Shown: positions 1 to 64,000 of the stretch, one piece after another
Layout: each line of letters begins with the position of its first letter
How positions within the stretch are numbered: the stretch's first letter is position 1
From: Chloroflexota bacterium
Lineage (GTDB): Bacteria > Chloroflexota > Anaerolineae > Anaerolineales > VGOW01
DNA length: 64,000 nt
Assembly: GCA_016213135.1 (NCBI GenBank)
Contig: JACRBQ010000098.1
Location: forward strand, 6,221 to 70,220
Direction: 5' to 3'
Notes under the pieces: model-generated
The model's database searches: none
The model's input: only the letters and a program-made list of their open reading frames with translations
Told to the model about the DNA's origin: nothing
Translations under genes and position numbers: made by a program

Positions 1-1075
1 GGTCGAAGACCTGCGCGAGGAGTTTGCCAGAGACTATCTCTTCAAGCTGCTGAAGTCCGGCGCGGTGTATGAGCACACATACCTGCTCGGCACGTCGGTG
101 GCCCGCCCGCTCATCGCCACTCATCAGGTGAAAGTGGCCGAGGCCGAGGGGGCCGACGCGGTGGCCCACGGCTGCACCGGCAAGGGCAACGATCAGGTGC
201 GGTTCGAGTTGACATTCACCGCGCTCAACCCCCGGCTCAAAGTGGTGGCCCCGTGGCGCGAGTGGAGCATCCGTTCCCGCGAGGACGCGCTGGCCTACGC
301 CAAAGCCCACAACGTGCCCGTGTCCGCCACCATCAAATCCATTTACAGCCGCGACGAAAACCTGTGGCACATTTCGCACGAGGGCGGTCTGCTGGAGAAC
401 CCGGCCAACGAACCCGACGAGGCGATGTATCAACGCTCGGTATCGCCGGAGAGCGCGCCCGACGCACCGGCCTATGTGGAAGTGACGTTTGAAAAGGGCG
501 CGCCGGTCGCCCTCAATGGGGAGGCATTGTCGCCCGCGTCGCTGATAGCCAGGTTGAACGAAATCGGCGGGGCGCACGGCGTGGGACGCGTCGATCTGGT
601 GGAGAACCGGCTGGTGGGCATGAAGTCGCACGGCGTATACGAAACGCCCGGCGGCTCCATTCTGGTGGCCGCGCACCGCGAACTGGAGTCCGTTTGCCTC
701 GACCGCGAAATGCTGCATTACAAACAGGGCATCGCGCTCAAGTATGCCGATCTGGTATACAACGGCCAGTGGTATACGCCCCTGCGCGAGGCGCTCGATG
801 CGTTCATTGACGTGACCCAGCAGACCGTGAGCGGCACGGTGAAGCTCAAGCTATACAAGGGCAACATCATCACCGCCGGGCGCTGGAGCGACTTTTCGCT
901 CTACCGCGAAGATTTCGCCACCTTTGGCAAGGAAGACGTGTACGATCAGTCCGACGCCGAGGGCTTCATCACCCTGTTTGGCTTGCCCATGAAGGTGCAC
1001 GCCATGATGGACGTGGCCGCCAGCGGCAAGACCCGGTATCGCGAGCCGGATTATTCGAAGTTCAAAAGAGACTGA
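1..1075 (+). CDS. argG: argininosuccinate synthase, 5'-truncated by window edge
   Basis: Frame 2 is open from base 2 ([39 protein letters not shown]...). ArgG-like motifs HISHEGG and [24 protein letters not shown]. Stop at 1073-1075. Confidence 0.93.
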
Positions 1076-1084
1076 TGTTCATTG

Positions 1085-1154
1085 CAGAATGCGGATTGCA
1101 GATTTCAGATTGGCGCTGCCGTTCCGAAATCCGCAATCTAAAATCTGAAATCTG
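1085..1154. repeat. junction palindrome built from CAGATTT/AAATCTG-type units
   Basis: CAGATTTCAGATT (1099-1111) is the reverse complement of AATCTGAAATCTG (1142-1154). GCGGATT (1091-1097) pairs with AATCCGC (1128-1134). It fills the argG-argH gap. Confidence 0.8.
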
Positions 1155-1156
1155 AA

Positions 1157-2611
1157 ATGAAACTCTGGGGCGGTCGTTTCGAGGGCAACATCGATCCGCT
1201 GGCGATGCGGCTGAACGCCTCGTTGGCCGTGGATCAGCGCCTGTGTGATGTGGACATCCGCGGCAGTGTGGCCTGGGCGCGGGCGCTGGCCCGGGCCGGG
1301 GTGATTGCCCCCGCCGAAGCCGAGACGCTGTGCGCCGGTCTGCAAAAGGTGTGGGCCGAGTTCAACGGTGGGGCGTTCCGATATGCGGCCGGCGACGAGG
1401 ACATTCACACTGCCGTGGAACGCCGTCTCGGCGAGATCGCCGGCCCGGTGGCGGGCAAGTTGCACACCGGGCGCAGCCGCAACGATCAGGTGGCGACGGA
1501 TTTCCGGCTGTGGCTGGCGGAGGCCATCGACGTGCTGGCGCTGCGCCTCGACCACTTGCAGGGCGCGCTGACGGCCAAGGCCGAGGCCGAGCTGGAAACC
1601 GTGCTGCCAGGTTACACCCACACCCAACGCGCCCAGCCCATCCTGTTCAGCCATTGGCTGCTGAGCCACTACTGGGCGCTGGAACGGGATCAGCAGCGGT
1701 TGGCGCAAACGCGCGCGCGGGTGATGACGATGCCGCTGGGATCAGCCGCACTCGCCGGCACAGGCTTCCCGATTGACCGGGCGGCGCTGGCCGCCGATCT
1801 GGGGTTTGAATCCATTGCCCCCAACAGCGTGGACGCCGTGGGCGACCGCGACTTTGCGGCGGAGTTTCTGTTCGACGCGGCGTTGGCGGGCATTCACCTG
1901 AGCCGCATGGCCGACACGCTGATTCTGTATTCCACCGCGGAGTTTGGCTTTGTGGAAATGAGCGACGCCTATTCCACCGGTTCCAGCATCATGCCGCAAA
2001 AGAAGAATCCCGACATGCTTGAGCTGGCGCGAGGCAAAGCCGGGACGCTGCTGGGAATGCTGACGGGTTTGTTGGCGGTGCTCAAGGGGCTGCCCTCGGC
2101 CTACGACAAGGATTTGCAGGAAGACAAAGCGCCGGTGTTTGCAGCATTCGACACGCTCGACGTGCTGCTGCCGGTGCTGGCCGGGACCGTTGCCACCATG
2201 CGAGTCAACCGCGAGCGGATGCGCGCGGCGGTGGATGCCAGTTTGCTGGCCACCGACCTCGCCGACCATTTGGTGAAGAAGGGCGTGCCCTTCCGGCAGG
2301 CGCATGGTTTGGTGGGGCGGGTGGTGCGCAAGGCGCTGGAGGCAGGCGTCAGTATGGATCAGTTGAGCGCTGCCCAGCTTCGCGAGGTGAGCGATCAGTT
2401 TGACGACGAGGCCGTGGCGGTGTTGAGCGGGGCGTCTCTGTTGGCTGGGCGCACCGTGGCCGGCGGCACGGGACTCGACTCGGTGCGGGCGCAGCTTGCC
2501 AAGGCGCGCGAACATGGCGCACACGCCCCTGCCTCGCCGGACGACACCCATTGGCCTGCCCGTCACATTGACCAAACACACTCGGAAGATATTATGCATC
2601 CTGCCTCGTGA
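1157..2611 (+). CDS. argH: argininosuccinate lyase
   Basis: MKLWGGRFEG... N-terminus, fumarate-lyase signature region GSSIMPQKKNPD. 484 aa with a ~25 aa C-terminal tail beyond the usual end. Confidence 0.95.
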   Translation: MKLWGGRFEGNIDPLAMRLNASLAVDQRLCDVDIRGSVAWARALARAGVIAPAEAETLCAGLQKVWAEFNGGAFRYAAGDEDIHTAVERRLGEIAGPVAGKLHTGRSRNDQVATDFRLWLAEAIDVLALRLDHLQGALTAKAEAELETVLPGYTHTQRAQPILFSHWLLSHYWALERDQQRLAQTRARVMTMPLGSAALAGTGFPIDRAALAADLGFESIAPNSVDAVGDRDFAAEFLFDAALAGIHLSRMADTLILYSTAEFGFVEMSDAYSTGSSIMPQKKNPDMLELARGKAGTLLGMLTGLLAVLKGLPSAYDKDLQEDKAPVFAAFDTLDVLLPVLAGTVATMRVNRERMRAAVDASLLATDLADHLVKKGVPFRQAHGLVGRVVRKALEAGVSMDQLSAAQLREVSDQFDDEAVAVLSGASLLAGRTVAGGTGLDSVRAQLAKAREHGAHAPASPDDTHWPARHIDQTHSEDIMHPAS

Positions 2612-2755
2612 CGGGTTACACGGCGCGTGATAAACTGCTGCCCATGATTGTTGCGTTGCTGTCCAGCCGTGAGTTCCGTCTTCCGAAGCGCCCACATCGG
2701 GGTCTCGGTTAGTTTGGCTTGCGTAGCGCGCGCACGAATACAGGCCACCCAACGA

Positions 2756-2787
2756 GGCCCCTCCACACGAGGGGTCTTTTATTTTTT
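2756..2787 (+). terminator. rho-independent terminator downstream of argH
   Basis: Stem CCCCTC(2758-2763)/GAGGGG(2769-2774), loop CACAC, followed by TCTTTTATTTTTT. Confidence 0.75.
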
Positions 2788-2788
2788 C

Positions 2789-2821
2789 AGACCGACGCGG
2801 TCTTTAAGACCGCGTCGGTCT
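2789..2821. repeat. perfect 15-bp-arm palindrome just upstream of the lysW RBS
   Basis: AGACCGACGCGGTCT-TTA-AGACCGCGTCGGTCT. No T-tract on either strand. Ends 5 nt before the AAAGGAG RBS of lysW. Confidence 0.85.
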
Positions 2822-2841
2822 ACAAAAAGGAGATTTTGAAA

Positions 2842-3006
2842 ATGACAACCTGTCCTGAATGCGAAGGCGCACTGACGCTAGGCGCGGACGTGATTGCCGG
2901 CGAGATCGTGGTGTGCGGCGACTGCGGCGTGGATCTCGAAGTGCTGAGCATTACGCCCCTTACGCTGGCCCCGGCGCCGCAGGAGGCCGAAGATTGGGGG
3001 GAGTAG
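2842..3006 (+). CDS. lysW: amino-group carrier protein LysW
   Basis: 54 aa. Zinc ribbon CPEC...CGDC and the diagnostic acidic C-terminus ...EAEDWGE. RBS AAAGGAG at 2826-2832. The 95-aa ORF-track form was trimmed to Met42. Confidence 0.92.
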   Translation: MTTCPECEGALTLGADVIAGEIVVCGDCGVDLEVLSITPLTLAPAPQEAEDWGE

Positions 3007-3058
3007 AAAATGATCGCTTCGCGCGCGGAATGATGAGTGATGAGTGATGAATGATGAT

Positions 3059-3931
3059 ATGAAGATAGGCGTTCTGTTATCGCGGGTTCGCGTTGAAGAG
3101 AAGTGGCTGCTCGAGGCGCTCGACAAGCGCGGCCTGGCCTACGACCGGCTCGACGACCGTGAAGTGCAATTCAATTTGGATGCGCCCGGCGCGTGGGCCG
3201 ATTACGATGTGGTGCTGGAGCGCAGCATTTCGTTTGGGCGCGGGCTGTACGCCACCAAAGTGCTCAATGCCTGGGGCATCCCCACGGTGAACATGGCGGC
3301 CGTAGCCGAGACCTGCGGCGACAAGCTGGCCACCTCCACCGCGCTGCGCACGGCCGGCGTGCCCCAGCCCAACGTGCGCCTGGCCTTCACGCCCGAGAGC
3401 GCGCTGGCGACGATTGAGGAGATGGGTTACCCCGTGGTGCTCAAGCCGGTCATCGGCTCGTGGGGGCGCATGGTGTCCAAGGTCAACGACCGCGACGCCG
3501 CCGAGGCCATCCTCGAACATCGCGAGGTGCTCGGCAATTACCAGCAGCGGATTTTCTATATTCAAGAATTGATCAAAAAACCCGGCCGGGACATTCGCGC
3601 TTTCATCGTCGGCGATCAAACCATTGCCGCCATCTACCGGACGTCGGGCCACTGGATCACTAACACCGCCCGGGGTGGTCAGGGAAGCGTGTGCCCGGTG
3701 ACGCCGGAGTTGCACGCCATTTGCGCCGCGGCGGCCAGGGCCGTGGGCGGCGGTGTGCTGGCCATTGACCTGCTCGAAGACCCGAACCGGGGTCTGCTGG
3801 TGAACGAGGTCAACCACACCATGGAATTCCACACCACGGTGCCCACCACCGGCGTGGACATCCCGGGCTTCATCATTGATTACACGGTGGCGGTGGGCCG
3901 GCGGCGCGCCGAAGGCGCCAGCGCTCGATGA
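3059..3931 (+). CDS. lysX: LysW-glutamate/aminoadipate ligase (ATP-grasp, RimK/LysX family)
   Basis: [21 protein letters not shown]... aligns with LysX N-termini; ATP-grasp motifs follow. Alternative starts at 3044 (GTG) and 3047 (ATG). Stop overlaps the next start (ATGA). Confidence 0.88.
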
Positions 3932-4971
3932 CGGGCAGGCTCCGGATTGCGATATTCGGCGCATCGGGCTACACCGGCGGCGAATTGCTGCGGCTGTTGC
4001 TGTTCCATCCGCAGGTGGAGGTGGCGCAGGCCATTTCGCAGAGCTACGCCGGCGAGTTCGTCCACAGCCAGCATCCCAATTTGCGCAAGCGCACCCAGTT
4101 GCAATTCACCAGCCGCGACGCGCTCAAAGAGTGCGACGTGCTGTTTCTGGCTGTGCCGCACGGCCAGTCGCAAAAGCAGATCGATCACTTTGCAAGGTTT
4201 GCCCCGAAGATTATCGACCTTTCGGCGGACTTTCGGCTGCGCGATAGCGCGCTGTACGAGCGATGGTACGGCGAGAAGCACGCCGCGCCAGAATGGCTGG
4301 GCAAGTTCGTGTACGGCCTGCCGGAGCTTCAGCGCGAGGCTATGAAAACGGCGAGCTACGTCAGCGGGGTGGGGTGCAACGCCACTGCCGCCAACCTGGC
4401 CCTGCTGCCGTTGGTCAGGGCCGACCTGCTGCACCCCACCAAGCCGGTGGTGGTCGATCTCAAAACCGGCTCCTCCGAGGGCGGCGCGGCCGTGAACCCC
4501 GGCTCGCACCATCCCGAAAAGAGCCACTCGGTGCGGTCGTATGCGCCCACCGGCCACCGCCATACGGCGGAAGTGATTCAGGAATTGGGCCTGCACGACG
4601 TGCATCTGAGCATGACGGCAGTGGAACTGGTGCGCGGCGTGTTGGCGACGGCGCACGCCTTTCTCAAACCGGGCGTGACGGAGAAGGATTTGTGGCGGGC
4701 GTATCGGGCAGCGTACGCCGGCGAGCCGTTTGTGCGGATTGTGAAAGACAAGGGCGGCATTCACCGTATGCCGGACCCGAAGATTCTGGCCGGGTCAAAC
4801 TTTGCCGACGTGGGCTTCGAACTGGACACCGAGTCGGGGCGAGCCGTTTCGCTGGCGGCTATAGATAATCTGATGAAAGGCGCCTCCGGTTCCGCGGTGC
4901 AGGCCATGAACATCATGTGCGGCTTTGAGGAAACAGCCGGGCTGGAGTTTCCGGGGCTGCATCCGATTTGA
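3928..4971 (+). CDS. lysY: N-acetyl-gamma-glutamyl-phosphate / LysW-aminoadipyl-phosphate reductase
   Basis: [21 protein letters not shown]-binding N-terminus, catalytic GVGCNATA region. ArgC/LysY family. Confidence 0.92.
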
Positions 4972-4985
4972 GTGTGGGGGTGAGG

Positions 4986-5044
4986 GGGTATGGGAGTGTG
5001 GGAGTATGGGTGTCGTGCGCCCATACTTCCACACTCCCACACCC
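4986..5044. repeat. junction palindrome, GTGGGAG/CTCCCAC units
   Basis: Left arm GGGTATGGGAGTGTGGGAGTATGGG (4986-5010) against right arm CCCATACTTCCACACTCCCACACCC (5020-5044). 25 positions, 2 mismatches. Confidence 0.88.
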
Positions 5045-5059
5045 AAACTGTGAAGTGCA

Positions 5060-5863
5060 ATGATTGTCGTTAAGATCGGCGGAACTAACGGGGTGAACGT
5101 GGACGCGGTGATGACCGACATCGCCGCGTGCGTGACCGCCGGGCAGAAGATGATCGTCGTGCACGGCGGTTCGGGCGAGACGAACGCCATCTCCGAACAG
5201 CTCGGCCACCCGCCGCGCTTCGTCACCTCGCCCTCGGGCTATACCTCGCGCTACACCGACCGGGCCACGCTGGAAATCTTCGCCATGGTCACGTCGGGCA
5301 AAATCAACACGCTGCTCGTTGAGAAGCTGCAAAAGCTGGGCGTCAACGCCTTCGGCCTGTCGGGCGTGGACGGGCGGCTGATGGTGGCCCGACGCAAAGA
5401 GGCCATCCGCATTGTGGAGAATGGAAAGCAGCGCATGCTGCGTGACGATTTCACCGGCAAGATCGAAACCGTGAACGGCCCATTGCTTGCGCTGCTGGTG
5501 GACGCCGGATACACGCCCGTGATTGCTCCTCTGGCGATCTCGCCCGAGGGGGAGGCGTTGAACGTGGACGCCGATCGGGCGGCGGCCATGGTGGCCGGGG
5601 CGGCAGGGGCTGGGCAGTTGATCATCCTCTCCAACGTGCCGGGGCTGCTGCGGCAGTTTCCCGACGAAAGCACGCTCATTGCGCACATTGATAAAGCGAA
5701 GGTGGAACAATCGCTCGAATTTGCCGAGGGCCGGATGAGAAAGAAGGTGCTGGGCGCGAGCGAGGCCCTGGCGCTGGGCGTGGGCAAAGTGGTGTTCGCC
5801 GACGGGCGAGTCGAGAGGCCGGTAGCGAATGCGCTGGCGGGCCAGGGGACGGTAATCTCGTAA
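5060..5863 (+). CDS. lysZ: LysW-aminoadipate / acetylglutamate kinase (amino acid kinase family)
   Basis: MIVVKIGGT...MIVVHGGSG...NVDADRAAA motifs of the ArgB/LysZ family. Confidence 0.9.
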   Translation: MIVVKIGGTNGVNVDAVMTDIAACVTAGQKMIVVHGGSGETNAISEQLGHPPRFVTSPSGYTSRYTDRATLEIFAMVTSGKINTLLVEKLQKLGVNAFGLSGVDGRLMVARRKEAIRIVENGKQRMLRDDFTGKIETVNGPLLALLVDAGYTPVIAPLAISPEGEALNVDADRAAAMVAGAAGAGQLIILSNVPGLLRQFPDESTLIAHIDKAKVEQSLEFAEGRMRKKVLGASEALALGVGKVVFADGRVERPVANALAGQGTVIS

Positions 5864-6573
5864 TGTTCTCAAAATCAGCGGGCTTCTATGACGCGATTTA
5901 TGCAGCCGTCGGCAAAGACTATGTCCACGAGGCCGGGACTCTGCACACCATCATTCGACAACACAAACGCTCTCTCGGAAACGCACTGTTGGACATTGCC
6001 TGTGGCACAGGAGCGCATGTTCAGGCGTTGGCGCAGTATTACGATGTGACCGGCCTTGACCTCGACCCGAACATTCTGGATGTGGCTCGCCGGCGTTGCC
6101 CCAACGTTGCCTTTTATCAGGCCGACATGGCCGATTTCTTCCTTGAGCATAAGTTTGACGTGGTGGCTTGCCTGTTCAGTTCGATCGGATACGTCAAGAC
6201 TTTGGAGCGGTTGCGACAGGTAATCGCCGCCATGAAAAAGCATCTGCATCCGGGCGGAGTGTCGATCGTCGAGCCGTGGTTTCCTCCTGGCGTGTTGCAA
6301 TCAGGCAATGTCTACGCTGCGTTTGTCGATCAGCCGCAACTGAAAATTGCTCGAATGAATGTGCATGAGATCGTAGAGAACGTGTCGATCTTGAACTTTC
6401 ACTATCTGGTCGCTACCCGTCAGGGAGTGGAACATTTCACCGAACAGCATGAATTGGGATTGTTTACTCACGAAGAGTATCAGTCTGCCTTTCAGTCGGC
6501 AGGGTTTGAGACGATCCACGACTCTAAAGGTTTGGACGGGCGAGGGCTATACATCGGTATGAATCCGCTATGA
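5863..6573 (+). CDS. class I SAM-dependent methyltransferase (low-GC insert in the lys cluster)
   Basis: FYDAIY..., motif I LLDIACGTGAH, post-I VTGLDLD. TAATG overlap with lysZ and ATGA overlap with lysJ. Sampled 60-nt stretches are about 48% GC, against about 65% in lysJ. Confidence 0.8.
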   Translation: MFSKSAGFYDAIYAAVGKDYVHEAGTLHTIIRQHKRSLGNALLDIACGTGAHVQALAQYYDVTGLDLDPNILDVARRRCPNVAFYQADMADFFLEHKFDVVACLFSSIGYVKTLERLRQVIAAMKKHLHPGGVSIVEPWFPPGVLQSGNVYAAFVDQPQLKIARMNVHEIVENVSILNFHYLVATRQGVEHFTEQHELGLFTHEEYQSAFQSAGFETIHDSKGLDGRGLYIGMNPL

Positions 6574-7739
6574 CAATACAAGAACTCGAAACTCAATATA
6601 CCTCCGGCCTGTACACCAAACGCCCCATCGCCATTATTCGCGGCAACGGGGCGCATTTGTGGGACAGCGACGAGAACGAATACATTGACTGCGTGGGCGG
6701 GCAGGGGGCGGGCAATCTGGGCCACGCCAACCCGGCCGTGGCGGCGGCCATTGCCGCCCAGGCACAAATCCTCATCAGTTGCCCGGAGATGTTTTACAAC
6801 GACCGCCGGGCCGAGTTGATTCAGAAGCTGATCGGCATTGCGCCGAACAGCATCCGGCGGGTTTATTTGTGCAACTCCGGCACGGAGGCCGTGGAGGCCT
6901 GCCTGAAGTTCGCGCGACTCGCCACCGGGCGCAAGGAATTTGTGGCCACGATGCGCGGGTTCCACGGGCGCACCCTGGGGGCGCTTTCGGCCACGTGGGA
7001 GAAAAAGTACCGCGAGCCGTTTGAGCCGCTCGTCCCCGGCTTCAGCCACGTGGCCTATAACGATCTGGCCGCGCTCGATGCGGCGATTACCGATCGGACG
7101 GCGGGCGTGATACTTGAAGTGGTGCAGGGCGAAGGCGGGGTGCGGCTCGGCACGCCGGAATTTTTGTTGGGGGCGCAGGCCCTGTGCCGCGAGCGGGGCG
7201 CCATGCTGATCCTCGACGAGGTGCAGACCGGTTTCGGGCGCACGGGCCGGATGTTCGCCGGCGAGCATTACGGGCTGGCGCCGGATTTGATGTCCGTGGC
7301 GAAATCCATGGCCGGGGGACTGCCCATGGGCGCGGCGCTCATCGGCGAGCGGGTGGGGCCGCTGCCGCCGCAAACGCACGGCTCGACCTTTGGCGGCAAC
7401 CCGCTGGCGTGCGCGGCCTCGCTGGCGGCCATTGACTACCTTCAATCGCATCATCTGCCCGAGCACGCCGCCGAGCTGGGGGCGTGGTTCGCCGCCGAAC
7501 TCCGAAAAATCGACTCGCCGCTTATCCGCGAGGTGCGGGGGCTGGGGCTGATGGTGGGGATCGAACTCAAGCAGAAGGTCACGCCCTACTTGCAGGCACT
7601 CATGGCAAAAGGCGTGCTGGCCCTGCCCGCCGGATTGACCGTCATGCGCTTCTTGCCGCCGCTGGTGATCGAACAGGATGACTTGAGCCGGGTAGTGAAT
7701 GCGGTGCGGGAAGTGCTGACGGATGACCGCATCGCCTGA
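6570..7739 (+). CDS. lysJ: acetylornithine / LysW-aminoadipate-semialdehyde aminotransferase (class III PLP)
   Basis: [41 protein letters not shown] (PLP lysine region). Confidence 0.92.
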
Positions 7740-7778
7740 CGCACGGTACAGATAGCAACTTCGTCCTTCAGCCAATCC

Positions 7779-9107
7779 ATGAGCGAACAATTCCCCTTCC
7801 GTAATTACCGGCCTCGCGCGTTGGAGATCGTCGACACCACCCTGCGCGACGGCCAGCAGACCTCGTTGTTGCACGACCACCACAAGTATTTTTTTAGCCG
7901 CACGGACAAAGAAGAAATCGTCCGGGCGCTCATTATTTACGGGGTGAAGTTCATTGAACTGTTTGCCCCGGTGGTCAGCCCGCAGGAGCGCGACGACTTT
8001 GTGGCCCTGCGCGAAGTGCGCGACAGCCTGATCACGCAAAAGGGCTACACCTTTCTGCTGGCGCACGTGCGCTGCCACGCGCGCGACGTGCAGAGCGCGG
8101 TGGAGGCCGGGGCCGACGGCCTCAATCTGTACATGGGCACGTCGGCGGAGTCGCGGCATTACAACCACGGCAACGATCTGGAGGCCATTGTGGACAGGGC
8201 TGCCCCGCTTATCGAGGAAGTGCGGCGCAATTACCCGCACCTGATTTTGCGCTTCAGCGGCGAAGACGCCTTTCGCACGCGGCTGGAGGAACTGTTCCAT
8301 GTTTACGATGCGATAGCGCCGCACGTGGATCGGCTGGGCATGCCCGACACGGTAGGGGTGGCGACCCCGGCGACCGTGGGGCGGCGAGTGGCTGCCCTCC
8401 GCGGCCGATACCCCCGCATCGATCTCGAAGGCCACTTCCACGACGACCGGGGCTTGTCACTGGTCAATGCGCTGGAGGCGGCGCGGCACGAAGTGCGCTA
8501 CATGAACACCACGCTGCTGGGCATGGCCGAGCGATCCGGCATCACCAGCATGACCGCGCTGCTGTTCAACCTGTATCTGGATCGCGAGTTCGACAAGTTG
8601 GAGGGCTATCACCTGCGCGGCTCGTATCCGATCAACGTGCTGGCCGCCGACAAGCTGAAGATGCTCGTGCCATCCAAAGAGCCGGTGAGCCTGACCAACC
8701 GCACGCACACGGCGGGCGTACACCAGAGCGCGGTGCTCAACGACTCGTCGGCCTACGAGGCGCACCCGTATGATCTGTTCGGCGTGAGCGAATCGGAGAT
8801 TCTGCTCGGCCCGCTTTCCGGCTGGAACATCATTCACTATTTCCTGAAGGAGATTCGCTACTATCAGCTCGACGAGGCGACGGCGAAGGAGATTGCGGCA
8901 GTGTTCAAAGAGCGCGTGTATCAGCTCGCGCCGGACGTGTCGCCGGAGCAAGTGCTGATTGCCGTTGCCGAAAAAGAGTTCGGGCTGGCGCGGCTGGAGC
9001 TGCCCGAAACAGCGCGAACGCAAATTGTTCAACGGCTGGATTCGCCTGCGGCTGTTCGCCTAGTGGGGTTGGCCGGCGTGCCGCTAAAGGTCGCGGAAGT
9101 TGACTGA
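7779..9107 (+). CDS. homocitrate synthase-like (HMGL/LeuA/NifV family)
   Basis: [11 protein letters not shown] motif and a DRE-TIM barrel-like sequence. Sits directly upstream of the homoaconitase genes. Substrate specificity is inferred from context only. Confidence 0.75.
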
Positions 9108-10435
9108 TGATGGACACGGTCGCGGGAACAACCCGCTCTCGTGGTTATACTTTTGCAGAGAAGGCGCTGGCCCGCGCCGCCGGGCTGCCGAGCGCGGCCG
9201 CCGGGCAGGTGGTGGACGCCCGCCCCGACGTGGCGCTGTCGCACGACAACACCGCGGCTATTGCCCGCATCTTTCGCGCCATTGGGCTGGAGCGCGTAGC
9301 CATCCCCGACAAAATATGCGTCACGCTCGACCACGCCGTGCCTGCGCCCACGGCGCGGCACGCGCAGAACCACGCCGAGGTGCGGGCCTTCGTTCGCGAA
9401 CAGGGCATCGAGAATTTCTTCGAGGTGGGGCGCGGCGTTTGCCATCAGGTGTTCGGCGAAGAAGCGCTGGTGCTGCCGGGGCAGTTGATTTTGGGATCGG
9501 ACAGCCACACCACGCACTTCGGCTGGATGGGCGCATTTGGCGCGGGTGTGGGCCGCACCGAAATGGCGGCCATCTGGGCCACGGGCGAGTTGTGGTTGCG
9601 CGTGCCGGAGAGCATCAAAGTGATCGTCACCGGCGAACTGGGGCGCGGCATCACGGCCAAGGATCTGTGTTTGGATTTGATCGGCAGATTGGGGGCCGAT
9701 GGCGGGTTGTATCAGTCGGTGGAGTTTCACGGCGAGGGCATTGCCCGGCTGTCGCTCGAAAGCCGCATGGTCATCCCCAACATGATGGCCGAGCTTGGCG
9801 CGAAGAATGCGTGGCTGCCGCCCGATGAGGCGGTGTTCGACTATTTGGCGGAGCGGAGAGCCAGGCGACAGAAGTCAGATGTCGGAAGTCAGAAGTTGGA
9901 TATTCTGGCGAATGCCATCTACCCGGATGGTGATGCGGTGTACGCCAACACGCACACGATGGACGCTTCGCGGATCGAGTTGACTGTGGCCTGCCCTCAC
10001 GCTGTGGACAACGCCCGACCGTTGCGCGAAGTGGCCGGCACGCGGGTGCATCAGGCTTTCATCGGCACGTGCACCAACGGGCGATTGGAAGACCTTGCGG
10101 CGGCGGCGGCGATTCTGAAAGGGAAGCGTGTCGCCACCGGGACGCGACTGCTGATCATCCCCGCCTCGGCCGAGGTGTATGGCGACGCGATACGGCTGGG
10201 GCACGCGCAAACGCTGATGGACGCCGGGGCGGTGTTCGGGGTGCCGGGGTGCGGGCCGTGCATGGGCAACCATATGGGCGTGCCGGCTCCGGGCGAGGTG
10301 TGCATCTCGACTGCCAATCGCAACTTCAAAGGCCGCATGGGCCAGCCCGACGCCGACATTTATCTGGCGAGTCCGGCGGTGGTGGCGGCGAGCGCGGTGG
10401 CCGGCGTGATTGCCGATCCGAGGGAGATTGAGTAG
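9107..10435 (+). CDS. hacA: homoaconitase / 3-isopropylmalate dehydratase large subunit
   Basis: GSDSHTT, GTCTNGR and PGCGPCMG Fe-S ligand motifs. TGATG overlap with the upstream gene. Confidence 0.9.
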
Positions 10436-10461
10436 GGGAGTGTGGGGGTGTGGGAGTGGTT

Positions 10462-10986
10462 ATGATGGTTGGCAAAGTGTGGAAGTATGGCGACGGGGTG
10501 AACACGGACGTGATCTTCCCCGGCAAATACACGTATACGTTGAAGGAGCCGTCGGAGATCGCGGCCCATGCGCTGGAAGACCTCGATCCCAATTTTGCCC
10601 GCGAAGCGCGGGCGGGTGATGTGATCGTGGCCGGGCGCAACTGGGGCAACGGCAGTTCGCGCGAGCAGGCAGTGACGGCGCTGAAGTACCGAGGCATTGC
10701 GGCAGTGGTGGCAAAGTCGTTCGCGCGGATCTATTTCCGCAACGGAATCAATCAAGGCTTGCTGCTCGTCACTTGCCCCGAAGCCGTGGATGCGGCACAG
10801 GCCGGCGACATGATTGAGATCGGTTTGCCCGCCAGCCTCATCCGACTGGGCGGGCGCGAGTTCCCCTTTCCGCCGCTCTCGCCTACTGCTCTGGGCATCA
10901 TCGAGGCCGGCGGGTTGGTGCAGCACATCCGGCGCAAGTTGGGGCTGGCGAGCACTGAGGCCGTAATCGTGAGTTCGGGGGAATGA
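10462..10986 (+). CDS. hacB: homoaconitase / 3-isopropylmalate dehydratase small subunit
   Basis: MMVGKVWKYGDGVNTDVIFPGKY..., GRNWGNGSSREQA. GGGAG RBS at 10452-10456. ORF-track start 10450 trimmed to ATG 10462. Confidence 0.88.
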   Translation: MMVGKVWKYGDGVNTDVIFPGKYTYTLKEPSEIAAHALEDLDPNFAREARAGDVIVAGRNWGNGSSREQAVTALKYRGIAAVVAKSFARIYFRNGINQGLLLVTCPEAVDAAQAGDMIEIGLPASLIRLGGREFPFPPLSPTALGIIEAGGLVQHIRRKLGLASTEAVIVSSGE

Positions 10987-10989
10987 TGA

Positions 10990-11050
10990 GTGAAACGTGA
11001 TGCGTGATGCGTGAAGAATCACGTTTCACGTTTCACGTCTCACGTGTCAC
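10990..11050. repeat. junction palindrome, GTGAAAC/GTGATGC versus TCACGTT units
   Basis: GTGAAACGTGATGCGTGATGCGTGA-AGAA-TCACGTTTCACGTTTCACGTCTCAC. 25 positions with 3 mismatches and 2 G-U pairs. Confidence 0.88.
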
Positions 11051-11067
11051 GGTCGGGAGCACAACCT

Positions 11068-11938
11068 TTGACAACCATCTGTTTGATTCCCGGCGACGGG
11101 GTGGGCCGCGAGGTGATACCGGCGGCGGCGGATGTGCTGGCCGGTTTGAGTTTGGGGCTGGAATTTGTGGAGGCGGATGCCGGGTTTGACTACTTCCAAC
11201 GCAGCGGCGAGGCGATTCCCGATGCCACACTGGCGGCCATTGAGTCGGCGGGGGTGGCGCTGTTCGGGGCCACGTCGTCGCCGTCAACCAAAGTCGAAGG
11301 CTATCGCAGCCCGATCCTGGCGATGCGTAAGGCGTTCGACCTGTACGCCAACCTGAGGCCGGTGCACTCGTTGCCCGGCCCTTTTTCGCGCCCCAATGTG
11401 GAGTTGCTGATCGTGCGCGAGAACACCGAGGGGTTGTATGCCGGGCGCGAACGGCGCGAGGGTGACACGGCCATTGCCGAGCGGGTGATTACGGCGAAGG
11501 GGTCGGAGAGGATTGCGCGAGTGGCGTTTGAGAAAGCGGAAATCAGAAGTCGGGCGCCTGAACTGCGGCGGGAAGTCAGAAGCAGGTCAACGGTCACCAT
11601 CGTTCACAAAGCGAATGTTCGGTGATATTCTGTCGGACGAGGCCGGCGCGCTAATCGGCGGGCTGGGGGTGGCTCCGTCGGCCAACGTGGGCGAGCGGGT
11701 GACCGTGTTCGAGCCGGTGCACGGTTCCGCGCCGGACATTGCCGGGCAGGGCATTGCCAACCCCATCGGCGCGATTCTCTCGGCGGCGATGCTGCTCGAA
11801 CATATCGGGTTGGGGGGTGAAGCGGCCCGGGTACGGCAGGCGGTGGACACCGTGTTAGCGGCGCGGGTGTGGCCGCGAGAGCTGGGCGGCAAGGCCACCA
11901 CGGCTGAGGTGGTGCGGTCTATTCTTCAAAATTTGTGA
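11068..11938 (+). pseudogene. homoisocitrate/isopropylmalate dehydrogenase, disrupted by an internal deletion plus frameshift
   Basis: Frame 1 reads ...CLIPGDGVGREVIP...LIVRENTEGLY...[10 protein letters not shown]-stop (TGA 11623-11625). Frame 2 resumes at 11615 as [18 protein letters not shown]...[19 protein letters not shown]. The roughly 50 residues that separate HKANV from (N)xxGDILSD in family members are missing. Probable start is TTG 11068, after GGGAG. Confidence 0.75.
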
Positions 11939-11941
11939 CGC

Positions 11942-13069
11942 ATGGCTGAAGTTCGGTTGCTCGAAGGTTTGCTGAAACTCTATAGCCCCACGCACGGCGA
12001 GGCCGAGGCGGTGAGTTATTTGGTGGCGCAGATGAGCGCGTTGGGTTACGCGGCGCAGGTGGACGCGGCGGGCAACGCGGTGGGCGTGATTGAGGGGTCA
12101 GCCATCGCGGGTGCAACCCGCTCCCACGAGGCAACCCGCTCCCACGAGATTATGCTGTTGGGCCATATTGACACGGTGCCTGGTTTTATCGAAGTCAAGC
12201 GCGAGGGCGATGTGCTGCGCGGGCGGGGGGCGGTGGATGCCAAAGGGCCGCTGGCCTGTTTCGTGGCGGCGGGCGCGCTGGCCGGCGCGGTCGCCGGGAG
12301 ACGGATTACGGTGATCGGCGCAGTGGGCGAGGAGGGCGATTCGCGCGGGGCGAAGTTTCTTTTATCGCGCGTGCAATCGCGGCTGCAGGCACAGCCCGCG
12401 AAAAGCACGCGACCCGCTCCTACGATGCTGATCATCGGCGAGCCGAGCGGATGGGAAAGGGTGACGCTGGGCTACAAAGGCAGCGCGTGGTTCGAGTTCA
12501 CAGCGCGGCGGGCGTTGGCCCACACCTCGGCGCAGGCCGAGAGCGCGTGTGAGGCGGCGGTGGGGTTTTGGAACCGGTTGACGGCGCGGGTGGCAGAGAT
12601 GAACGAGGGCAAGCCGAGGATGTTCGATCAACTGCTGCCTACGTTGCGCGACATGCAGTCGGGGTCGGACGGGTTTGAGGAGTGGGCGCGGCTGAAGTTC
12701 GGGGTGCGGTTGCCGCCGGGGTTGAGCGTGGCGGAGTTGGGCGCGGCGGTGAGCGCGGTGGCGGCGGGCGACTCGGTTGAAATGGCGGAGGGCGTTCCGG
12801 CATACCGGGCCGAAAAAAACACGCCGCTGGTGCGATCATTTCTCGCTGCCATCCGCGCTGAGGGCGGCGCACCCGGCTTCACGGTGAAGTCCGGCACGTC
12901 CGACATGAATCTGGTTGCGCCTGTTTGGAATTGCCCGACGGTGGCCTACGGGCCGGGCGACTCGGCGCTCGACCATACGCCGGACGAGCACATTTTGATT
13001 TCAGAGTATCGGCGGGCGGTGCGGGTGCTGGCCGCCGTGCTGCGCGACGAGCGATTGGTGAACGGATGA
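11942..13069 (+). CDS. lysK: LysW-lysine hydrolase / acetylornithine deacetylase (M20, ArgE/LysK family)
   Basis: LLGHIDTVPG and GRGAVDAKGP motifs. Position at the end of the LysW cluster. Confidence 0.85.
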   Translation: MAEVRLLEGLLKLYSPTHGEAEAVSYLVAQMSALGYAAQVDAAGNAVGVIEGSAIAGATRSHEATRSHEIMLLGHIDTVPGFIEVKREGDVLRGRGAVDAKGPLACFVAAGALAGAVAGRRITVIGAVGEEGDSRGAKFLLSRVQSRLQAQPAKSTRPAPTMLIIGEPSGWERVTLGYKGSAWFEFTARRALAHTSAQAESACEAAVGFWNRLTARVAEMNEGKPRMFDQLLPTLRDMQSGSDGFEEWARLKFGVRLPPGLSVAELGAAVSAVAAGDSVEMAEGVPAYRAEKNTPLVRSFLAAIRAEGGAPGFTVKSGTSDMNLVAPVWNCPTVAYGPGDSALDHTPDEHILISEYRRAVRVLAAVLRDERLVNG

Positions 13070-13464
13070 AACGAAGCACACTCATATTGCTGGCGGGCGA
13101 TCTTATGGCGCTCTCCCTGTTTGTTTACATCGGTCAGCGTAATCACGAAACGCTGGATGCGCTGCGATTGCTGCTGAATGTGGCCGCGTTCGGTGCGCCG
13201 TGGGGTGTGGCCGCATGGTTGGTCGGCGCATTTCGGGGCGACCAGGAGGGCCGCCCCTACGGGTGGATGTTTATGGCGCGGTCGCTGAACGCGTGGCTGA
13301 TCGCTGCGCCGCTCGGCGTGACTCTGCGTGCGCTGGCATTGGGCCGGGCGGTGATCCCCACAGCGTTTACGCTGGTGACGCTGGGGTTGGGGGGCGCGTT
13401 TGTGCTGGGATGGCGGCTGGCAGCCGGCGTACTGACACGCGGCGGTTCGCAAAGCGGCGTATAA
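13066..13464 (+). CDS. small membrane protein, DUF3054-like
   Basis: MKRSTLILLAGDLMALSLFVYIGQRNHE... with about 4 hydrophobic segments. ATGA overlap with lysK. The 179-aa ORF was trimmed to Met48. Confidence 0.6.
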   Translation: MKRSTLILLAGDLMALSLFVYIGQRNHETLDALRLLLNVAAFGAPWGVAAWLVGAFRGDQEGRPYGWMFMARSLNAWLIAAPLGVTLRALALGRAVIPTAFTLVTLGLGGAFVLGWRLAAGVLTRGGSQSGV

Positions 13465-13503
13465 TCGTGCATAGGGGTCAATCTGGCGCGGTCGTCCGTT
13501 GCT

Positions 13504-16362
13504 ATGGCGGTTATCTTATTTGCGCTCTTCCTCACTGCGTTAGCCGTGTCGGCCTATTTGTGGCTGAGCGCGCGCCGCGAGAACGCGTCTCGGGTCTGGG
13601 CGCTCATGGCACTCTTTGCGGCATTGTTTGCGCTCGCCGAACTTGGCGTTGAATACGTCCCCGCTTCGTTTTCCGCTGTTAGTTCCATCGTAGAAATTGC
13701 CTCAATGGCCGGCCTTCTCGCCGCCGCGCTGTGGTTGTACCGCGGCGAGCGGCGCGAGATGCGCAACGCCCTGATCGCCGAGAGTTCCCGCGAACGGCTG
13801 TCCGAATCGTTGCAGCGCGTGGGCGCGGCGGTGACCGCCTCTCTCGACCTGCCGATCGTGCTTGACGCAATTTGCCGTGAAACGTGCCGCCTGTTCGACG
13901 CGGATGTGGCGGTCGTGTGGTTGTTGGAGGGTGGCGGGGAGACGCTCCGGCCTTTCTCGGCCCAGGGCGTTTCGGCGGAAGAAATCCTCCAACAAAGAAT
14001 CCCGCTGGCCGACGCCATGTCCGTGACTGCCCGCGCTACGCGTGAGCGCCGCCCGGTGTTTATCAACGATCTCCAACATTCCTCCGAGGGTGTGCCGCTT
14101 CTCAAACAAGTTACCGGCGCGCAGGCGATCATGGCTCTGCCCATCGTCAAAGATTCGGAAACACTGGGCGCCTTGGTGATTGTGGACAGCCGCCACCCGC
14201 AACGCTTCGGCCAGGCCGACGCGGCCATCGCCGAATTGCTGGGCGTGCAGTTGGCCGTCGCCATCCACAACGCGCGCCACTTCGAAGAGGCGCGCCGCCG
14301 CGCCGGGCAGATGTCGCTGCTCAATGAAATCACTCGCGCCTCGTTGAGCGCGGCCGATTTCCACGCCATGCTGCAAACACTCTCCGACCGGCTGGGCGAA
14401 CTGCTGGAAGCCGACGGTTGTTACATTACTCTGTGGGACGATGCCCGCCAGCAAACGATGCCGGCGGCGGCTTACGGCGAACTGCGTGATGCCTACCCGT
14501 CGGTTTGGATCGAGCCTGGCGAGACGACGATGACCGAGTCCGTTTTGCGCGCCGGACATGCGCTAGTTGCGGAGGACGCGCTAGGCTCGCCGTACATCAG
14601 CCCGCGCATTGCGGCGCTATTCCCCGCACGCTCACTGCTCGGCCTGCCGCTGATCGCTTCCGGGCACAAGCTGGGCGCGGCGCTCATTGGCTTCAACCGG
14701 CCTCACCATTTTGAGCCGGAGGAAATTGCGCTCGGCGAACAGGCCGCCGGCCTGGTGGCCCTGGCGGTGGCGCGCGCCCAACTGTTTGATGAAATCCGCC
14801 ACCGGGCCGAGATGCTGACCGCCTTGCACGATATTCTGCTCGACATTACCGTCTCGCGCGATCTGCCGTCTCTGCTCCGCACCCTGGTCGAGCGCGCGGC
14901 CCGCCTGCTAGGCGCATCCAGCGGCGGATTGTATTTGAGCGACCCGGATCGGCGGGAAGTGCGCTGTGTGGTTTCGTTCAACACGCCGCGCGACTTCACC
15001 GGCGCGGTGTTGAAGTATGGCGAGGGCGCGGCCGGCACGGTCGCCGAGTCCGGCCAGCCGCTCGTTATTGACGATTACTCTCAGTGGGCGGGGCGCGCCG
15101 GTGCTTTTGAAAGCGACCGGCCTTTCCGGGCCGTGATCAGCGTGCCGATGATCTGGCAAGGCGGAGTGACCGGCGTGTTTCACGTGTTGCACACCGTCGA
15201 AGGCAAGCGTTTTTCTCAAGCCGATCTCGATGCGCTGACTTTGTTCGCCAGTCAGGCGGCCATCGCCGTCGAAAACGCCCGCCTGCTCGACGCCGAAAAA
15301 GATCACATCCGAGAACTGGACTCGTTGCTCACCGCCAGCAAAGCGTTGCTCAGCACGCTCGAACTCGAGCCGCTTCTCAACAACGTGCTGACGGCCGCCA
15401 TTAACGCGATACCCGCCGCCGAGAAAGGCACGATTCTTCTGCGCGACGCCGCCACCGGCCAATTGCAAATACGCGCCGTGTCCGGTTACACCGACTCACG
15501 GGTGGGCACTTTTGCATTTGCGGGCAACGACGGTTACTCCGCCAAAGCGATGCGCGAGCGCCGCCCGCTGCTCATTGCCGATGCCCGCGCCGATCCTGAG
15601 TTTTGCTACAACGGCGACATACCGGAAGTCAGGCGCGTTCTTTCTGCCGTCGTCGCGCCGCTCACGCCCGTCAGCAGTCACGCGCCGCAAGCGATTGACC
15701 TGTCCCAACCTATCGGCGTCATTTCGCTCGACGCGGCGCGGCGCGGCGCATTCGCCGAAGCCGACCTGCGTTTGCTGGTGGCTTTCGCGAATACGGCGGC
15801 AGTGGCCATCCATCATGCGCAACTGCACGCCGAAGTGCAAGCCCTGGCCGTCACCGACAGCCTCACCGGAATTGCCAACCGCCGCGCATTCGACGACGCG
15901 CTTCGAATCGAAGTCGCCAGCGCCGGCCGTTACAACTATCCGCTGTCGCTGCTCATTCTTGATATTGATTCTTTCAAAGTGTACAACGACGCGCACGGCC
16001 ACCCGGCGGGAGACGAGCGCCTCAAAGCACTGGCGGCGATGCTCAGCGCCAACGTGCGCGATCCGGACATAGCCGCGCGCTACGGCGGCGAGGAGTTTGC
16101 GCTCATCCTGCCGCACACCGGCAAGGCCGGGGCGTTGGCGTTTGCCGAGCGGCTGCGCGGCGTGGCCCAAACCCAGGCGCCCGGCACGCGCGCGGTAAAC
16201 GGCAATCCGATTCCCGGCCACACCGTCAGCATCGGCGTGGCCGCATTTCCCGAAGACGCGCAGGCGCCCGAGGCGTTGGTGGTCGCGGCCGACGACGCCG
16301 AGCTGACCGCTAAACGGCTGGGCAAGAATCGCGTGTGCGCGGCGCCGAGCCCGTCGCAGTGA
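13504..16362 (+). CDS. membrane-anchored multi-GAF diguanylate cyclase (GGDEF)
   Basis: N-terminal hydrophobic segments. Repeated GAF-like blocks (...LGALVIVDS..., ...GVFHVLH..., ...IGVISLDA...). C-terminal GGDEF domain with RYGGEEF, and RDPD (RxxD I-site) 5 residues upstream. Confidence 0.88.
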   Translation: MAVILFALFLTALAVSAYLWLSARRENASRVWALMALFAALFALAELGVEYVPASFSAVSSIVEIASMAGLLAAALWLYRGERREMRNALIAESSRERLSESLQRVGAAVTASLDLPIVLDAICRETCRLFDADVAVVWLLEGGGETLRPFSAQGVSAEEILQQRIPLADAMSVTARATRERRPVFINDLQHSSEGVPLLKQVTGAQAIMALPIVKDSETLGALVIVDSRHPQRFGQADAAIAELLGVQLAVAIHNARHFEEARRRAGQMSLLNEITRASLSAADFHAMLQTLSDRLGELLEADGCYITLWDDARQQTMPAAAYGELRDAYPSVWIEPGETTMTESVLRAGHALVAEDALGSPYISPRIAALFPARSLLGLPLIASGHKLGAALIGFNRPHHFEPEEIALGEQAAGLVALAVARAQLFDEIRHRAEMLTALHDILLDITVSRDLPSLLRTLVERAARLLGASSGGLYLSDPDRREVRCVVSFNTPRDFTGAVLKYGEGAAGTVAESGQPLVIDDYSQWAGRAGAFESDRPFRAVISVPMIWQGGVTGVFHVLHTVEGKRFSQADLDALTLFASQAAIAVENARLLDAEKDHIRELDSLLTASKALLSTLELEPLLNNVLTAAINAIPAAEKGTILLRDAATGQLQIRAVSGYTDSRVGTFAFAGNDGYSAKAMRERRPLLIADARADPEFCYNGDIPEVRRVLSAVVAPLTPVSSHAPQAIDLSQPIGVISLDAARRGAFAEADLRLLVAFANTAAVAIHHAQLHAEVQALAVTDSLTGIANRRAFDDALRIEVASAGRYNYPLSLLILDIDSFKVYNDAHGHPAGDERLKALAAMLSANVRDPDIAARYGGEEFALILPHTGKAGALAFAERLRGVAQTQAPGTRAVNGNPIPGHTVSIGVAAFPEDAQAPEALVVAADDAELTAKRLGKNRVCAAPSPSQ

Positions 16363-16419
16363 TCTTCGAATGTATGTGGATGGGTAAATGTAGAAACGTT
16401 GCGCGCTTCGCGAACGTCT

Positions 16420-17049
16420 CTACAGCAAATTGCCGATCGTCTGCGAAGCCAGGCCGAAGCCGAACACCAGCATGGTTGCGCCGCACAGGAAGGTGATGGC
16501 GCGAAAGGCTACGGGGGCGAGCAGTGGCTTGCCCCATCGAACCGCCAGCGCCATAACGAAGGCCCAGGCGAATGTGCCCCCGAGGAATCCGGCGACAAAC
16601 GAGGCTGTTTGTGCGGGCGTGGATCCGGCCACCCCGGCGGCGACCAGCGCCCCCCCGACGGAGAGCCAGTAGCCCACGGCCATCGGGTTCGCCATTGAGA
16701 TCGCCAGCCCACTGCGGAACGATCCGCCTTTGGTTTCGGTGACGGGAGCGGTGAGCGCCATCGGCATTTTGAACGAATCGCGAATGCCCATGCCGCCGAG
16801 GGTAACGAGCAGCGCCACGCCGGATACGCCGAGCGCAACCCTGAGCCACGCCACTTGCGCCAGTGGCGCCAGACCCAGCAGGGCCACGCTGCACCACGTC
16901 ATGTCGCCGATGATCGAGCCTAACTGCACGCGCATGGCCGGGCCAAAGCCGCCGCGCAGGCCGCGCCGAATGGTTTCCATGGCGACCGGGCCGGGTGGGG
17001 CGGCGAATGAGAGGGCGATGGCAGCGCCGGCGAGGGCGGTAACGAGCAT
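16420..17049 (-). CDS. LysE/RhtB-family amino-acid exporter
   Basis: MLVTALAGAAIALSFAAPPGPVAMETIRRG... (PGP motif), about 6 TM segments. Trimmed to Met41 with an AAAGGA RBS, because the long ORF form would overlap the GTPase gene. Confidence 0.8.
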   Translation of the reverse strand: MLVTALAGAAIALSFAAPPGPVAMETIRRGLRGGFGPAMRVQLGSIIGDMTWCSVALLGLAPLAQVAWLRVALGVSGVALLVTLGGMGIRDSFKMPMALTAPVTETKGGSFRSGLAISMANPMAVGYWLSVGGALVAAGVAGSTPAQTASFVAGFLGGTFAWAFVMALAVRWGKPLLAPVAFRAITFLCGATMLVFGFGLASQTIGNLL

Positions 17050-17122
17050 GGCAATCCTTTCGGTTAAACAAGAAACGCCACCGGCGCACATTTGCTCAAG
17101 GGCGGGGTGGCGCCACGGCCAA

Positions 17123-18385
17123 TCAGGCGTTGGCCGGTTTATCGGGCGCGGCTTCCTTATCCAACTCACTTCGGTCGGTCGCCATCGGCGAGCGCTCTAA
17201 CGCCTCGGCCATTTGCTCGCGCAGGGTGGCGCGGTTGGGTTTGCGCGTGCCGAGGTTGCGCAACACGCCAACCAGATAGTCGGTCATGTCTTTGGTGATC
17301 TTCTTCAGCGATTCGCTGCTCAGGCGTTCGCCTTTTTCGAACCACACGATGGAGGCGTAGCCCATGACCACGGTAGTGGAGGCGGCGATGGCCGCTCCCA
17401 GCACCCAGCCGGGCGGACCGCCGAGCTTGCTCAATTCCTGAAACAGTGTGCGCCCCAGAAACCCCAGCCCAAATGTGATCACCAATTCCTTTGCCCGTTC
17501 GGGGGTGATGGCGTAGTTGTAGATGCGGGCGATGCCCAACACCATCGAGGATTGCACGGCCAACAGCGGAATCACGTCCACAATGGGCAGGGGCGCGAGG
17601 GCAATGGCCGCAGAGGTGGAGGCGGCCCCGGTGATGGCCGTCCACGCCAGCCGCCAACGGAACTCGGGCAGGGCGCGGCCCAACGCGGCCACGATCTCCG
17701 GTTCGGCTTTGGCGATAGCCACCAGCACCCGGTCTACGTTCTTGCCGTCTTTGGCGGCAATGGCGACGATGTTGTCGGGCGGCAATCGCAAATTGGCGGC
17801 GGCGCGGTCAATCACCCGCCCGGCGTCGCGGCGGGCGAGATCGATTTTGTTGAGCACCACGATGTAGGGCTTGCCGAGCGCGATCAGTTCGGCGAACAAT
17901 TCCTGCTCGGTGCGTTTGACGCCCTGAATGGCGTCGAAGACGATGATGAGAAAGTCCGCCTCGCGGGCCGCCGTCAGCGCCCGTTCCTTCTCGGCGTCGC
18001 CCACTTCGCCCACCGCGTCTGCGCCGGGGGTGTCCACCAGCCGGAAGAGGCCGGCGTCGGCCAGTTGATTGACGCGGGTGGTCCCCGGCACCGGGCTGAC
18101 CTCCGCTCGATCGGCCTTGGCGCGGATCATTTGATTGTAGAGGGTGGACTTGCCCACGTTGGCCGGGCCGACAATGGCAACCGACTGTTTTTCGCCGAAC
18201 GCGATTTTGAACTGGGTGAGCGAGAGGCCCAGCAGCATCCGCCACAGGGTGAGGTCGCCGGGCAAGTACGCCAGCGAGTTCTGCAACTCTTGCTGCACGG
18301 GCGGCGGCAACTGCGCCCACGCGGTTTTGAGCTGGCTCTGCGAGTTGGCGGGGAATTCTTTGAGCAGGTCGTCGAAGGAGGGCAT
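17123..18385 (-). CDS. GTP-binding protein with C-terminal membrane (DUF697-like) region
   Basis: G1 GPANVGKST, G3 DTPG, G4 NKID. Hydrophobic C-terminal half. Confidence 0.75.
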   Translation of the reverse strand: MPSFDDLLKEFPANSQSQLKTAWAQLPPPVQQELQNSLAYLPGDLTLWRMLLGLSLTQFKIAFGEKQSVAIVGPANVGKSTLYNQMIRAKADRAEVSPVPGTTRVNQLADAGLFRLVDTPGADAVGEVGDAEKERALTAAREADFLIIVFDAIQGVKRTEQELFAELIALGKPYIVVLNKIDLARRDAGRVIDRAAANLRLPPDNIVAIAAKDGKNVDRVLVAIAKAEPEIVAALGRALPEFRWRLAWTAITGAASTSAAIALAPLPIVDVIPLLAVQSSMVLGIARIYNYAITPERAKELVITFGLGFLGRTLFQELSKLGGPPGWVLGAAIAASTTVVMGYASIVWFEKGERLSSESLKKITKDMTDYLVGVLRNLGTRKPNRATLREQMAEALERSPMATDRSELDKEAAPDKPANA

Positions 18386-18447
18386 CGCTCGACATTATAG
18401 CCGATGGCGGATGGGGAGCGGGCAGTGGTTAGTGGATAATGGGCAGC

Positions 18448-18486
18448 GGTCGGTGGTCAGTGATTAGCGGCCACTGACCACCGACC
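18448..18486. repeat. perfect 15-bp hairpin downstream of gltB
   Basis: GGTCGGTGGTCAGTG (18448-18462) against CACTGACCACCGACC (18472-18486). No U-tract. Confidence 0.85.
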
Positions 18487-18500
18487 AGCGAGCAACAAGG

Positions 18501-21500
18501 TCAGCGTATAACTTCTTCCACCCGTGTCTGGATGGGTGCCGGCTCCGCCGCGGCGGTGATGGGCATCACCTTTGCGAAGAGGCCCGGATCGAAGTGCGCG
18601 ACGAGTGCGTTTGCCCGCGCGCTGCCGGTCAGCGCGGCGTGGCGGGCCACTTGCCGATGCAGCCATGCGGCATCGTCTTCGGTGAGCGGCGCGGTGGTCA
18701 CCAGAGTGGAGTTGATGAGTTCCTCGACGGGCAAAGGTTGACCATCCGTCAACACATAGGCTACGCCGCCGCTCATGCCTGCGCCAAAGTTTCGCCCAAA
18801 GCTGCCGAGGATTACCACCGCGCCGCCGGTCATGTACTCGCAGCCGTGGTCGCCCACGCCCTCGACTACTGCCGTGGCTCCCGAGTTGCGCACGGCAAAC
18901 CGCTCGCCCGCGCGCCCGGCGATGAACACCGCGCCGCTCGTCGCGCCGTAAAGGATGGCGTTGCCCGCCAGCACCGGGTGCCGGCCGTGGTAATCGGGCG
19001 AGGGGGCAATGACGATCTGCCCCCCGGCCAGCCCTTTGCCCACGTAATCGTTGGCCTCGCCGCGCAAATAAAAATGCAGGCCGGGCGTGGCAAACGCCCC
19101 GAACGATTGCCCGGCGCTGCCGCGCGCCCGCACGTTGATCGTGTCGGCGGGCAACCCGCCGGCCCCGTGCCGCCGGATGACGGCATTCGCCACGGGCGCG
19201 CCAAAGGTGCGCGTGCGGTTGGTCACCGGATATTTCACGTCCACCCGGTCGCCGCATTCCACGGCGCTCATCACTTCGGCCAGCAGGGCGCGGTTGAGCG
19301 GGGCCGCGCTGATAAGCAGGTTGGGGTGGCGCTCGTAGCGTCGCGGGCCGGGGGCGTCGGGCGGGGTGATGAGGCGGCTGAGGTCCACTGAGGGATTGCC
19401 CGGCAGACCCGGCGTCACCTGCTTCAGCAGTTCCACGCGGCCAACGGCTTCGTGCAGTGAGGCGAGACTCAATTGCCCCAATATCTCGCGCACTTCTTCG
19501 GCCACGAAACGCATGAAGGCCATGAGGCGTTCGGGCGGGGTGTGGAACTTGGCGCGCAGTTTGGGGTCTTGCGTGGCAATGCCCGCCGGGCAGGTATTGA
19601 GGTGGCAGGCGCGGGCCATCACGCAGCCCAGGGCCACCGCGGCCGCCGTGCCAAACGAAAACTCGTCCGCGCCCAGCAGCGCGGCCATCATCACGTCGCG
19701 CCCGGTGCGCAGGCCGCCGTCGGTGCGCAGCCGCACGCGCCCGCGCAGGCCGCTGTTCACCAGCGCGTGTTGGGTGTCGGCCAGGCCAAGCTCCCACGCC
19801 ACCCCGGCATACTTCACCGACGAGAGCGGTGAGGCGCCCGTGCCGCCGTTGTGCCCGCTGATGAGGATGATGTCGGCCCCGGCTTTGGCCACCCCGGCGG
19901 CAATGGTACCCACCCCGGCCTGCGCCACCAGTTTCACCGAGATGGCCGCGCGGGGGTTGATCTGCCGCAGGTCGTAGATCAACTGCGCCAGGTCTTCGAT
20001 GCTGTAGATGTCGTGATGCGGCGGCGGCGAGATGAGCATGATGCCGGGCTGCGCGTGTCGGATGGCGGCAATTTCGGCGGTGACTTTGTTGGAGGGCAAC
20101 TGGCCGCCCTCGCCAGGTTTGGAGCCTTGCGCCATTTTGATTTGCAACTCGTCGGCGCTGATGAGGTAACTGGGCGTGACGCCGAAACGGGCGGAGGCCA
20201 CTTGTTTGATCCGGTCGTTGCGCTCGACGGCGTAACGCGCGGGGTCTTCGCCGCCCTCGCCGGAATTGCTCCCTGCTCCCAACCGGTTCATGGCAATCGC
20301 CATTGCCTCGTGGGCCTCTTTGGACAGCGCCCCGTGCGACATTGCGGCGGTGGAAAAGCGGCGGACGATGGAGGCTACGGGTTCGACTATGGGCGGCCCA
20401 TCGATCGGTCCGGCTCGTAAGGGCGATTCATGAATCGCCCCTACCTCATCGATCGCCCGTACCGAAAAGTCCAGCAGATCGCGAAAGTCAACGGGCGGGC
20501 GCGCGTGGACGAGGCGGCTGTATTCTTTGTAGCGGGCATAGTCGCCAGCCTGTAGCGCGTTGTGCAGGGCCTTGACCACTGCCGGGCTGAAGGCGTGCGT
20601 TTCGCCATCGCGTTTGAATTTGTAGTAGCCCGGGGAATCGAGCAGCGAGGCTGCGTTATGCGGGGTGGCGGCAAAGGCGCGGGCGTGCCACGCCAGCACG
20701 ATTTTGCCGATGTCGGCCAGACCCAGCCCGCCGAGGTGGGCCGGGGTGCCCTCGAAGTGTTCGGCCACGACGGCGTTGGCCAGGCCGATGACTTCGAAAG
20801 TTTGCGCGCCGCAATAAGCGTCCACGGTAGTGATGCCTATTTTGGACATGATTTTGAAGAGGCCGTGTTCGGCGGCGTGCAGGTAGTTGCGTATGGCAAC
20901 CGAGGGGGTGATGGGGGCTTCGGCGAGACGGGCGGCGGTGGCAATGGCGAGGTAGGGGTTGATGGCATTGGCCCCGTATCCCAGCAGCGCGGCGAAGTGG
21001 TGCACGTCGCGCGGTTCGCCGCTTTCGACGATGAGGCTGACTCGCCCGCGTAATCCAATCCGCAGTAAGTGATGATGCACGGCGCTGACGGCCAGCAGCG
21101 AGGGGATGAAGGTGCGGGCCCAGTCCACGCCCACGTCGGAGAGGATGATAAGTTGCGCGCCGGATCGGGCTGCGGACTCGGCGCGGGCGCACAGCAGGTG
21201 AAGGTTGTGGGCCAGGCCGTTGGGCCGGGCGCAGACGGTGACAGGCGTCAACGTGGATAACGTGGTGGGCCGCAGAGGGGCGTCACGGCGGAGATGTTCG
21301 AGGGTGGCATCGGCGAGATAGGGGCTTTCCAGCTCGATCACCCGCGCGTGCGCGGGGGCTTCGTCCAACACATTAGGCCGCGCACCCAGCCGCACGCGCA
21401 GCGACATGACGTACGTTTCGCGGAGGTAGTCGATGGGCGGGTTGGTCACTTCCGCGAAGCGCTGGCGGAAGTACGAGAAGAGGGGGCGCGGTTTGGGCGA

Positions 21501-23135
21501 GAGGATAGCGGCGGGGGTGTCGTCACCCATGGAGCCGACGGCTTCGGCACGGTTCTCGACCATGGGGCGGATGACGACGACGATTTCTTCGTGGGTGTAG
21601 CCGAAGGCCGCCTGATCGACAACGAGGGAGTCGGTGCGGGCGAGGTGCGCGCTGTGCAATGGGAAGGCGCGGTTGGTGACGGGTCGCAGGTTTTCGCCGA
21701 GCCATTGGCCGTAAGGGCGCTGCGCGGCGAGACGCTCTTTGAGTTCGCCGTCGGCGAGCAGTTCGCCGGTGGCGGTGTCCACGGCAAACATCTGGCCGGG
21801 GCCGAGGCGCTCTTTGTGCGTCATGCGAATGGCGGGGATGGCGATGGCGCCGACCTCGGAGGCGGCGCCGATGAGTCCGTCGTCGCAGACGAAGTAGCGC
21901 AGGGGGCGCAAACCGTTGCGGTCGAGCGTCGCGCCGACGATGCGGCCGTCGGTGAACATGATGGCGGCGGGGCCGTCCCACGGCTCGGTGAGGGCGGCGT
22001 GATAGCGATAGAAGTCACGCACGGACCGGGGGAGATGAGGCGATTTTTCCCACGCGGCGGGCATGAGCATGCTGAGGGCGTGCCGCACGTCGCGCCCGCC
22101 GCGCACCAGCAATTCGGCGGTGTTGTCGAGCATGGCCGAGTCCGAGCCGTCGAGGTCGATGACGGGGCGGAGGTCGTCGGGGCGGATTTCGAATGGGGCG
22201 TCCTTCGACTGTGCGCCTGCGGCGCTGCGCTCAGGATGCGCCCTCGACTGCGCGCCGTCCTCGCCAAGCTCAGGATGCAGTTGCAGGTCGGCTTCGCGGG
22301 CAGCCATCCACGCGATGTTGCCCTGGATGGTGTTGATTTCGCCGTTGTGGCACAGGACGCGGAAGGGCTGGGCGCGGTGCCACGTGGGCAGGGTGTTGGT
22401 GCTGTAGCGCTGGTGGAAGACGACGAGGTGGGGGGCGTAAGCGGGGTCGCGCAGGTCGGTGTAAAAGGCGGACACTTGCGGGGCGAGGAGGAGGCCTTTG
22501 TATACGATGGTCTGGCTCGAACAGGAGGCCACGTAGGCGGCGAGGGCCAGGCCGCGACAGTCGCGATCGAATCGTTTGCGGGTGAGAAAGAGACGGCGCT
22601 CGACCTCGTCGGCAGGCAGGCTGCGCGGGTGGCCGACGATGGCCTGTGTGATGTGGGGTTGCGTGCTGCGGGCGTAGTCGCCAAGGGTGGCGGGGTTGTG
22701 CGGCACGTCGCGCCAGGCCAGCAGTTGCATGCCGGAGGCGGTGAGGGCTACTTCAAAGATGGCGCGGCAGTCTTCGATGACTTCGGGATAGAGGAAGAGG
22801 GTGGCGACGGCGAGGCGGTCGGGGTCTACGGGTTTGCCGGTGAGACGTTGGGCCTCCCGCGCAAAGAACTGCCGGGGCAGCGAGGTGAGGAGGCCCGCGC
22901 CGTCGCCGGTGACGCCGTCGGCGTTGAGCGCGCCCCGGTGCTGGAGGTTGATAAGCGATTGCAGGCCCAGCTGGAGCAGTTCGTGGCTGGGGCGGCCATA
23001 ACGGTCGGCCACGAAGCCGATGCCGCACGCGCCACGGTCGATGTCGGTGTACAGTGGGATGACGGGCCGGCGTGGGGCGGATGGCAGGGGGCTGTTGGCG
23101 CGCATGGGGGGCTTTCGCTCGGCAAGGTTGTCCAA
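18501..23135 (-). CDS. gltB: glutamate synthase large subunit
   Basis: 1544 aa. Ntn amidotransferase start ...GACGIGFVAD, then FMN and GXGXG domains. The start could instead be Met11 (23105). Confidence 0.95.
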   Translation of the reverse strand: MDNLAERKPPMRANSPLPSAPRRPVIPLYTDIDRGACGIGFVADRYGRPSHELLQLGLQSLINLQHRGALNADGVTGDGAGLLTSLPRQFFAREAQRLTGKPVDPDRLAVATLFLYPEVIEDCRAIFEVALTASGMQLLAWRDVPHNPATLGDYARSTQPHITQAIVGHPRSLPADEVERRLFLTRKRFDRDCRGLALAAYVASCSSQTIVYKGLLLAPQVSAFYTDLRDPAYAPHLVVFHQRYSTNTLPTWHRAQPFRVLCHNGEINTIQGNIAWMAAREADLQLHPELGEDGAQSRAHPERSAAGAQSKDAPFEIRPDDLRPVIDLDGSDSAMLDNTAELLVRGGRDVRHALSMLMPAAWEKSPHLPRSVRDFYRYHAALTEPWDGPAAIMFTDGRIVGATLDRNGLRPLRYFVCDDGLIGAASEVGAIAIPAIRMTHKERLGPGQMFAVDTATGELLADGELKERLAAQRPYGQWLGENLRPVTNRAFPLHSAHLARTDSLVVDQAAFGYTHEEIVVVIRPMVENRAEAVGSMGDDTPAAILSPKPRPLFSYFRQRFAEVTNPPIDYLRETYVMSLRVRLGARPNVLDEAPAHARVIELESPYLADATLEHLRRDAPLRPTTLSTLTPVTVCARPNGLAHNLHLLCARAESAARSGAQLIILSDVGVDWARTFIPSLLAVSAVHHHLLRIGLRGRVSLIVESGEPRDVHHFAALLGYGANAINPYLAIATAARLAEAPITPSVAIRNYLHAAEHGLFKIMSKIGITTVDAYCGAQTFEVIGLANAVVAEHFEGTPAHLGGLGLADIGKIVLAWHARAFAATPHNAASLLDSPGYYKFKRDGETHAFSPAVVKALHNALQAGDYARYKEYSRLVHARPPVDFRDLLDFSVRAIDEVGAIHESPLRAGPIDGPPIVEPVASIVRRFSTAAMSHGALSKEAHEAMAIAMNRLGAGSNSGEGGEDPARYAVERNDRIKQVASARFGVTPSYLISADELQIKMAQGSKPGEGGQLPSNKVTAEIAAIRHAQPGIMLISPPPHHDIYSIEDLAQLIYDLRQINPRAAISVKLVAQAGVGTIAAGVAKAGADIILISGHNGGTGASPLSSVKYAGVAWELGLADTQHALVNSGLRGRVRLRTDGGLRTGRDVMMAALLGADEFSFGTAAAVALGCVMARACHLNTCPAGIATQDPKLRAKFHTPPERLMAFMRFVAEEVREILGQLSLASLHEAVGRVELLKQVTPGLPGNPSVDLSRLITPPDAPGPRRYERHPNLLISAAPLNRALLAEVMSAVECGDRVDVKYPVTNRTRTFGAPVANAVIRRHGAGGLPADTINVRARGSAGQSFGAFATPGLHFYLRGEANDYVGKGLAGGQIVIAPSPDYHGRHPVLAGNAILYGATSGAVFIAGRAGERFAVRNSGATAVVEGVGDHGCEYMTGGAVVILGSFGRNFGAGMSGGVAYVLTDGQPLPVEELINSTLVTTAPLTEDDAAWLHRQVARHAALTGSARANALVAHFDPGLFAKVMPITAAAEPAPIQTRVEEVIR

Positions 23136-23393
23136 AGACGGTATTGAGTATCATAGGGACAACCCCGATACGGCGGAAGATACAAACTGGATGGAGTTGC
23201 GAGGGCTGCGCTTGGGGAGGTTGTATCAGTGAAAGCGGACAAGCGAGGGGCAGCGAAGTTGGGGCAGGTTGAATGGGGCATCCTTCGACTGCCGCCCGTG
23301 AAAAGACGCGTGCTTTCGCCGGTGTGGCCGCCGCCCAATTAGGCGGCTGGGCGCAATCGGATTAGCGCACTGCCGAGCCGGGCGCAGAATAGG

Positions 23394-24137
23394 CTAATGA
23401 ACCGGCACGCCAAGATTGATGGTGATAGCGTAGTGCGTGTCGTCGTCGTGGAAGGTGAAGGCAGTTGCTCCCGGCTGGGCCTTCGGAAAGATGAAACTGC
23501 CGTACGCAGTGGCATTGGGGCTATTGGCCTCTAGCGTACACCCGTCAAGAGCAGCGCCGGTCAACCCGGTGAAGGAATAATGGTTACCGAAGTTGTCGAT
23601 CAAATACATGCCGGGATCGTTTCGGTACGATAGTTTAGTGACGTGGTTGCCCTGATCGGGCGGGATGCTCCAACTGACCTTGTATTCCATGTCCCCACTC
23701 TCGGCAACCACAACCGAGTTAATGCACCAGGTTACGTCACCCTCCATTGTCTCAAATCTAGGACCCTGGAGGAATTCAGTTACCTTCACCTGGCTGACGT
23801 GATAAGTAGCGCAGGCTCCGGACATCGGATAAGTGCCCGGCACAACGCCCAGAACAGGCACGGGGGTGGAGGTGGGAATGGGTCGCGGCGTGCGGGTGCG
23901 GGTGGGCGTGGGGCTGGCCGTGGGCGACGGGGTGGAAGTTGCCGAGGAAGTCGGCGTTGGGGTGGCCGTGGGGCTGCTGGTTGCGGTGGCCGAGGGGGTG
24001 TGGGAAGGCGACGGGGCGAGGGTGGGCGCGGACGTGGCCGCTTCGGTCGGCAGGGCGGCCACCGGGGCGGCGCAAGCTGACAGCAGCGCAAGGCCGAACA
24101 GCAAGCATACGACTCGGTATTTCTTGTCGGTGGTCAT
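23394..24137 (-). CDS. hypothetical lipoprotein with Pro/Thr/Ser-rich linker
   Basis: MTTDKKYRVVCLLFGLALLSAC lipobox, about 70 aa of PT/S-rich linker, then a lower-GC globular C-terminal domain with no recognisable motif. Confidence 0.6.
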   Translation of the reverse strand: MTTDKKYRVVCLLFGLALLSACAAPVAALPTEAATSAPTLAPSPSHTPSATATSSPTATPTPTSSATSTPSPTASPTPTRTRTPRPIPTSTPVPVLGVVPGTYPMSGACATYHVSQVKVTEFLQGPRFETMEGDVTWCINSVVVAESGDMEYKVSWSIPPDQGNHVTKLSYRNDPGMYLIDNFGNHYSFTGLTGAALDGCTLEANSPNATAYGSFIFPKAQPGATAFTFHDDDTHYAITINLGVPVH

Positions 24138-24241
24138 ATGTGATCCTTCCTCTATGGGCAAAGCCAGCGGCGAGCGTCAAGGTGGAAACTCGCTGCATAT
24201 TACTCCCATGTTAGAGTGTTGGGAAGTGATCAATGTCATGT

Positions 24242-25222
24242 TTAATCAGAAACGCCCCGCCGCTTCCTAATCTCGGCGCACAGCGCGGGAACCACCACGT
24301 GCATGTCGCCGACGATGGCGTAATCGGCGGCGTTCATGATGGGCGCTTCGGGGTCGGTGTTGATCGCCAAAATGTGCTTCGACCCTTTGCAGCCCACGAT
24401 GTGCTGTGTGGCGCCGCTGACGCCGCAGGCAATGTAAATCTCCGGCGAGATGCGCGTGCCGGTCTGGCCGATCTGGTCGGCGTGCGGCCGCCAGCCCGCG
24501 CTGGTCACCGCGCGCGAACAGCCCACCGCCGCGCCCAGCAATCCGGCCAACTCCTCCAGCGGCCCGAACCCCTCGGCGCTGCCCGCGCCGCGCCCGCCGC
24601 TCACCACCACTCGGGCCTCGGCCAGCGTCACTCTGCCGCTCGCCGTCTCGATTCGGTCGACGACGCGCACGCGCAAATCCTTGTCGGTCAGCGTTGGCGC
24701 GAATTCCGACACGCTCAACGCGGCAGGGGCGGGCGCTTCCTCGGCGGCCACGGCCAGCGGCGCCACCGTGAGCAGTTTCACCGATCCGTGGATGCGCGCC
24801 TCTTCCCACAGCGTGCCGCCCCAGCACTGGCGCGTCACCAAAAACGACTCGCCGGGCTGCACTTCGGTGCAATTGGCGGCCATAGGTAAACCGGTGAGCG
24901 CGCCGAGGTAAGCCATCGCCTCGTTGCCGCGTTCACTGCCCGCCGCCATTACCGCCGCCGGTTTGGCCGCCGCCATAATCTGCTCGACGCATCGCGCCCA
25001 GGCCTCGGGCGCGTAACTGCCCAGGCGCTCGTGCTTCACGGCGTACACCGTGGAAACGCCGAACGCCGCCAGCCGTTCCGCAATCTCCGGCGCAGCCCCG
25101 CCCATCACCACCGCCGCCAGCGGCGCGCCCATCTGCGCGGCCAGCTTCCGGCCCAGCGTCAGCATTTCCGCCGTGCGCTCATTCAGTTTGCCTTGTTCGT
25201 GTTCGACAAGCCCGATGATCAT
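24242..25222 (-). CDS. etfA: electron transfer flavoprotein alpha subunit
   Basis: C-terminal FAD-binding region ...YIACGVSGATQHIVGCKGSKHILAINTDPEAPI... Confidence 0.92.
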   Translation of the reverse strand: MIIGLVEHEQGKLNERTAEMLTLGRKLAAQMGAPLAAVVMGGAAPEIAERLAAFGVSTVYAVKHERLGSYAPEAWARCVEQIMAAAKPAAVMAAGSERGNEAMAYLGALTGLPMAANCTEVQPGESFLVTRQCWGGTLWEEARIHGSVKLLTVAPLAVAAEEAPAPAALSVSEFAPTLTDKDLRVRVVDRIETASGRVTLAEARVVVSGGRGAGSAEGFGPLEELAGLLGAAVGCSRAVTSAGWRPHADQIGQTGTRISPEIYIACGVSGATQHIVGCKGSKHILAINTDPEAPIMNAADYAIVGDMHVVVPALCAEIRKRRGVSD

Positions 25223-25224
25223 GG

Positions 25225-25989
25225 CTAGAGCACTCCCAGCCGTTGCAAGAGATCGACTGCCAGGGGCGCGGCCTCTGCGCCCTTGCCCAGTACCTCGGCC
25301 ACACTGGTTTGCTCCGGCGGCACTTTGAACCGTACCTTCTCCAACCCGCCGTGCGCCCGCTGCGGCTTCATGCGCTCAATCGGTTTCTTCTTGGCTGTGA
25401 GGCGGCCCCGCAGCGATGGGTAACGTGGCAGGTTGATGCCCTCCTTCACGGTGACCACGGCGGGCAGGGGTGCTTCAAACACTTCCCAGCCACCTTTCAC
25501 CTCGCGCCGGGCCACGGCATTGCCGTTATCGATCTTCAACTCCTTCACGCCTGTCACACACGGCAAACCCAACACATGGGCCACGCGGATGCCCACTTGA
25601 TAATCGCCCGTATCGGCAGCCTCGTTGCCCATGAGAATCAGATCAAACGCCGTGCCGGCGGCCTGCTGCGCCCGAACTGCTTCTACGATGGCCGCTGCCG
25701 TGGCCCCCGGATCCCAATCGCCACTCTCGGTTTCCAGCAGCACGGCCCGCTCCATGCCCAGCGTCATCGCGTCCACCAGAATGTCGGTGGCGGCGTCCGG
25801 CCCCAGCGTCAGCACTACGCTCGTGCCGCCGTGCGCTTCAATCAACCGCACCGCCTCTTCCACCGCGCACTCCTCGTGCGGGCTGAAGGTGAAGTTCAGG
25901 TAGCGCGCGTCGATTTCCTGCTCGTCGGGCGTCAGCGTGATGCGGCTGCCGGTGGCCGGGACTCGTTTGATACAAACCAGAACATTCAT
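25225..25989 (-). CDS. etfB: electron transfer flavoprotein beta subunit
   Basis: MNVLVCIKRVP... Start ambiguous (25998 GTG, 25992 or 25989 ATG). AGGTGA lies upstream. Confidence 0.9.
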   Translation of the reverse strand: MNVLVCIKRVPATGSRITLTPDEQEIDARYLNFTFSPHEECAVEEAVRLIEAHGGTSVVLTLGPDAATDILVDAMTLGMERAVLLETESGDWDPGATAAAIVEAVRAQQAAGTAFDLILMGNEAADTGDYQVGIRVAHVLGLPCVTGVKELKIDNGNAVARREVKGGWEVFEAPLPAVVTVKEGINLPRYPSLRGRLTAKKKPIERMKPQRAHGGLEKVRFKVPPEQTSVAEVLGKGAEAAPLAVDLLQRLGVL

Positions 25990-26025
25990 CATCGTCACCT
26001 ATGCAATCGGTCGCCATCCCGCTGA

Positions 26026-28542
26026 CTACATCTTCATGCGCTTGTTTTCGGGATCGAACAGCGGGGCGTTGCCCGCCACGGCTACCATTACCGGGTAGTG
26101 CTCGCCGAAGTATTCCACCAGCAGCTTCGTGCCCGCTTTGGCGTAGTCCGGCGGCAGGTAAGCCAACAAAATGCTCTTGCCCACCGACGGCCCGGAGCCG
26201 GCGCTGGTCACAAACGAGCGGCGGCCGTGCGCGTCTTCGATCGGCTTGCCGTCCAGTGTGAGGATGGGTTCGCGGCCCTGCGGGTAGCGCTTGATGCCGG
26301 ACTTGGAGGTGTTGTCGTCCACCGTCAGCGTGCACAGCGTGGCCGCCGGTTTGCTTTCGCGCTGCTTGAGGTAAGCCGCCTTGCCGATGAAGTCCTGCGA
26401 CTTCACCTGCGGTCGGGCCAGGCCCGCTTCCACGAGGTTGTATTCGAGTTCCAGTTCGTTGCCGTACAAGCGGTACGATTTTTCCAATCGCCCGGTAGTG
26501 CCATACACGCCGATGCCCGCCGGAACCACGCCGAATTTTTGGCCCGCGTCCCACAGGGTGTCCCACAGGCGCGCGCCCTGCTCGAACGGCATGTAGATTT
26601 CCCAGCCCAGCTCGCCCACGTACGAAATGCGCGAGGCCAGCGCGCGCACCGGGCCAAACGTCACCCAGCGGCACGTGCCATACGGAAAGCCGGCGTTGGA
26701 CATATCGTCCTCGGTGGCCGACTGCGCCAGATCGCGCGCCCGTGGCCCCCACACGCCAATGGTCGCCAGCGCGGAGGACAGGTCGCTCACCTGCGCCGAG
26801 CCGTCGGCGGGCAGATGATCGATCAGCCACTTCTTGTCGCGCATGCCGTCGAAGCCGCCATCCACCATGCGGAAGTGATCCGGCCCCAGCCGCATCACCG
26901 TCACGTCGGCTTTGATGCCCCCGGCCACATCCAGTATTTGCGTGTACACCACGCGGCCCACGGGCACGTCCATCTGGTTGGGGCACATGTACTGAATGAG
27001 GTGGAGCGCGCCCGGCCCGGTGACGTCCAGCACGGCAAAGGCCGACAGATCCACCATAGCCACCCGCTCGCGCATGGCGAGATGCTCGGCGTTGATGATG
27101 GGCGACCACCAGCGCGACTCCCACTCGGCGGCCCGGGGCAAAGCCCGGTCGCCGTACTCGGCCAGCAGTTTGTTGTTGGACTCGTACCAGTTGGGCCGCT
27201 CCCAGCCGGCGGTTTCAAAGAACACCGCGCCCAGCGCCTTCTCGCGCTCGTAGAACGGGCTGAGGCGCACGTTGCGGTTGGTGAGCCATTGCTCGCGCGG
27301 GTGCACGATGCCGTAGGTTTTGTTGAAGCCCTCGGCGCTGCGCGCCTGCACGTGGGTCTTGGTTTTGTGGTGATCGTAGAAGCGGGAAACATCGGAACCG
27401 GTGGGATCGATCTCGGAAGCGCCCGTGGTCATCCACTCCGATACGGCGCGGGCGATGCCCGGCGCTTCTTTGATCCAAATGGCGGCGGCGGACCACAGGT
27501 TCTTCACTTCGGGCGTTTCGCCCAGCAGCGGGAAGCCGTCGGGCGTGAGCGACAGCAGCCCGTTGATGGCGTAGCGGATGCCGACCTTTTCGTTGCCCAG
27601 AATGTCGGGCATGAGTTCGAGGGCCTGTTCCAGTTGCAGGTCAAAGTCCTCTTTGGTGAACGGCAGTTCCGTGGGCGAGAGCGCCGACTCTTTGATGGAC
27701 GGAATGCGATCCGGTTCCATCAAAATCGGCCGGTGAGCGTACGAGCCGACTTCCATGTCGAAGCCATGCTGCCGCTCGTACATGTTGGTGTCCATATCGC
27801 GCACAATGGGGAATTTGATCTCGCCCACCGTGTCGGCAAACTGCGGCACCGGGCCGACGCTGATCATCTGGTGTACTGCCGGGGTCAGCGGGATGGAGGC
27901 GCCCGCCATGCGCGCAATGCGCGGACTCCAAATGCCGCAGCAGACAACGACATATTCCGCGTCGATGTCGCCGCGATCAGTGCGAACAGTCTTCACGCGG
28001 CCATTGGCTACGTCCATGCCGCGGATTTCGGTGCCGGCAAACACGGTGAGCGCGCCCTGTTTCTGAGCCGTTTCGCGCATCAGCGTGCCCGCCCGCAGCG
28101 AATCCACCACACCGATGCCGGGCGTGTGGAAGCCGCTTAAAATGATCTTCTCGTTGATGAAAGGCACCAGCTTCTTCACCTCGGCGGGCGAGACGACTTC
28201 GGCGTCGATGCCCCACGATTTGGACGAGGTGATGCGGCGCTTCAGCTCCTCGACGCGCTGCGGCGTGCGGGCGACTTCGAGGCCGCCGCTCTGTGTGAAC
28301 ACGCCCAGCTCTTTATATTGCCGCACACTGTCGAGAGTGAACTTCGTCATCTCTTTGGAGTGATCAGTAAGGTAGATGAAGTTCGAAGCGTGCCCCGTCG
28401 AGCCGCCCGGGTTGGGCAGGGGGCCTTTGTCCAGCAGGACAATATCCTTCCAGCCCAGTTTGGCTAAATGGTAAGCCATGCTGTTGCCCACAATGCCTGC
28501 GCCGATGATCACAACTCTTGCGTGCCTGGGAAAAGTATCCAT
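26026..28542 (-). CDS. dimethylglycine/sarcosine dehydrogenase family (FAD DAO domain fused to GcvT aminomethyltransferase domain)
   Basis: VVIIGAGIVGNSMAYHLA dinucleotide fold, 838 aa, C-terminal GcvT-like domain. Adjacent etfBA fits an ETF-linked dehydrogenase. Confidence 0.85.
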   Translation of the reverse strand: MDTFPRHARVVIIGAGIVGNSMAYHLAKLGWKDIVLLDKGPLPNPGGSTGHASNFIYLTDHSKEMTKFTLDSVRQYKELGVFTQSGGLEVARTPQRVEELKRRITSSKSWGIDAEVVSPAEVKKLVPFINEKIILSGFHTPGIGVVDSLRAGTLMRETAQKQGALTVFAGTEIRGMDVANGRVKTVRTDRGDIDAEYVVVCCGIWSPRIARMAGASIPLTPAVHQMISVGPVPQFADTVGEIKFPIVRDMDTNMYERQHGFDMEVGSYAHRPILMEPDRIPSIKESALSPTELPFTKEDFDLQLEQALELMPDILGNEKVGIRYAINGLLSLTPDGFPLLGETPEVKNLWSAAAIWIKEAPGIARAVSEWMTTGASEIDPTGSDVSRFYDHHKTKTHVQARSAEGFNKTYGIVHPREQWLTNRNVRLSPFYEREKALGAVFFETAGWERPNWYESNNKLLAEYGDRALPRAAEWESRWWSPIINAEHLAMRERVAMVDLSAFAVLDVTGPGALHLIQYMCPNQMDVPVGRVVYTQILDVAGGIKADVTVMRLGPDHFRMVDGGFDGMRDKKWLIDHLPADGSAQVSDLSSALATIGVWGPRARDLAQSATEDDMSNAGFPYGTCRWVTFGPVRALASRISYVGELGWEIYMPFEQGARLWDTLWDAGQKFGVVPAGIGVYGTTGRLEKSYRLYGNELELEYNLVEAGLARPQVKSQDFIGKAAYLKQRESKPAATLCTLTVDDNTSKSGIKRYPQGREPILTLDGKPIEDAHGRRSFVTSAGSGPSVGKSILLAYLPPDYAKAGTKLLVEYFGEHYPVMVAVAGNAPLFDPENKRMKM

Positions 28543-28679
28543 GGAACAGACTCCTTTGATTTGAGAAAAAGTGAGAGGGGGGAGGGACAGTGTCGCACCC
28601 TCATGGCTATTCTAATCGAGGCTTTTGGCAATGACAACAGCTACATTTCTCCGCCCGTTGCGCGCCGCTGCAAAATACA

Positions 28680-28840
28680 TTGACCGATTTCCGCCCCTGT
28701 GGTAACCTGTGCCCCACCATGTGGCCGGCTATTGCATTCCCGCATCATCATTTTCCCCAAGTCTTTCCCGACCGGAGAACTGGTTAGTTACACCTACCTG
28801 CATCCCAGCCCTCCCGGTCTCCGGCGAGGGCTTTTTTATT
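28680..28840 (+). promoter_or_regulatory. candidate his leader/attenuator (promoter-like hexamers, 22-codon ORF with HHH, terminator)
   Basis: TTGACC (28680-28685), 17 nt, TAACCT (28703-28708). ATG 28719...TAG 28787 encodes MWPAIAFPHHHFPQVFPDRRTG, with CAT CAT CAT at 28743-28751. A terminator follows at 28809-28840. No SD precedes the ATG. Confidence 0.3.
28809..28840 (+). terminator. rho-independent terminator (+ strand) with no annotated + strand gene upstream
   Basis: GCCCTCCCGG-TCT-CCGGCGAGGGC followed by TTTTTTATT. Confidence 0.65.
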
Positions 28841-28876
28841 GGTCGCGGGTCGCTGGTTGTTGGCCGCTGGCCACCG
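28841..28876. repeat. left arm of a split palindrome (GGTCGCT/GGTTGTT heptamers) flanking the four-helix-bundle gene
   Basis: GGTCGCG GGTCGCT GGTTGTT GGCCGCT GGCCACC. GGTCGCTGGTTGTTGG (28849-28864) pairs with CCAACAACCAACGACC (29277-29292), 15 of 16 positions. Confidence 0.75.
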
Positions 28877-28885
28877 GAGAATGCC

Positions 28886-29266
28886 ATGGACAAAATCAAG
28901 AGCTATCGAGACCTGCAGGTCTGGCAAAAGGCCGTTGAATTGTCAGTCGCTGTGTATCGCATCACTGACAACTTCCCAAAGTCCGAAGTCTATGGTTTGA
29001 GCAACCAAATGCGGCGGGCGGCGGTTTCAATCGCCTCCAACATTGCCGAAGGTCATCGCCGTTCGAATACAGAATTTGCCCGATACCTGATGATGGCGCT
29101 TGGCTCGCTGGCTGAACTGGAAACTCAACTCGAAATCGCCCACCGTGTGAACTATCTTGCCGAAGACACTTTCAACGAACTGATGCAGGATGCCGATATT
29201 CTGGGCCGCCAACTCAACACCCTCCATCAGCGCGTAGTCACCTCCAATCGATCCGCCGGCAACTAG
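28886..29266 (+). CDS. four-helix-bundle protein (23S rRNA intervening-sequence protein / Avd-like family)
   Basis: MDKIKSYRDLQVWQKAVELSVAVYRITDNFPKSEVYGLSNQMRRAAVSIASNIAEGHRR...SLAELETQLEIA is typical of this family. About 48% GC in a sampled stretch. The 185-aa ORF was trimmed to Met60. Confidence 0.85.
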   Translation: MDKIKSYRDLQVWQKAVELSVAVYRITDNFPKSEVYGLSNQMRRAAVSIASNIAEGHRRSNTEFARYLMMALGSLAELETQLEIAHRVNYLAEDTFNELMQDADILGRQLNTLHQRVVTSNRSAGN

Positions 29267-29292
29267 CTACTAACCACCAACAACCAACGACC
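29254..29292. repeat. right arm of the split palindrome (AACCACC/AACAACC heptamers), ending at the hisG ATG
   Basis: ...CTACTAACCACCAACAACCAACGACC-ATG(hisG). Reverse complement of the left arm core. Confidence 0.75.
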
Positions 29293-30300
29293 ATGATCCG
29301 CACCGACATCCGTCTCGCCCTCCCCTCCAAAGGCCGCCTCGAAGCCGACTCGCTCGACTTCCTCGCCGCCTGTGGCTTGCGAATCTACAAGCCCAACCCG
29401 CGCCAGTATCAGGCCACCATCCCTGCCATCCCCGGCCTCGCCGTCCTCTTTCAGCGCCCCGCCGATATTGTCGTCGGCGTGCGCACCGGCAGCATCGACT
29501 TCGGCCTCGCCGGATTGGACGTGGTGGAAGAGAAACGCGGCGACGACGGCGACGTATTGATCTTGCACGATGCCCTCGGATTCGGCGCGTGCTGCCTCAC
29601 CCTGGCCGTTCCCGAAGACTGGAGCGCCACCGATCTACAAGGCGCGCGCCGCCACATTCAAACCGCCATCTCCCCCCGGCCCGTACGCGTCGCCACAAAA
29701 TACCCCACGCTCACCGCCCGCTACCTCGCCGACCACGGCCTTGCCCCATTTGAACTCATCGACGCCGAAGGCACGCTCGAAGTGGCCCCCGCCATCGGCT
29801 ACGCCGACCTCATCTCAGACCTCGTCTCCTCCGGCCAGACCTTGCGCGACAACCGCCTCGCGCCTCTTGCCGACGGAGTGGTACTGCAATCACAAGCCTG
29901 CCTCATCGCCAATCGCGCCGCGCTCAAGGCTCGCCCCGAAGCCCTCTCCATCGCCCGCGAGTTGCTCGAATTCATGGAAGCTCACCTCCGCGCCGAACAC
30001 TACTTCATGGTCACCGCCAACATGCGCGGCGACTCGCCCGAAAGCATCGCCCACCTCATGTTCACCCAGACCGAATTGGGCGGCTTGCAAGGCCCCACGA
30101 TCTCGCCCGTCGTGCCGCGCGCGCCCGGCGACACGCGCTGGTTTGCCGTCAACATCGTCGTGCGCAAAGACCACATCTCCAGCGCCGTCACCCAACTGCG
30201 TTCCATCGGCGGCAGCGGCGTCATCGTCTCGCCCGTCACCTACATTTTTGAAGAAGAGCCGCAGCGATACAAAGCCATGCTGGATGCCCTGTCATGCTAA
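29293..30300 (+). CDS. hisG: ATP phosphoribosyltransferase, long form with C-terminal regulatory domain
   Basis: MIRTDIRLALPSKGRL..., DLVSSGQTLRDN, and a C-terminal HisG_C-like region (FMVTANM...). 335 aa. Confidence 0.9.
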   Translation: MIRTDIRLALPSKGRLEADSLDFLAACGLRIYKPNPRQYQATIPAIPGLAVLFQRPADIVVGVRTGSIDFGLAGLDVVEEKRGDDGDVLILHDALGFGACCLTLAVPEDWSATDLQGARRHIQTAISPRPVRVATKYPTLTARYLADHGLAPFELIDAEGTLEVAPAIGYADLISDLVSSGQTLRDNRLAPLADGVVLQSQACLIANRAALKARPEALSIARELLEFMEAHLRAEHYFMVTANMRGDSPESIAHLMFTQTELGGLQGPTISPVVPRAPGDTRWFAVNIVVRKDHISSAVTQLRSIGGSGVIVSPVTYIFEEEPQRYKAMLDALSC

Positions 30301-31589
30301 GTATCACCACCGATCCATCCCTCCTTCGGCGTCATCCCCTCACCGGCGAAGACGCGCCGCCGGCCCTCCTCGCCGGCCTCGCCCGCCTTTTCGGTGGTCC
30401 CATCACGCCCGATGCCGCCGTGGGACGCATCCTCGCCGACGTCCGCGCCCGTGGCGATGCCGCCCTCCTCGACTGGACCCAACGCCTCGACGGCGTCGCC
30501 CTCTCTTCCCTATCGGTTCCATCCGTTTCATCCGTTGCTCCCCAACTGGCAGTTGATCTGCAATTCGCCGCCGACCGCATCCAGGCCTTTCACGCGCAAC
30601 AACCCATCCCCTCGTGGCAAACGCCCGATGGCACATTGGGCCAACGCTTCACCCCGTTGAAGCGTGTGGGCATTTACGTGCCCGGCGGCTCGGCCCCGTT
30701 GCCCTCGTCGCTGCTCATGTCGGCCATCCCGGCCCGCGTGGCGGGCGTGCAAGAGATCATCGTGTGCACACCTCCCGGCAAACCCGATGGCGATGTGCCG
30801 CCCGTCATCCTCGCCGCCGCGCACATCTGCGGCATCGAGCGCGTCTATCGCCTCGGCGGGGCGCAGGCCATTGCCGCCCTGGCCTTCGGCAGCGAATCGA
30901 TTCCGCGCGTGGATAAGATCGTCGGCCCCGGCAACCTGTTCGTCACCCTCGCCAAGCGGCAAGTGTTCGGCCTCGTGGGCCTCGACGGCTTGGCCGGGCC
31001 AACCGAAACCGTGGTTGTGGCCGATGCCTCCGCCAACCCCGCCTGGGTCGCCGCCGATCTCTTGGCCCAGGCCGAACACGATCCCCTCGCCAGCGCCATC
31101 CTGCTCACGCCCTCGCGCCCGCTGGCCGAAGCCGTGCAAGCGCAAGTGGCTCGCCAGCTCGAATCCCTCTCCCGCGCCGACATCATCGCCCAATCGTTTG
31201 CCCACCGTGGCGGTATCTTGCTCACGCCCGACCTGGCTACCGCTATTCGCCTCGCGGATGAATATGCCCCCGAGCATCTCTGCCTCTCCGTAGAGAATCC
31301 GTCGGAGTGGGTGGGGCGCATTTCCAGCGCGGGCGGCCTGTTCATCGGGGAACATTCGTTTGAAGTGCTGGGCGACTACGTTGCCGGACCCAGCCACGTG
31401 ATGCCCACCGGCGGCACGGCTCGCTTCACCTCGCCGCTCAACGTGCTGGATTTTGTCCGCCTCACCAACATCATCGCCCTTGACGCTCCCACCGCCGCCG
31501 CCCTCGGCCCCGTGGCCGCCCGTCTCGCCCAAGCCGAGTCGCTCACCGCTCATGCCAACGCCGCGTCGCTCAGGAGTCAGGAGAGATGA
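30294..31589 (+). CDS. hisD: histidinol dehydrogenase
   Basis: ...YVPGGSAPLPSSLLM..., ...LAQAEHDP..., ...GDYVAGPSHVMPTGGTARF. Overlaps hisG by 7 nt. Confidence 0.93.
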   Translation: MLSITTDPSLLRRHPLTGEDAPPALLAGLARLFGGPITPDAAVGRILADVRARGDAALLDWTQRLDGVALSSLSVPSVSSVAPQLAVDLQFAADRIQAFHAQQPIPSWQTPDGTLGQRFTPLKRVGIYVPGGSAPLPSSLLMSAIPARVAGVQEIIVCTPPGKPDGDVPPVILAAAHICGIERVYRLGGAQAIAALAFGSESIPRVDKIVGPGNLFVTLAKRQVFGLVGLDGLAGPTETVVVADASANPAWVAADLLAQAEHDPLASAILLTPSRPLAEAVQAQVARQLESLSRADIIAQSFAHRGGILLTPDLATAIRLADEYAPEHLCLSVENPSEWVGRISSAGGLFIGEHSFEVLGDYVAGPSHVMPTGGTARFTSPLNVLDFVRLTNIIALDAPTAAALGPVAARLAQAESLTAHANAASLRSQER

Positions 31590-32674
31590 ACATTCAACCC
31601 CTCATCCGTCCCGAACTGCTCACGATGGAGCCGTACACGCCCATTGTGCCTTTCGACGTGCTTTCCGCCCGGTTGGGCCGCGCCCCCGCCGACATTATCA
31701 AACTCGACGCCAACGAGAACCCTTACGGCCCCTCGCCCAGAGCACGCGCCGCCCTTGCCTCGCTGCCGTTCCCGCACATTTACCCCGATCCCGAAAGCAC
31801 CGCGCTCCGCGCCGCGCTCGCCCGCGACCTCGGCCTGCCCGCGCAAAACATCCTCGCCGGTTCCGGCGCGGACGAACTGATCGACCTCATCCTGCGCCTC
31901 TTCATTTCTCCCGGCGATGCTGTGATTGATTGCCCGCCCACCTTTGGCATGTACTCCTTCGACACCGCCGTCAACGCCGGGCAACTCCTCACCGTCCCCC
32001 GCCGCGCCGACTTTTCCGTTGACGTGGCCGCCATCGAAAACCTCATTACTCATCACTCAAAACTCAAAACGCTGTTTCTTGCCTCGCCCAACAACCCCGA
32101 TGGCGGCCTGCTCGCCGACGCCGACCTGCGCCGCCTGCTCGACCTGCCGTTGGCGGTGGTGCTGGACGAAGCCTACATCGAATTCTCCGGCATGCCCGGC
32201 CACGCCGCGTGGGTTACGGAGCGCGACAACCTTATTGTCCTGCGCACCTTCAGCAAGCGCGCCGGGTTGGCCGGGCTGCGGGTGGGCTACGGCATATTCC
32301 CTTCCGCGCTCATGCCGCACCTGTGGAAGATCAAACAACCGTACAACGTTTCCGTGGCTGCCACCGCCGCCGCGCTCGCCTCGCTGGACGATCCGGGTTA
32401 CATGGGGCAGGTGGTGGCCGCGCTGGTGGCCGAGCGCAACCGCATGGCCGAGGCGCTGAGTGAGGTGCCGTTTGTGCGCGTCTATCCTTCGCACGCCAAC
32501 TTCGTCCTGTGTCGCATCGTAGGCCGCGACGCAAAGGAACTCAAATTCGAACTCGAACAGCGAGGCATTCTCGTGCGCTACTTCAACAAGCCCGGCCTCA
32601 CCGATTGCATTCGCATTTCGGCCGGCAAGCCGGAGCAGACCGATACCCTGGTGCAAGCGCTGAAGTCCGTGTAA
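31586..32674 (+). CDS. hisC: histidinol-phosphate aminotransferase
   Basis: IKLDANENPYGPSP, TFSKRAGLAGLRVGY (PLP lysine). ATGA overlap with hisD. Confidence 0.93.
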   Translation: MNIQPLIRPELLTMEPYTPIVPFDVLSARLGRAPADIIKLDANENPYGPSPRARAALASLPFPHIYPDPESTALRAALARDLGLPAQNILAGSGADELIDLILRLFISPGDAVIDCPPTFGMYSFDTAVNAGQLLTVPRRADFSVDVAAIENLITHHSKLKTLFLASPNNPDGGLLADADLRRLLDLPLAVVLDEAYIEFSGMPGHAAWVTERDNLIVLRTFSKRAGLAGLRVGYGIFPSALMPHLWKIKQPYNVSVAATAAALASLDDPGYMGQVVAALVAERNRMAEALSEVPFVRVYPSHANFVLCRIVGRDAKELKFELEQRGILVRYFNKPGLTDCIRISAGKPEQTDTLVQALKSV

Positions 32675-32676
32675 TT

Positions 32677-32742
32677 TCTGATTGTTGATTGCTGATTCTT
32701 GATTGAGTTCAAATCAGCAATCAGCAATCAGCAATCAACAAT
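32677..32742. repeat. junction palindrome, ATTGCTG/CAGCAAT units
   Basis: TCTGATTGTTGATTGCTGATTCTTGATTGAG-TTC-AAATCAGCAATCAGCAATCAGCAATCAACAAT. The right arm runs into the hisB ATG. Confidence 0.85.
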
Positions 32743-33328
32743 GAGAATATCAACCATCCACCGCCACACCAATGAGACCGACATCACGCTCACGCTGTCG
32801 CTCGACGGCTCGGGCAAGCACGACATTCAGACGGGCGTGGGCTTCCTCGATCATTTGCTGACGCACATTGCCGTGCACGGGCTGTTCGATCTCACCGTGC
32901 AGGCCGTGGGTGACCTGCACGTTGATACGCACCACACCATCGAGGACACGGCGCTGGCGCTGGGGCAGGCGTTCGATGAGGCTCTCGGCGACCGCAGCGG
33001 CATTGTGCGTATGGGGTCGGCCTACGTGCCGATGGACGAGTCGCTGGCGTTTGTGGCGGTGGACTTTTCGGGGCGGCCGTGCGCGGTGACGCAGGGGCAA
33101 TGGCACGGGCCGGTGATCGGGCAAGTGCCAACGACCCTGATTCCGCACTTCATCGAATCGTTCGCCGCGACTGCCCGGGCCAACGTTCACGCCAATGTGC
33201 TGTATGGCCGCGACGATCACCATCAGGCCGAAGCGTTGTTCAAAGCCCTGGGCCGCACGCTCGATGCGGCGACGATGATTGACCCTCGCCGGGCGGGAAA
33301 CGTGCCTTCGACAAAGGGGAGCCTGTGA
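32741..33328 (+). CDS. hisB: imidazoleglycerol-phosphate dehydratase (monofunctional, no phosphatase domain)
   Basis: [16 protein letters not shown]...GFLDHLL...HHTIED...[12 protein letters not shown]. 195 aa from Met15 of the ORF. Confidence 0.93.
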
Positions 33329-33384
33329 AGTGAAACGTGAAACGTGATTCGTCACGTATCACGCATTACGTGTTACGCATCACG
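33325..33384. repeat. junction palindrome, GTGAAAC/TCACG units
   Basis: GTGAAGTGAAACGTGAAACGTGA-TTC-GTCACGTATCACGCATTACGTGTTACGCATCACG (imperfect). Confidence 0.8.
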
Positions 33385-33391
33385 ACTAATT

Positions 33392-33994
33392 ATGATCGCT
33401 CTCATTGATTACGGCATTGGCAACTTACGCTCGGTGCAAAAGGCGCTCGAGCACGTGGGGGCCACGGTGACGCTTACCGAAGACGCCGATACGATTCTCG
33501 CCGCCGATAAAGTGGTGCTGCCCGGCGTGGGCGCGTTCGGCGACGGGATGAAGGGGCTGCGGGCGCGCGGCCTCGACGGTGTGGTGCGCGAGGTAGTCCG
33601 GCGCGGCGCGCCGCTGCTCGGCATTTGCGTGGGGATGCAAGTGCTGTTTGAAGCGTCCGACGAACTGGGCTTGCACGTGGGGTTGGGCCTCCTGCCGGGC
33701 CGGGTGGTGCGATTTGCCCCCCGGCAGTTGAAGGTGCCCCATACCGGATGGAATGAGATCGCCACGCGGCAATCGAGCAACCTTTTCCGCGATCTCCCCG
33801 CCGGATCGTTTGCCTATTTCAATCACTCGTATTATTGCGCCGCCGCGCCGGAGCTTACGCTGGCCGCCACCGATTACGGCGGGCCGTTTGCCTCGGTGGT
33901 GGGGCGCGGGCGGCTGTACGGCATTCAGTTCCATCCCGAAAAGTCGCAGGCCGTGGGGCTGACGCTGTTGCGAAATTTTGTGGAGCAGGGATGA
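33392..33994 (+). CDS. hisH: imidazole glycerol phosphate synthase, glutamine amidotransferase subunit
   Basis: MIALIDYGIGNLRSV..., GICVGMQ (catalytic Cys), QFHPEKS. Confidence 0.93.
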   Translation: MIALIDYGIGNLRSVQKALEHVGATVTLTEDADTILAADKVVLPGVGAFGDGMKGLRARGLDGVVREVVRRGAPLLGICVGMQVLFEASDELGLHVGLGLLPGRVVRFAPRQLKVPHTGWNEIATRQSSNLFRDLPAGSFAYFNHSYYCAAAPELTLAATDYGGPFASVVGRGRLYGIQFHPEKSQAVGLTLLRNFVEQG

Positions 33995-34716
33995 GCGCGT
34001 TCACGATTTATCCGGCGATTGATTTGCGCGCCGGCCGCGTGGTGCGATTAGCGCAGGGCGACCCGGCGCGGCTAACGGTGTATGGCGAAGACCCGGCGGC
34101 CACAGCTCGTCGGTGGCGCGACGAGGGGGCCGCGTGGCTGCACGTGGTGAATCTCGACGGCGCGTTTGGCGAAACTGCCGATGCGAACAGACGCGCGCTG
34201 GAGGAGATTGTTTCGGTGGGATTGAACGTGCAGTTCGGCGGCGGCCTGCGCGACGGGGCCGCCCTTCGGCGCGTGATGCAGTTGGGTGTGGCCCGCGCCG
34301 TGATCGGCACTGCTGCAGTGGAAACGCCCGCGCTGGTGGATGAGGCGCTAGCCGAGTTTGGCGCGGAGCGCGTTGCGGTGGGCGTGGACGCGCGCGAGGG
34401 CCGCGTGCGGTTGCGCGGCTGGGCTGAGGAGTCGGCGGTGACGGCGCTCGACCTTGCGCGGCGATTGCGCGGGCAGGGGGTGACGCGAATCATTTTCACC
34501 GACGTGGCGCGCGACGGAATGGGCGCGGGGGTGAACGTGGCCGCCACCGCCGAACTGGCCGCCGCCTCCGGGCTGGCCGTGATCGCCAGTGGCGGCGTAG
34601 CCACTGCCGATGACGTTCGCCGCGTGCGCGAAGCCGCCCTCGACGGAGTGATCATCGGACGCGCCCTCTACGAAGGCCACATTGATCTCCACCTTCTTCT
34701 GACCTCCGACCTCTGA
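33991..34716 (+). CDS. hisA: ProFAR isomerase
   Basis: [20 protein letters not shown]..., ...IASGGV... ATGA overlap with hisH. Confidence 0.92.
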
Positions 34717-34774
34717 CCTCTCACTTCCCTCTTCTCTCTTCTCACTTCCCTCTTCCCTTTTCTCTCTTCCTCCC
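34690..34774. repeat. 85-nt polypyrimidine tandem tract (CTCTTCC/CTGACCT units), one arm only
   Basis: CTGACCTCCGACCTCTGACCTCTCACTTCCCTCTTCTCTCTTCTCACTTCCCTCTTCCCTTTTCTCTCTTCCTCCC ends 1 nt before the hisF ATG. Its first part encodes the hisA C-terminus ...LLLTSDL. Confidence 0.85.
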
Positions 34775-34775
34775 T

Positions 34776-35639
34776 ATGCTTGCCAAACGCCTCATCCCCT
34801 GCCTCGATGTCAAAGATGGCCGCGTCGTCAAAGGCGTCCACTTCGTGAGCCTGCGCGACGCGGGCGACCCGGTGGAACAGGCGCACATTTACGACGCCGA
34901 GGGCGCGGACGAATTGGTGTTTCTAGACATCTCTGCCACGCCCGATGGTCGCGCCACTGTGGCTCCCATGGTGCGCCGTGTGGCCGACGATGTGTTTCTG
35001 CCGCTTACCGTGGGCGGCGGCATCCGCACCGTGGACGACATGCGCGCCATCCTGCTGGCCGGGGCCGACAAAGTGAGCATCAATTCGGCGGCGGTCAAAA
35101 CGCCCGAACTGATTTCCGCCGGCGCGGAACGGTTCGGCAGCCAGTGTGTGGTCGTCGCCATTGATGCGAAGCGAGTTGCAATGAACAATGAGACGATGAA
35201 CAATGAACAATGGGCCGACGGCCAGCCGCCAGCTACCAACAACCAGTCACAAGCCACCAATCCCCAGCCACCCACTACCAACCACCAGCCCCGCTGGGAA
35301 GTCTACGTTTCCGGCGGTCGCACGCCCACCGGATTGGACGCGCTCGAATGGGCGGCGCGGGTGGTGGAGCTGGGCGCGGGCGAAATTTTGCTCACCAGCA
35401 TTGACGCCGACGGGACAAAAAACGGGTATGATTTGGCACTCACGCGTGCCGTGGCCGAGATCGTTCCGGTGCCGGTGATTGCCAGCGGGGGGGCGGGGTC
35501 ACTGGCGCATTTTGCGGAAGTGCTCACCGAGGGCCGCGCCGACGCCGCGCTGGCCGCCTCGCTCTTTCACGACAAGCTGCTGTCCATTGGCGAGGTGAAA
35601 TCCTATCTGGCAGCGCAGGGAGTTGTAGTGCGGCGATAG
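34776..35639 (+). CDS. hisF: imidazole glycerol phosphate synthase cyclase subunit, with a low-complexity insertion of about 35 aa
   Basis: [20 protein letters not shown]..., ...[10 protein letters not shown][[38 protein letters not shown]][10 protein letters not shown]..., [22 protein letters not shown]. Confidence 0.93.
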
Positions 35640-35682
35640 GCTCGCTAGAGCCGATTCCCAATTAATTGATGGCGCGAGGTTG

Positions 35683-35744
35683 GGGCGAAGCATTCGCCGC
35701 GCGGATTCTTGTGGCTTTGGGTGCCGGAGGCGAATGCTTCGCCC
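35683..35744. repeat. perfect 16-bp inverted repeat in the hisF-hisI spacer
   Basis: GGGCGAAGCATTCGCC (35683-35698) against GGCGAATGCTTCGCCC (35729-35744). Each arm is itself self-complementary (GGCGAA..TTCGCC). Confidence 0.85.
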
Positions 35745-35852
35745 GTACATCGAAGAGAAATCTGCTGTAGGCGGACACGAAGTCACGAAGTCACGGAGCC
35801 ACTAAGTTTTCTTTGTGGCTTTGGGCCGTCGTGCCTTGGTGGCACAAAGGAA

Positions 35853-36161
35853 ATGGAATACAAATTTGACGATCGCGGATTGCTCACCGCCGTGGTGCAG
35901 GATGCCGCCGGCGGCGAGGTGCTGATGGTGGCGTGGATGAACGCCGAGGCGCTGCGGCTCACGCGCGAGAGCGGCGAGGCGTGGTTCTTCAGCCGCAGCC
36001 GTAACGAGTTGTGGCACAAAGGAGCCACCAGCGGCAACGTGATGCGCGTGCGCGAACTGTGGGCCGACTGCGACGCCGATACCGTGCTGCTCAAAGTAGA
36101 CGCCGTCGGCCCGGCCTGCCACACCGGCGCGCGATCGTGCTTTTATAGAAAGGTAGAATGA
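35853..36161 (+). CDS. hisI: phosphoribosyl-AMP cyclohydrolase (monofunctional)
   Basis: [26 protein letters not shown]...[19 protein letters not shown]...[11 protein letters not shown]...[16 protein letters not shown]. Confidence 0.92.
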
Positions 36162-36796
36162 TGCTCAAACCCGTCAACTGGCGCACCTTCCCGCGCGACT
36201 TCGCCGTCATCCAAATCGGCTTCGCCCTGTTCGGCGCGTCCATTGCTTTCCTCATCCGTTCGGGCCTCGGCACCAGCCCGTGGGTGGTGTTCGAAGTGGC
36301 CCTGCTCAAATACATCCCCATCACGCCGGGGCAGGCGGGCATACTGGTCGGGTTCGTCGTGTTGCTCATCGCGCTGCTGCTGCGCGAGCCGGTGGGCTGG
36401 GGCACGCTGGTCAACATCATCTTCATCGGTCTGTGGGAGGACTTCTTTCTGCGCTTCATCCATCCCGCGCGCGGCCTGCCGCTGCAAGCGCTGTTCCTCG
36501 CCCTCGGCGTTGCCGTCATGGGCGTGGCCACCGCCGTTTACATCGGCGTCAACGCCGGGGCCGGCCCGCGCGACAGCCTCATGCTGGCCGTTGCGCGCAC
36601 CACGGGCCGCAGCGTGCGGCTGGCGCGCACCTTCATCGAGATCATCGTCGTCACCACCGGCTGGCTGCTCGGCGGGCCTATCGGCATCGGCACGCTGCTC
36701 TTCGCCCTCAGCATCGGCCCGGCAGTGCAAACCGCATTCCGCCTCTTCAAAGTCAAACCGCACGCGCCGGTGGTTGTGCCCGTGGGGGCCGATTGA
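36158..36796 (+). CDS. polytopic membrane protein (YczE/YitT-like), unknown function
   Basis: Five to six hydrophobic segments. ATGA overlap with hisI and TTGA overlap with proB. Family assignment is tentative. Confidence 0.6.
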
Positions 36797-37890
36797 AAGT
36801 CGTCGTCAAGCTCGGCACGTCCACCCTCACCGCGGGCGCCGCGCGCCTCTCGCCGCCGCGCCTCGTCGAACTGGCGCGGCAAATGGCCGCCCTGCGGAGC
36901 GAAGGCCACGAACTCATCCTCGTCACCTCCGGGGCCATGGCCGCCGGCCGCGAGGCCCTCGACTTTCCGCAACTGCCCAAAGACCTCCCGGCCAAACAAA
37001 TGCTGGCCGCCGTCGGCCAGCCGCGCCTCATGGCCCTCTATCAGCAATTGTTCGCCCTCTACGGCCTCACCGTGTCGCAGTTGCTCCTCACCCGCGCCGA
37101 CCTCGCCGACCGCCGCCGCTACCTCAACTCGCGCAACACCCTCACCGCCCTCCTCGCTCACGGCGTGTTGCCCATAGTGAATGAAAACGACACGGTGGCC
37201 ACCGAAGAAATACGCGTGGGCGACAACGACAACCTCTCGGCGCTGGTGGCGAATCTGGTGGACGCCGATCTGCTCGTGCTTCTCACCGACCAGCCTGGGC
37301 TGTTCACCGCCGATCCCCGCCTCGACCCTGCCGCCCAATTGGTGACCGATGTGTCCACCCCGGACATCCCCGACTCCCTGTGGCGAGCCGCGGGGGGCAG
37401 CCCCACCGGACTCGGCACGGGAGGCATGGTCACCAAACTACAGGCCGCCGACCTCGCCCGCCGCTCCGGTGCGGCAGTGGTCATCGCCCGTGGCGGCGAC
37501 ACCAACATCCTCAGCCGCGTCGTTTCCGGCGAAGGCGTGGGCACGCGCTTTCATCCCGTCGCCACCGCCGTCGAAAGCCGCAAGCGATACATCCTCGCCG
37601 GGGGTCGCGCCGCCGGAGGCATCACCGTGGACTCGGGCGCGGCGCGGGCGCTGCGGCACGGCGGCAGCCTGTTGGCCGTGGGCGTCGCCGGGGTGGATGA
37701 TGCGTTTGATCGCGGCGACACCGTGCGCGTGGCCGAACCGGGCGGGCGCGAGATCGCGCGGGGCATCGTCAACTACCCTGCCGCCGACCTGCTCAAAATT
37801 CGCGGCCACCGCTCCGACGAAATCGAATCACTGCTGGGCTACAACTACGGCGACGAAGTGATTCACCGTAATGATCTGGTCTTGTTATAG
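36793..37890 (+). CDS. proB: glutamate 5-kinase with C-terminal PUA domain
   Basis: (TTG)[12 protein letters not shown]..., LVTSGAMAAG, NENDTVAT, C-terminal PUA-like ...GDTVRV... The 536-aa ORF-track form was trimmed to in-frame TTG 36793. Confidence 0.88.
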   Translation: MKVVVKLGTSTLTAGAARLSPPRLVELARQMAALRSEGHELILVTSGAMAAGREALDFPQLPKDLPAKQMLAAVGQPRLMALYQQLFALYGLTVSQLLLTRADLADRRRYLNSRNTLTALLAHGVLPIVNENDTVATEEIRVGDNDNLSALVANLVDADLLVLLTDQPGLFTADPRLDPAAQLVTDVSTPDIPDSLWRAAGGSPTGLGTGGMVTKLQAADLARRSGAAVVIARGGDTNILSRVVSGEGVGTRFHPVATAVESRKRYILAGGRAAGGITVDSGAARALRHGGSLLAVGVAGVDDAFDRGDTVRVAEPGGREIARGIVNYPAADLLKIRGHRSDEIESLLGYNYGDEVIHRNDLVLL

Positions 37891-37975
37891 TAACTGCTCT
37901 GGCACGGGCTTGGGGAACGCAGACACTTGCATCCCTTCGGGACACGCAAGTGCGGTGTGAACGCAGATATAATCC

Positions 37976-38044
37976 GATAAACGCTGATTTGATTAAGATC
38001 AAAAAGATCAGCGTTTATCTCATTTTTCAGCGTTTATCAGCGTG
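37976..38044. repeat. AT-rich inverted/direct repeat cluster between proB and proA
   Basis: GATAAACGCTGAT (37976-37988) against ATCAGCGTTTATC (38007-38019), perfect 13 bp. A further TCAGCGTTTATCAGCG copy lies at 38027-42. A perfect TATAAT lies at 37968-37973. Confidence 0.8.
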
Positions 38045-38076
38045 CTTCTCTCATCCCTGAGCAATTACGTGTCTTC

Positions 38077-39366
38077 ATGCTAAACGATATGATTGAGATT
38101 GGCAGGAATGCCCGCGCGGCCTCAAAGCAGCTTGCCCGCGCGTCTACCGAATCAAAAAACCGGGCGCTCCTCCGGCTGGCCGACCGACTCTGGGATTCCC
38201 GCGCCGACGTCCTTTCGGCGAACGCGCTCGACGTTTCCAGCGCGGCCTCAGCCGGACTCGACGCGGCGATGATTGACCGCCTCACCCTCGACGAGTCGCG
38301 GCTCAAAGGCATCGCGTCCGATCTGCGCCATGTGGCCGACCTGCCCGACCCCGTGGGTGAGGCCTTCGACGAAGCCACGCTGCCCGACGGCCTCGCCGTG
38401 CGCAAGCAGCGCGTGCCCCTCGGTGTGCTCGGCGTCATTTACGAATCGCGCCCCAACGTCACCGTCGAAGTGGCTGCCCTGGCGATCAAGACCGGCAATG
38501 CTGTCATCCTGCGCGGCGGGAGCGAAACGCTCACCAGCAACCGCGCCCTCGTCGCCCTCGTCCGCGATGCGCTCACTCACAACAACCTCCCTGCCGACGC
38601 CGTGCAGTTCATTGACGACCCCGACCGCGCCCGCGTGGCCGAACTGCTGGCTCTGCGCGATTACGTGGATATTATCATTCCGCGCGGCGGCGCGGCCCTG
38701 CACCAATACTGCCGTGAACACAGCCGCATCCCGGTCATCACCGGTGGCATCGGCATCTGCCATCTATTTGTGGATGACACGGCTGACCTCGACGCCGCCC
38801 TCGAGGTGATCCGGAACGCCAAAGTGCAACGGCCCACCGTGTGCAACGCCCTCGACACCGCCCTTGTTCATCGTGCGGTGGCAGCCCAATTCCTTCCCCG
38901 CCTCGTGGCCCGCCTCGCCGCCGACGGCGTCACCTTTCGCGCCGCCCCCGCCGCCCTCGCTGCCCTGGTACGGGCGGATGGCCGTGCGCCCCAACCCCAC
39001 ACCCCCACCGTCCTCCCCGCCGGCCCGTCGGACTTCGACACCGAATGGCTCTCGCTCGTTCTCGGCCTCAAAGTGGTGGACTCGCTGGACGAGGCCATGA
39101 GCCATATTGCCGCCCACAGCACGGGCCACTCCGACGGCATCCTCACCCGCACCGACGCCCACGCCCGCCGCTTCGTGGCCGAAGTAGACTCGGCGGCGGT
39201 GTACGTCAACGCCAGCACCCGCTTCACCGACGGCGGCCAGCTCGGCCTCGGCGCAGAAGTGGCCGTGAGCACCCAGCGGCTGCACGCGCGCGGCCCCATG
39301 GGTCTGCGTGAGTTAACGACGTACAAGTGGGTTATCATCGGCAACAACCACATTCGTCCATCCTAG
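38077..39366 (+). CDS. proA: gamma-glutamyl phosphate reductase
   Basis: ALDH-fold ProA: ...[10 protein letters not shown]..., ...CNALDT... (catalytic Cys), ...[16 protein letters not shown]... Confidence 0.93.
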
Positions 39367-39401
39367 GGGCGACGCATGCGCTGCCCCTACAGAAAACACA
39401 A

Positions 39402-39683
39402 ATGTCTTTCCTCTACACCCTCCAATCCATCATCCAGGATCGCAGAGCCAACCCCCGGCCCGGCTCGTACACCGCCGGCCTCTTCGCCGCCGGTGAAGAT
39501 GAAATCGTGAAGAAAGTCGGCGAAGAGGCCGTCGAAGTCATCCTGGCCGTCAAAGGGCAGGGCGACGAGCGCATCATCTCCGAAACCGCCGACCTGCTGT
39601 ATCACACCCTCGTCCTCCTCGCCCAGCGTGGCCTCACCCTTGAACAAGTGGAAGCGGAACTCGAACGTAGGCATGGGAAATGA
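39402..39683 (+). CDS. hisE: phosphoribosyl-ATP pyrophosphohydrolase (monofunctional)
   Basis: [28 protein letters not shown]...[13 protein letters not shown]. Confidence 0.9.
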
Positions 39684-39774
39684 AAAATGGCAAATGGCGA
39701 ATGAGAAATGAACATCGACGTTCTTAATACTCCAAACTCCAAACTCAAAACTCAAAACTCAAAACTCAAAACTC
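39675..39774. repeat. two-part tandem array: AAATGR units followed by CTCAAAA units
   Basis: GGGAAATGAAAAATGGCAAATGGCGAATGAGAAATGAA ... ACTCCAAACTCCAAACTCAAAACTCAAAACTCAAAACTCAAAACTC. The two halves are not complementary to each other. Confidence 0.85.
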
Positions 39775-39780
39775 GCCTTT

Positions 39781-40815
39781 ATGACTCACTTTTTGTTCGA
39801 CATGGACTCCGTCCTCCTCCATCCGGGCGGGTATCGCGCCGCGCTCATTGCCACCGTGGATCACTTCTCGCAGGTGTTGGGGTTTGGCGAGACGCGATTG
39901 ACGATCGACGAAATCGAATCGTTTGAAGCGGCAGGCATCACCAGCGAATGGGACTCGGCCCCCATCTGCGTGGCCGCGCTGGCCCTCGGCGGTGGCCGTC
40001 GCCCGGACTTTGCAGCCCTCACCCAACGCCTCAGCGCCGAACTCCGCCGCGCCGAATTCCCCGCCGAGGCCGCCCACCGCCTGTGGGCCGCGTACCTGCC
40101 CTCGGCCAACGGCCTCAACTTCCACGACATTCTGCTTCACTCCCGCGACATCGACCGTTCGCCGGTCATGGCCGTGTTTCAGCAATTCACCCTCGGCCCG
40201 GCGTTTGAAGCGGCCTACGGCCTGCCGCGCACTATCGTAAGTGAAGCCTATCTGCTGAAGTATGATCGCCCCGCGCTCGGCGTTCCCGTGCCTCCCCGCT
40301 CGGCCATTTATACCGCCCGGCCCTCCAACCCTCCGCGCGGCACGCCACCCCAAACTGGTTACGCCCCCGAAGCCGAACTCGGCGCGGAACTGGTCGGCCT
40401 CGGCCATTTGCCCATCATCGGCTATGGCTCGATGCAATGGCTGGCCGGGCAGGTGGGCGGGCACGGGGAGCACTTCCTCAAGCCCTCGCCGGTGCAGGGG
40501 CTGGCCGCCATCGGCGCGGCGGCGGGGCTGCCCGAGCCGGAGGCCCTGCTCGCCGCTCACGCGCTGGCGCACGGCAACGGCCCGCACCCGTTGCAGGCCC
40601 TGGGCGAGGGGAGGGTGATGGTGTTTGAGGATTCGGCAGGCAGCATCCGAGGAGTGCGCGAGGCCGTGGCCCTGTTAGGGGCAGGCTGGGAGTGCGTGGG
40701 CATCGGGATTGCCGGCGGCGGCCCCAAACTGGCGGCGTTGGCAAAAGTAGCCGATCGGGTTTATCCTTCCATCAACGACGCTTTGAAAAACGAAAACGGA
40801 GGCTCGAATGACTGA
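39781..40815 (+). CDS. HAD-superfamily hydrolase-like protein, unknown substrate
   Basis: Motif I FLFDMDSVLL (DxDxV) at the N-terminus and motif IV-like VMVFEDSAGSIRGV near the C-terminus. 344 aa, which implies a large cap region. Confidence 0.6.
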   Translation: MTHFLFDMDSVLLHPGGYRAALIATVDHFSQVLGFGETRLTIDEIESFEAAGITSEWDSAPICVAALALGGGRRPDFAALTQRLSAELRRAEFPAEAAHRLWAAYLPSANGLNFHDILLHSRDIDRSPVMAVFQQFTLGPAFEAAYGLPRTIVSEAYLLKYDRPALGVPVPPRSAIYTARPSNPPRGTPPQTGYAPEAELGAELVGLGHLPIIGYGSMQWLAGQVGGHGEHFLKPSPVQGLAAIGAAAGLPEPEALLAAHALAHGNGPHPLQALGEGRVMVFEDSAGSIRGVREAVALLGAGWECVGIGIAGGGPKLAALAKVADRVYPSINDALKNENGGSND

Positions 40816-42100
40816 GACGGTATTGGATCGATTCCTGCGCTACGTGAAAGTCCACACCACCAGCGACCGCGACTCGAAGGGCACGCCCAGCACCGAGCGG
40901 CAGTGGACGCTGCTGCGGATGCTGGCCGACGAACTGCGAGCGCTGGGCATCGCCGACGTGAAAACTACGCCGCACGGTTTTGTGCTGGCCACCCTCCCGG
41001 CCAACGTCGGCAAAAAGCTGCCCACGGTGGCCTTCTTCGCCCACGTGGATACGGTGCAGGATTTCAGCGGCGAGGACGTGAAGCCCATCGTGCATCGCAA
41101 GTGGAACGGCAAGCCTATCGTGCTGCCGGATGATCGCTCGCAAGTGATCGATCCCGCCAAATATGCCGACATGGCGCGGGCCGTTGGCAAAGACCTTGTC
41201 ACGGCCAGCGGCACTACCCTGCTGGGGGCCGACGACAAAAGCGGCGTGGCCGTGGTGATGACCTTTGCCGCTCATCTCCTGGCCCACCCGGAGATTCCTC
41301 ACGGCCCCATTCGCCTGTGCTTCAATCCCGACGAGGAAATCGGGCACGGGGTGGACAAGCTGGACCTCGCCGAACTGGGCGCAGACGTGGCCTACACGCT
41401 CGACGGTGAAAACCCCGGCGAAGTGAACTGGGAAACTTTTTCCGGCGACGGCGCAGTGTTGACCATTGACGGCGTGTCCACTCACCCCGGCGAGGGGCGC
41501 AAGTACAAAATGGTCAGTGCCCTCAAACTGGCGGCCCGCCTCATCGCCGCGCTGCCCGCCGAAAACAACAGCCCCGAAACCACCGACGGGCGGCAGGGCT
41601 ATATTCACCCCACCGACATCACCGGCAACGTGGCCCACGCCGACGTGCGCTTCATCCTGCGCGATCACGACAATGATCTGCTCAAGGCCAAAGGCGATCA
41701 GTTGCGCGGGCTGGTGAAGGGCATGCAGGCCGCCGAGCCGCGCGCGAAGTTCAAGCTCCGCGTCACGCCGCAATATCGCAATATGGGTTACTGGCTGCGC
41801 GACAACATGATGCCGGTGGATTTGGCCGACGAGGCCATGCGCGCCATCGGCCTTGAGCCGTTCCACCAGCCCACGCGCGGCGGCACCGACGGCTCGCGCC
41901 TCACCGAGCGCGGCCTGCCCACGCCCAACCTGTTCTGCGGCGCGCACAACTCGCACGGCCCGCACGAGTATGCCGGCGTGCAGGACATGGAACAATCGGT
42001 GCAGATGCTGATTGCATTGGCGAAGCTGTGGGCCGAAAAGGGCGCGGGTTACAAAAATAAGAAGAAAGATTCACAACGCCCGCCTCAGGTCGCTCACTAA
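40808..42100 (+). CDS. pepT: peptidase T (tripeptide aminopeptidase, M20B)
   Basis: LDRFLRYVKVHTTSD..., FFAHVDT, LLGADDKSGVA, NPDEEIG. The C-terminal tail overlaps the 3' end of trpA by 30 nt. Confidence 0.88.
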   Translation: MTETVLDRFLRYVKVHTTSDRDSKGTPSTERQWTLLRMLADELRALGIADVKTTPHGFVLATLPANVGKKLPTVAFFAHVDTVQDFSGEDVKPIVHRKWNGKPIVLPDDRSQVIDPAKYADMARAVGKDLVTASGTTLLGADDKSGVAVVMTFAAHLLAHPEIPHGPIRLCFNPDEEIGHGVDKLDLAELGADVAYTLDGENPGEVNWETFSGDGAVLTIDGVSTHPGEGRKYKMVSALKLAARLIAALPAENNSPETTDGRQGYIHPTDITGNVAHADVRFILRDHDNDLLKAKGDQLRGLVKGMQAAEPRAKFKLRVTPQYRNMGYWLRDNMMPVDLADEAMRAIGLEPFHQPTRGGTDGSRLTERGLPTPNLFCGAHNSHGPHEYAGVQDMEQSVQMLIALAKLWAEKGAGYKNKKKDSQRPPQVAH

Positions 42101-42838
42101 CTGGCGCACGGCCTCCACCGGTTGAGCGCCCCCTGCCGCTTTGATCACTGCCGAACCGACGATCACTCCGTCGGCGAAGCGCCCCACCTCGGCGGCCTGG
42201 GCCGGGGTGCCGATGCCAAAGCCCACCGCCACCGGGGTGGCGGCTTTTTGTTTGACCCGGCCCACAAACTCTTTCAGCCCCTCGGGCCACCCCTGCCGTT
42301 CGCCCGTGACCCCCGCCACTGAAACCAAATACAGGAACCCCGAGGCGCGCGCGGCCACGCTTTCGATCCGCTCCGGCGTAGAGGTGGGGGCCAGCATGTA
42401 AACGAGCGACAGGCCGCACTCGCGGCAGGCCGTCTCCAACTCGGCGGCTTCCTCCATTGGCAGGTCGGGCACAATCACCCCATCGGCCCCGGCGGTGGCG
42501 GCGTCACGGGTGAAACGGCTCACGCCGTAGGAAAAGATCGGGTTGAAGTATCCCATCAGCAACAAAGGCAAGACCACACCGCGCCGCCGCAGTTCAGTCG
42601 TCATCTGCAAACATTTGGCAACCGTGATCCCGTTCTCCAGCGCGATCTGCGTCGAGTGTTGGATCACCGGGCCGTCGGCCAGCGGGTCGCTGAATGGCAT
42701 GCCAAGTTCGATTAGGTCGGCCCCGGCCTCGGCGGCGGCTTGCACGCAGGCCAGTGAAGTTTCGGCGTCGGGGTAGCCGAAGGTGAGGTAGGGCATGAGG
42801 GCGGTGCGGCGGGCGAAGGCGGAGGCGATTCGGTGCAT
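42071..42838 (-). CDS. trpA: tryptophan synthase alpha chain
   Basis: MHRIASAFARRTALMPYLTFGYPD..., LELGMPFSDPLADGPVIQ, GFGIGTP. Confidence 0.93.
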   Translation of the reverse strand: MHRIASAFARRTALMPYLTFGYPDAETSLACVQAAAEAGADLIELGMPFSDPLADGPVIQHSTQIALENGITVAKCLQMTTELRRRGVVLPLLLMGYFNPIFSYGVSRFTRDAATAGADGVIVPDLPMEEAAELETACRECGLSLVYMLAPTSTPERIESVAARASGFLYLVSVAGVTGERQGWPEGLKEFVGRVKQKAATPVAVGFGIGTPAQAAEVGRFADGVIVGSAVIKAAGGAQPVEAVRQLVSDLRRAL

Positions 42839-42850
42839 GTTTGGGAATAC

Positions 42851-42890
42851 GGGTGTGTGGGAGTGCGGGAGAGTCCACTCCCACACACCC
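42851..42890. repeat. junction palindrome, GTGGGAG/CTCCCAC units, perfect 15-bp arms
   Basis: GGGTGTGTGGGAGTG (42851-42865) against CACTCCCACACACCC (42876-42890). Confidence 0.9.
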
Positions 42891-42902
42891 CTACCCCCAC
42901 AC

Positions 42903-44099
<1,197 letters not shown>

Positions 44100-44108
44100 G
44101 CGTTTGTG

Positions 44109-44738
44109 TCACTCGTGACGAGCGTGAGCTGCTTGAATAAATAACCTGACCTTCGCCGCGTCTTTCGTGCGAGGGGAATGTTCCACGCCGGAGGCCACGT
44201 CCACACCCCAGGGCATCACCTGCCGCACGGCCTCGGCTACGTTGACTGGTGTGAGGCCGCCTGCCAACAGCACCCGCCACTGCCGGGCCGCCTCGGTGGC
44301 CGCGCCCCAGTCGGCAGTGCGGCCCGTGCCGCCGTATTCGCCGGGGACGTGGGCATCGAGCAAAATGTCCGGGCGGTTGGGGGGTGAAGCGTGATTTGTG
44401 AAACGTGAGGCGTGAGTGAGGTGGCGCAATCCTTTGAATCCGCGCGCGCCCATTGCGGCCAGCACTGCCTCCGGCTCGTCGCCGCTCAACTGAGCAAAGT
44501 CCAGCCCGCACTCGTCGAGCACCGCAGCCATGAATGCCGCCGTTTCGTTGACGAACACGCCCACGAGAGCGGGGGGCCGGGGCAGGGCGCGCAGGGCGGC
44601 GGCGATCTCGCGGGCCGCTTCGGGTGACACGTATCGCTTGCCCTGCCGATAGAAGTTCAACCCGATCAGGTCGGCCCCGGCCTCGGCGCACATTAGCGCG
44701 TCGGCGACGGTGGTGACGCCGCAAATTTTGACTTTCAT
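44109..44738 (-). CDS. trpF: phosphoribosylanthranilate isomerase, with a repeat-derived internal segment
   Basis: MKVKICGVTT...ADLIGLNFY...; segment ...RHLTHASRFTNHASP... is encoded by GTGA-type heptamers at 44381-44426. Confidence 0.9.
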   Translation of the reverse strand: MKVKICGVTTVADALMCAEAGADLIGLNFYRQGKRYVSPEAAREIAAALRALPRPPALVGVFVNETAAFMAAVLDECGLDFAQLSGDEPEAVLAAMGARGFKGLRHLTHASRFTNHASPPNRPDILLDAHVPGEYGGTGRTADWGAATEAARQWRVLLAGGLTPVNVAEAVRQVMPWGVDVASGVEHSPRTKDAAKVRLFIQAAHARHE

Positions 44739-44812
44739 GGAATTCAGTAGCCAGTAGCCAGTAGCCAGAAGTATCAACTTCTGAATTCTGACTCCTGGCT
44801 TCTGACTCCTGC
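44739..44812. repeat. junction palindrome, GTAGCCA/CAGAAGT versus ACTTCTG units
   Basis: GAATTCAGTAGCCAGTAGCCAGTAGCCAGAAGT-ATCA-ACTTCTGAATTCTGACTCCTGGCTTCTGACTCCTGCC (imperfect). The right arm encodes the trpC C-terminus. Confidence 0.8.
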
Positions 44813-45574
44813 CAGTTCCCTCACCTTCGTCCCCACGTCGCCCGCGCGCACAAGGGCCTCGCCCACCAGCACCGCGTCCACGCCCAACCCGGCTGCGTCA
44901 GCGCGAGAGCCGATGCCGCTCTCGGCCACCACGGTGATGCCCGGTGGCAGCAGGGGGCGCAGCGTGCGCGTGGTGTCGAGGCTCACGCTAAAGTCGCGCA
45001 GGTCGCGGTTGTTGATGCCCACCAACGTTGCACCGCAGTTCAGCGCGCGCGCCAGTTCGTCGCGGCGGTGCACTTCCACCAGCGCGGCCAGGCCCAACTT
45101 CCCGGCACGCGCCTTCAACGACAGCAGTTCGTCATTGCTTAACCCGGTCACGATGAGCAGTACCGCGTCGGCCCCGGCGGCGCGAGCCTCGTAAAGCTGA
45201 TACTCGTCGCAGATGAATTCCTTTCGCAGCAGCGGCAAGCCAAGGTTCAACGCGGCGATCTGCCGCAGGTGTTCGAGCGAGCCGCCGAAGTATTTTTCGT
45301 CGGTGAGCACCGAGATGGCCGCCGCGCCGTTGGCGGCGTAAGTCTGCGCCAGCCGCACGGGGGCGAAGTCCGTCACCATCACGCCTTTGGAGGGCGAGCC
45401 TTTTTTTACTTCGGCGATCAGGGCCGGGCCGGGGGCGCGTTGGAGCGCAGCGGCGAAATCCAGCGGTGGGCGGGCCGTTTTGATCTGCCGTATCAGTTCG
45501 ATGACAGGCACGCGCTGCTTTTGCGCGGCCACCTCGACCCATTTGTGGGCGAAGATTTCGGAGAGGATAGTCAT
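44774..45574 (-). CDS. trpC: indole-3-glycerol phosphate synthase
   Basis: MTILSEIFAHKWVEV..., LIAEVKKGSPSKG, LVGINNRDL. Trimmed to Met60 of the ORF. Confidence 0.92.
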   Translation of the reverse strand: MTILSEIFAHKWVEVAAQKQRVPVIELIRQIKTARPPLDFAAALQRAPGPALIAEVKKGSPSKGVMVTDFAPVRLAQTYAANGAAAISVLTDEKYFGGSLEHLRQIAALNLGLPLLRKEFICDEYQLYEARAAGADAVLLIVTGLSNDELLSLKARAGKLGLAALVEVHRRDELARALNCGATLVGINNRDLRDFSVSLDTTRTLRPLLPPGITVVAESGIGSRADAAGLGVDAVLVGEALVRAGDVGTKVRELAGVRSQESEFRS

Positions 45575-45578
45575 TTCT

Positions 45579-46607
45579 TTAGCTCTTTCCCAGTTCACTC
45601 GACAACTTAACCAGCGCTTCCAGCTTTGCCAGCGCGGCCCCGCTGTCGAGCGAGCGGCGAGCCTCGGCCAACCCGCCGGCCAGATCGCCCGAGTCGGCGG
45701 CGATGGCTGCAGCGGCGTTGAGCAGAACCACGTCTTTAACGGCTCCGCCAAGCGTGCCGCCGAGCAGGTTGCGCATGATGCGGGCGTTGTCGTCCGGCGA
45801 GCCGCCCTTCAGTTCTACTGGGTCGGCGCGGCGCAGGCCGAGCGATTGCGCGTCCAGTTCAAACGTTTTCACCGCGCCATCTTTGAGGTGGCTCACGCGG
45901 TTGGGGCCGGTGGTGGTCAACTCGTCCAGCCCGCCGTGTCCGTGCACCACGTAAACCGCTCCGCCGCCCAACTCGCGGAACACGCCGGCAATGGTTTCCG
46001 TCAGCGCCGGGTCGTACACGCCGATGAGTTGCTGGCTTGCGCCCGCCGGGTTGGTGAGCGGCCCCAGCACGTTGAAGATGGTGCGCTGGCCCAGTTCCTT
46101 GCGCGGCCCCACGGCGTGCTTCATAGCGGGGTGGAATTTTGGCGCGAACAAAAACCCGATGCCCACATCGTCGATGCACCGGGCCACTTGCTCGGCGGTC
46201 AGTTCAAGGTTCACTCCGAGGGCGCTGAGCACGTCGGCGGAACCGCAGGCCGAAGAGGCGGCCCGGTTGCCGTGTTTGGCTACCGTGCGGCCGCTTCCGG
46301 CCACGACCAGCGCCGCCGCAGTGGACACGTTGAAGGTGCCCGCCCCGTCGCCGCCGGTACCGGCGGTGTCAAAGAGGGGAACGCCCGGGCTGCGGCGCGG
46401 CTGCACGGGTGTGGCATGTGTCCGCATGGCCCGGGCGCTGCCGGTGATTTCGTCTACCGTTTCGCCTTTCATCCGCAGGGCAACCAGATAGCCGCCAATC
46501 TGGGCCGGGGTGGCTGTGCCGCCCATGATGTCGGCCATGGCGCTTTCGGCTTCGCGCTGGGTGAGGTTCTCGCGCCGGAGTAGTTTTGGGAGGATGTTCT
46601 TGATCAT
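45579..46607 (-). CDS. trpD: anthranilate phosphoribosyltransferase
   Basis: DTAGTGGDG, KHGNRAASS, NPAG. Trimmed to Met114 of the 455-aa ORF. Confidence 0.93.
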   Translation of the reverse strand: MIKNILPKLLRRENLTQREAESAMADIMGGTATPAQIGGYLVALRMKGETVDEITGSARAMRTHATPVQPRRSPGVPLFDTAGTGGDGAGTFNVSTAAALVVAGSGRTVAKHGNRAASSACGSADVLSALGVNLELTAEQVARCIDDVGIGFLFAPKFHPAMKHAVGPRKELGQRTIFNVLGPLTNPAGASQQLIGVYDPALTETIAGVFRELGGGAVYVVHGHGGLDELTTTGPNRVSHLKDGAVKTFELDAQSLGLRRADPVELKGGSPDDNARIMRNLLGGTLGGAVKDVVLLNAAAAIAADSGDLAGGLAEARRSLDSGAALAKLEALVKLSSELGKS

Positions 46608-46609
46608 CG

Positions 46610-47182
46610 TTAGCCCGCCTTCATCGCTAGAAAGTTTTTCAGTATTGCTTTTCCGCCGTCGGTGAGAATGCTTTCGGGATGAAACTGCACGCCGAAGGTG
46701 GGGTGCCGCCGGTGGCGCAGGGCCATCACTTCGCCATCGTCGGTGAAGGCTTGCGTTTCGAGGCAATCGGGCAGCGGCTCTTCGACGATGAGCGAGTGGT
46801 AGCGCGTGGCGTTGAACGGCGAGGGCAGGCCGTGAAACAGGTCTTGCCCGTGGTGGTAGATGTGCGACGTTTTGCCGTGCATGAGGCGGGGCGCGCGGGC
46901 CACGCTGCCGCCGAATACGGCCCCGATGCACTGGTGGCCCAGGCACACGCCCAGCACGGGAATCTTTCCGGTGAAGCGGCGGATGGCCTCGTTGGAGATG
47001 CCACTGTCGCGTAAGGGGTCGCCGGGGCCGGGCGAGATGACAAGGTGGCTGGGTGACAGGGTGACAAGGTGATCAAGCGTGATTTGATCGTTTCGGAAAA
47101 CCTGAATCTCTGCGCCCAGTTCTCCGAAGTATTGAACAAGGTTGTAAGTGAAAGAGTCGTAGTTATCGATCAATATCAACAT
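46610..47182 (-). CDS. trpG: anthranilate synthase component II (glutamine amidotransferase)
   Basis: [18 protein letters not shown]..., GVCLGHQ (catalytic Cys), QFHPES. Confidence 0.93.
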
Positions 47183-47197
47183 CCCAACCCCCAATCT

Positions 47198-48247
47198 CTA
47201 CTCGTTCTCGCCAAAAATATCCACCGTGTCCTGAAACAACTCGGCCACGTAGCCCAGCCCTGCCGCCTCACGTGCCAGCCGCATCGTCTCTTTGGCTTCG
47301 GCCTGCATCCGGCGGATACCGTTGGCGATCACATCCTGCAGGAGCAATGGCCGTGTCATGTATCGAGCGCGGCGCTCGCGGAACGGATCAAGGAAATCGT
47401 TGAGGGCGGCGGCGAGTCTGGCTTTCACTTCTACGTCGCCCACCTTGCCTGCGCGATAACGCTCTTTCAACTCGGCCACTTCGGCCTTGTTCGCGTTGAA
47501 AGCATCGTGATAGATGAAGACCGGGTTTCCCTCGACAGCGCCGGGGTCGGTGGCGCGCAGGCGGTTGGGGTCGGTGTACATGCCCTTCACCTTAGTTCCC
47601 ACCGTTTCCGCGTCGTCCGAGAGAAAGATAGCGTTGTTCAGCGACTTGCTCATTTTGGCGCTTCCGTCCGTGCCCACGAGTGTTGGCACTTCGCCCACCA
47701 ACACGTCAGGCTCAGGGAAGACGGGCGCATACAACAGGTTGAAACGGCGGGCGACCTCGCGGGCCAGTTCGACATGCGCCTGGTTATCTTTGCCCACCGG
47801 AACGATGTTGGCGCGTGGAAGCAGAATATCCACCGCTTGCAGAACGGGGTAGCCCAGCAGGCCGAACGGCATCGTATCCAGGTTGGCATCGCGGGCCATG
47901 TCTTTCAGCGAAGGCAATCGTTCCAGGCGCGGCACGGTGACCAGCATCTCGAACAGCAGGTTGAGTTCGTAAGTTTCTGGGATGGCCGACTGGACGAAAA
48001 TGGTGGAAAGCTCCGGGTCAATGCCGACGGCTAAATAGTCCAGCACGATCTCACGAATGTAGCCGGGGATTTCGCGGATGAAGTCGCGCTCCGGTTTCGT
48101 CGTCAGTGTGTGCAGGTCGGCGATGATGAAGAAGGCTTCGTACTCGTGTTGAAGTTTGATTCGGTTGGCGAGACTGCCCACGTAATGGCCGAGATGCAGT
48201 CGGCCGGTGGGGCGGTCGCCGGTAAGCAAACGGGGTTTAGTGGTCAT
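47198..48247 (-). CDS. trpS: tryptophanyl-tRNA synthetase
   Basis: [16 protein letters not shown] (HIGH-type motif), KMSKS at ...SAKMSKSL... About 349 aa. Confidence 0.93.
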
Positions 48248-48260
48248 GTTGATCCTCGAG

Positions 48261-48322
48261 AAATTGCTGATTGCTGATTTGTGATTGCTGATTGACAATC
48301 GGCAATCAACAATCACAAATTT
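48261..48322. repeat. junction palindrome, ATTGCTG/CAATC units
   Basis: AAATTGCTGATTGCTGATTTGTGATTGCTGATTG-A-CAATCGGCAATCAACAATCACAAATTT. Overlaps the trpE stop codon. Confidence 0.82.
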
Positions 48323-49794
48323 CCTTCCGCTATTTCAACAGCCTTGATCAAAGCTCGCGCTTTGTTCATCGTCTCTTCGTATTCCTTCGCCGGATCAGAG
48401 TCGGCGACGATGCCTGCCCCGGCCTGCACGCTCACCGTTTGGCCGCGCATGTGCAGGGTGCGAATAGTGATGCAGGTGTCCATCGAGCCGTCGAAGCCTA
48501 CGTAGCCCACCAGCCCGGCGTACGAGCCGCGCGGTTCGCCTTCCAGTTCGGCGATGATTTCCATGGCTCGCACTTTGGGCGCGCCGCTCACGGTTCCCGC
48601 CGGGAAGGTGGCCCGGATGAGATCGTAAGCGTCCCGCCCCGATCCCAGTTCGCCGCTGACGTGCGAGACGATGTGCATCACGTGCGAGTATCGCTCCACC
48701 AACATCAATTCCGAGACCTTCACCGAGCCGTAGTTGCACACGCGCCCGATGTCGTTGCGGCCCAGGTCCACCAGCATCACGTGCTCGGCGCGCTCTTTGG
48801 GGTCGGCCAGCAGTTCGGTTTCGTTGGCGGCGTCGGACTGCAGGGTGGCGCCGCGCGGGCGGGTTCCGGCAATGGGGCGCACCACGGCGGTGCGGCCTTC
48901 GAGGCGGGTGAGGATTTCCGGCGATGCGCCGATGAGGTGCAGCGGCTCCCCGGCCAGCGATCCGAAGTCGAAGAAGAACATGTATGGCGACGGGTTGAGC
49001 CGTCGCAAGCTGCGATAGATGTCGAAGGGGCCGGCCGTGGTTTGGCGCGAGAGGCGTTGCGAGAGCACCACTTGAAAAATGTCGCCGGCGGCGATGTGCT
49101 CTTTGGCGCGGCGCACCTTCTCTTCAAACGCCTCGCGGGTGATGTTGGATTGCACGGCGTTGGCGGCAGCCATGCCATGGGGTGCGGGGGCAGGGGAGGG
49201 GGCGGCGGTTTGCAACCGCTCGGCCAGCGCGGTCAACCGGGTCTCGGCGGCGGCCCGCTCCGTGGCGGGGACGGTGGTCATCAGCAGCGTGCGGCCACGG
49301 GTGTGGTCGAAGGCCACGATGGTATCGGCCAGCAAAAAGATTCCGTCGGGCAGTTCGCCGTGGGGCAGGTTGAGGCGCGGCTCGAAGAACTGCACGGTTT
49401 CGTAACCGAGATAGCCCACCATGCCGCCGATGAAGCGCGGCAGGCCGGGCGTGTGCTCCACGGCGTAGCCCGACAGTTCGGCGCGAATGGCCTCCAGCGG
49501 ATCGGCGTCGGGGGCCAGCGCGGCCGTGGTCACCTGCCCGTCTGCGTGGCGCTCGATGATGCGCCCGCGCAGCACCAGCGCCACTTTTGGCTCCACGCCG
49601 ATGAACGAGTAGCGGCCCACCTGCTCGCCGCCGGTGACGCTTTCTAGCAGGAAGCTGGGCGACCCCCCGCCGGACAATTTGAGGTACACCGATACCGGGG
49701 TGTCGAGGTCGCTGGCGATCTCGCGCGTGACGGTGAGGTGAGAGTCGGAGCTGAGAGTTGGAGTGAGAGTGAGAGTATCACTATTGAGCAGCAT
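48313..49794 (-). CDS. trpE: anthranilate synthase component I
   Basis: LESV.GG ([16 protein letters not shown]), ...[15 protein letters not shown]... Start at Met49 of the ORF, with a GGGAGA RBS. Confidence 0.93.
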
Positions 49795-49887
49795 ACATTC
49801 TCCCTGCTCACCACTGAGCGCACGGAGATCACGGAAGCCGACAAACGGAAGCGCGCTCGGTGATCTTTGTGTTCCCGGTGGTGAATC

Positions 49888-50246
49888 AAAAAAGATCGCT
49901 TTCATCGTTGGGACGAAAGCGATCTTCCGTGGTGCCACCCAATTTAGGCCGGTCGCTCTTCAACAAAAAATCCGCCCCACATGCGACGGATTTGCAAAAG
50001 CCAGCCTCACTCGTTGCGGGTACGGCCTTGCGGCGATACCCTCAGCCCTGATAACGGTGGCGTTTCCGGCGTGGGCTACTTGGCTTGTGGCCGTTCGCTT
50101 GGCAACTCAGAGGTCCATTCGGCGATAGCGTGTGCGTCGGGCTTGCACCGAGTGCGCGGTGCGGCTTGCCGCCCGTACCCTGCTCGACTCTCTGCGCACC
50201 GTTTCAGCGCGTACTCGTCCTCGTCTCAGTCTTTGATTATTCGATT
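49888..50246 (-). promoter_or_regulatory. T-box riboswitch leader, Trp specifier (UGG)
   Basis: On the - strand: AGAGAG (50193-50188); specifier loop GAA-UGG-A (UGG at 50117-50115); F-box CCGUUA (50057-50052); T-box sequence AAAUUGGGUGGCACCACGG (49944-49927); then terminator GAAGAUCGCUUUC...GAAAGCGAUCUU + UUUU (49927-49888). Confidence 0.85.
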
Positions 50247-50252
50247 GGCGAC

Positions 50253-50282
50253 ACTATAGCAAAAAGGCGGGGGCCACGTCAA
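50253..50282 (-). promoter_or_regulatory. sigma-70-like promoter for the T-box/trp operon
   Basis: - strand TTGACG (50282-50277), 18-nt spacer, TATAGT (50258-50253). Confidence 0.5.
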
Positions 50283-50356
50283 GAGGAAGTGCTTGTGCGC
50301 TCCGCACAGACTTGCGGCCATGGGCGCGTCCACTTTGCACAACGACCGCCGCTGAA

Positions 50357-50422
50357 CTTCAAACTCCAAACTCCAAACTCAACATTCAACATTCGTCATT
50401 TTCCATTTTCCATTTACCATCC
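50357..50422. repeat. two-part tandem array: CCAAACT units, then CCATTTT units
   Basis: CTTCAAACTCCAAACTCCAAACTCAACATTCAACATTCGTCATTTTCCATTTTCCATTTACCATCC. Shares both unit types with 39675-39774, one of them inverted. Confidence 0.85.
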
Positions 50423-52415
50423 TCCACACCCTTAGCGCCTCGGCCACGCTCCACGCCTGCGCCATGCAGCCCTCCGGCTTGAACGGCGCGGTCGCGTCAT
50501 AAATCTCCGCCAGGCTGCCCACGCCGAACTGCGTCATCACCTCGGCCAGCGGCTGCAAAAACGCTGCCGCTTGCGCCCGGTCGCCGTACACCTTGAAGTG
50601 CGCCTCCACAAACGGCCCGATGAGCCAGCCCCAGGCTGTGCCCTGATGATAGGCCCCGTCGCGCCGGTAGCGGTCGCCGCCGTACGTCGCCACAAAGCCG
50701 GGATGGTCGGGCGCGAGCGACCGCACCCCGTACGGCGTGAGCAGCGCGCGCCGGCATACGTCCACCACCGCGCGGGCGCGGGCCTCCGTCGCCGCCAACG
50801 GCGCATACGGCAGCGACACGGCCAACAACTGATTGGGCCGCAGCGAAGAGTCGTCGCCGCCCTCCGGCGTGTCGATCACGTCGAACAAATAGCCGCCCTC
50901 CGCAAACCAAAAGCGGTCAAAGCTCGCCGCCGCCCTCGCCGCCCGCGCGCCGTAATCGTGCGCGGCCCGCACTCCCAGCTGCCGCGCCAGCGCCTCCATG
51001 GCCCGCAGCGCATTGATCCACAGCGCGTTAATTTCCACCGGCTTGCCGACGCGCGGCGTCACCACCCAATCGTCCACCTTCGCATCCATCCACGTCAGTT
51101 GCACCCCCGGCACACCGGCGGCAATCAACCCGTCGGCCTCGCAGCGAATGCCATACCGCGTGCCGCGCAAGTGCCAGCCCACAATATCCTCCAGCACCGG
51201 CCACAACTCGCGCCCCAGCGCCTCGTCGCCCGTCGCCGCCACGTATCGATCCACGGCGTGGAAATACCACAGCGTCGCGTCCACCGTGTTGTACTCCGGC
51301 TGCTCGCCGGAATCGGGAAAACGGTTGGGCAGCATCCCCCGGCTCACGTGCCGCGCAAACGTGCGCAGTAAACTGGTCGCTACCTCGGGCCGCCCCGTGC
51401 TCAGCGTCAGCCCGGGCAGCGCAATCATCGTGTCGCGCCCCCAATCGCTGAACCAGTGATACCCGGCAATTACCGTGCGCTCCGGGCCGTCGTTCGCGCG
51501 CCACTCCGTCGCGGCGGGCAGGTTGGCCTCTGTTCTTAAGACGACGAATTGATCAGCCGCGAGAACCAGTTGCTGAACCCAACCCGGCGCATCCAGTGAC
51601 GCCGCTCGCAACAGATCGCCGTGACGCCGCCCCACTGCCTCCCGAGCCGCACGCCAGTGGTGCACCTCCTCCGTCGGACGTTCGGCGCTTACCAATATGG
51701 CAAACGCCTCGCCGGGGGAAAGCGTGGCCGTAATCGCGCCGATCTTCAGTGCATCTTCGAGGTCGGGCTGGCCGCGCTCCGTTTCCACGCGGTGACGTAT
51801 CCCGTTGATCCACGCCGGGGAGGTGTTGAACGCGCCCCCCGGAAACAGAATCCATATCGGGTGCGCGTTGGGGAACAGAGTCACTTTCACTCCGCCGTCA
51901 ACGGCTTCAATAGCCGGATGCCAGTCGCTCGCCCTCGTCTCGCCGTGGAAGTCGCGGTGGTTGAGCAGCGGCGCAATCTCCAGCGCCAGCGGCACGGTGC
52001 CGCTTGTGTATTCGTAAACCGTCCAGGCCGCATTGTGGCCGTGGGGCATGAACACCGCTTTCTGCAGATCGGCCTCGCCCAGGCGAAAGTGCCAGTGCGG
52101 CGCGCCATCGGCCAACTCGAACCGCTGCAAATGCTCCCAGCCGCGCGGGTCAATCGTCCCGTCGGCGAACTCGTTGCTCGTCAGGCCGTAGCGCATCCCG
52201 CCCACAGTGGCCCAATCGTCCAGCTTGTTGACCAGCACCGTGCGCCCCACCGGCGGGTGCAATGCCGCCACCAGCGCCCCGTGGTAACGGCGAGTGTTGG
52301 CCCCGGCCACCGTGCCGCTGGCCCAACCACCGAGGCCATTGGTCACCAGCCACTCGCGGCGCAGCGCCTCGGCATCCGTGCGCCACTCGACGGGAGAAAG
52401 TGAAAAGGTCGGCAT
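50379..52415 (-). CDS. glycogen debranching enzyme (amylo-alpha-1,6-glucosidase, archaeal/bacterial GDE type)
   Basis: N-terminal EWLVTNGLGGWASGTVAGANTRRYHGAL, C-terminal (alpha/alpha)6 GDE_C-like region ...GTAWGWLIGPF... The last residues ...NGKWKMTNVEC are encoded by the repeat. Confidence 0.85.
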   Translation of the reverse strand: MPTFSLSPVEWRTDAEALRREWLVTNGLGGWASGTVAGANTRRYHGALVAALHPPVGRTVLVNKLDDWATVGGMRYGLTSNEFADGTIDPRGWEHLQRFELADGAPHWHFRLGEADLQKAVFMPHGHNAAWTVYEYTSGTVPLALEIAPLLNHRDFHGETRASDWHPAIEAVDGGVKVTLFPNAHPIWILFPGGAFNTSPAWINGIRHRVETERGQPDLEDALKIGAITATLSPGEAFAILVSAERPTEEVHHWRAAREAVGRRHGDLLRAASLDAPGWVQQLVLAADQFVVLRTEANLPAATEWRANDGPERTVIAGYHWFSDWGRDTMIALPGLTLSTGRPEVATSLLRTFARHVSRGMLPNRFPDSGEQPEYNTVDATLWYFHAVDRYVAATGDEALGRELWPVLEDIVGWHLRGTRYGIRCEADGLIAAGVPGVQLTWMDAKVDDWVVTPRVGKPVEINALWINALRAMEALARQLGVRAAHDYGARAARAAASFDRFWFAEGGYLFDVIDTPEGGDDSSLRPNQLLAVSLPYAPLAATEARARAVVDVCRRALLTPYGVRSLAPDHPGFVATYGGDRYRRDGAYHQGTAWGWLIGPFVEAHFKVYGDRAQAAAFLQPLAEVMTQFGVGSLAEIYDATAPFKPEGCMAQAWSVAEALRVWRMVNGKWKMTNVEC

Positions 52416-52416
52416 A

Positions 52417-53373
52417 TCAATACGCCGAGGCGCTGTCCAGCACCCTCATCTCCTCCGCCGTCAGCCTCAGCCCCGAGGCCCCAAGGCTATCTGCCAGTTG
52501 CGCGGGCGTGTTCGCGCCGATGATGACTGCGGCCAGGTTGTCTTTGCTGAGCAGCCAGCCCAGCGCCATTTGGCCGGGTGTGCGGCCCCGCGCCTTGCCC
52601 AGCACTTGCAAGTTGTCCAGCAAATCGAAGTTCTTGTCGTTGAGCAATTGCTGCACACTGCTGCTGCGTTTACTGGCGGGCAGCGGCTCGCCGCGCCGGT
52701 ATTTTCCGGTGAGGAACCCGCGCCCCAGCGGGCTGTAGGGAATGACGGCCATGCCGAACTGCCGCACCGCCTCGTAGCCGTCCATCTCGAATTTCTTCCG
52801 TTCCACCAGCGAGTAGTGCGGCTGGATGGTGAGGTATTCGCTGACCCCGGCGGCCCGTGAGGCCTGCACGGCGGCAGTCAGTTGCGCTTTGTTGTAATTT
52901 GAGCAACCCACGAACCGCGCCTTGCTCTGCTTCACCAAATCGTCGAGTGTGCGCATCGTTTCTTCAATGGGCGTGGCCTCGTCCGGCGAATGGGTCTGGT
53001 AAAGGTCAATCACCTCAGTCTGCAAGCGGCGCAGCGAGTCCTCCACCGCCCGCACTATGTGCGCCCGGCCCAGCCCCTCGCCATCGGGGCCATCCCACAT
53101 GCGCCCGCGCACCTTGGTCGCCAGCACGATCTTGTCGCGGTTCCCCTTGCGCTTCATCCACTCGCCGATGATGGTTTCGGCCTCGCCGCCCTGCAGCCCC
53201 TCGGCCCAACGCGAGTAAATGTCTGCGGTGTCGATGAAGTTGCCCCCGGCCTCGAAGAATGCGTCCAGCACCGCATACGAACTGGCTTCGTCCGTAGTCC
53301 ATTTGAACTGCATCGTGCCGAGGCAGATATCGGAAACCTTGAGGCCGGTCTTGCCGAGTGTGCGATATTCCAT
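52417..53373 (-). CDS. aldo/keto reductase
   Basis: MEYRTLGKTGLKVSDICLGTM..., FIDTADIYS, ...ATKV... Confidence 0.9.
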   Translation of the reverse strand: MEYRTLGKTGLKVSDICLGTMQFKWTTDEASSYAVLDAFFEAGGNFIDTADIYSRWAEGLQGGEAETIIGEWMKRKGNRDKIVLATKVRGRMWDGPDGEGLGRAHIVRAVEDSLRRLQTEVIDLYQTHSPDEATPIEETMRTLDDLVKQSKARFVGCSNYNKAQLTAAVQASRAAGVSEYLTIQPHYSLVERKKFEMDGYEAVRQFGMAVIPYSPLGRGFLTGKYRRGEPLPASKRSSSVQQLLNDKNFDLLDNLQVLGKARGRTPGQMALGWLLSKDNLAAVIIGANTPAQLADSLGASGLRLTAEEMRVLDSASAY

Positions 53374-53441
53374 AGTGGTCTCTCCTCTGAGTCAATCCCC
53401 TTCATCGTTCGTCCGTGGGCCTTATCGGGAATAAAGACTCA

Positions 53442-53509
53442 GCCACGAATTACACTAATGAACACGAATTGCATCAGGCTTCTTCGTGAAAATTCGTGTC
53501 ATTCGTGGC
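53442..53509. repeat. palindrome, CACGAAT/ATTCGTG units
   Basis: GCCACGAATTACACTAATGAACACGAATT ... CGTGAAAATTCGTGTCATTCGTGGC. Flanked by TATCGGGAATAA/TTATTCCCAATA. Confidence 0.8.
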
Positions 53510-53599
53510 AAAGGAAATTTGCGTCCGTTATTCCCAATAGAGTCAATTATAGTCTTGGACTATAATCACGCCATACCTCTACCCCAAAAGGACATTTTC

Positions 53600-54961
53600 A
53601 TGGCCGACTTTTCCGCGATAGACAAGTACATCGACACCCATCTCGAAGACTCAATTGCCGAGTTGGCGCGCCTGTGCGCCCAGCCGAGCGTGTCGGCGCA
53701 GGGGCTGGGCATAACCGAATGCGCCGAGTTGGTGGCCAGTTTGCTCCGGCGCAGGGGGTTCACGGTAGAGGTCATTGCCACCCATGGCAACCCGGTAGTG
53801 TATGCCGAAGCCGAGGGGGCATCCGACAAAACGCTGCTGTTCTATAACCATTACGACGTTCAACCGCCCGAGCCGCTGGAGTTGTGGGATTCCCCGCCGT
53901 GGCAACTGACCCGGCGCGACGGCAAGCTCTACGCCCGTGGCGTGGGCGACGACAAGGGCCACATCGAATGCCGCCTGTCGGCGTTGGATGCCGTGAAAGC
54001 CGTGACCGGCTCTTATCCGTGCCGGATCAAATTCGTCATCGAAGGCGAAGAGGAAACCAGCAGCGTCAACCTCGAGTCGTTTGTGGTCAATCACGCCGAG
54101 AAGCTCAAGGCCGACGCCTGCGTGTGGGAGTTTGGCGGCGTGAGTCACGAGGGCAAGCCGGAGCAGTATCTGGGCTTGCGCGGCATTTGCTACGTCGAAC
54201 TGTCGGTGCAAACGGCCTCACAGGATGCCCACTCCGGCCTGGGGGGTTCCATCTTCGCCAACGCCGCGTGGCGGCTGGTGTGGGCGCTCAACACGCTCAA
54301 AGATCAAAGCGAACACATCCGCATCCCCGGCTTTTATGACGGCATCAAGCCGCCCAGCGCGCGCGACATGGAATTGCTGGCCGCATTGCCGGATGACTCC
54401 GAAGACCACAAACGCCGCTATGGATTGAAGGGATTCTTGAAAGGGCTGACGGGCGGGGTGGAGTTGCGGCGCGAAACTGTGTTCGTCCCCACTTGCACCA
54501 TTTGCGGGTTTACGTCGGGCTATCAGGGGCCGGGTTCAAAAACCGTGCTGCCCGCCCGCGCCAGCGCCAAAGTGGATTTCCGGCTGGTGCCGGGGCAGGA
54601 TCCGCTGGACATTCTGGCGAAACTGCGCCAGCACCTCGAGGCTGAGGGGTTCTCGGATGTGGAAGTGAACTACCTCGGCGGCGAACGCCCTGGCCGCACC
54701 GACCCTGACGATCCGTTTGTCAAACTGACTATCGAGGCCGCGCGCGAGGCCTATGGCTCCGAGGTGGTGATAGTGCCCATGGTCGGCGGCTCCGGCCCCA
54801 ACCATGTTTTCCTCGACACGCTCAAGGTGCCCATTGTGTCTGCCGGGGTGGGCTATCCGGGCGGGCAGGCCCATGCGCCCAACGAGAACATCGTCATCGA
54901 CAACTTCCTGACCGGCACGAAGCACACCGCGCGGATTATCGAGAAGATGAAAGAACTGTGA
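53600..54961 (+). CDS. M20-family peptidase (dipeptidase/deacylase-like)
   Basis: LLFYNHYDVQP, GRGVGDDKG-like ARGVGDDKGH, IEGEEETSS. AAAAGGA RBS. Trimmed to Met39. Confidence 0.85.
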   Translation: MADFSAIDKYIDTHLEDSIAELARLCAQPSVSAQGLGITECAELVASLLRRRGFTVEVIATHGNPVVYAEAEGASDKTLLFYNHYDVQPPEPLELWDSPPWQLTRRDGKLYARGVGDDKGHIECRLSALDAVKAVTGSYPCRIKFVIEGEEETSSVNLESFVVNHAEKLKADACVWEFGGVSHEGKPEQYLGLRGICYVELSVQTASQDAHSGLGGSIFANAAWRLVWALNTLKDQSEHIRIPGFYDGIKPPSARDMELLAALPDDSEDHKRRYGLKGFLKGLTGGVELRRETVFVPTCTICGFTSGYQGPGSKTVLPARASAKVDFRLVPGQDPLDILAKLRQHLEAEGFSDVEVNYLGGERPGRTDPDDPFVKLTIEAAREAYGSEVVIVPMVGGSGPNHVFLDTLKVPIVSAGVGYPGGQAHAPNENIVIDNFLTGTKHTARIIEKMKEL

Positions 54962-54983
54962 CCCGAGGCCGGGGAGTCAGTCA

Positions 54984-55014
54984 GACCCTAAGGGTCTCGA
55001 AGACCCTTAGGGTC
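54984..55014. terminator. perfect 13-bp hairpin between convergent genes
   Basis: GACCCTAAGGGTC-TCGAA-GACCCTTAGGGTC. No clear U-tract. Overlaps the zinc-ribbon gene stop. Confidence 0.5.
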
Positions 55015-55608
55015 TTGATGGTCCCCGAGCTTGGCTCCGCAGTTGGAGCAGAACTTGGCCTCTTTGGCGTTGACGAAGCCGCACGCGGTGCAGGAGTCGG
55101 GCTGGACTGAGCCGAGCGGCGCGCCGCACTGCACACACACCGCCGCGCCCACCGCGTTGGCGGTGTTGCAGTACGGGCAGGCCGTGGTGCGCAGCCGGTC
55201 GGATATCTCGCTGGAGGCGGAGACGCTCCTGGCGAACCGGTCAATCGCGGCCCACACTTTCTCCGGCAGTTGCAGCGCGTCCACGTCGGCGGCCACGTCG
55301 TCAATGCGGCCCAGCAGGTTCAGCGGGTTCAACAGCGCCGAGACGGCCGTTTGGCCCAACGAGGCCGCCACGCCCAGCCACTCCTGCTCGCCCATGCCCA
55401 CCATCACACCGTCGTCGATCTTCTGAATGCTCACGGCCAGCGAGGTGTTGCCGCCGGACGCCCGGCGCGACGGGGTGGCGATTTGCACGATGACCTTGTC
55501 GGGCGTGCCCACTTTCTGGGCGCGCAGATCGCCGCGGCTAAACTCGCCGACGAGGGCCATTGCCAGATCGTCCGGGGTCAGGTCGCCATGGAATACTCGT
55601 TGTTGCAT
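54988..55608 (-). CDS. hypothetical protein with C-terminal double zinc-ribbon
   Basis: CPYC...CVQC...CTAC...CSNC in the last 60 aa. The N-terminal domain is unrecognised. Confidence 0.65.
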   Translation of the reverse strand: MQQRVFHGDLTPDDLAMALVGEFSRGDLRAQKVGTPDKVIVQIATPSRRASGGNTSLAVSIQKIDDGVMVGMGEQEWLGVAASLGQTAVSALLNPLNLLGRIDDVAADVDALQLPEKVWAAIDRFARSVSASSEISDRLRTTACPYCNTANAVGAAVCVQCGAPLGSVQPDSCTACGFVNAKEAKFCSNCGAKLGDHQDPKGLRDP

Positions 55609-55697
55609 GTTTGTCTTTTCTCCGAATTTCTGGCTGCGCGGTTCGCAACCGTTATTGATGCCGGGCTAATCATAAATCAGGTTACGCTGAATGCAAA

Positions 55698-56450
55698 ATG
55701 GCCGGTGATCCTTCCGCAGACTCTGAGCAACTCGAAGCCGAGGCCATTCGCTCGTTGGTGGACTTCCGTGGCGCGAGCGTGTTGGAGGTCGGCGTCGGCG
55801 ACGCCCGCCTCACGCGCCAATATGTGTTGGACGCGGCGCGCATCGTGGGTCTCGATCCCGATGCCGCCGAATTGGCCTGTGTCGATCTGCCCCACCCGTG
55901 GCGGGCCAAAGTGTCCCTGCTGCAGGGCGATGCCCGCAGTTTGCCGTTTCCACCAGAGAGTTTCGATCAGGTCATTCTTGCCTGGTCGCTTTGATGAGTC
56001 TCCCCCGAGGGCATGGTCCATGCCCTGACAGAAACATGGCGCGTGAGCCGCGGCGTTGTGCTGGATGTGCGGCCGCGCCCCGGCGAGCCGCAAGTGCTGG
56101 TGTGCGATGCGCCGGGCCGCGAATGGGCGTGCGGCAGCCTGCCATGGAGCGGCGACTTGCCCGAAGGCCACCCGCAGGCCGAGGCCGCGCTGGCACAGGT
56201 GGTGGCACAGGGCTGGTTTGCCGTGGCTGGCGCGCGCCAGTTCGATTGGGTGGATACTTTCGCGACGGCGGACGAGTTGGCCGAGACCGTTCACGAAGAC
56301 TGGTCGCGCACGCTGGACGAAGACACCGCGCTGAAATTGATGCGAGCGATGGAGCAGGGCGGGCGGGGGGCGGTGTCGTTGATCCGGCAGGCCATTGGGG
56401 TGAAGCTGCTGCGAAAGTTGCCGCGCCCGGCGCAAACCGATTCGCCGTGA
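55698..56450 (+). pseudogene. class I SAM methyltransferase interrupted by tandem in-frame stops (TGA TGA)
   Basis: VLEVGVGDARLT (motif I), IVGLDPD, FDQVILAWSL-TGA(55992)-TGA(55995)-VSPEGMVHALTETWRVSRGVVLDVRP... continues in the same frame to 56450. Confidence 0.6.
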
Positions 56451-56472
56451 TCGGCGGTGTATAATCGCGACC

Positions 56473-57084
56473 ATGCGCCGAACTGCAAAACTCCTCACCC
56501 TCATTGCCAGTCTCGCCGGCTTGCTGGCGTTGGCCGGCCTCAATAGCGGCCTGTTGCTGGCCGCGCAACTGCCCCAACTGCCCACCGAAACCCTGCAGCC
56601 CACGGCCACGTTTGGCGGCCCCACGGTGTTCGTGTCCGAGCAGGTCAACGTGCGCTCCGGCCCCGGCACCAATTACGATCAGGTGGGGGTGATGGTGGCC
56701 GGGCAGACAGCCCCGGCGCTCGGCCGCTCGCAGGCGGGTGAATGGATCCAAATTGAATATCCCGGCGGGCCGGGGAACCGGGCCTGGGTGTTTGCGCTTT
56801 TGGTGGCCCTGCGCGCCGGTACGGTGGACGCATTGCCCGTGGTGGGACCGCCGCCTACGCCCACCCTGCCGCCCACGCCCACGTTTGAGCTGGGCACCGC
56901 CTCTGCCAGCACGGCCACAGCCACGCGGCTGCCCACGTTTACCCCGGCGCCCCCGGTGGCCCAGGCTACTTTTGGCACGCCCGACCTCGGCGGCGGCGGG
57001 TTTCCTCCGGCGTTGCTGATTTTGGGCCTGTTCGTTATCGGCGTATTTGCCGGAGTGGTTGCGATTCTTCGGCAACGAGCCTGA
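56473..57084 (+). CDS. secreted/anchored SH3b-domain protein
   Basis: Signal-like N-terminus. SH3b-like VNVRSGPGTNYDQVGVMVAGQTAPALGRSQAGEWIQIEY. Pro/Thr linker. C-terminal TM LLILGLFVIGVFAGVVAIL. Confidence 0.75.
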   Translation: MRRTAKLLTLIASLAGLLALAGLNSGLLLAAQLPQLPTETLQPTATFGGPTVFVSEQVNVRSGPGTNYDQVGVMVAGQTAPALGRSQAGEWIQIEYPGGPGNRAWVFALLVALRAGTVDALPVVGPPPTPTLPPTPTFELGTASASTATATRLPTFTPAPPVAQATFGTPDLGGGGFPPALLILGLFVIGVFAGVVAILRQRA

Positions 57085-57118
57085 ACGCTCGGCCGGCGGA
57101 TTGCAAGCAGAGAAAACA

Positions 57119-57145
57119 AAAAACGCGCCTCAGGCGCATTTTCTG
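57119..57145. terminator. short bidirectional terminator
   Basis: AAAAAAC-GCGCC-TCA-GGCGC-ATTTTCT between convergent genes. Confidence 0.5.
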
Positions 57146-57173
57146 TTGGAGACGAGCGGCTGCGGGTACAGGG

Positions 57174-58334
57174 TCAGGCTACCGTAAAACGCGTGTAGTG
57201 ATACTGGATCAAGCCATCGCGCAAGCCCACGGTGTCGCTGCCGTCGTTAACCAAACCGTTGCTGCTGTTGGCCGTCCACGTAAACATGCAAGTCGGGTCG
57301 TGACCGGAGGAGCTTCGCATAACGAAGTTCGCACTTGGCAAACGGTTGGTGAGCAGATCGTTGTAATAGTCGCGAATGGCGCTGCTGCTCACCACGGTGC
57401 GCTGCGCGGTGACGTGCGCGGCGTTTGGCTGGTACAGCGCTACCAGCGCGTCTACGTCTCCGTTGTTGAGGGCGCTGAAGTATCGGGTCAGCAGATCGGC
57501 GGCGGCGCCGGACAAGGCCCCTGTCGCGCTGCCGGTCGGCGGGGTGATAATGGGGGCGCTGGGGATGAAAGGCCAACTGTAGTTGGCGACGGCATCCCAC
57601 AGATCGGTGTTGCCTGCCGACGTTGCCCAATCCCACGAATAGGCATTGGCCGCCGACAGGCCCAGCGACTGAGCTTTGGAGAAAAACAGCCTCAAGTCGT
57701 CCGGGGTGGCGCGCCAGCCGCCCGTGCCATAGGCCGAGCCGGTGGGGATGACGGGCCGGGCGTAGCCGACGAGGGAAGTGTTGGCAAATTCCTGCACCGT
57801 GCGGGCCAACTGCGTATCGGGGTTGTGCGCCTGTTCCCAGTAAACCTGGGGCATATTCAAATCGCACTTCTCCAAAAACTCGCGCCAGGGCAAGGTGGTG
57901 TGATACGACGGATAGCGGTACGAGCTGAGGGCGATGGGCAAATTGGGCAGGCTGGCGCGCAGCGCGCTCATAAAAGTGCGAGCGGCGGCGCTCTTGCCGG
58001 ACTCTTTGTACTCGGCCTCGGCGTCGATCACGTAGCCATCCACCGCCAATTGCTGGCAACGTTGCACGGCGGCGCGGGCCTCGCCGGCCGGGTCGTTCCC
58101 TTTGACGTAGTGCCAGCCCCACACCTGCATGCCCCGGTTGTGCAAGGCCCGGACTACCGGGGCGGTGATGTCGTTGTTTTGCGAATCATAGCCATAGGCA
58201 AATGTGGTGTCGGCCACCTTAACGACGGCATGGCTGAGATTGGCGGCCTGCGCTTTGTTGGCTATGGCCTCGGCATTAGCGCCTTCGCAGTTCTTCAGTT
58301 GCCAAGTAAAAAATCCTTTTCCGGTAAGAGCCAT
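57174..58334 (-). CDS. hypothetical protein: GH25-like TIM-barrel N-domain plus NTF2/SnoaL-like C-domain
   Basis: Pattern ...HAVVKVADTT...RGMQVWGWHYV...DGYVIDAE... resembles GH25-type muramidase folds. The C-terminal ...LTRYFSALNNGDVDALVALYQPNA... is SnoaL-like. Assignment is tentative. Confidence 0.45.
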   Translation of the reverse strand: MALTGKGFFTWQLKNCEGANAEAIANKAQAANLSHAVVKVADTTFAYGYDSQNNDITAPVVRALHNRGMQVWGWHYVKGNDPAGEARAAVQRCQQLAVDGYVIDAEAEYKESGKSAAARTFMSALRASLPNLPIALSSYRYPSYHTTLPWREFLEKCDLNMPQVYWEQAHNPDTQLARTVQEFANTSLVGYARPVIPTGSAYGTGGWRATPDDLRLFFSKAQSLGLSAANAYSWDWATSAGNTDLWDAVANYSWPFIPSAPIITPPTGSATGALSGAAADLLTRYFSALNNGDVDALVALYQPNAAHVTAQRTVVSSSAIRDYYNDLLTNRLPSANFVMRSSSGHDPTCMFTWTANSSNGLVNDGSDTVGLRDGLIQYHYTRFTVA

Positions 58335-58386
58335 AAGACCTCCAATCTAGGGCACTGGGGTGGCGTCCGATCAATCATCGGCGCGG

Positions 58387-58743
58387 CTAGCTGCGCTTGG
58401 CGCCGTCGGGCATGGTCACGTCGATCATGTTCGCCATGTACAGGTCGGCTTTGGTCAAATCGGCTTTGGTGAGGTTGGCCTGTGTCAGATCGGCTCGAGT
58501 CAGGTTGGCGCGATCGAGATTCGCTTTGGTCAGGTCTGCTCTGGCGAGGTTGGCTCCCGTGAGGTTGGCGCCGCTGAGGTTGACCGTGCGCAGGTTGGCG
58601 CCGCTGAGATTGGCCCCGGCGAGATTGGCGTCGCTCAAATCGGCGCCGAATAGATTGGTCTCGCTCAGGTCAATGTTCACCAGCCACAGCGGGCCGGGCC
58701 GGTTCAAAAGGTCGTAAATCTGGTAGTTGGTTAGATCGGTCAT
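58387..58743 (-). CDS. pentapeptide-repeat protein
   Basis: About 17 consecutive A(D/N)LxX pentapeptides (ADLSDANLAGANLSGANLRTVNLSGANLTGANLARADLTKANL...). Confidence 0.9.
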   Translation of the reverse strand: MTDLTNYQIYDLLNRPGPLWLVNIDLSETNLFGADLSDANLAGANLSGANLRTVNLSGANLTGANLARADLTKANLDRANLTRADLTQANLTKADLTKADLYMANMIDVTMPDGAKRS

Positions 58744-58841
58744 CAGGTCAAAATCCCTTCCTGGACAATTGTAGCATCTTAACGGCTGCGCGATAGACAC
58801 GCGATAGACAGCCAATAACCACCGGATTATACTGTGGCAGT

Positions 58842-61070
58842 ATGAAAATTGACGACCTCCTCGAACAACTGCCGCCTTCCCTCACGCCGCAAGAGCGTTC
58901 CGATATTGAGCGGGCTTACAAACTGGCTGCCACGGCACATGCCGGGCAAACGCGCGCCTCGGGCGAGCCGTACATTTCGCACTGCGTGGCCGTGGCCAAA
59001 ATCCTGTGTGAAATGAACCTGCCGGCCTCGGTCATCGTGGCCGGCCTGCTCCACGACACGGTGGAAGACACCCAGGTCACCCTCGACGACATTCGCCGCG
59101 AATTTGGCGACGAAGTGGCCCGTTTTGTGGACGGCGTGACTAAACTGACTAATCTGCCGCGCGTTTCGCGGCTGGATAAGCCCCGGGCCGGCAACACGGC
59201 GGCCGACGACTATTTGCCGGAAGACCGGGCCGACCTGCGCAGCCACGACCGGGACGCGGAGACGATCCGCAAGACGTTCCTGGCCATGGTCGAAGATGTG
59301 CGGGTGGTGCTCATCAAGCTGGCCGACCGCCTGCACAACATGCGGACGCTGACCCACCTTAAGCCGGACCAGCAGCGCCGCATTGCCCGCGAAACGCTGG
59401 AGATTTTTGCGCCGCTCGCCAATCGCCTCGGCATCTGGCGCATGAAATGGGAACTGGAAGACCTGGCCTTTCGCTACGTGGAGCCGGAGGCCTACCGCGA
59501 AATCGCCGGGATGCTCGACGAACGGCGCGCCGATCGCGAGCGCACGATGGCGGCTATTATCGACAAAATCAAGGCGGCGCTGGCGGAGCATCACATCGAG
59601 GCTATCGAGTTGGAGGGGCGGCCCAAGCACATCTATTCGATCTGGAAAAAGATGGTGCGCAAGCAAGCGGGATTCGATCAGATTTACGACGTGAGGGCCG
59701 TGCGGCTGATTGTGAAGGACGTACCCACCTGTTACATGGCCATCGGAATTATTCACGGCTTATGGAGCCCGCAGCCGCACGAATTCGACGACTACATCGC
59801 CACGCCCAAGGATAATTTTTACCAGTCGCTGCATACGGCCGTGGTGTACGACGACGGCAAGCCGCTGGAAGTGCAAATCCGCACCTCGGAGATGCACGAA
59901 AAGGCCGAGTACGGCATTGCGGCCCACTGGCGCTACAAGGAGGGCACGCGCAAGCGCGACGAATTATTCGAGAAGCGGATTGCCTATCTGCGGCAATTGA
60001 TGGAATGGCAGCAGGACGTGACCGAGGGGCGCGCCTTTGTGGAGGCGCTCAAGACCGACGTGTTTCAGGATCGGGTGTACACGTTTACGCCCAAGGGCGA
60101 CATCATCGACCTGCCCCAGGGCGCCACCCCGATTGATTTTGCCTATCACGTTCACACCTCGGTGGGCGATCGTTGCCGCGGGGCCAAAATTAACGGCAAA
60201 CTCGTGGCCCTGAGCACGCCGCTCAAAACCGGCGATCAGGTTGACATCATCACCGCCAAACGGGGCGGCCCCAGCCGCGATTGGCTAAACACCGACCTGC
60301 GCTTTGTGCAATCGGCGCGCGCTCGCGAAAAGATTCGGGCGTGGTTCAAAAAACAGGATCGCGACCTCAACATCACCACCGGGCGCGGATTGCTCGAACG
60401 CGAACTCAAGCGGCTGGGCATCGACAATCTGACGTACGAAGCCATCGCGGAGTTGTTCGGCTATGGCAAGACCGACGATTTTCTGATGGCGTTGGGGTGC
60501 GGCGACATTCACACCCAGACGGTCGTCAACCGCATCGTCGATTATTTGCGCAAGGAAGAAAAAGACAGCGCCGACACGTTGCCGCCGCCGTATTCGGAGT
60601 TGGGGGCGGGCTACCGCAGCAGCTCCGATCAGGTCACCATCCAGGGCACCGGCGGGCTGCTCACGCGACTAGCGCCGTGTTGCAACCCGGTCAAAGGCGA
60701 ACCGATCATCGGGTACACCACGCGCGGGCGCGGTATTACGGTTCACCGGCAGGATTGCCGTAACGCGCTGCAGGTTCGCGAAAAGGAACGATTGATTCAA
60801 GTGAGTTGGGGCGGGGTGGTCGAGCGCACCTATCCGGTGCCCATCCGCATTCAAGCCTACGACCGCGACGGCCTGTTGCGCGATGTATCCACCCTGGTGG
60901 CCGACGAAAAAGTCAGCATCGGGCGGGTAGAAATTCCCGCGGCCGAGAAGAACATCGCCAATATGCTGCTTATTTTGCAGGTGACGGATCTGGCTCAGTT
61001 GACGCGCATTCTGAACCGGATTGAGCAGTTGCCCAATGTGCTAGACGTCCGACGGTGGAAGCCGGGTTAG
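58842..61070 (+). CDS. rel: bifunctional (p)ppGpp synthetase/hydrolase, RelA/SpoT family
   Basis: HD domain (HCVAVAKIL...LLHDTVEDT), synthetase region (RPKHIYSIWKKM, YQSLHT), TGS and ACT-like C-terminal domains. Confidence 0.95.
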   Translation: MKIDDLLEQLPPSLTPQERSDIERAYKLAATAHAGQTRASGEPYISHCVAVAKILCEMNLPASVIVAGLLHDTVEDTQVTLDDIRREFGDEVARFVDGVTKLTNLPRVSRLDKPRAGNTAADDYLPEDRADLRSHDRDAETIRKTFLAMVEDVRVVLIKLADRLHNMRTLTHLKPDQQRRIARETLEIFAPLANRLGIWRMKWELEDLAFRYVEPEAYREIAGMLDERRADRERTMAAIIDKIKAALAEHHIEAIELEGRPKHIYSIWKKMVRKQAGFDQIYDVRAVRLIVKDVPTCYMAIGIIHGLWSPQPHEFDDYIATPKDNFYQSLHTAVVYDDGKPLEVQIRTSEMHEKAEYGIAAHWRYKEGTRKRDELFEKRIAYLRQLMEWQQDVTEGRAFVEALKTDVFQDRVYTFTPKGDIIDLPQGATPIDFAYHVHTSVGDRCRGAKINGKLVALSTPLKTGDQVDIITAKRGGPSRDWLNTDLRFVQSARAREKIRAWFKKQDRDLNITTGRGLLERELKRLGIDNLTYEAIAELFGYGKTDDFLMALGCGDIHTQTVVNRIVDYLRKEEKDSADTLPPPYSELGAGYRSSSDQVTIQGTGGLLTRLAPCCNPVKGEPIIGYTTRGRGITVHRQDCRNALQVREKERLIQVSWGGVVERTYPVPIRIQAYDRDGLLRDVSTLVADEKVSIGRVEIPAAEKNIANMLLILQVTDLAQLTRILNRIEQLPNVLDVRRWKPG

Positions 61071-61466
61071 CCTGCCGGTCTCTACCCACGAGATACCGAG
61101 CGCCTGCTGAATTTCCTGGCGCAGGACAGCCGGCGAAAAGGGCTTGAGCAGATAGCGGACGACGCCCAGTTCGTGGGCGCGCGCGCGGTACGAAGTGTCG
61201 GCGCGCACCGAGACAACCATCACCGGCGTTTCGGCGTACTTCGGGTATTTGCGGAACTTTTCCAGAAAGTCCAGCCCGGTCTCGCCCGGCAACATCATAT
61301 CCAGCAATATCAGATCGGGGGTTTTGTCATCAAGAATCTGCCACGCTTCGTCGCCGCTGGGCGCGTTCAGCAGTTCGATGGGCGCATGACGCAGCACCAG
61401 CCGAATCAAATTGGCGATATCCTGGTTATCTTCGATGCTCAGAATAACTTTGCGCTGTTCGCTCAT
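61041..61466 (-). CDS. single-domain response regulator (CheY-like receiver)
   Basis: ILSIEDN...DLILLDMMLP (phospho-acceptor Asp)...LLKPF. The 3' end overlaps rel by 30 nt. Confidence 0.88.
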   Translation of the reverse strand: MSEQRKVILSIEDNQDIANLIRLVLRHAPIELLNAPSGDEAWQILDDKTPDLILLDMMLPGETGLDFLEKFRKYPKYAETPVMVVSVRADTSYRARAHELGVVRYLLKPFSPAVLRQEIQQALGISWVETGRLTRLPPSDV

Positions 61467-61599
61467 GTTAAGCTATTCTAAGCAATTTGCAATTTACCAC
61501 AAGGGGTCAAAAGTCTGATTTACTTCTGCTATCGGATCTGTAAGTTGCCGCCGCGCGCCCATTAGTCAGCTTTCATCGTGAAAAACGCTTGACATAGCG

Positions 61600-61608
61600 T
61601 GCTATAAT
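61600..61608 (+). promoter_or_regulatory. extended -10 promoter element upstream of moeA
   Basis: TGCTATAAT, 56 nt upstream of the moeA ATG. The nearby TTGACA is only 8 nt upstream of the -10, so it is not a canonical -35. Confidence 0.4.
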
Positions 61609-61663
61609 GCGAGCGGACAACCGGGTCGAAGGCAAATGCTGGGCTGGATTATCTGTTTCGCCA

Positions 61664-62911
61664 ATGCTTTCCGTTTCTGACGCTCTATCCCAAGTGCTGG
61701 CGAAGTTCAAACCACTCGACGCCGAATGGGTCCCAACCGCATACGCTGCGGGACGGGTGCTTGCCCAAACTGTCCACGCTTCCCTTGACCTGCCGCCCTT
61801 TCCCAACTCAAGCATGGATGGCTATGCCGTCCGCGCCGCCGATGTGCGCGCCGCCTCCCCGGCCACGCCCGCGCTGCTGACGGTGATTGGCGATATCCCC
61901 GCCGGCGCAGTGCCCTCGATGGTCGTGCGCCCCGGCTGTGCAGCGCGGATTATGACCGGGGCGCATATGCCCCAGGGGGCCGATGCCGTCGTCCCGGTCG
62001 AAGCCACCGACGACAGCCGTTCCACTGGCGGCGGGCCGCTGCCGGTGGCCGTTCGAGTGTTGAAGGCGGTGGAGGCCGGGGAGTACGTGCGCCACCAGGG
62101 GGAGGACATGAAAGCCGGGGCTGAGATTCTGCGCCCCGGCATGATCCTGCGGCCCTACGATCTGGGGATGCTGGCCGCCACGGGGTGCAGCAAAGTGTCC
62201 GTGGTGCGCCGCCCGCGCGTGGCGATCTTATCCACCGGCGATGAATTGGTGCCCGTGGAAACGGAACCTGGCCCCGGGCAGATTCGGGACACGAACGGAT
62301 ACACTCTGGGCGCATTGGTGCGCAAATATGGCGGGGAGGCATTGATGCTGGGTGCGGCCCCGGATCAGGCGGACGCGGTTGACCGTATGTTGGGCGAGGC
62401 GCTGGAGCAGGCAGCCGACGTGATCGTGTCGTCGGCGGGGGTGTCGGTGGGCGCGTACGATGTGGTGAAGGCTGCCGTGGAGCGCCGAGGGGTATTGAGC
62501 TTTTGGAAGGTGCGCATGCGCCCCGGCAAGCCGATTGTGTTTGGCCGCCTGGGCGCCGTTCCCTTTTTTGGTTTGCCGGGAAACCCGGTGTCGGCAGTGG
62601 TGGGGTTCGAGATTTTTGTGCGCCCGGCGCTGCTCAAATTGAGTGGCCGCACGCGCATCGATAAACCGGTGGTGAGTGTTCTATTGACCGAAACGTGGCA
62701 TTCGGATGGGCGCGAGAGTTACTTGCGGGCGGTGGTGAGCCGGGAAGATGGCCGTTACGTGGCCCGCAGCGCGGGCGGCCAGGGCTCCAATATGATATCG
62801 GCGCTGTCGGCGGCCAACGCGCTGTTGATTTTGCCCGAGGGCGTTACGGAAGCGCCCGCCGGCAGCACGCTGCGGGCCTGGATGCTCGATTGGCCGGAGG
62901 AGGTTTTCTGA
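61664..62911 (+). CDS. moeA: molybdopterin molybdotransferase
   Basis: PPFPNSSMDGYAVRAAD..., ...SGGVSVG-like SSAGVSVGAYD, LPGNPVSA. Confidence 0.92.
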   Translation: MLSVSDALSQVLAKFKPLDAEWVPTAYAAGRVLAQTVHASLDLPPFPNSSMDGYAVRAADVRAASPATPALLTVIGDIPAGAVPSMVVRPGCAARIMTGAHMPQGADAVVPVEATDDSRSTGGGPLPVAVRVLKAVEAGEYVRHQGEDMKAGAEILRPGMILRPYDLGMLAATGCSKVSVVRRPRVAILSTGDELVPVETEPGPGQIRDTNGYTLGALVRKYGGEALMLGAAPDQADAVDRMLGEALEQAADVIVSSAGVSVGAYDVVKAAVERRGVLSFWKVRMRPGKPIVFGRLGAVPFFGLPGNPVSAVVGFEIFVRPALLKLSGRTRIDKPVVSVLLTETWHSDGRESYLRAVVSREDGRYVARSAGGQGSNMISALSAANALLILPEGVTEAPAGSTLRAWMLDWPEEVF

Positions 62912-62921
62912 GTAATGAGCT

Positions 62922-63389
62922 ATGACGAATAACTCGACTAATTCGACCAGTGCGATCGATATCAGTTCGCGCTTGAGACTGATCAGTCTGGCGCTGGCTT
63001 TGATCGGGCTGGCGGTGTCGCTGTACCTGACGTGGGTCAAGGTCGCCAGGACTTCGGCATTTTGCGGCGGCGTGGGCGATTGCGAGGCGGTCAATTCAAG
63101 CATCTATGCCCAGATCAACGGCGTGCCCGTCGCCGCGCTGGGGGCCGGCGCGTACCTGGCAGTGGCCGTGTTGCTGTTCATGGAGTCGCGCGGCCAAATT
63201 TGGGCCGAGTGGGCGCCCCTGGCGGTCTTCGGCCTCGGCCTTACGGGCACGTTGTATTCGGCGTATCTGACTTATATTGAATTGGCGGTGTTGCACGCCG
63301 TGTGCCCCTATTGTGTCGTTTCAGCCATTTGCATCACAGCCATTTTTGCGCTTTCGGTCGTCCGTCTGTGGCGACCTCAGACCTATTAA
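62922..63389 (+). CDS. vitamin K epoxide reductase (VKOR) family membrane protein
   Basis: Loop cysteines ...FCGGVGDCEAV..., active-site CPYC in the last TM, 4 TM segments. Confidence 0.85.
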   Translation: MTNNSTNSTSAIDISSRLRLISLALALIGLAVSLYLTWVKVARTSAFCGGVGDCEAVNSSIYAQINGVPVAALGAGAYLAVAVLLFMESRGQIWAEWAPLAVFGLGLTGTLYSAYLTYIELAVLHAVCPYCVVSAICITAIFALSVVRLWRPQTY

Positions 63390-63412
63390 TTCGATCCCCA
63401 CGGAGAATTTCC

Positions 63413-63661
63413 ATGCCCCGTATTCGCTGTCACTACGTCGATTGCGTCTTTTTGGAAGACAAATACTGCGGCGCCGCCGCCGTTGAGTTCGATCCCGACT
63501 CCGGCTGCCTCACTTATTCGCAGGTGGACGCAGTGGCCGTGGATGACGTGGAAGATTGGGAGGACGAGGATTTGCTGGACGAGGAAGAAGAGGAAGAGGA
63601 TCTGTACGACGACGACGAGGAAGACGACGACGATTGGGAAGAGGACACGGACGAAGATTAG
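63413..63661 (+). CDS. small Cys-rich protein (DUF1540-like) with poly-acidic tail
   Basis: MPRIRCHYVDCVFLEDKYCGAAAVEFDPDSGCLTY, followed by about 45 residues that are mostly D/E. GGAGA RBS. Confidence 0.6.
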   Translation: MPRIRCHYVDCVFLEDKYCGAAAVEFDPDSGCLTYSQVDAVAVDDVEDWEDEDLLDEEEEEEDLYDDDEEDDDDWEEDTDED

Positions 63662-63705
63662 CCGCTCGTCCGGCGCGCGGCGCCGGGCGGCGGCGCAATG
63701 GCTGA

Positions 63706-63749
63706 AAAAGAACGACGCCGACCTGCGGGGGTCGGCGTCGTTTTGTTTG
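63706..63749. terminator. bidirectional rho-independent terminator
   Basis: AAAAAG-AACGACGCCGACC-TGCGGG-GGTCGGCGTCGTT-TTGTTTG between convergent genes. Confidence 0.7.
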
Positions 63750-63764
63750 CGGGGTTGCCGGGGC

Positions 63765-64000
63765 TTAGCCCTTGTTGGCGGCGTGATGTTTGAGCGTGCG
63801 CTCGAAGACGTCTTCCAACTCCGGCTTCGTGCTTTTGTTCTTTTTCTTCCGCCGATCGTCGCGCGGGCCTGCCTGCCCCTGCATGGCCTGCCGCAGCGCC
63901 AACTCCATGGCCGTCAGCGGTTTCTCGTCCGGCGCGTCCTCTTCGGGCGTGTAGTCGTCCAGGGCCTTCATGCTCAGGTCGATGCGCCGCTTCTGGCGAT
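63765..64000 (-). CDS. C-terminal end of an S1-domain-like RNA-binding protein (5' part outside the window)
   Basis: The frame stays open upstream of Met (…RQKRRIDLSMKALDDY…), which looks like the end of an S1 domain, followed by a basic/acidic tail. Confidence 0.45.
   Translation of the reverse strand, partial: RQKRRIDLSMKALDDYTPEEDAPDEKPLTAMELALRQAMQGQAGPRDDRRKKKNKSTKPELEDVFERTLKHHAANKG

Follow-up and report, generated by a model that had tools for sequence, protein, structure and literature searches.

Inverted heptamer-array hairpins at operon junctions of an Anaerolineales bacterium and their association with S23p genes

What are the palindromes that lie between the genes of the arg/lys, his and trp operons in this Anaerolineales genome, with arms that are themselves short tandem arrays, and what might they do in the transcript? 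A first-pass annotation of the 64-kb stretch of DNA analysed here (the window) considered that they could be RNA processing or stability elements within operons, or traces of a repeat-generating mechanism not yet recognised. We folded the elements, compared related loci from several phyla, and set the results against repeat systems already described.

Hairpins and arrays in the window

The window contains 11-12 hairpins whose arms are tandem arrays with a period of 7 or 8 nt. They occupy junctions in the arg/lys, his and trp operons, together with some nine arrays that have one arm only (Table 1). RNA folding of the hairpins against dinucleotide shuffles gave free energies of -21 to -55 kcal/mol and z-scores of -2.2 to -7.5. 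For nine of the ten hairpins already listed in the first-pass annotation, none of 200 shuffles folded as well, the exception being 33325-33391. The hairpins are thereby confirmed as genuine and far above chance. All coordinates listed in the first-pass annotation hold the elements described, with z-scores of -3.4 to -7.5 in most and a weak fold at 33325-33391 (z -2.2). The 39-nt lysJ-hcs spacer, said to be without an element, indeed has no structure (z +0.8), and the C-terminal readings proposed for trpC, the debranching enzyme and hisA were all correct on translation. The element at 53442-53509 does form a hairpin, but by the gene calls it is divergent intergenic and not intra-operon. Several features had been overlooked, namely those at 35768-35850, 37976-38019, 39673-39774, 49733-49776 and 50355-50380 and the long-range pair 28850-28885 / 29267-29292. 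Among the one-armed arrays, the TGATGAG array at 3031-3057 looks like an expanded stop/start overlap motif, and related AATGATG arrays were found at the hisB-hisH junction of eight genomes.

Table 1. Hairpins, one-armed arrays and the PF05635 cassette of the window (fold energies in kcal/mol; z relative to dinucleotide shuffles)
Position	Strand	Feature and location	Evidence
1078..1161	+	Hairpin, 7-nt units ATTGCAG/ATTTCAG and complement; argG (2-1075) / argH (1157-2611)	fold 1076-1161: -28.1, z -3.5
3031..3057	+	One-armed array TGATGAG x3.9; lysW / lysX	array scan
4986..5044	+	Hairpin, 8-nt units GGGAGTRT; lysY-like semialdehyde dehydrogenase / lysZ-like kinase	fold 4972-5059: -54.8, z -6.7
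10436..10458	+	One-armed G-rich array GGGAGTGT x2.9, filling spacer of aconitase-family large / small subunits	array scan
10990..11050	+	Hairpin, 7-nt units GTGAWRC / TCACGTN; 3' of aconitase small subunit, 5' of Iso_dh	fold 10987-11060: -33.0, z -3.4
18448..18486	-	Perfect 15-bp hairpin GGTCGGT GGTCAGT G; glutamate synthase (18501-23105) / GTPase (17123-18385)	fold 18440-18495: -34.6, z -6.4
28850..28885	+	5' arm of long-range stem, G-rich, GGTCGCG GGTCGCT GGTTGTT GGCCGCT GGCCACC; right after his attenuator terminator	
28886..29266	+	Cargo gene in loop: PF05635 / TIGR02436 four-helix-bundle '23S rRNA intervening-sequence protein' (S23p, Avd-like)	E 5e-39; NF008911 137.3 bits, TIGR02436 125.9 bits
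29267..29292	+	3' arm of long-range stem, C/A-rich, AACCACC AACAACC AACGACC; up to hisG start codon	
32676..32747	+	Hairpin, 7-nt units TGATTGY / CAATCAG; hisC / hisB	fold 32675-32750: -36.1, z -7.5; orthologous junction compared
33325..33384	+	Weak hairpin or array pair, 7-nt units GTGAAAC / TCACGNN; hisB / hisH	fold 33325-33391: -21.4, z -2.2; 8/200 shuffles as good
34698..34770	+	One-armed pyrimidine arrays TCTGACC, CTTCCCT; across hisA stop up to hisF start	MFE 0, wholly unstructured
35768..35850	+	Hairpin, 8-nt units CACGAAGT / CTTNGTGG; hisF / PRA-CH gene	-35.2, z -3.6
37976..38019		Hairpin	z -4.3
39673..39774	+	Two one-armed arrays: AAATGGC-type right after PRA-PH stop, ACTCAAA x6.6 right before next start	unstructured, z -0.8
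42839..42902	-	Hairpin, GTGGGAG-type units; trpB / trpA	-45.7, z -6.2
44070..44096	-	Array, sense-strand TCCAAC; 5' end of trpB	array scan
44739..44815	-	Hairpin, CAGAAGY / CAGTAGC units; trpC / trpF; 5' arm encodes TrpC end ...RSQESEFRS	-37.5, z -5.7
47038..47082	-	C-rich 8-nt array, sense-strand CCTTGTCA; close to trpG 5' end	unstructured
48255..48325	-	Hairpin, 7-nt units GATTGYY / CAATCAN; trpE / Trp-tRNA synthetase gene	-27.8, z -6.0
49733..49776	-	C-rich array, sense-strand TCTCAC; trpE 5' end, downstream of T-box leader	array scan
50355..50420	-	Arrays straddling glycogen debranching enzyme stop: G-rich TGGAGTT after, ...NGKWKMTNVEC-coding before	array scan, translation
53436..53515	.	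Hairpin, CACGAAT-type units; divergent spacer, aldo-keto reductase (-) / M20 peptidase (+)	-29.8, z -5.5

Units, positions and turnover in related loci

Period 7 prevails in about 300 related loci of Chloroflexota, Acidobacteriota and Planctomycetota: 80 Anaerolineales loci hold 198 arrays of period 7 versus 20 of period 6 and 32 of period 8, and 159 loci of other phyla hold 181 versus 17 and 17. The elements had been thought to use a different unit at each locus and to share no word or consensus. Units are indeed many (78 distinct ones among 140 arrays), but the GTGGGAG, GTGAAAC and GATTGCT families recur, with GTGGGAG found three times in the window, GTGAAAC two or three times and GATTGCT/GATTGCAG three times. 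These families also appear in other genomes, so the supposed lack of a shared word gives way to a limited repertoire recurring within and between genomes. Exact-unit sharing between phyla is no more than expected by chance, G-rich heptamers predominate in the other phyla, and many Anaerolineales genomes in the 80-locus survey lack any such arrays.

The hairpins are found mainly at co-directional junctions. In 71 carrier loci they were present at 69 of 883 co-directional, 8 of 93 convergent and 1 of 93 divergent junctions (Fisher p 0.011), that is, at about 8% of post-stop junctions versus 1% of divergent ones, despite divergent spacers being roughly threefold longer. A hairpin typically starts -8 to +14 nt from the upstream stop and falls short of the next start by 10-25 nt, with an AAGGAG Shine-Dalgarno sequence in between. 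G exceeds C in the 5' arm of 76 hairpins versus 8 (p 5e-15), and one-armed arrays, read on the sense strand, are mostly G-rich after stops (21 vs 6) and C-rich before starts (23 vs 15). NTG start codons are scarce in 3' arms (0.14 vs 0.62 per unit). The reported absence of a U-tract also held: T-tracts accompany 3 of 77 hairpins at co-directional junctions versus 23-38% of plain hairpins, and 3 of 8 at convergent junctions.

Comparison of orthologous junctions, which the first-pass annotation had proposed, revealed gain and loss at every his junction: at each of them, some relatives carry an element where others have tightly overlapping genes. Even congeneric species differ in occupancy, and element turnover is fast. 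At the hisC-hisB junction, GTCGAAA/TTTCGAC in one species corresponds to GTTGAAG/CTTCAAC in another, with changes on both sides at 5 of 11 predicted pairs. The suggested compensation between arms is borne out to this extent, but it is not register-specific: permuting the unit order in one arm left pairing as good (0.862 vs 0.857), so no specific compensation of variants is seen within an element. The excess of G.U-compatible mismatches on the sense strand (45 vs 34) is not significant, and the sense RNA has only a weak stability advantage (33 vs 20, Wilcoxon p 0.096); RNA-level selection is therefore not demonstrated.

A PF05635 gene within an array stem, and competing explanations

The minimum free energy fold of 28841-29300 joins two arrays around a PF05635 gene, and the duplex of the two arms (-27.9) is well below that of shuffled arms (-16.1+-3.3). 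Of 79 homologous PF05635 loci spread over many phyla, 31 have 100-nt flanks that pair at a score of 14 or more, in contrast to 5.5% of mismatched flank pairs and 5.6% of neighbouring genes. Arms have period 7 in 28 of these 31 loci and the G-rich arm comes first in 27, whereas for about 60% of the 79 no flanking stem was detected. The same build exists in finished plasmids of Nostoc edaphicum and Anabaena sp. 90. Depending on the species, one Pirellulales junction has a cassette, an empty hairpin, a GxxExxY remnant flanked by arrays, or no element at all. Empty hairpins far outnumber cassettes: 2.5 Mb of sequence with more than 100 hairpins contained one PF05635 gene. S23p/PF05635 genes nested in heptamer-array stems across phyla are thus a new lead. 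By eye, the unit of the 18448-18486 hairpin resembles the arrays flanking the PF05635 gene.

We put at about an even chance the explanation that the junction hairpins are ORF-less, IVS-like stem-loops in mRNA, of the heptamer-array (STRR-type) class and probably substrates of RNase III. The elements are inverted short tandem arrays, mostly heptamers, placed just after stop codons and mostly within operons. In polycistronic RNA they are predicted to form stem-loops of 15-30 bp, distinct from intrinsic terminators, with a G/U-rich 5' arm and a C/A-rich 3' arm ending some 10-25 nt short of the next start codon. The full cassette combines the same heptamer-array stem with a small S23p/PF05635 gene in the loop, and one such form is present in the window (28850-29292). 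That such stems also bracket an S23p gene suggests RNase III-type processing stems. The IVS of Coxiella 23S rRNA, the sole tested case, is cut by RNase III, and by analogy the junction hairpins may be processing or stability sites that split or buffer operon transcripts. RNA processing or stability appears to be the most plausible function, with the Coxiella S23p IVS as its experimental precedent. We infer that the elements are transcribed through, cleaved by RNase III and able to affect expression. Arrays may lengthen and shorten by 7-nt replication slippage, while concerted evolution would keep both arms complementary. Empty hairpins may derive from cassettes, or cassettes from empty hairpins.

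The main competitor, possible though clearly less probable, is a neutral origin: a lineage bias to 7-nt slippage, an idea linked to the polymerase footprint (Mrazek 2007, quoted in PMC4692102), would seed arrays where tolerated, template switching within quasi-palindromes would create and symmetrise inverted copies, and hairpins without RNA function would persist where harmless, in the stretch from a stop codon to the following start. Elements come and go rapidly at every junction, related genomes carry them patchily, one-armed arrays are about as frequent as hairpins, and arrays run over into coding termini; all this would fit, as would the lack of register-specific compensation and of a significant sense-strand G.U bias. 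However, neutrality sits poorly with one hairpin in 93 divergent junctions despite threefold longer spacers (vs 77 of 976), with the strong sense-strand polarity of arms and one-armed arrays, and with the tight registration to the stop codon. Arm complementarity kept while the unit changes between species, and the specific nesting of PF05635 genes, also argue against it. Translational coupling or insulation is unlikely. A ribosome terminating at the stop codon would melt the stem and free the C/A-rich 3' arm as a standby or S1-binding platform, and one-armed C-rich arrays would do so constitutively. This would explain why hairpins extend from the stop codon to a point 10-25 nt ahead of the next start, immediately before the Shine-Dalgarno sequence, why NTG starts are scarce in 3' arms and why arrays before starts are wholly unstructured; earlier work proposed coupling for the STRR hairpins of cyanobacteria (PMC2670836) and S1/CSP binding for TAACTGA repeats (PMC4679880). 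Yet the Shine-Dalgarno sequence itself is not sequestered, hairpins occur just as often at convergent junctions (8 of 93), which have no downstream cistron, and they also occur in 5' leaders and around inserted genes.

The remaining explanations we regard as improbable. Terminators or attenuators without U-tracts, or anti-Rho structures, would set intra-operon polarity. The strong GC-containing stems at gene ends and the T-tracts in 3 of 8 convergent cases point this way, and a G-rich first arm might hide the C-rich arm from Rho once made. This is very unlikely, considering that T-tracts follow 4% of the hairpins at co-directional junctions, that canonical terminators with hairpin and T-tract are present in the same window, both at operon ends and in the his attenuator and trp T-box leaders, and that the hairpins separate genes of single pathways needing co-expression. 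Equally improbable are REP/REPIN-like or MITE-like mobile elements served by a dedicated transposase (RAYT, IS200/IS605 TnpA). Palindromes are dispersed over gene junctions, one unit family occupies several loci per genome, and the Pirellulales junction was taken repeatedly by different cassettes, but no single consensus unites the arrays, same-unit copies have neither conserved flanks nor target duplications, and every locus has its own copy number and unit variants. Nor was a RAYT, other transposase or reverse transcriptase gene found in the 64-kb window. We consider least probable that the single-stranded repeat matters rather than the hairpin, as a G-quadruplex or a protein-binding array (e.g. 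one cold-shock or S1 domain per heptamer). Four G3 tracts occur in the GGGAGTRT arms, the heptamers of other phyla are predominantly G-rich, the Xanthomonas and Nostoc repeats have been examined for G4 formation (PMC4692102), and CspB binds heptamers (PMC4679880); however, most Anaerolineales units (GATTGCT, GTGAAAC, GCGTATT, GTCGAAA) are unable to form G4, and the complementary arm would compete with a single-strand binder.

Comparison with known systems

Mazel reportedly described cyanobacterial STRR heptamers in 1990. The kind of repeat is already known rather than unrecognised, heptameric tandem repeats having been described repeatedly (PMC2670836, PMC4692102, PMC6749651), including (GATAGRA)n in Chloroflexus (PMC6749651), and inverted heptamer arrays 3' of genes having been published for Xanthomonas and cyanobacteria (STRR). 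The elements are, as first supposed, other than REP/BIME, CRISPR and canonical terminators. Like REP/BIME/REPIN sequences, which have been implicated in mRNA stabilisation (PMC3116915, PMC3733652), they are short extragenic palindromes at junctions, but each REP family has one conserved 20-40 nt consensus and a RAYT, whereas here the arms are internally tandem with dozens of units. With intrinsic terminators they share a stable stem-loop 3' of the gene, but 96% lack a U-tract and the stems are 2-3 times longer. The TAACTGA repeats of Beggiatoaceae, cyanobacteria and Bacteroidetes (MacGregor 2015, PMC4679880), for which a post-transcriptional role was proposed, are likewise abundant intergenic heptamers with strand polarity relative to genes and a patchy distribution across phyla. 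Unlike the multi-unit inverted arrays after stops, they have one unit, nearly always direct (one inverted case), directly upstream of start codons.

Closer is the GGGAATC array of Xanthomonas campestris and X. axonopodis, with 70-75 convergent pairs capable of stem-loops (Rehm et al. 2015, PMC4692102). These heptamers are 89-93% intergenic, 28 nt from the upstream ORF versus 160 nt from the downstream one, mostly between co-directional genes (16% convergent, 7-8% divergent), and variable in length and sequence between close species (PMC4692102). Such positional statistics agree with those of the window and its relatives, although Xanthomonas has essentially one G-rich unit genome-wide, whereas here there are many unit families, most unable to form G4, and a link to S23p genes that the Xanthomonas report (PMC4692102) does not give. 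Cyanobacterial STRRs are 7-bp tandem units in intergenic or intercistronic positions, hairpin-capable, as at hupS-hupL and upstream of hoxW; transcript stability or translational coupling was proposed for them (PMC2670836). The Nostoc units ATTGCGA and TAGGGGTG resemble units of this genome, but the specific STRR units CCCCAGT, TTGGTCA and CAACAGT were not found here, and the STRR hosts are AT-rich heterocystous cyanobacteria rather than Anaerolineales with 64% GC.

The IVS of Coxiella burnetii 23S rRNA has an S23p ORF and a 28-bp terminal stem with 2-3 strain-variable GACAGAT heptamer repeats in the stem region, where RNase III cuts have been mapped, and IVSs without an ORF are also known (Warrier et al. 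2016, PMC4990558). The elements described here differ in lying in mRNA leaders and intercistronic spacers instead of an rRNA helix tip, and in being mostly ORF-less with loops of 0-16 nt. At 28850-29292, as in Coxiella, an extended inverted-repeat stem has an S23p/PF05635 ORF in its loop.

Heptamer-array hairpins of the window

The window, with a GC content of 64% and a HisB no more than 85% identical to proteins from uncultured Anaerolineales (Chloroflexota) genomes, carries the biosynthetic gene sets listed in the table. The first-pass annotation had described palindromes with tandemly repeated arms at ten or more gene junctions, and the described sequence was present at each position it gave. 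An ungapped hairpin scan found the same palindromes, with an arm periodicity of 7 or 8 nt, stems of 15-34 bp and, apart from the element at 28850-29292, loops of 0-16 nt that contain no ORF. Nine of the ten listed hairpins, folded as RNA, reach -28 to -55 kcal/mol (z -3.4 to -7.5), a stability equalled by none of 200 dinucleotide shuffles; the hisB-hisH element is a weak fold (z -2.2). The lysJ-hcs spacer, said to hold no such element, was indeed without structure in RNA folds. Two hairpins and several one-armed arrays, i.e. single arrays lacking a complementary arm, were added to the list, and no hairpin matched a known RNA family in Rfam. The C-terminal peptides that had been read from some arms were correct, and all lie beyond the Pfam domain ends. 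Where arrays enter coding sequence, they encode the final 6-12 residues of the protein (TrpC, debranching enzyme, HisA); thus, protein C-termini have been remodelled by repeat growth.

Canonical hairpin-plus-T terminators are found at operon ends and also in leaders of the window. The region upstream of hisG would be a case of classical leader-peptide attenuation in Chloroflexota; in relatives, the his leader has the same terminator, and its runs of His codons are longer. The T-box leader of trpE includes the motif AAATTGGGTGGCACCACGG, and a canonical terminator comes after it. In some Anaerolineales (loci L025, L034, L050, L061, L064, L067, L070, and L075), a structured conserved motif, GGTGGTCTCGATAC ... 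CTACTCGACCACC, which is not a heptamer element, precedes hisB or hisG by about 60-130 nt. Iso_dh (homoisocitrate/isopropylmalate dehydrogenase) is split into two overlapping ORFs matching profile positions 4-190 and 241-346; the split reflects a frameshift or a sequencing error, or else the gene is a pseudogene. The 772 nt between the glutamate synthase and ETF genes have no confident gene call, and neither a Pfam match for the minus-strand ORF there nor an Rfam match for the stretch was found.

Gene sets, elements and leaders of the window
Feature	Position	Strand	Remarks
argG-argH gene set			Pfam annotation
LysW-type lysine/arginine cluster			lysX, semialdehyde dehydrogenase, kinase, methyltransferase, aminotransferase, homocitrate synthase, two aconitase-family subunits, Iso_dh, M20 peptidase (Pfam)
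his operon			hisG-D-C-B-H-A-F, PRA-CH; PRA-PH farther along (Pfam)
trp operon		-	trpE, Trp-tRNA synthetase, trpG-D-C-F-B-A (Pfam)
Split Iso_dh	11083-11625, 11615-11938	+	two overlapping ORFs
Stretch without confident gene call	23106-23877		between glutamate synthase and ETF genes
ORF without Pfam match	23394-24161	-
his leader-peptide attenuator	28719-28837	+	short ORF MWPAIAFPHHHFPQVFPDRRTG, then canonical terminator 28809-28837, upstream of hisG
S23p cassette	28850-29292	+	G-rich array 28850-28885, S23p ORF 28886-29266, C/A-rich complement 29267-29292
One-armed TGATGAG array	3031-3057		fills a short spacer
Hairpin with 8-nt units	35768-35850		added to the list
Hairpin plus direct copies of a ~10-nt unit (ATCAGCGTTT)	37976-38019; whole element 37976-38043	+	added to the list; between glutamate-5-kinase-like and aldehyde dehydrogenase genes; same architecture, longer period
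Array encoding HisA C-terminus	34698-34716	+
Array encoding TrpC C-terminus	44774-44811	-
Array encoding debranching enzyme C-terminus	50379-50420	-
T-box leader upstream of trpE	49906-50236	-	63.2 bits, E 2e-13, short of the Rfam gathering score of 93; terminator 49888-49926
Terminators at operon ends	2754-2828, 57115-57147, 63705-63748		canonical hairpin-plus-T

Spread, position and turnover among relatives

A period of 7 predominates among the tandem arrays. TRF found 20 arrays of period 7 in the window (7 of period 6, 5 of period 8); there are 198 in 80 hisB-centred Anaerolineales loci totalling 1.17 Mb (20, 32 and 52 of periods 6, 8 and 9), and 181 in loci of other phyla, where periods 6 and 8 have 17 each. 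Density in the hisB loci ranges between genomes from 0 to 9 arrays per 10 kb. Hairpins with tandem 7- or 8-nt arms number 66 in these loci and the window and, with 32 more found elsewhere, about 100 in total. Among 80 trpB-centred loci, the same elements occur in Caldilineae, Ardenticatenia, Roseilinea-type Chloroflexota and Acidobacteriota, and essentially none were seen in Dehalococcoidia and Gammaproteobacteria.

The claim that each locus has a different unit holds in that many distinct units exist, but not in full, as units recur across junctions and genomes. When rotations and strands are collapsed, 140 non-coding arrays comprise 78 distinct units, where about 129 would be expected of random heptamers of equal composition; GCTGATT, GCGTATT, AACGAGT, GAAGGTT, and AATGATG are among those seen again at several junctions of several genomes. 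Aligned same-unit copies of the window are similar only within the array and the adjoining stop codon and share no flanks. Exact-unit sharing between phyla is at chance level (8 observed, 6.6+-2.3 expected), so that the likeness of CACGAAT and CACGAAGT between the window and Planctomycetes is anecdotal. Single-linkage clustering chained all units into one group and was uninformative. In five loci (L006, L013, L023, L030, and L074), one unit is reused at consecutive junctions of an operon, so that a gene has a C-rich arm on its upstream side and the complementary G-rich arm on its downstream side, and alternative long-range pairing around the cistron would thus be possible. In L088 and L002, no recognisable cargo ORF lies between complementary arrays that are 100-330 nt apart. 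One-armed AATGATG arrays occupy the hisB-hisH junction (locus positions ~10580-10610) in L035, L040, L044, L061, L073, L075, and L078; like the TGATGAG array of the window, they resemble a tandemly expanded ATGA/TGATG stop-start overlap, with stops and starts in all frames.

The elements follow stop codons. In 71 carrier loci, hairpins were present at 69 of 883 co-directional, 8 of 93 convergent and 1 of 93 divergent junctions. The difference between stop-proximal and divergent junctions (Fisher p 0.011 for hairpins, 0.018 for arrays) stands even though spacers of the divergent kind have about three times the length; it was not significant in the first 80 loci alone and became so only after 80 more were added. 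Array density per nucleotide in co-directional spacers is 18 times that of coding sequence (1.46 vs 0.08 per kb). A hairpin usually starts at -8 to +14 nt from the upstream stop, sometimes within the gene, and ends 10-25 nt ahead of the next start. The 5' arm is the G-rich one in 76 cases against 8, a property that is identical on both strands. One-armed arrays obey a truly strand-specific rule, being G-rich after stops and more often C-rich before starts (23 vs 15); those before starts are fully unstructured in RNA folds, and NTG triplets in 3' arms amount to 0.14 per unit vs 0.62. This polarity would be most simply explained by translation-level selection, which would favour extra stops behind a gene and, ahead of the next one, disfavour false starts and runs of G that resemble a Shine-Dalgarno.

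Turnover is evident at orthologous junctions. Depending on the relative, the hisC-hisB junction is a tight overlap, a plain hairpin or a heptamer hairpin drawn from at least eight unit families; its state differs even among congeneric Villigracilis species, and every his junction shows the same switching. Within one clade, the unit drifts from GTCGAAA to GTTGAAG, and the opposite arm changes in step. As to compensatory changes between arms, proposed as a check, RNAalifold found that both sides had changed in 5 of its 11 predicted pairs across relatives, whereas register-specific compensation within elements was not found. The both-sides changes and the tracking of unit drift by the opposite arm indicate that pairing is preserved across relatives. 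An apparent excess of in-register over unit-shifted complementarity (45/49) disappeared after unit permutation (0.862 vs 0.857). Neither the sense-strand G.U excess (45 vs 34 mismatches) nor the dG difference between sense and antisense (p 0.096) was significant. Any of these three tests might have revealed selection on the RNA within elements, and all were negative or at best marginal. A search for strain-level copy-number variants gave no exact-protein contig and, in metagenomes, no exact flank pattern, the best metagenome relative being 79% identical; no relative of the window nearer than the uncultured Anaerolineales genomes turned up.

S23p genes within heptamer-array stems

The S23p cassette of the window lies between the his attenuator and hisG. 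Its loop encodes a PF05635/TIGR02436 four-helix-bundle protein annotated as "23S rRNA intervening-sequence protein" (S23p, Avd-like). The minimum-energy fold of the region pairs the arrays around the ORF, and the arms form a duplex of -27.9 kcal/mol, compared with -16.1+-3.3 for shuffled arms. Some relatives have empty heptamer hairpins at this site.

We collected 80 loci of S23p homologues from Planctomycetota, Acidobacteriota, Gemmatimonadota, Proteobacteria, Bacteroidota and Chloroflexota. Complementary 100-nt flanks (score at least 14) surround the gene at 31 of 79 of these loci, as opposed to 5.5% of mismatched flank pairs and 5.6% of neighbouring genes; arms of period 7 are seen at 28 of these 31 loci, and the G-rich arm comes first in 27. 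A PF05635 search of 72,556 plasmids gave 27 matches, 24 of them cyanobacterial, and the copies on plasmids of Nostoc edaphicum and Anabaena sp. 90 have perfect inverted heptamer arrays on both sides. Since these plasmids are finished, the bracketing is not a MAG artefact.

In Pirellulales and relatives (loci L241-L319), a single operon junction, the spacer upstream of an oxidoreductase gene (usually at 2501), is a hot spot. It holds S23p cassettes with GGGGTTN or GTGGTTA units, a one-base change that is matched in the opposite arm, and, in L254, a divergent S23p with CGAATGN units. Other occupants are a GxxExxY (TIGR04256) gene remnant between CACGAAT arrays and an AAA-ATPase and DUF3226 pair beside a GGATGAA array; closely related species have instead an empty 8-mer hairpin, an extra insert of ~1.8 kb, or nothing. 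Empty hairpins far outnumber cassettes, with one PF05635 gene in 2.5 Mb.

Origin of the elements and comparison with known classes

The junction palindromes are best read as inverted heptamer SSRs, a class already known; they would form long non-terminator stems in transcripts and would also be ORF-less counterparts of IVS (intervening sequence)-like cassettes with stems that are putative RNase III substrates. A bolder proposal is a previously unrecognised, cross-phylum kind of selfish stem-loop cassette, of which the inverted arrays would be the cis-acting stems, acting as "intervening sequences" of mRNA and rRNA. The loop of full-length forms would contain an S23p/PF05635 or a GxxExxY gene, ORF-less forms would sit at gene junctions, and excision by RNase III would make insertion into transcripts harmless. 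We consider this proposal rather unlikely. A neutral origin by slippage and template switching, possible albeit tentative, remains a serious rival because turnover is fast, distribution is patchy, strand- and register-specific compensation is lacking, and empty hairpins are so much more numerous than cassettes; the preserved pairing between arms and the S23p association are the observations it has to accommodate.

The remaining explanations are weaker. Translational coupling would use the position of the hairpins between one stop and the next start, and binding of a protein or G4 formation would use the G-rich arms. If the hairpins ended transcripts, they would do so without a U-tract: a T-tract follows 3 of 77 hairpins at co-directional junctions, the figure for plain hairpins at such junctions being 23%. 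REP/RAYT mobility has in its favour the reuse of units, and against it the variety of units among the arrays, where REP/REPIN elements have a single palindrome consensus, and the unshared flanks of same-unit copies; the genes of the 64-kb window include no RAYT (Y1 transposase) gene. MITE-like boundaries were not seen either, same-unit copies being alike only inside the arrays and the adjoining stop codon, and the units are contiguous, without the spacers of CRISPR.

To our knowledge, tandem heptamers have been on record since 1990 and inverted pairs of them since 2015, and neither an origin nor a function is generally accepted. The kind itself is known; new here are the many units per genome, in Anaerolineales, and a testable association of heptamer stems with S23p cassettes. 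The same phenomenon appears in uncultured Anaerolineales and several other phyla under consistent rules: after stops, G-rich arm first, no U-tract, and co-varying arms. If the S23p link holds, the elements would be RNA processing sites inside operons, a widespread class that can be predicted from sequence, and would give context to a large family of "hypothetical" four-helix-bundle genes. If it fails, they still clearly mark a mutational process, specific to the lineage, by which operon spacers and protein termini are reshaped. If the selfish-cassette proposal were true, it would explain the decades-old heptamer excess of STRRs (short tandemly repeated repetitive heptamers) in cyanobacteria, Xanthomonas, Chloroflexota, Acidobacteriota and Planctomycetota, and give the uncharacterised S23p family a role.

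The canonical STRR1-3 units are reportedly those of Mazel in 1990, CCCCAGT, TTGGTCA and CAACAGT. None of them is among the recurrent units of the window and its relatives, which means that the elements, with head-to-tail 7-nt units in excess and intergenic enrichment, belong to the broad heptamer class only and not to the named cyanobacterial families. Cyanobacterial STRR hairpins lie between hupS and hupL and elsewhere, their "function still not known" (PMC2670836). Chloroflexus aurantiacus has (GATAGRA)n satellites (PMC6749651), and Beggiatoaceae have TAACTGA repeats (PMC4679880). The elements also resemble those of Xanthomonas: convergent complementary arrays lie close together, are able to form a stem-loop and are near the upstream ORF, and the junction classes are as for its about 185 GGGAATC arrays, 70-75 of them in inverted pairs, which are mostly at co-directional junctions near the upstream ORF, with 7-8% divergent (PMC4692102). 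Heptameric SSRs are over-represented in many bacteria and polymerase slippage was proposed, according to the quotation of Mrazek 2007 in PMC4692102. Our literature search found no paper on such elements in Anaerolineae and none generalising the link between heptamer stems and S23p.

The Coxiella 23S rRNA IVS combines an S23p ORF with a 28-bp terminal stem and contains two to three GACAGAT heptamer repeats, their number depending on the strain; it is cleaved by RNase III, and the first repeat is where the 5' cut falls (PMC4990558). Such cleavage is documented for this and other rRNA IVSs. IVSs are inserted into a conserved rRNA helix at its tip; all our elements, by contrast, are situated in mRNA leaders or between protein-coding genes, and no rRNA was found in the window. 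Thus, they may be IVS-like in working at most, and are not rRNA IVSs. They share with IVSs an extended stem formed by terminal inverted repeats, of ~20 bp or more in IVSs and 15-34 bp here, and the window cassette and 31 of the 79 homologue loci also share the S23p ORF in the loop, an optional trait given that ORF-less IVSs exist.

Follow-up and report, generated by a model that had tools for sequence, protein, structure and literature searches.

The window, that is, the whole 64-kb stretch of Chloroflexota DNA analyzed here, carries a his operon with the gene order hisG-hisD-hisC-hisB-hisH...hisF-hisI. The first gene, hisG (ATP phosphoribosyltransferase; 29293 to 30300, + strand), has no Shine-Dalgarno sequence of its own. 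From the T-run of the his attenuator terminator up to the start codon of hisG, the whole gap is filled by an element of 452 nt (28841 to 29292, + strand), which consists of a four-helix-bundle (4HB) protein gene and two opposed arrays of one degenerate heptamer family and is referred to below as an intervening sequence (IVS)-type cassette. The left arm is a G/T-rich degenerate array of five units (28841 to 28875, + strand), read directly as GGTCGCG, GGTCGCT, GGTTGTT, GGCCGCT and GGCCACC. It is followed by a GGAG Shine-Dalgarno sequence (28876 to 28879, + strand) and by the 4HB gene (28886 to 29266, + strand; 126 amino acids), the only real open reading frame (ORF) between the arms. The right arm is a C/A-rich array (29267 to 29292, + strand) with the units CTACTAA, CCACCAA, CAACCAA and CGACC, for which TRF reported a period of 7 and 3.1 copies at 29272 to 29293. 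A repeat search placed inverted-repeat arms of 16 nt each within these arrays, GGTCGCTGGTTGTTGG at 28848 to 28863 and CCAACAACCAACGACC at 29277 to 29292, with complementarity at 15 of 16 positions (94%) and 413 nt between them. An earlier note on this DNA had described a four-helix gene between inverted heptamer arms directly upstream of hisG, with a right arm ending at the hisG ATG. Both observations were confirmed, the last base of the arm being 29292 and the ATG starting at 29293. The 15/16 complementarity given there was also reproduced, but the left arm had been placed one base off, at 28849 to 28864.

The product of the ORF matched PF05635 with an E value of 4.9e-39 (133.3 bits versus a cutoff of 33.8) and TIGR02436 with 125.9 bits (cutoff, 24), scores that bear out the assignment of the gene to the IVS family of four-helix-bundle proteins. 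PDB entry 2GSC matched residues 7 to 113 (E value of 1.9e-23), and the protein proved homologous to XCC0516, a pentameric four-helix-bundle protein of solved structure. The protein contains the motif RxxxSxxxNxxE, as RRAAVSIASNIAE, which is part of the family consensus GxxRxxxSxxxNxxE (PMC3936711). No second 4HB copy was detected in the 64-kb window by tblastn, and PADLOC gave no match. The GC content was 52.8% for the 4HB gene and 63.8% for the whole window; the gene was thus lower in GC, as had been claimed, but not at the value of about 48% sampled previously. A GC content below that of the surroundings was observed for the 4HB gene in 15/15 loci, a composition that may be termed "foreign-like." Among the copies associated with car and argG, dN/dS ratios of 0.03 to 0.09 pointed to a protein that is functional in general. 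The window copy may be decaying, since its dN/dS ratio relative to the gene of locus L161 was ∼0.84, a value derived from only 11 changes.

A putative his operon promoter (TTGACC and TAACCT with a 17-nt spacer; 28680 to 28708, + strand) was read directly from the sequence upstream of the cassette. The leaders of relatives carry TTGAC, a 17-nt spacer and TATTCT, in agreement with this site in position and in the -35 hexamer. A promoter and terminator consensus scan called no promoter on the + strand and missed the bulged attenuator hairpin. Frame translation detected a His leader peptide ORF, MWPAIAFPHHHFPQVFPDRRTG and a stop codon (28719 to 28787, + strand), with three CAT codons in a row at 28743 to 28751; leader ORFs with a run of three to four His codons were present at the corresponding place in relatives. 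The attenuator terminator hairpin, read as GCCCTCCCGG-TCT-CCGGCGAGGGC followed by T6 (28808 to 28837, + strand), has a stem that was kept in seven relatives. A leader segment, CCGGAGA (28772 to 28778), is complementary to part of this hairpin and covaries with the 5′ half of the hairpin in relatives, where CCGAGAG occurs with CTCTCGG. The region therefore has the components of a his leader-peptide attenuator, namely, a His-codon ORF, an antiterminator hairpin as an alternative to the terminator hairpin, and a T-run directly upstream of the operon. An Rfam search of the whole window at the gathering threshold detected no riboswitch, T-box or His_leader, and a search of 28500 to 29350 at an E value of ≤10 gave only sub-threshold matches to terminator-like sRNAs, so that this attenuator lies outside the curated enterobacterial His_leader family. 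Between the his terminator and the 4HB gene, which lies on the operon strand, no promoter-like site was found; transcription of the 4HB gene would thus occur only via read-through of the attenuator, and we infer that it is cotranscribed with hisG under his attenuation.

Ungapped inverted-repeat scoring of the two flanks of the gene gave a best value of 13, compared to 6.8 on average and 11 at most for 300 shuffles. The long-range stem was present in the MFE fold of 28836 to 29300 as well as in the centroid fold, and in 14/14 related cassettes (437 to 661 nt) the left flank was predicted to pair with the right flank over 10 to 88 bp. The proposal that inverted heptamer arrays bracket the gene and fold into a closing stem was thus upheld by the predicted folds. 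When a left arm from one 4HB locus was set against a right arm from another, pairing was about as good as between arms of the same locus, indicating that the 15/16 match stems from two oppositely oriented arrays that belong to one unit family. These cross-locus pairing matrices ruled out a locus-specific, uniquely matched palindrome. There was no excess of G-U-compatible over A-C changes among the arm mismatches, and so no sign of selection at the RNA level, and two substitutions in the right arm of L161 break pairs without compensation. For these two reasons exact pairing does not seem to be under tight selection, and the arms may owe their complementarity to the identity of their arrays.

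Nine distinct Chloroflexota loci were compared, and in all of them (9/9) the 4HB gene lay on the operon strand between inverted arrays. Five kinds of junction were represented (his, carA-carB, argG, OTCase and trpG-like). Arrays were visible by eye on 18/18 flanks, with TRF at a low threshold calling 14 of the 18, and the density of arrays elsewhere was ∼0.2 to 1 per kb. Array polarity was fixed, with the left array being G/T rich and the right array C/A rich, and 8/9 loci shared one arm unit family, T[GA]G[CT]N[GA][CT]. A regex for this family had 61 matches in 1.39 Mb, nearly all of which flanked 4HB genes, and only 4 matches in ∼1.27 Mb of loci lacking a 4HB gene. Every related cassette had a strong Shine-Dalgarno sequence at the corresponding spacing. 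Covariation of the protein subfamily with the heptamer unit, which would have suggested that the 4HB protein recognizes its own arms, was rejected, as locus L178 was equally close in protein and yet had arms of GGGATTA.

Inverted heptamer arrays also surrounded the 4HB gene in loci from Nostoc, Anabaena, Picosynechococcus, Stanieria and Gemmatirosa. The arrays were direct, not inverted, in a Pseudanabaena locus, and two Nostoc plasmid copies had no clear inverted arms. Settings of the cassette in other phyla included cas operons, sites beside transposases, 23S rRNA and, on the opposite strand, the junction between nrdB and nrdA. The expectation that other 4HB copies would be bracketed thus held for all genes of the same subfamily taken from relatives and for most of those examined in other phyla. 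A search of the literature on PF05635, TIGR02436, S23p, IVS and heptamer repeats returned a paper on the Coxiella IVS, a note on the presence of 23S_rRNA_IVP genes at cas loci and surveys of diversity-generating retroelements (DGRs), and found no such cassettes described outside rRNA.

The layout of the window cassette had been likened to that of a 23S rRNA IVS, and this comparison was borne out for the complete array-gene-array order by Azospirillum lipoferum and for the terminal stem and upstream tandem heptamers by Coxiella. In A. lipoferum, where the host rRNA was matched by RF02541 at 2150 bits, the IVS consists of GACAGAG/GACGGAG arrays, a 4HB gene and then CTGTCTT arrays. The Coxiella IVS is 428 to 444 nt long, has a 28-bp terminal stem and a PF05635-type ORF preceded by tandem GACAGAT heptamers whose copy number varies between strains, and is excised by RNase III (PMC4990558). 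The window cassette resembles the ORF-bearing IVSs of Coxiella burnetii, Leptospira and A. lipoferum (∼430 to 450 nt) in size, in its terminal inverted repeats with a predicted closing stem, in the PF05635 ORF lying in the loop with flanking tandem heptamers, in the variation of heptamer copy number beside the ORF between strains, and in its patchy distribution. With respect to copy number, the left array of L161, from a close relative, has one heptamer unit fewer than that of the window. The cassette differs from these IVSs in being hosted by an mRNA, at a leader or operon junction, and not by helix 25 or 45 of 23S rRNA, with no rRNA being detected in the 64-kb window, and in having a gene with a strong Shine-Dalgarno sequence, whereas the Coxiella copy is apparently untranslated.

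The combination of gene family, arms, predicted stem and leader is probably best explained by an IVS-type cassette that resides in mRNA, is closed by a long-range stem and is expressed under his attenuation. The 4HB gene would be read, on the hisG transcript, only when the attenuator is read through. The arms are predicted to pair in this transcript, closing a gene-bearing loop of ∼410 nt and setting the attenuator and the hisG start side by side. By analogy with the 23S rRNA IVSs, the closing stem would make the insertion tolerable for the host transcript and is a plausible substrate for RNase III; on cleavage, a separate 4HB mRNA would be set free and the hisG mRNA would be left with only a very short leader.

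A different reading had been put forward in the earlier note, according to which a palindrome was resident upstream of hisG and the 4HB gene alone entered its loop, so that the palindromes would be landing pads and the arms host sequence. The his slot in related Anaerolineae bears directly on this proposal. In loci L081, L083 and L086, the terminator is followed by ATTTCT-ATG and the slot has no insert; a gene-less heptamer palindrome occupies the slot in L082 and L084; and a 4HB cassette is present in L085, L185 to L189, L161 and the window. The search for empty sites was thus successful in part, with L082 and L084 having the intact gene-less hairpin that a landing pad implies but L081, L083 and L086 having no hairpin at all. 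Gene-less palindromes were present at the his slot of 7/148 hisG loci and the window holds many heptamer palindromes at operon junctions, both of which are in keeping with landing pads, as are gene-less arrays of the 4HB-arm family that are possible targets for arm homology (L162, 2322 to 2386; window, 35218 to 35245; and L102). The palindromes resident at the his slot, however, all have units that differ from the 4HB-arm unit family. Furthermore, the nearest filled and unfilled pair, L185 and L082, have flanks that are ∼95% identical (hisG dS, 0.20) but wholly different slot contents, the arms of the L082 palindrome (TTAAAGA units) being unrelated to those of the L185 cassette, indicating that the gene travels with its own arms. 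A single arm family at five junction types in different genomes, and its near absence from loci lacking the gene, also argue against a landing in a preexisting loop. This part of the earlier interpretation was not supported, whereas an IVS-family gene with inverted arms was, and we consider insertion into a resident palindrome unlikely. The comparisons suggest that the unit that comes and goes consists of the arms plus the gene and that the slot is a cassette site and not a landing-pad hairpin.

The distribution of this unit was patchy. Of 160 hisG loci from relatives, nearly all lacked the 4HB gene at the his slot, and the three 4HB-bearing lineages were scattered in the HisG tree. A HisG scan of a genome collection detected no 4HB gene in 838 kb around 80 hisG loci and no close relative of this organism (best match, 69%), and a scan of viral contigs for a close relative found none. 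Comparisons of filled with empty sites detected no target-site duplication at the cassette borders, and there was no transposase in or beside the cassettes in the Chloroflexota loci and likewise no association with a recombinase; the pairing of target-site duplication with a cognate transposase that marks a transposon or MITE was therefore not seen. It is the patchy distribution that argues for mobility of the cassette; the slot alleles could instead be polymorphisms of long standing that homologous recombination has moved. In being a promoterless single-ORF unit on the operon strand of a recurrent slot, with imperfect inverted repeats at its bounds and gene-less, hairpin-only counterparts, the cassette resembles integron cassettes and MITEs. 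It differs from both in having arms of degenerate tandem arrays and no integrase, transposase or target-site duplication, and from integron cassettes in having repeats on both flanks of the ORF, biosynthetic operons as hosts and, as judged by layout, no attC-type site downstream of the ORF.

It could also be argued that nothing here is mobile, with the 4HB gene being an ordinary resident, the arrays generic filler and the complementarity a consequence of G/T-rich and C/A-rich composition. About 30 period-7 arrays are present in the 64-kb window, located at many of the junctions and, within hisF, even in the reading frame, and such an abundance, together with the equal pairing of arms across and within loci and the seemingly vertical inheritance of the car-associated copies under strong purifying selection, would fit this explanation. 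It does not account for the scattered occurrence of the gene among hisG loci, for arrays on every Chloroflexota 4HB flank compared to their low density elsewhere, for the fixed arm polarity and specific unit family, for a GC content of the gene consistently below that of its surroundings or for the recurrence of the architecture in other phyla and within a true rRNA IVS, and we regard it as quite improbable.

All nine Chloroflexota copies lie on the operon strand of an operon of the his, arg, car/pyr or trp type, which raises the question of domestication, in which the 4HB protein would serve biosynthesis operons, for example, by acting on transcripts in starvation, and the arms would be host signals for processing or translational coupling. 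Lying behind a His attenuator, the window copy would be made only when His is limiting; the constraint on the car and argG copies is described above; and the downstream genes, whose start codons adjoin the C/A-rich right arm, have no Shine-Dalgarno sequence. In other phyla, nevertheless, the cassette sits in cas operons, at the nrdB/nrdA junction, beside transposases and in 23S rRNA, the closest relatives do without a 4HB gene at the his slot, and the comparison of the window with L161 shows no clear constraint. Domestication was consequently judged to be very unlikely, and the IVS-type cassette in mRNA is preferred to it. That the window protein is the Avd accessory protein of a DGR can be dismissed almost entirely, since its weak similarity to PF22296 bAvd (30.7 bits) and NF033474 (35.2 bits) falls under the curated cutoffs (40 and 80, respectively) and its neighbors at the operon junction are a DAO/GCV_T oxidase and hisG-hisD-hisC, with no adjoining reverse transcriptase and no TR/VR-type direct repeat around the gene. 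The likeness to the Avd of Bordetella phage BPP-1 is that of a small basic protein of the same four-helix-bundle superfamily, and 2GSC is a homopentamer, as is Avd.

To our knowledge, neither a function nor a mechanism of mobility has been assigned to rRNA IVSs and their four-helix ORFs in the roughly three decades since they became known. Non-DGR homologs of Avd are among the commoner unexplained small proteins of bacterial genomes. If the IVS-type cassette in mRNA is the correct reading, the IVS layout of inverted heptamer arrays, closing stem and 4HB ORF would be a portable cassette that is not confined to rRNA and that colonizes operon junctions in the mRNAs of Chloroflexota, Cyanobacteriota and Gemmatimonadota, with features shared by the true 23S IVSs of Azospirillum (Alphaproteobacteria) and Coxiella (Gammaproteobacteria). 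The natural series of empty, palindrome-bearing and cassette-bearing forms of one slot makes the old IVS question testable. By the same reasoning, PF05635 genes inside cas or biosynthetic operons need not be functional partners of those operons.

Short ORF-less rRNA IVSs occur in Salmonella, Campylobacter and others. Their relation to the ORF-bearing IVSs may parallel that of the gene-less junction palindromes to the 4HB cassettes, each being a cargo-free hairpin at a like site; the palindromes differ in having locus-specific heptamer units and lying between genes, and the likeness drawn here is one of layout. A broader and distinctly speculative possibility, to which we attach a low probability, is that 4HB cassettes, ORF-less rRNA IVSs, STRRs and the Chloroflexota palindromes belong to one cross-phylum world of heptamer-array hairpins whose shared niche is structured-RNA loops and operon junctions. 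The Avd-like protein would then help to make, spread or maintain the arrays, for example, by binding nucleic acid as the cofactor of a polymerase or a reverse transcriptase that acts in trans, and a single phenomenon would embrace rRNA IVSs, STRRs and "orphan" Avd homologs. The STRRs, heptanucleotide tandem repeats of cyanobacteria, were reportedly described by Mazel et al. in 1990 as repeats only. That description differs from the present findings in having no link to a 4HB gene or to inverted bracketing, and the taxon here is Chloroflexota; the arrays are alike in being intergenic tandem heptamers, and in cyanobacterial plasmids such arrays bracket PF05635 genes.

An inverted repeat upstream of hisG, described in an earlier note on this DNA, was present, although its left arm was displaced by 1 base from the position given there. 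The left arm (GGTCGCTGGTTGTTGG, 28848-28863) and the right arm (CCAACAACCAACGACC, 29277-29292) were complementary at 15 of 16 positions with a spacing of 413 nt, and each was a portion of a degenerate heptamer array, GGTCGCG GGTCGCT GGTTGTT GGCCGCT GGCCACC on the left (28841-28875) and CTACTAA CCACCAA CAACCAA CGACC on the right (29267-29292). The claims that exactly one ORF lies between the arms and that the right arm reaches hisG were also borne out: a single real ORF of 126 aa, with a GGAG Shine-Dalgarno sequence, was detected at 28886-29266, and the arm ended at 29292, with hisG starting at 29293 and followed by hisD, hisC, hisB, hisH ... hisF and hisI. The encoded protein matched PF05635 in a profile search (E = 4.9e-39), TIGR02436 (125.9 bits; cutoff, 24) and PDB 2GSC (Xanthomonas XCC0516; E = 1.9e-23), and is referred to here as the four-helix-bundle (4HB) protein. 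Identity with DGR Avd proteins was rejected, as scores were under the Avd cutoffs, and PADLOC returned no match for the gene. The gene was present once in the 64-kb window and had a GC content of 52.8%, versus 63.8% for the whole window. A Shine-Dalgarno sequence was absent in front of hisG (within 29267-29295) and of several other genes 3' of 4HB cassettes, while all of the 4HB genes had a strong one; the C/A-rich right arm extended up to the start codon of these downstream genes.

The 340-nt region from the divergent DAO/GCV_T oxidase gene to the cassette (the 4HB gene with both arrays, 28841-29292) contained a leader-peptide attenuator (28680-28837). This consisted of a promoter-like site (TTGACC-N17-TAACCT), a 22-codon leader ORF (MWPAIAFPHHHFPQVFPDRRTG, 28719-28787) with three His codons in a row (HHH) and a terminator hairpin (GCCCTCCCGG/CCGGCGAGGGC plus T6, 28808-28837), with antiterminator and terminator alternatives; the leader region had no match in Rfam. 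The design, with 3 to 4 His codons and a conserved terminator, was common to related Anaerolineae and Thermoflexales hisG loci, and a leader segment and the terminator's 5' half covaried (CCGGAG+CTCCCGG versus CCGAGAG+CTCTCGG). The cassette was located exactly between the terminator and the first his gene, and no promoter-like site was detected between the terminator and the 4HB gene in a consensus scan. Given this location and the lack of a promoter-like site, the window cassette should be transcribed only via read-through of the attenuator, and the 4HB gene would be cotranscribed under his attenuation.

The space between the terminator T-run and the hisG start codon (the his slot) was compared among 160 loci recovered by HisG-based scans of Anaerolineae, Thermoflexales and similar lineages (top identity, 79%). 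Among the closest loci, the slot was empty in three (L081, L083 and L086), with the terminator followed by ATTTCT-ATG, while two others (L082 and L084) had a tandem-heptamer palindrome without a gene (units TTAAAGA and AGTAATT), L098 had a short array and L085 had a 4HB gene with inverted arrays. A 525-bp groundwater-metagenome contig (L161) represented the same locus as the window and encoded a 94%-identical 4HB protein (P0001), with a left array one heptamer shorter and two right-arm substitutions that disrupted pairs. Another homolog, P0031 (66% identical to the window protein), was also in the his slot, on five contigs (L185 to L189). The L082 locus aligned with L185 and L186 at ∼95% across the leader and hisG (hisG dS, 0.20), but the segment from the T-run to the ATG was a 68-nt TTAAAGA palindrome in L082 and a ∼460-nt 4HB cassette with unrelated arms (TAGCGAC TGGCTGT ... 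/ ... CCGCCAG CCGCCAA) in L185 and L186. Clear period-7 arrays or palindromes were observed in the slot of 7 of the 148 hisG loci with sufficient upstream DNA, with a different unit in each, and the three 4HB-carrying lineages were dispersed in a HisG tree among empty and palindrome-carrying ones. These differences in content among relatives indicated that the his slot is a hypervariable cassette site. Empty sites with an intact hairpin, as anticipated by the earlier note, thus exist (L082 and L084), but the hairpin is not the same one.

Genomic sites were traced for seven further homologs (56 to 69% identical to the window protein) besides P0001. Each was within a biosynthetic operon, encoded on the same strand as the operon genes and set off by short spacers: carA-[4HB]-carB (three lineages), argG-[4HB]-acetyltransferase/argG fusion (two lineages), OTCase-[4HB]-OTCase, trpG-like amidotransferase-[4HB]-M16 peptidase and his leader-[4HB]-hisG. 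For several junctions the arrangement recurred in 5 to 8 independent assemblies, which ruled out an assembly artifact. Each related copy had a strong Shine-Dalgarno sequence, a G/T-rich heptamer array on the 5' side and a C/A-rich array on the 3' side, the latter often overlapping the final 4HB codons and reaching the start codon of the next gene. Adjoining carA-[4HB]-carB cassettes, a palindrome of 4HB-arm-type units was in frame inside carA at the two-domain linker (L162, 2322-2386) and a single such array was in frame inside carB (L163, 4743-4770). A nucleotidyltransferase/HepT-like toxin-antitoxin pair was present in the same arg operon, one junction 5' of the 4HB cassette (L177, 655-1492; L183, 652-1489), indicating that operon junctions also host other small selfish modules.

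Pairing between flanks exceeded that of shuffled sequences (z from -2 to -7), and in most loci none of 300 shuffles reached the inverted-repeat score. Arm pairing was about as good across loci as within one locus. A regular expression for at least three units of T[GA]G[CT]N[GA][CT] gave 61 matches in 1.39 Mb, nearly all in 4HB left flanks (plus strand) and right flanks (minus strand), and only 4 in ∼1.27 Mb of hisG loci lacking a 4HB gene; a more distant member (L178) had arms built of a different unit, GGGATTA. The regular-expression matches and cross-locus pairing indicated that the arms belong to the cassette and not to host palindromes, and the 15-of-16 match is the outcome expected of two same-family arrays in opposite orientation. 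The best-supported reading is an IVS-type cassette, a 4HB gene with its own inverted heptamer arrays, in a variable his-leader slot; its anatomy, the slot polymorphism, the arm-family specificity and the cross-phylum layout were all observed directly. Copying guided by arm homology into palindromes that share the 4HB-arm unit family is possible, and a few gene-less arrays of this family exist. The proposal of the earlier note that the gene inserted into the loop of a preexisting palindrome was weakened by the unrelated arms of L082 and L185 and by the arm-family result.

For the IVS-type cassette, a closing stem between the two arms is predicted. Both the MFE and the centroid structures of 28836-29300 contained a long-range stem of ∼29 bp with bulges, with an overall fold energy ordinary for composition (z = -0.86), and the left flank folded onto the right flank in 14 of 14 cassettes (437 to 661 nt) over 10 to 88 bp. 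No G-U bias was detected among inter-arm mismatches, and hence selection on precise pairing was not obvious. Stem closure could allow the host transcript to tolerate the insertion, and the cassette transcript may be processed by RNase III.

The 4HB gene was lower in GC than its surroundings in all 15 loci, by 2 to 13 points. Low dN/dS values for car copies (0.03 to 0.04) and the argG pair (0.09) indicated that the protein is functional in general. Comparison of the window gene with L161 (119-499) gave a dN/dS of ∼0.84 from only 11 changes (8 nonsynonymous and 3 synonymous), suggesting that constraint on the window copy may be relaxed, as also proposed for the Coxiella IVS ORF. In a 4HB tree, car and argG copies clustered by site, and the L185 his copy was apart from those of the window and L085, although distances were large. 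A search of viral contigs yielded no close relative.

A tblastn search of plasmids produced 36 records, mostly cyanobacterial. The 4HB gene was enclosed by inverted heptamer arrays in Nostoc edaphicum (nrdB/nrdA junction, opposite strand; GTAGGGA x8/TCCCTAC x5), Anabaena sp. 90 (cas6/cas4; GGTGACA/TGTCACC), Picosynechococcus (cmr2/cmr3; GGAGATA/TATCTCC), Stanieria (GGCAGAA/TTCTGCC) and Gemmatirosa (GGGCAGGA/TCCTGCCC). The bracketing by inverted arms envisaged for other copies held for every traced Chloroflexota homolog but not for a Pseudanabaena galeata plasmid (L193, cas6-cas4 junction), with long direct arrays of AAAGCTA (∼14 copies, 5') and AAAGCCA (∼10 copies, 3'), or for two Nostoc PCC 7120 plasmid copies, in which clear inverted arms were not found. 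A match in Azospirillum lipoferum was inside the 23S rRNA gene (RF02541, 2150 bits) and hence a true IVS, with arms CAGAGGA CGGATGA CAGAGGA CGGAGGA ... CCGTCCT CTGTCTT CTGTCAT CCGTCTT. The Coxiella IVS (428 to 444 nt) has a 28-bp terminal stem, is excised by RNase III and carries an S23p (PF05635) ORF preceded by two to three strain-variable tandem GACAGAT heptamers (PMC4990558). The window element resembled rRNA IVSs in layout in all tested respects, the difference being the host RNA. The PF05635 family and rRNA IVSs are already known, and PF05635 genes in cas loci have been noted before as possible cas partners. In the searchable literature, we found no account of PF05635 genes forming cassettes with inverted heptamer arrays at operon junctions in mRNA, and nothing tying these genes to heptamer arrays other than the Coxiella note (PMC4990558).

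Other heptamer arrays were present in the window. Within hisF (ORF 34776-35639), in-frame (CAATGAA)n and (CCAGCNA)n arrays (35179-35285) inserted ∼40 low-complexity residues between the conserved DAKR and WEVY. Of the two, the (CCAGCNA)n array belongs to the 4HB-arm unit family. Gene-less junction palindromes of tandem 7- or 8-mers were located at 1081-1158, 4970-5044, 10984-11051, 32674-32747, 33330-33384 and 42839-42902, each with its own unit and a dG of -24 to -60 kcal/mol, two being within the his operon (hisC|hisB and hisB|hisH). Unit types recurred in the window, GGGAGTGT at 4970, 10436 and 42839 and ACTCAAA at 32055, 39729 and 50355. In every one of these palindromes the G-rich arm preceded the C-rich arm, and this polarity was identical on either strand. 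A gene-less palindrome of 4HB-arm-like units in the his slot of another locus, L102 (ACCAATG ACCAACG ... GTCGTTG GTCGTTC; ∼100 nt 5' of hisG), had a polarity reversed relative to 4HB arms, the C/A-rich arm preceding the other; such an order would be expected where the ends of a circularized cassette meet or between two tandem cassettes.

Follow-up and report, generated by a model that had tools for sequence, protein, structure and literature searches.

Rickettsia palindromic elements (RPEs) are discrete palindromic elements of about 100-150 bp. They occur in many dispersed copies and are found in-frame in conserved genes, where their products lie on the protein surface. In Plasmodium falciparum and Dictyostelium, housekeeping proteins carry Asn/Gln-rich low-complexity inserts driven by trinucleotide repeats or AT-rich sequence. 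The short tandemly repeated repetitive (STRR) heptamers of cyanobacteria are said to form arrays inside a conserved gene, that for RNase P RNA, in species that make heterocysts, a report attributed to Vioque in 1997. Bacteria also harbor heptanucleotide long simple-sequence repeats (LSSRs), and slippage has been put forward to explain them (Mrazek, Guo and Shah 2007); of all units, those in multiples of 3 occur most frequently in coding regions. Both statements follow the passages of PMC4679880 that summarize them. Direct repeats of TAACTGA have been described in marine Beggiatoaceae, cyanobacteria, and Bacteroidetes, with indels between strains in 7-nt increments (MacGregor 2015; PMC4679880). 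The few TAACTGA arrays located within open reading frames take the stop-free orientation, and one of them, which encodes LSVINYQLS, falls in a surface loop of variable sequence in a protein resembling RNA polymerase beta-prime (PMC4679880).

We analyzed a 64,000-nucleotide stretch of DNA, referred to here as the window, from a groundwater Chloroflexota bacterium with 64% GC. The hisF gene of this window carries an in-frame insert that consists of two adjacent direct heptanucleotide arrays. We consider it probable that the insert is a resident heptanucleotide repeat, prone to slippage, that sits in a permissive hairpin tip and would be translated as a dispensable loop. A literature search on heptamer arrays in Chloroflexota turned up no description of them.

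The hisF gene and the insert-bearing hairpin

The gene and the landmarks around the insert are as follows:

34776..35639, + strand: hisF, imidazole glycerol phosphate synthase cyclase subunit (ORF of 287 aa; PDB HisF match, E=2e-100)
35148..35177, + strand: strand beta5 with the catalytic Asp130, N-terminal arm of the insert-bearing hairpin (DSSP strand 125-133 in the model; D130 invariant)
35178..35294, + strand: in-frame insert, residues A135-R173 (39 aa, 117 nt), with no counterpart in solved HisF and predicted to be disordered
35295..35321, + strand: WEVYVSGGR, returning hairpin strand and C-terminal boundary of the insert (DSSP strand 174-178)

The gene belongs to an operon with the order hisG-D-C-B-H-A-F-I, which is also present in the relative L081; hisH and hisA lie directly upstream of hisF. 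Its identity is supported by a precomputed Pfam assignment (PF00977) and by matches to solved structures in which both halves of the protein align: 4evz (E=2e-100), 1ka9 (E=9e-89), and T. maritima HisF (about 1e-73). The catalytic Asp residues of beta1 and beta5, D11 and D130 in T. maritima numbering, are invariant in a 43-sequence alignment that includes the window HisF, and W174, V176, G180, G181, and R182 are invariant in the HisF alignment. In the structural model, the (beta/alpha)8 barrel is intact (AF2 pTM 0.82, barrel pLDDT >90) and matches HisF structures with Foldseek TM scores of 0.90-0.94.

A preliminary description of this locus, made from the sequence, had claimed an in-frame low-complexity insertion in an otherwise conserved HisF. 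The claim is borne out: its coordinates hold to within 3 nt, and the peptide and DNA it quoted are exact. An orthologue alignment, proposed there as a means of locating the boundaries, shows that query residues 1-135 and 174-286 align to solved HisF, leaving residues 136-173 unmatched; the extra residues between beta5 and WEVYVSGGR number about 36, and the stretch reads as a floppy loop of 38. The same description had suggested a surface loop of the barrel, and the AlphaFold model agrees, placing the insert between strands 125-133 and 174-178, with pLDDT <50 at residues 137-169. The insert is open throughout, with no stop. It is rich in N (20.5% vs 2.5% in the genes of the window) and Q (15% vs 3%), and its codons include the rare AAT, CCA, GCA, GCT, TCA, and ACT.

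Two other origins for an extra segment in HisF were considered and rejected. An intein, intron, or bypass element is incompatible with a segment of 39 aa (an intein has at least ~130), with ends that read A-M-N at the start and Q-P-R before W and lack Cys/Ser/Thr...His-Asn junctions, with an unstructured RNA, and with the absence of an in-frame stop. A boundary between fused half-barrels fits no better. The reported split between HisF-N and HisF-C, which we take to be near residue 122/123, falls between alpha4 and beta5; the insert comes after beta5, and 0 of 120 listed homologues (99-100% query coverage) are split there.

Anatomy of the two arrays

The insert is composed of two arrays of direct repeats:

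35179..35213, + strand: array 1, with the units CAATGAA, CAATGAG, ACGATGA, ACAATGA, ACAATGG in a 7-base register (TRF period 7)
35222..35292, + strand: array 2, ten degenerate CCARCYA-type heptamers, equivalent to 3.3 copies of a 21-nt (7-aa) unit (three copies 21 nt apart); the units in order are CCAGCCG, CCAGCTA, CCAACAA, CCAGTCA, CAAGCCA, CCAATCC, CCAGCCA, CCCACTA, CCAACCA, CCAGCCC

TRF calls two periodic tracts, one of period 7 (35179-35212, 4.7 copies) and one of period 14 (35242-35272), and a repeat search recovers three copies at 21-nt spacing, starting at 35222, 35243, and 35264. Across the insert, lag 7 gives a self-identity of 0.61, and lags 14 and 21 give 0.51-0.64 and 0.51-0.69, respectively. 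Most of the remaining lags lie at about 0.2-0.4, and one of them reaches 0.53. Within array 2, the identities are 0.63 at lag 7, 0.64 at lag 14, 0.69 at lag 21, and 0.61 at lag 28.

The coding potential of array 1 depends on departures from a perfect repeat. A pure (CAATGAA)3 would read ATG AAC AAT GAA CAA TGA, that is, MNNEQ followed by a stop. The frame of array 1 stays open because one unit has 8 nt (ATGAGACG) and TGG replaces TGA; the 8-nt unit gives a coding period of 15 nt, and a W follows the repeat peptide.

The preliminary description likened the insert to RPEs. As a mechanism, this likeness did not hold up. A mobile RPE-like repeat inserted into hisF would account for the preserved frame, the essential and conserved host gene, the surface-exposed position in the fold, and the existence of a close relative that lacks the insert. 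The insert, however, has no internal inverted repeat detectable by a repeat search, and its RNA fold (-19 kcal/mol) is weaker than those of 184 of 200 shuffled sequences (z=+1.32), with no hairpin. In addition, neither half of the insert has a further copy in the 64-kb window (at most 3 mismatches in 18-19 nt). Comparison between strains, given below, weighs against such an element as well.

Support from independent assemblies

Sequence runs were compared as assembled contigs. De Bruijn unitigs are interrupted within array 1, and word depth in this array reaches 8,600-17,900 in run X1, versus about 14 elsewhere; the spike stems from k-mers that also occur in other sequences. One loose unitig end points to an extra unit, which only hints at copy-number polymorphism within the population. 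The breaks and the spike are what might be expected of an assembly or binning artefact, for example two sequences wrongly joined across a low-complexity repeat. We judge this extremely improbable: a contig from the independent run X2 spans 34980-35390 without gaps, a contig from X3 spans 35178-35406, the independent NCBI assembly L081 carries the insert minus 21 nt, and inserts at this codon recur in dozens of independent homologues. Matches in metatranscriptomes were rejected, as the two sludge runs concerned share 4-6% of words and do not represent this organism.

Heptamer arrays at gene junctions

The insert had been said to be built from the vocabulary of repeats at nearby gene junctions, and a scan of the window agrees. 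With 63-nt windows and a lag-identity of at least 0.56, the scan detects 11 lag-7 segments; 10 of the 11 are at gene junctions, and the only intragenic one is the hisF insert. At lags other than multiples of 7, the same scan yields 0-4 segments each. The sequence CAATGAACAATGA, with up to 2 mismatches, has 6 occurrences against 0.79 expected, a count that 0 of 100 shuffles reach. The three matches that it has outside hisF all fall within arrays at gene junctions (32679, 32732, and 48303), and 11-12 of 13 bases are common to the hisF array and the junction arrays.

Arrays are present at nearly every junction of the his operon, and almost every junction has a different unit. Three of these junctions are pertinent to the comparison with hisF:

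34698..34770, + strand: hisA/hisF junction spacer with two arrays, TCTGACC x3.4 and CTTCCCT x6.7 (TRF period)
32674..32745, + strand: hisC/hisB junction with inverted arrays (TGATTGT-type, then AATCAGC x4.4) and a long hairpin (fold)
29272..29293, + strand: spacer upstream of hisG, AACAACC x3.1, CA-rich like array 2 (TRF period)

The hisC/hisB junction and the spacer upstream of hisG correspond to the two arms that the preliminary description had cited. The units of the hisC/hisB junction resemble array 1, from which CAATCAACAATGA at 32732 differs by 1 mismatch, and the RNA of this junction (32670-32750) folds at -36.1 kcal/mol (z=-6.8). The hisA/hisF spacer varies in length in an alignment of the window with L081 and L082. 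Heptamer arrays are also carried by related Chloroflexota loci. A candidate for a second intragenic insert, in hisC (32042-32070, ACTCAAA x2.3), was rejected; HisC and 8bj4 differ by 1 residue there.

Variation between strains and across the clade

L081 and L082 are strains about 96% identical in hisF, with third-position identity of 0.87-0.91 in the flanks of the insert within the gene. Relative to the window, L081 is exactly 21 nt (3 units, 7 aa) shorter, and the difference lies in array 2. In L082, 99 nt are absent, which leaves a canonical 254-aa HisF with 'KRKTMNDETWEVY'; this strain has lost one array 1 unit and all of array 2, and still retains one unit. A close relative without the insert, which the preliminary description had proposed to look for, is thus at hand. 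Since L082 has a HisF of normal length, the insert is probably dispensable. The frame is kept in every hisF allele seen. These differences by unit indels, the unit retained in the short L082 allele, and the presence of the array in the ancestor of lineages with near-saturated synonymous divergence (see below) stand against an RPE-like mobile element, a reading that is largely refuted and to which we assign very little probability.

The same site varies widely across the clade. The DA..GGR loop spans anywhere between 8 and 95 aa among the 120 nearest homologues, with a baseline of 15; most of these proteins have an extended loop, and dozens have inserts at the same codon. The loop-length distribution of the 120 has no clear 7-aa periodicity. 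Loop repeats in homologues include VERGAWS x2.5, (GQAPSASQHGELVEPS)x4, and NPKSQ-type repeats, mostly with a 7-nt or 7-aa period, and the loop sequences are mostly unrelated to one another. In other Chloroflexota, pure heptamer arrays occupy this site: (GCAATCT)x5, (CCAATTA)x4.7, (CCAATCT)x4.7, (CTCAGCC)x4, (GCAGAAG)x4, and (TTCATAA)n. One unit of the (TTCATAA) array is TTCACAA, which gives CAA where the pure array would give an in-frame TAA; to judge from the sequence, this unit is probably the signature of a translated array. Same-site inserts in three Bacillota (L027 and L033, Lachnospiraceae; L068, Halanaerobiales) lack the lag-7 signal. An ancestral, non-repetitive loop shared by orthologues, named in the preliminary description as the finding that would speak against a repeat insertion, is not what the homologues display: the content of the site is repetitive, hypervariable, and mostly unrelated.

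These data bear on the idea of a lineage-specific functional loop near the active site, acting as a lid or in interaction or regulation, where selection would be on the peptide and the repeats would be incidental. The insert emerges 5 residues after the catalytic Asp130, on the catalytic face; the loop is extended in most of the nearest homologues; and MNNETMNNE(Q/H) is common to several relatives at 76-94% protein identity, all of which would be expected of such a loop. Its extreme range of lengths and mostly unrelated sequences are not, nor is a near-identical strain (L082) with the canonical short loop. Moreover, the segment is predicted to be disordered, its composition follows CA-rich heptamers read in three frames, and its conservation is at the level of codons, not of the peptide. 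We therefore regard a functional loop as unlikely.

Conservation and recurrence of the CAATGAA array

Across five lineages picked for keeping MNNETMNNE, a choice that biases toward conservation though not at synonymous sites, the 30 nt of array 1 have a mean pairwise identity of 0.927, and of 0.86 at third positions. The other 30-nt windows of hisF (n=230) reach maxima of 0.897 in identity and 0.78 at third positions, where their mean is 0.53; array 1 thus has the highest nucleotide conservation in the gene across these lineages. It retains AAT, which is rare (20% of Asn codons), together with GAA and CAA, both minority codons. The first half of the insert is common to lineages with only 41-56% identical hisF third codon positions, and sharing at such near-saturated synonymous divergence means that the array is not a recent insertion. 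It is old, resident, and continually turning over.

The CAATGAA unit recurs elsewhere. A second (CAATGAA)n array lies at the 3' end of hisF in L204 and L205; it contains an 8-nt ATGAAACA unit and provides the MNNEQ tail of the protein together with the stop codon. In many Chloroflexota MAGs, (CAATGAA)n adjoins start or stop codons (about 17 among the first 80 loci listed). A composition-matched control, (AGACATA)n, returned no Chloroflexota among the matches listed, with cyanobacteria and Bacteroidota there instead. Only a Chloroflexota-specific preference for CAATGAA can be claimed on this basis, not a global specialness of the unit.

Pure neutral slippage would not predict the conservation of array 1. 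An alternative is that at least the CAATGAA half is kept for a reason at the level of nucleic acid, shared with the junction arrays, and that the peptide is a by-product; the reason could be a factor-binding site on the mRNA or DNA of the his operon, or gene conversion with other (CAATGAA)n arrays. The rank of array 1 as the most conserved 30 nt of hisF in five lineages, at both the nucleotide and the synonymous level, argues for this alternative, as do its non-preferred codons, the second array in L204 and L205, the clustering of (CAATGAA)n near start and stop codons with none among the control matches listed, and the arrays at nearly every operon junction. Against it, L082 has lost one array 1 unit and all of array 2 with the gene undisrupted, many relatives have wholly different units at the hisF site, the 64-kb window holds no second (CAATGAA)n as a conversion donor, the insert RNA is unstructured, and the lineages compared were chosen for the very peptide in question, a bias that does not extend to synonymous sites. 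We know of no factor that binds heptamer repeats. With both options taken together, maintenance at the nucleic-acid level is possible but, on balance, doubtful.

A related proposal, which we advance tentatively and with a similarly low expectation, is that the heptamer arrays of Chloroflexota form a sequence-specific, actively maintained family with CAAT-core units (CAATGAA, GCAATCT, CCAATCT, GCAATCA), sustained by a templated process or a binding factor. The family would be settled at operon junctions and would have spread into the hisF hairpin and become domesticated there. If so, the conservation of array 1 and the 3'-end duplicate in L204 and L205 would reflect templated generation or conversion, or a factor that reads the repeats.

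A probable slippage-prone repeat in a permissive hairpin tip

The explanation we favor remains that of a resident, slippage-prone repeat in a permissive hairpin tip. The hisF arrays would belong to the same class as the repeats that occupy nearly all gene junctions of the host genome. Their site would be the turn of the two-stranded hairpin after beta5, 5 residues past the catalytic Asp130 on the catalytic face, and this turn may accept almost any length. Replication slippage or unequal recombination would lengthen and shorten the arrays. Within a gene, variants that shift the frame or create a stop would be lost, and the effective unit would therefore be 3 x 7 = 21 nt (7 aa). Stop-containing heptamers would carry 'fixes', such as the 8-nt unit and the change of TGA to TGG. 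Because 7 and 3 are coprime, an array of this kind would be read in all three frames, with 7-aa repeats, stop 'repairs', and 21-nt steps as the outcome.

The product would be a disordered N/Q/P/T-rich loop, dispensable for the enzyme and probably close to neutral. We infer translation of the loop from the preserved frame and the avoidance of stops.

Implications

The locus would provide a clean natural example of a genome-wide habit of 7-nt repeat expansion writing itself into a textbook enzyme. The hairpin tip after beta5 tolerates 8-95 residues, which is useful for the engineering of HisF, a standard scaffold in enzyme design. The junction heptamer arrays of Chloroflexota constitute an apparently undescribed repeat class; they fragment metagenome assemblies and mislead gene callers on the starts and ends of genes. 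If the synonymous-site conservation of array 1 is upheld, it would point to a function or a maintenance mechanism for the repeats, a question that dates from the cyanobacterial STRRs.

Comparison with known repeat systems

The arrays resemble LSSRs and cyanobacterial STRRs in their head-to-tail 7-nt units, their mostly intergenic location, and a copy number that varies between close strains. They differ in that the host belongs to the Chloroflexota, the units are very diverse, and an array is read through in-frame in an enzyme gene. The hisF units CAATGAA and CCARCYA match neither the STRR consensus units nor TAACTGA; they are repeats of the same kind and of another family.

With the TAACTGA system, the Chloroflexota arrays share a position just upstream of starts, and the forward orientation of TAACTGA stops all three frames, as pure CAATGAA does. 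The TAACTGA system has a single dominant unit, whereas the Chloroflexota arrays have many. TAACTGA arrays within open reading frames are short (three units), without shown clade-wide conservation or hypervariability, and take the stop-free orientation; in hisF, by contrast, the stop-containing unit lies in the sense orientation and is 'repaired' to remain open.

Like RPEs, the hisF insert is derived from repeats, in-frame, located in a conserved gene, and exposed on the protein surface; unlike RPEs, it has no palindrome and no dispersed copy in the window, and it varies by repeat units. The inserts of Plasmodium and Dictyostelium offer a further parallel, as slippage-generated, disordered, fast-evolving, and largely dispensable surface-loop inserts in conserved enzymes. 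The hisF insert is set apart from them by a generator with a 7-nt period, which operates in a bacterium with 64% GC, imposes a 7-aa period on the peptide, and is read in three frames.

An in-frame heptamer insert in HisF

The hisF gene (ORF 34776-35639, + strand) encodes a 287-aa product within a his operon ordered hisG-D-C-B-H-A-F-I, an arrangement also found in the close relative L081; the organism itself is detected in groundwater metagenomes and, judged by what its nearest homologues are called, belongs to the Chloroflexota, as an Anaerolineae or Thermoflexia type. HisF residues 1-135 and 174-286 are matched along their whole length by solved HisF structures (HisF-LUCA, 4evz, E=2e-100; T. 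thermophilus, 1ka9, E=9e-89; T. maritima, E ~1e-73), and residues 136-173 have no counterpart in the solved HisF structures compared. The extra segment spans nt 35178-35294 of the window (A135-R173); ORF translation and alignment to solved HisF bear out the coordinates, peptide, and DNA assigned to it in the preliminary description. It is built of two direct arrays of 7-nt period.

Arrays of the hisF insert
35179-35213, + strand: array 1; in 7-base register CAATGAA, CAATGAG, ACGATGA, ACAATGA, ACAATGG
35222-35292, + strand: array 2; CCAGCCG, CCAGCTA, CCAACAA, CCAGTCA, CAAGCCA, CCAATCC, CCAGCCA, CCCACTA, CCAACCA, CCAGCCC

Compared with itself, the insert scores an identity of 0.61 at lag 7 and of 0.51-0.69 at lags 14 and 21; most other lags give ~0.2-0.4. 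One unit of array 1 is actually 8 nt, giving a coding period of 15 nt: ATGAACAATGAGACG (MNNET), then ATGAACAATGAACAA (MNNEQ), then TGG. A pure (CAATGAA)3 reads ATG AAC AAT GAA CAA TGA, or MNNEQ-stop, whichever the frame; the open frame through array 1 is maintained by the 8-nt unit and by TGG in place of TGA. The ten degenerate heptamers of array 2 amount to 3.3 copies of a 21-nt coding unit. The insert is rich in N (20.5% vs 2.5% in window genes) and Q (15% vs 3%), and it uses codons that are rare in the window: AAT, CCA, GCA, GCT, TCA, and ACT.

An AlphaFold2 model of HisF built on a 43-sequence alignment (pTM 0.82; target-normalised TM 0.90-0.94 on HisF crystal structures) has a barrel mostly at pLDDT >90, with residues 137-169 below 50. 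It places the insert between strand 125-133 (beta5, bearing Asp130) and strand 174-178. In published HisF structures this site corresponds to the beta5'-beta5'' hairpin, which belongs to the catalytic (C-terminal) barrel face, opposite the HisH docking face; a lengthened hairpin tip would be solvent-directed.

Heptamer arrays at gene junctions

Period-7 arrays far outnumber every other period in the window (TRF), nearly all of them at gene boundaries. A uniform scan (63-nt windows, lag-identity ≥0.56) returned 11 segments at lag 7, 10 at lag 14, 7 at lag 21, and 0-4 at every other lag from 4 to 24. All but one of the lag-7 segments (10/11) lie at junctions, the spacers at gene-gene boundaries; the remaining one is the hisF insert.

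Lag-7 segments at junctions of the window (lag-7 scan)
1080-1164
10961-11072
18386-18510
32662-32775
33308-33402
34671-34799
39668-39806
44724-44826
48244-48337
50323-50459

Two or three adjoining arrays of differing units are typical of a junction, and the hisF insert is built likewise. The 13-mer CAATGAACAATGA, with up to 2 mismatches, occurs 6 times in the window (0.79 expected), and the three matches outside hisF all fall in junction arrays, at 32679, 32732, and 48303. This, together with the lag-7 census, establishes that the "junction-repeat vocabulary" attributed to the insert is real.

Junction examples include ATTGCAG followed by TCCGAAA, TGATGCG followed by TCACGTT, and ACTCAAA x6.6; 8-nt units occur at two junctions (4961-5058 and 35767-35847). 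The spacer ahead of the hisF start (34716-34776) is pyrimidine-rich and ends in TCTTCCTCCCT-ATG; its CCTCC resembles an anti-Shine-Dalgarno sequence, not a purine-rich ribosome-binding site. CA- or CT-rich arrays precede several other window starts, with no obvious Shine-Dalgarno sequence there. On the - strand, an array of GTCAGAA, GCCAGGA, GTCAGAA, and TTCAGAA (44777-44830) encodes the C-terminal tail ...GVRSQESEFRS of a gene ending at 44777, then runs into the junction and an inverted partner, TACTGGC x3; junction arrays thus also lengthen protein ends.

The hisC/hisB junction (32670-32750) carries an inverted pair of heptamer arrays, whose long and perfect hairpin folds at -36.1 kcal/mol (z=-6.8). 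Intra-operon, and with the hisB start directly 3', it may serve as an attenuator or a processing site, or influence RNA stability. The hisF insert differs: its arrays are direct only and unstructured, with no inverted repeat found inside it and an RNA fold weaker than in 184/200 shuffles (z=+1.32). The preliminary description had likened the insert to Rickettsia palindromic elements (RPE). The insert fails the palindrome test and, across the window, the dispersal test, so an RPE-like mobile element is very improbable; the observation itself is confirmed, and of its interpretation the junction vocabulary stands and the RPE likeness falls. An intein was likewise rejected, on size and junction residues, and an intron because the insert RNA is unstructured.

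Repeats inside other genes were also considered. ACTCAAA x2.3 in hisC (32042-32070), a unit common to the junction array at 39729-39774, was rejected as an insert, the length difference from solved HisC 8bj4 being 1 residue. Intragenic repeats at 58388-58676 (ORF 58387-58815, -), 23843-24051 (ORF 23394-24161, -), and 63520-63670, all with periods divisible by three, are of another kind than the heptamer arrays: period 15/30 (GCGAGGTTGGCTCCC-type), G-rich with period 6/12/18, and acidic (GACGAGGAA-type).

Close strains and assembly support

Two close strains, L081 (NCBI GCA_041643075.1) and L082 (a Logan contig), match the window at ~96% identity across the hisF flanks (third-position identity 0.87-0.91). 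L081 has exactly 21 nt fewer in array 2 and a 280-aa HisF. L082, a close relative without most of the insert, has 99 nt fewer and a HisF of canonical length (254 aa) with the loop KRKTMNDETWEVY. Since all more distant relatives have at least two MNNE units, the short L082 allele is a secondary deletion; if the L082 gene still works, this allele demonstrates that HisF can dispense with the insert. The hisA/hisF junction arrays are also of unequal length among the window, L081, and L082. Between hisB and hisH, L081 has a 180-aa gene without Pfam match (4055-4597) that is absent from the window (33328-33344), so these 96%-identical strains differ in his-operon gene content.

Contigs of independent runs span the insert gap-free, and independent assemblies exclude, for practical purposes, an assembly artefact as its source. 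Unitigs break within array 1, where one loose end suggests an extra-unit variant. In the groundwater metagenome run X1, word depth at 35154-35225 is 8,600-17,900, vs ~14 across the rest of hisF; many X1 contigs agree with the window only over 35179-35212 and are different beyond it, some of them entering other heptamer arrays (GTGAAAC, TAGCCGA). Array 1 k-mers are common to many other, far more abundant sequences of the groundwater metagenome, and unitigs are broken there.

Loop variation across the clade

Across the 120 closest homologues (identity 62-100%), the stretch from ...IDA to GGR... is 8 to 95 residues long, with 15 as the baseline. Most longer loops are plainly repetitive (VERGAWS x2.5, GQAPSASQHGELVEPS x4, MNNET x2-5), with NPKSQ, NLQSPIS, and SISTRSVQ as further repeat types. 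At the extremes (homologues P0083 and P0065), one loop has 8 residues, its hairpin tip deleted, and the other has 95, with four copies of a 16-aa repeat. Judged by these sequences, the hairpin-tip site is remarkably tolerant. At the DNA level, other Chloroflexota have clean heptamer arrays at the insert codon of hisF.

Heptamer arrays in the hisF loop of relatives' loci
L203: (GCAATCT)x5
L204: (CCAATTA)x4.7
L205: (CCAATCT)x4.7
L007, Promineifilaceae: (CTCAGCC)x4
L046, Ardenticatenaceae: (GCAGAAG)x4
L010: (ACCATTM)x5
L012 and L016: (GCAGTGA)n then (TTCATAA)n

One TTCATAA unit of L012/L016 is TTCACAA, which turns the in-frame TAA of a pure array into CAA and is, on sequence grounds, a second example of stop repair. 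The top insert autocorrelation lags in these genomes are 7, 14, and 21, and junction heptamer arrays are present in the 6-kb flanks of their hisF loci. The lag-7 signal is absent from the same-site inserts of Lachnospiraceae MAGs L027 and L033 and Halanaerobiales MAG L068. The hairpin tip is thus generally permissive, and in Chloroflexota it is filled with the lineage's heptamer repeats.

A loop that functions at the protein level is improbable, since hypervariability and predicted disorder fit it poorly. Instead, the insert is probably a heptanucleotide SSR region resident in a permissive hairpin tip: the array would turn over through slippage or unequal exchange, changes that shift the frame or bring in a stop would be weeded out, and the array would be translated as a disordered, dispensable loop.

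Conservation of array 1

Array 1 was compared across five lineages: the window and the relatives L202-L205, whose hisF third-position identity to the window is only 0.41-0.56. The 30-nt array ATGAACAATGA[G/A]AC[A/G]ATGAACAATGAACAA is nearly invariant across them. Its mean pairwise nucleotide identity is 0.927 (maximum 0.897 in other 30-nt hisF windows, n=230) and its third-position identity 0.86 (maximum 0.78, mean 0.53), for relatives selected for retained MNNETMNNE, a selection by peptide that by itself leaves synonymous sites unconstrained, yet remains ascertainment. The excess persists against 101 windows with at least 90% amino-acid identity. The 8-nt unit has the same position in all five lineages, which favors common ancestry over repeated insertion.

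L204 (2296-2335) and L205 (1428-1460) carry another (CAATGAA)n array at the hisF 3' end, again with a ATGAAACA unit and sharing the CAATGAA unit of their internal loop array. It supplies the HisF tail and stop after ...VVR: MNNEQ-stop in L204 and ANNEQ-stop in L205. Among the matches listed, Chloroflexota MAGs commonly have (CAATGAA)n adjoining start or stop codons, and inverted pairs of it are frequent. The control unit (AGACATA)n, matched in composition, is overall just as frequent, but in cyanobacteria and Bacteroidota, with no Chloroflexota among the matches listed.

The conservation of array 1, the 3'-end arrays, and the Chloroflexota (CAATGAA)n would suit the leading alternative, in which the whole array, or no more than the CAATGAA portion of it, is maintained at the nucleic-acid level, through gene conversion or a function shared with the junction arrays. 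Speaking against such maintenance, which we consider unlikely, are the deletion in L082, the varied units at the hisF site in other lineages, and the lack of further CAATGAA arrays within the window; a sequence-specific family of heptamer arrays under active maintenance in Chloroflexota is doubtful to a similar degree.

Comparison with known systems

The hisF insert is closest in kind to cyanobacterial STRRs and to the bacterial heptanucleotide long SSRs of Mrazek et al., as summarised in PMC4679880. That paper also describes TAACTGA arrays that sit upstream of start codons, and a few within ORFs in stop-free orientation, one of them in a variable surface loop of an RNA polymerase beta-prime-like protein (PMC4679880). 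Our literature search returned no paper on Chloroflexota heptamer arrays, junction arrays included. A precedent in a conserved gene is that for RNase P RNA, within which STRRs reportedly lie (Vioque, 1997). The arrays described here differ from known heptamer repeats in phylum and in the diversity of units; the hisF array has a stop-containing unit in sense orientation, with repairs, at a site both persistent and hypervariable throughout the clade, and array 1 is conserved at synonymous sites.
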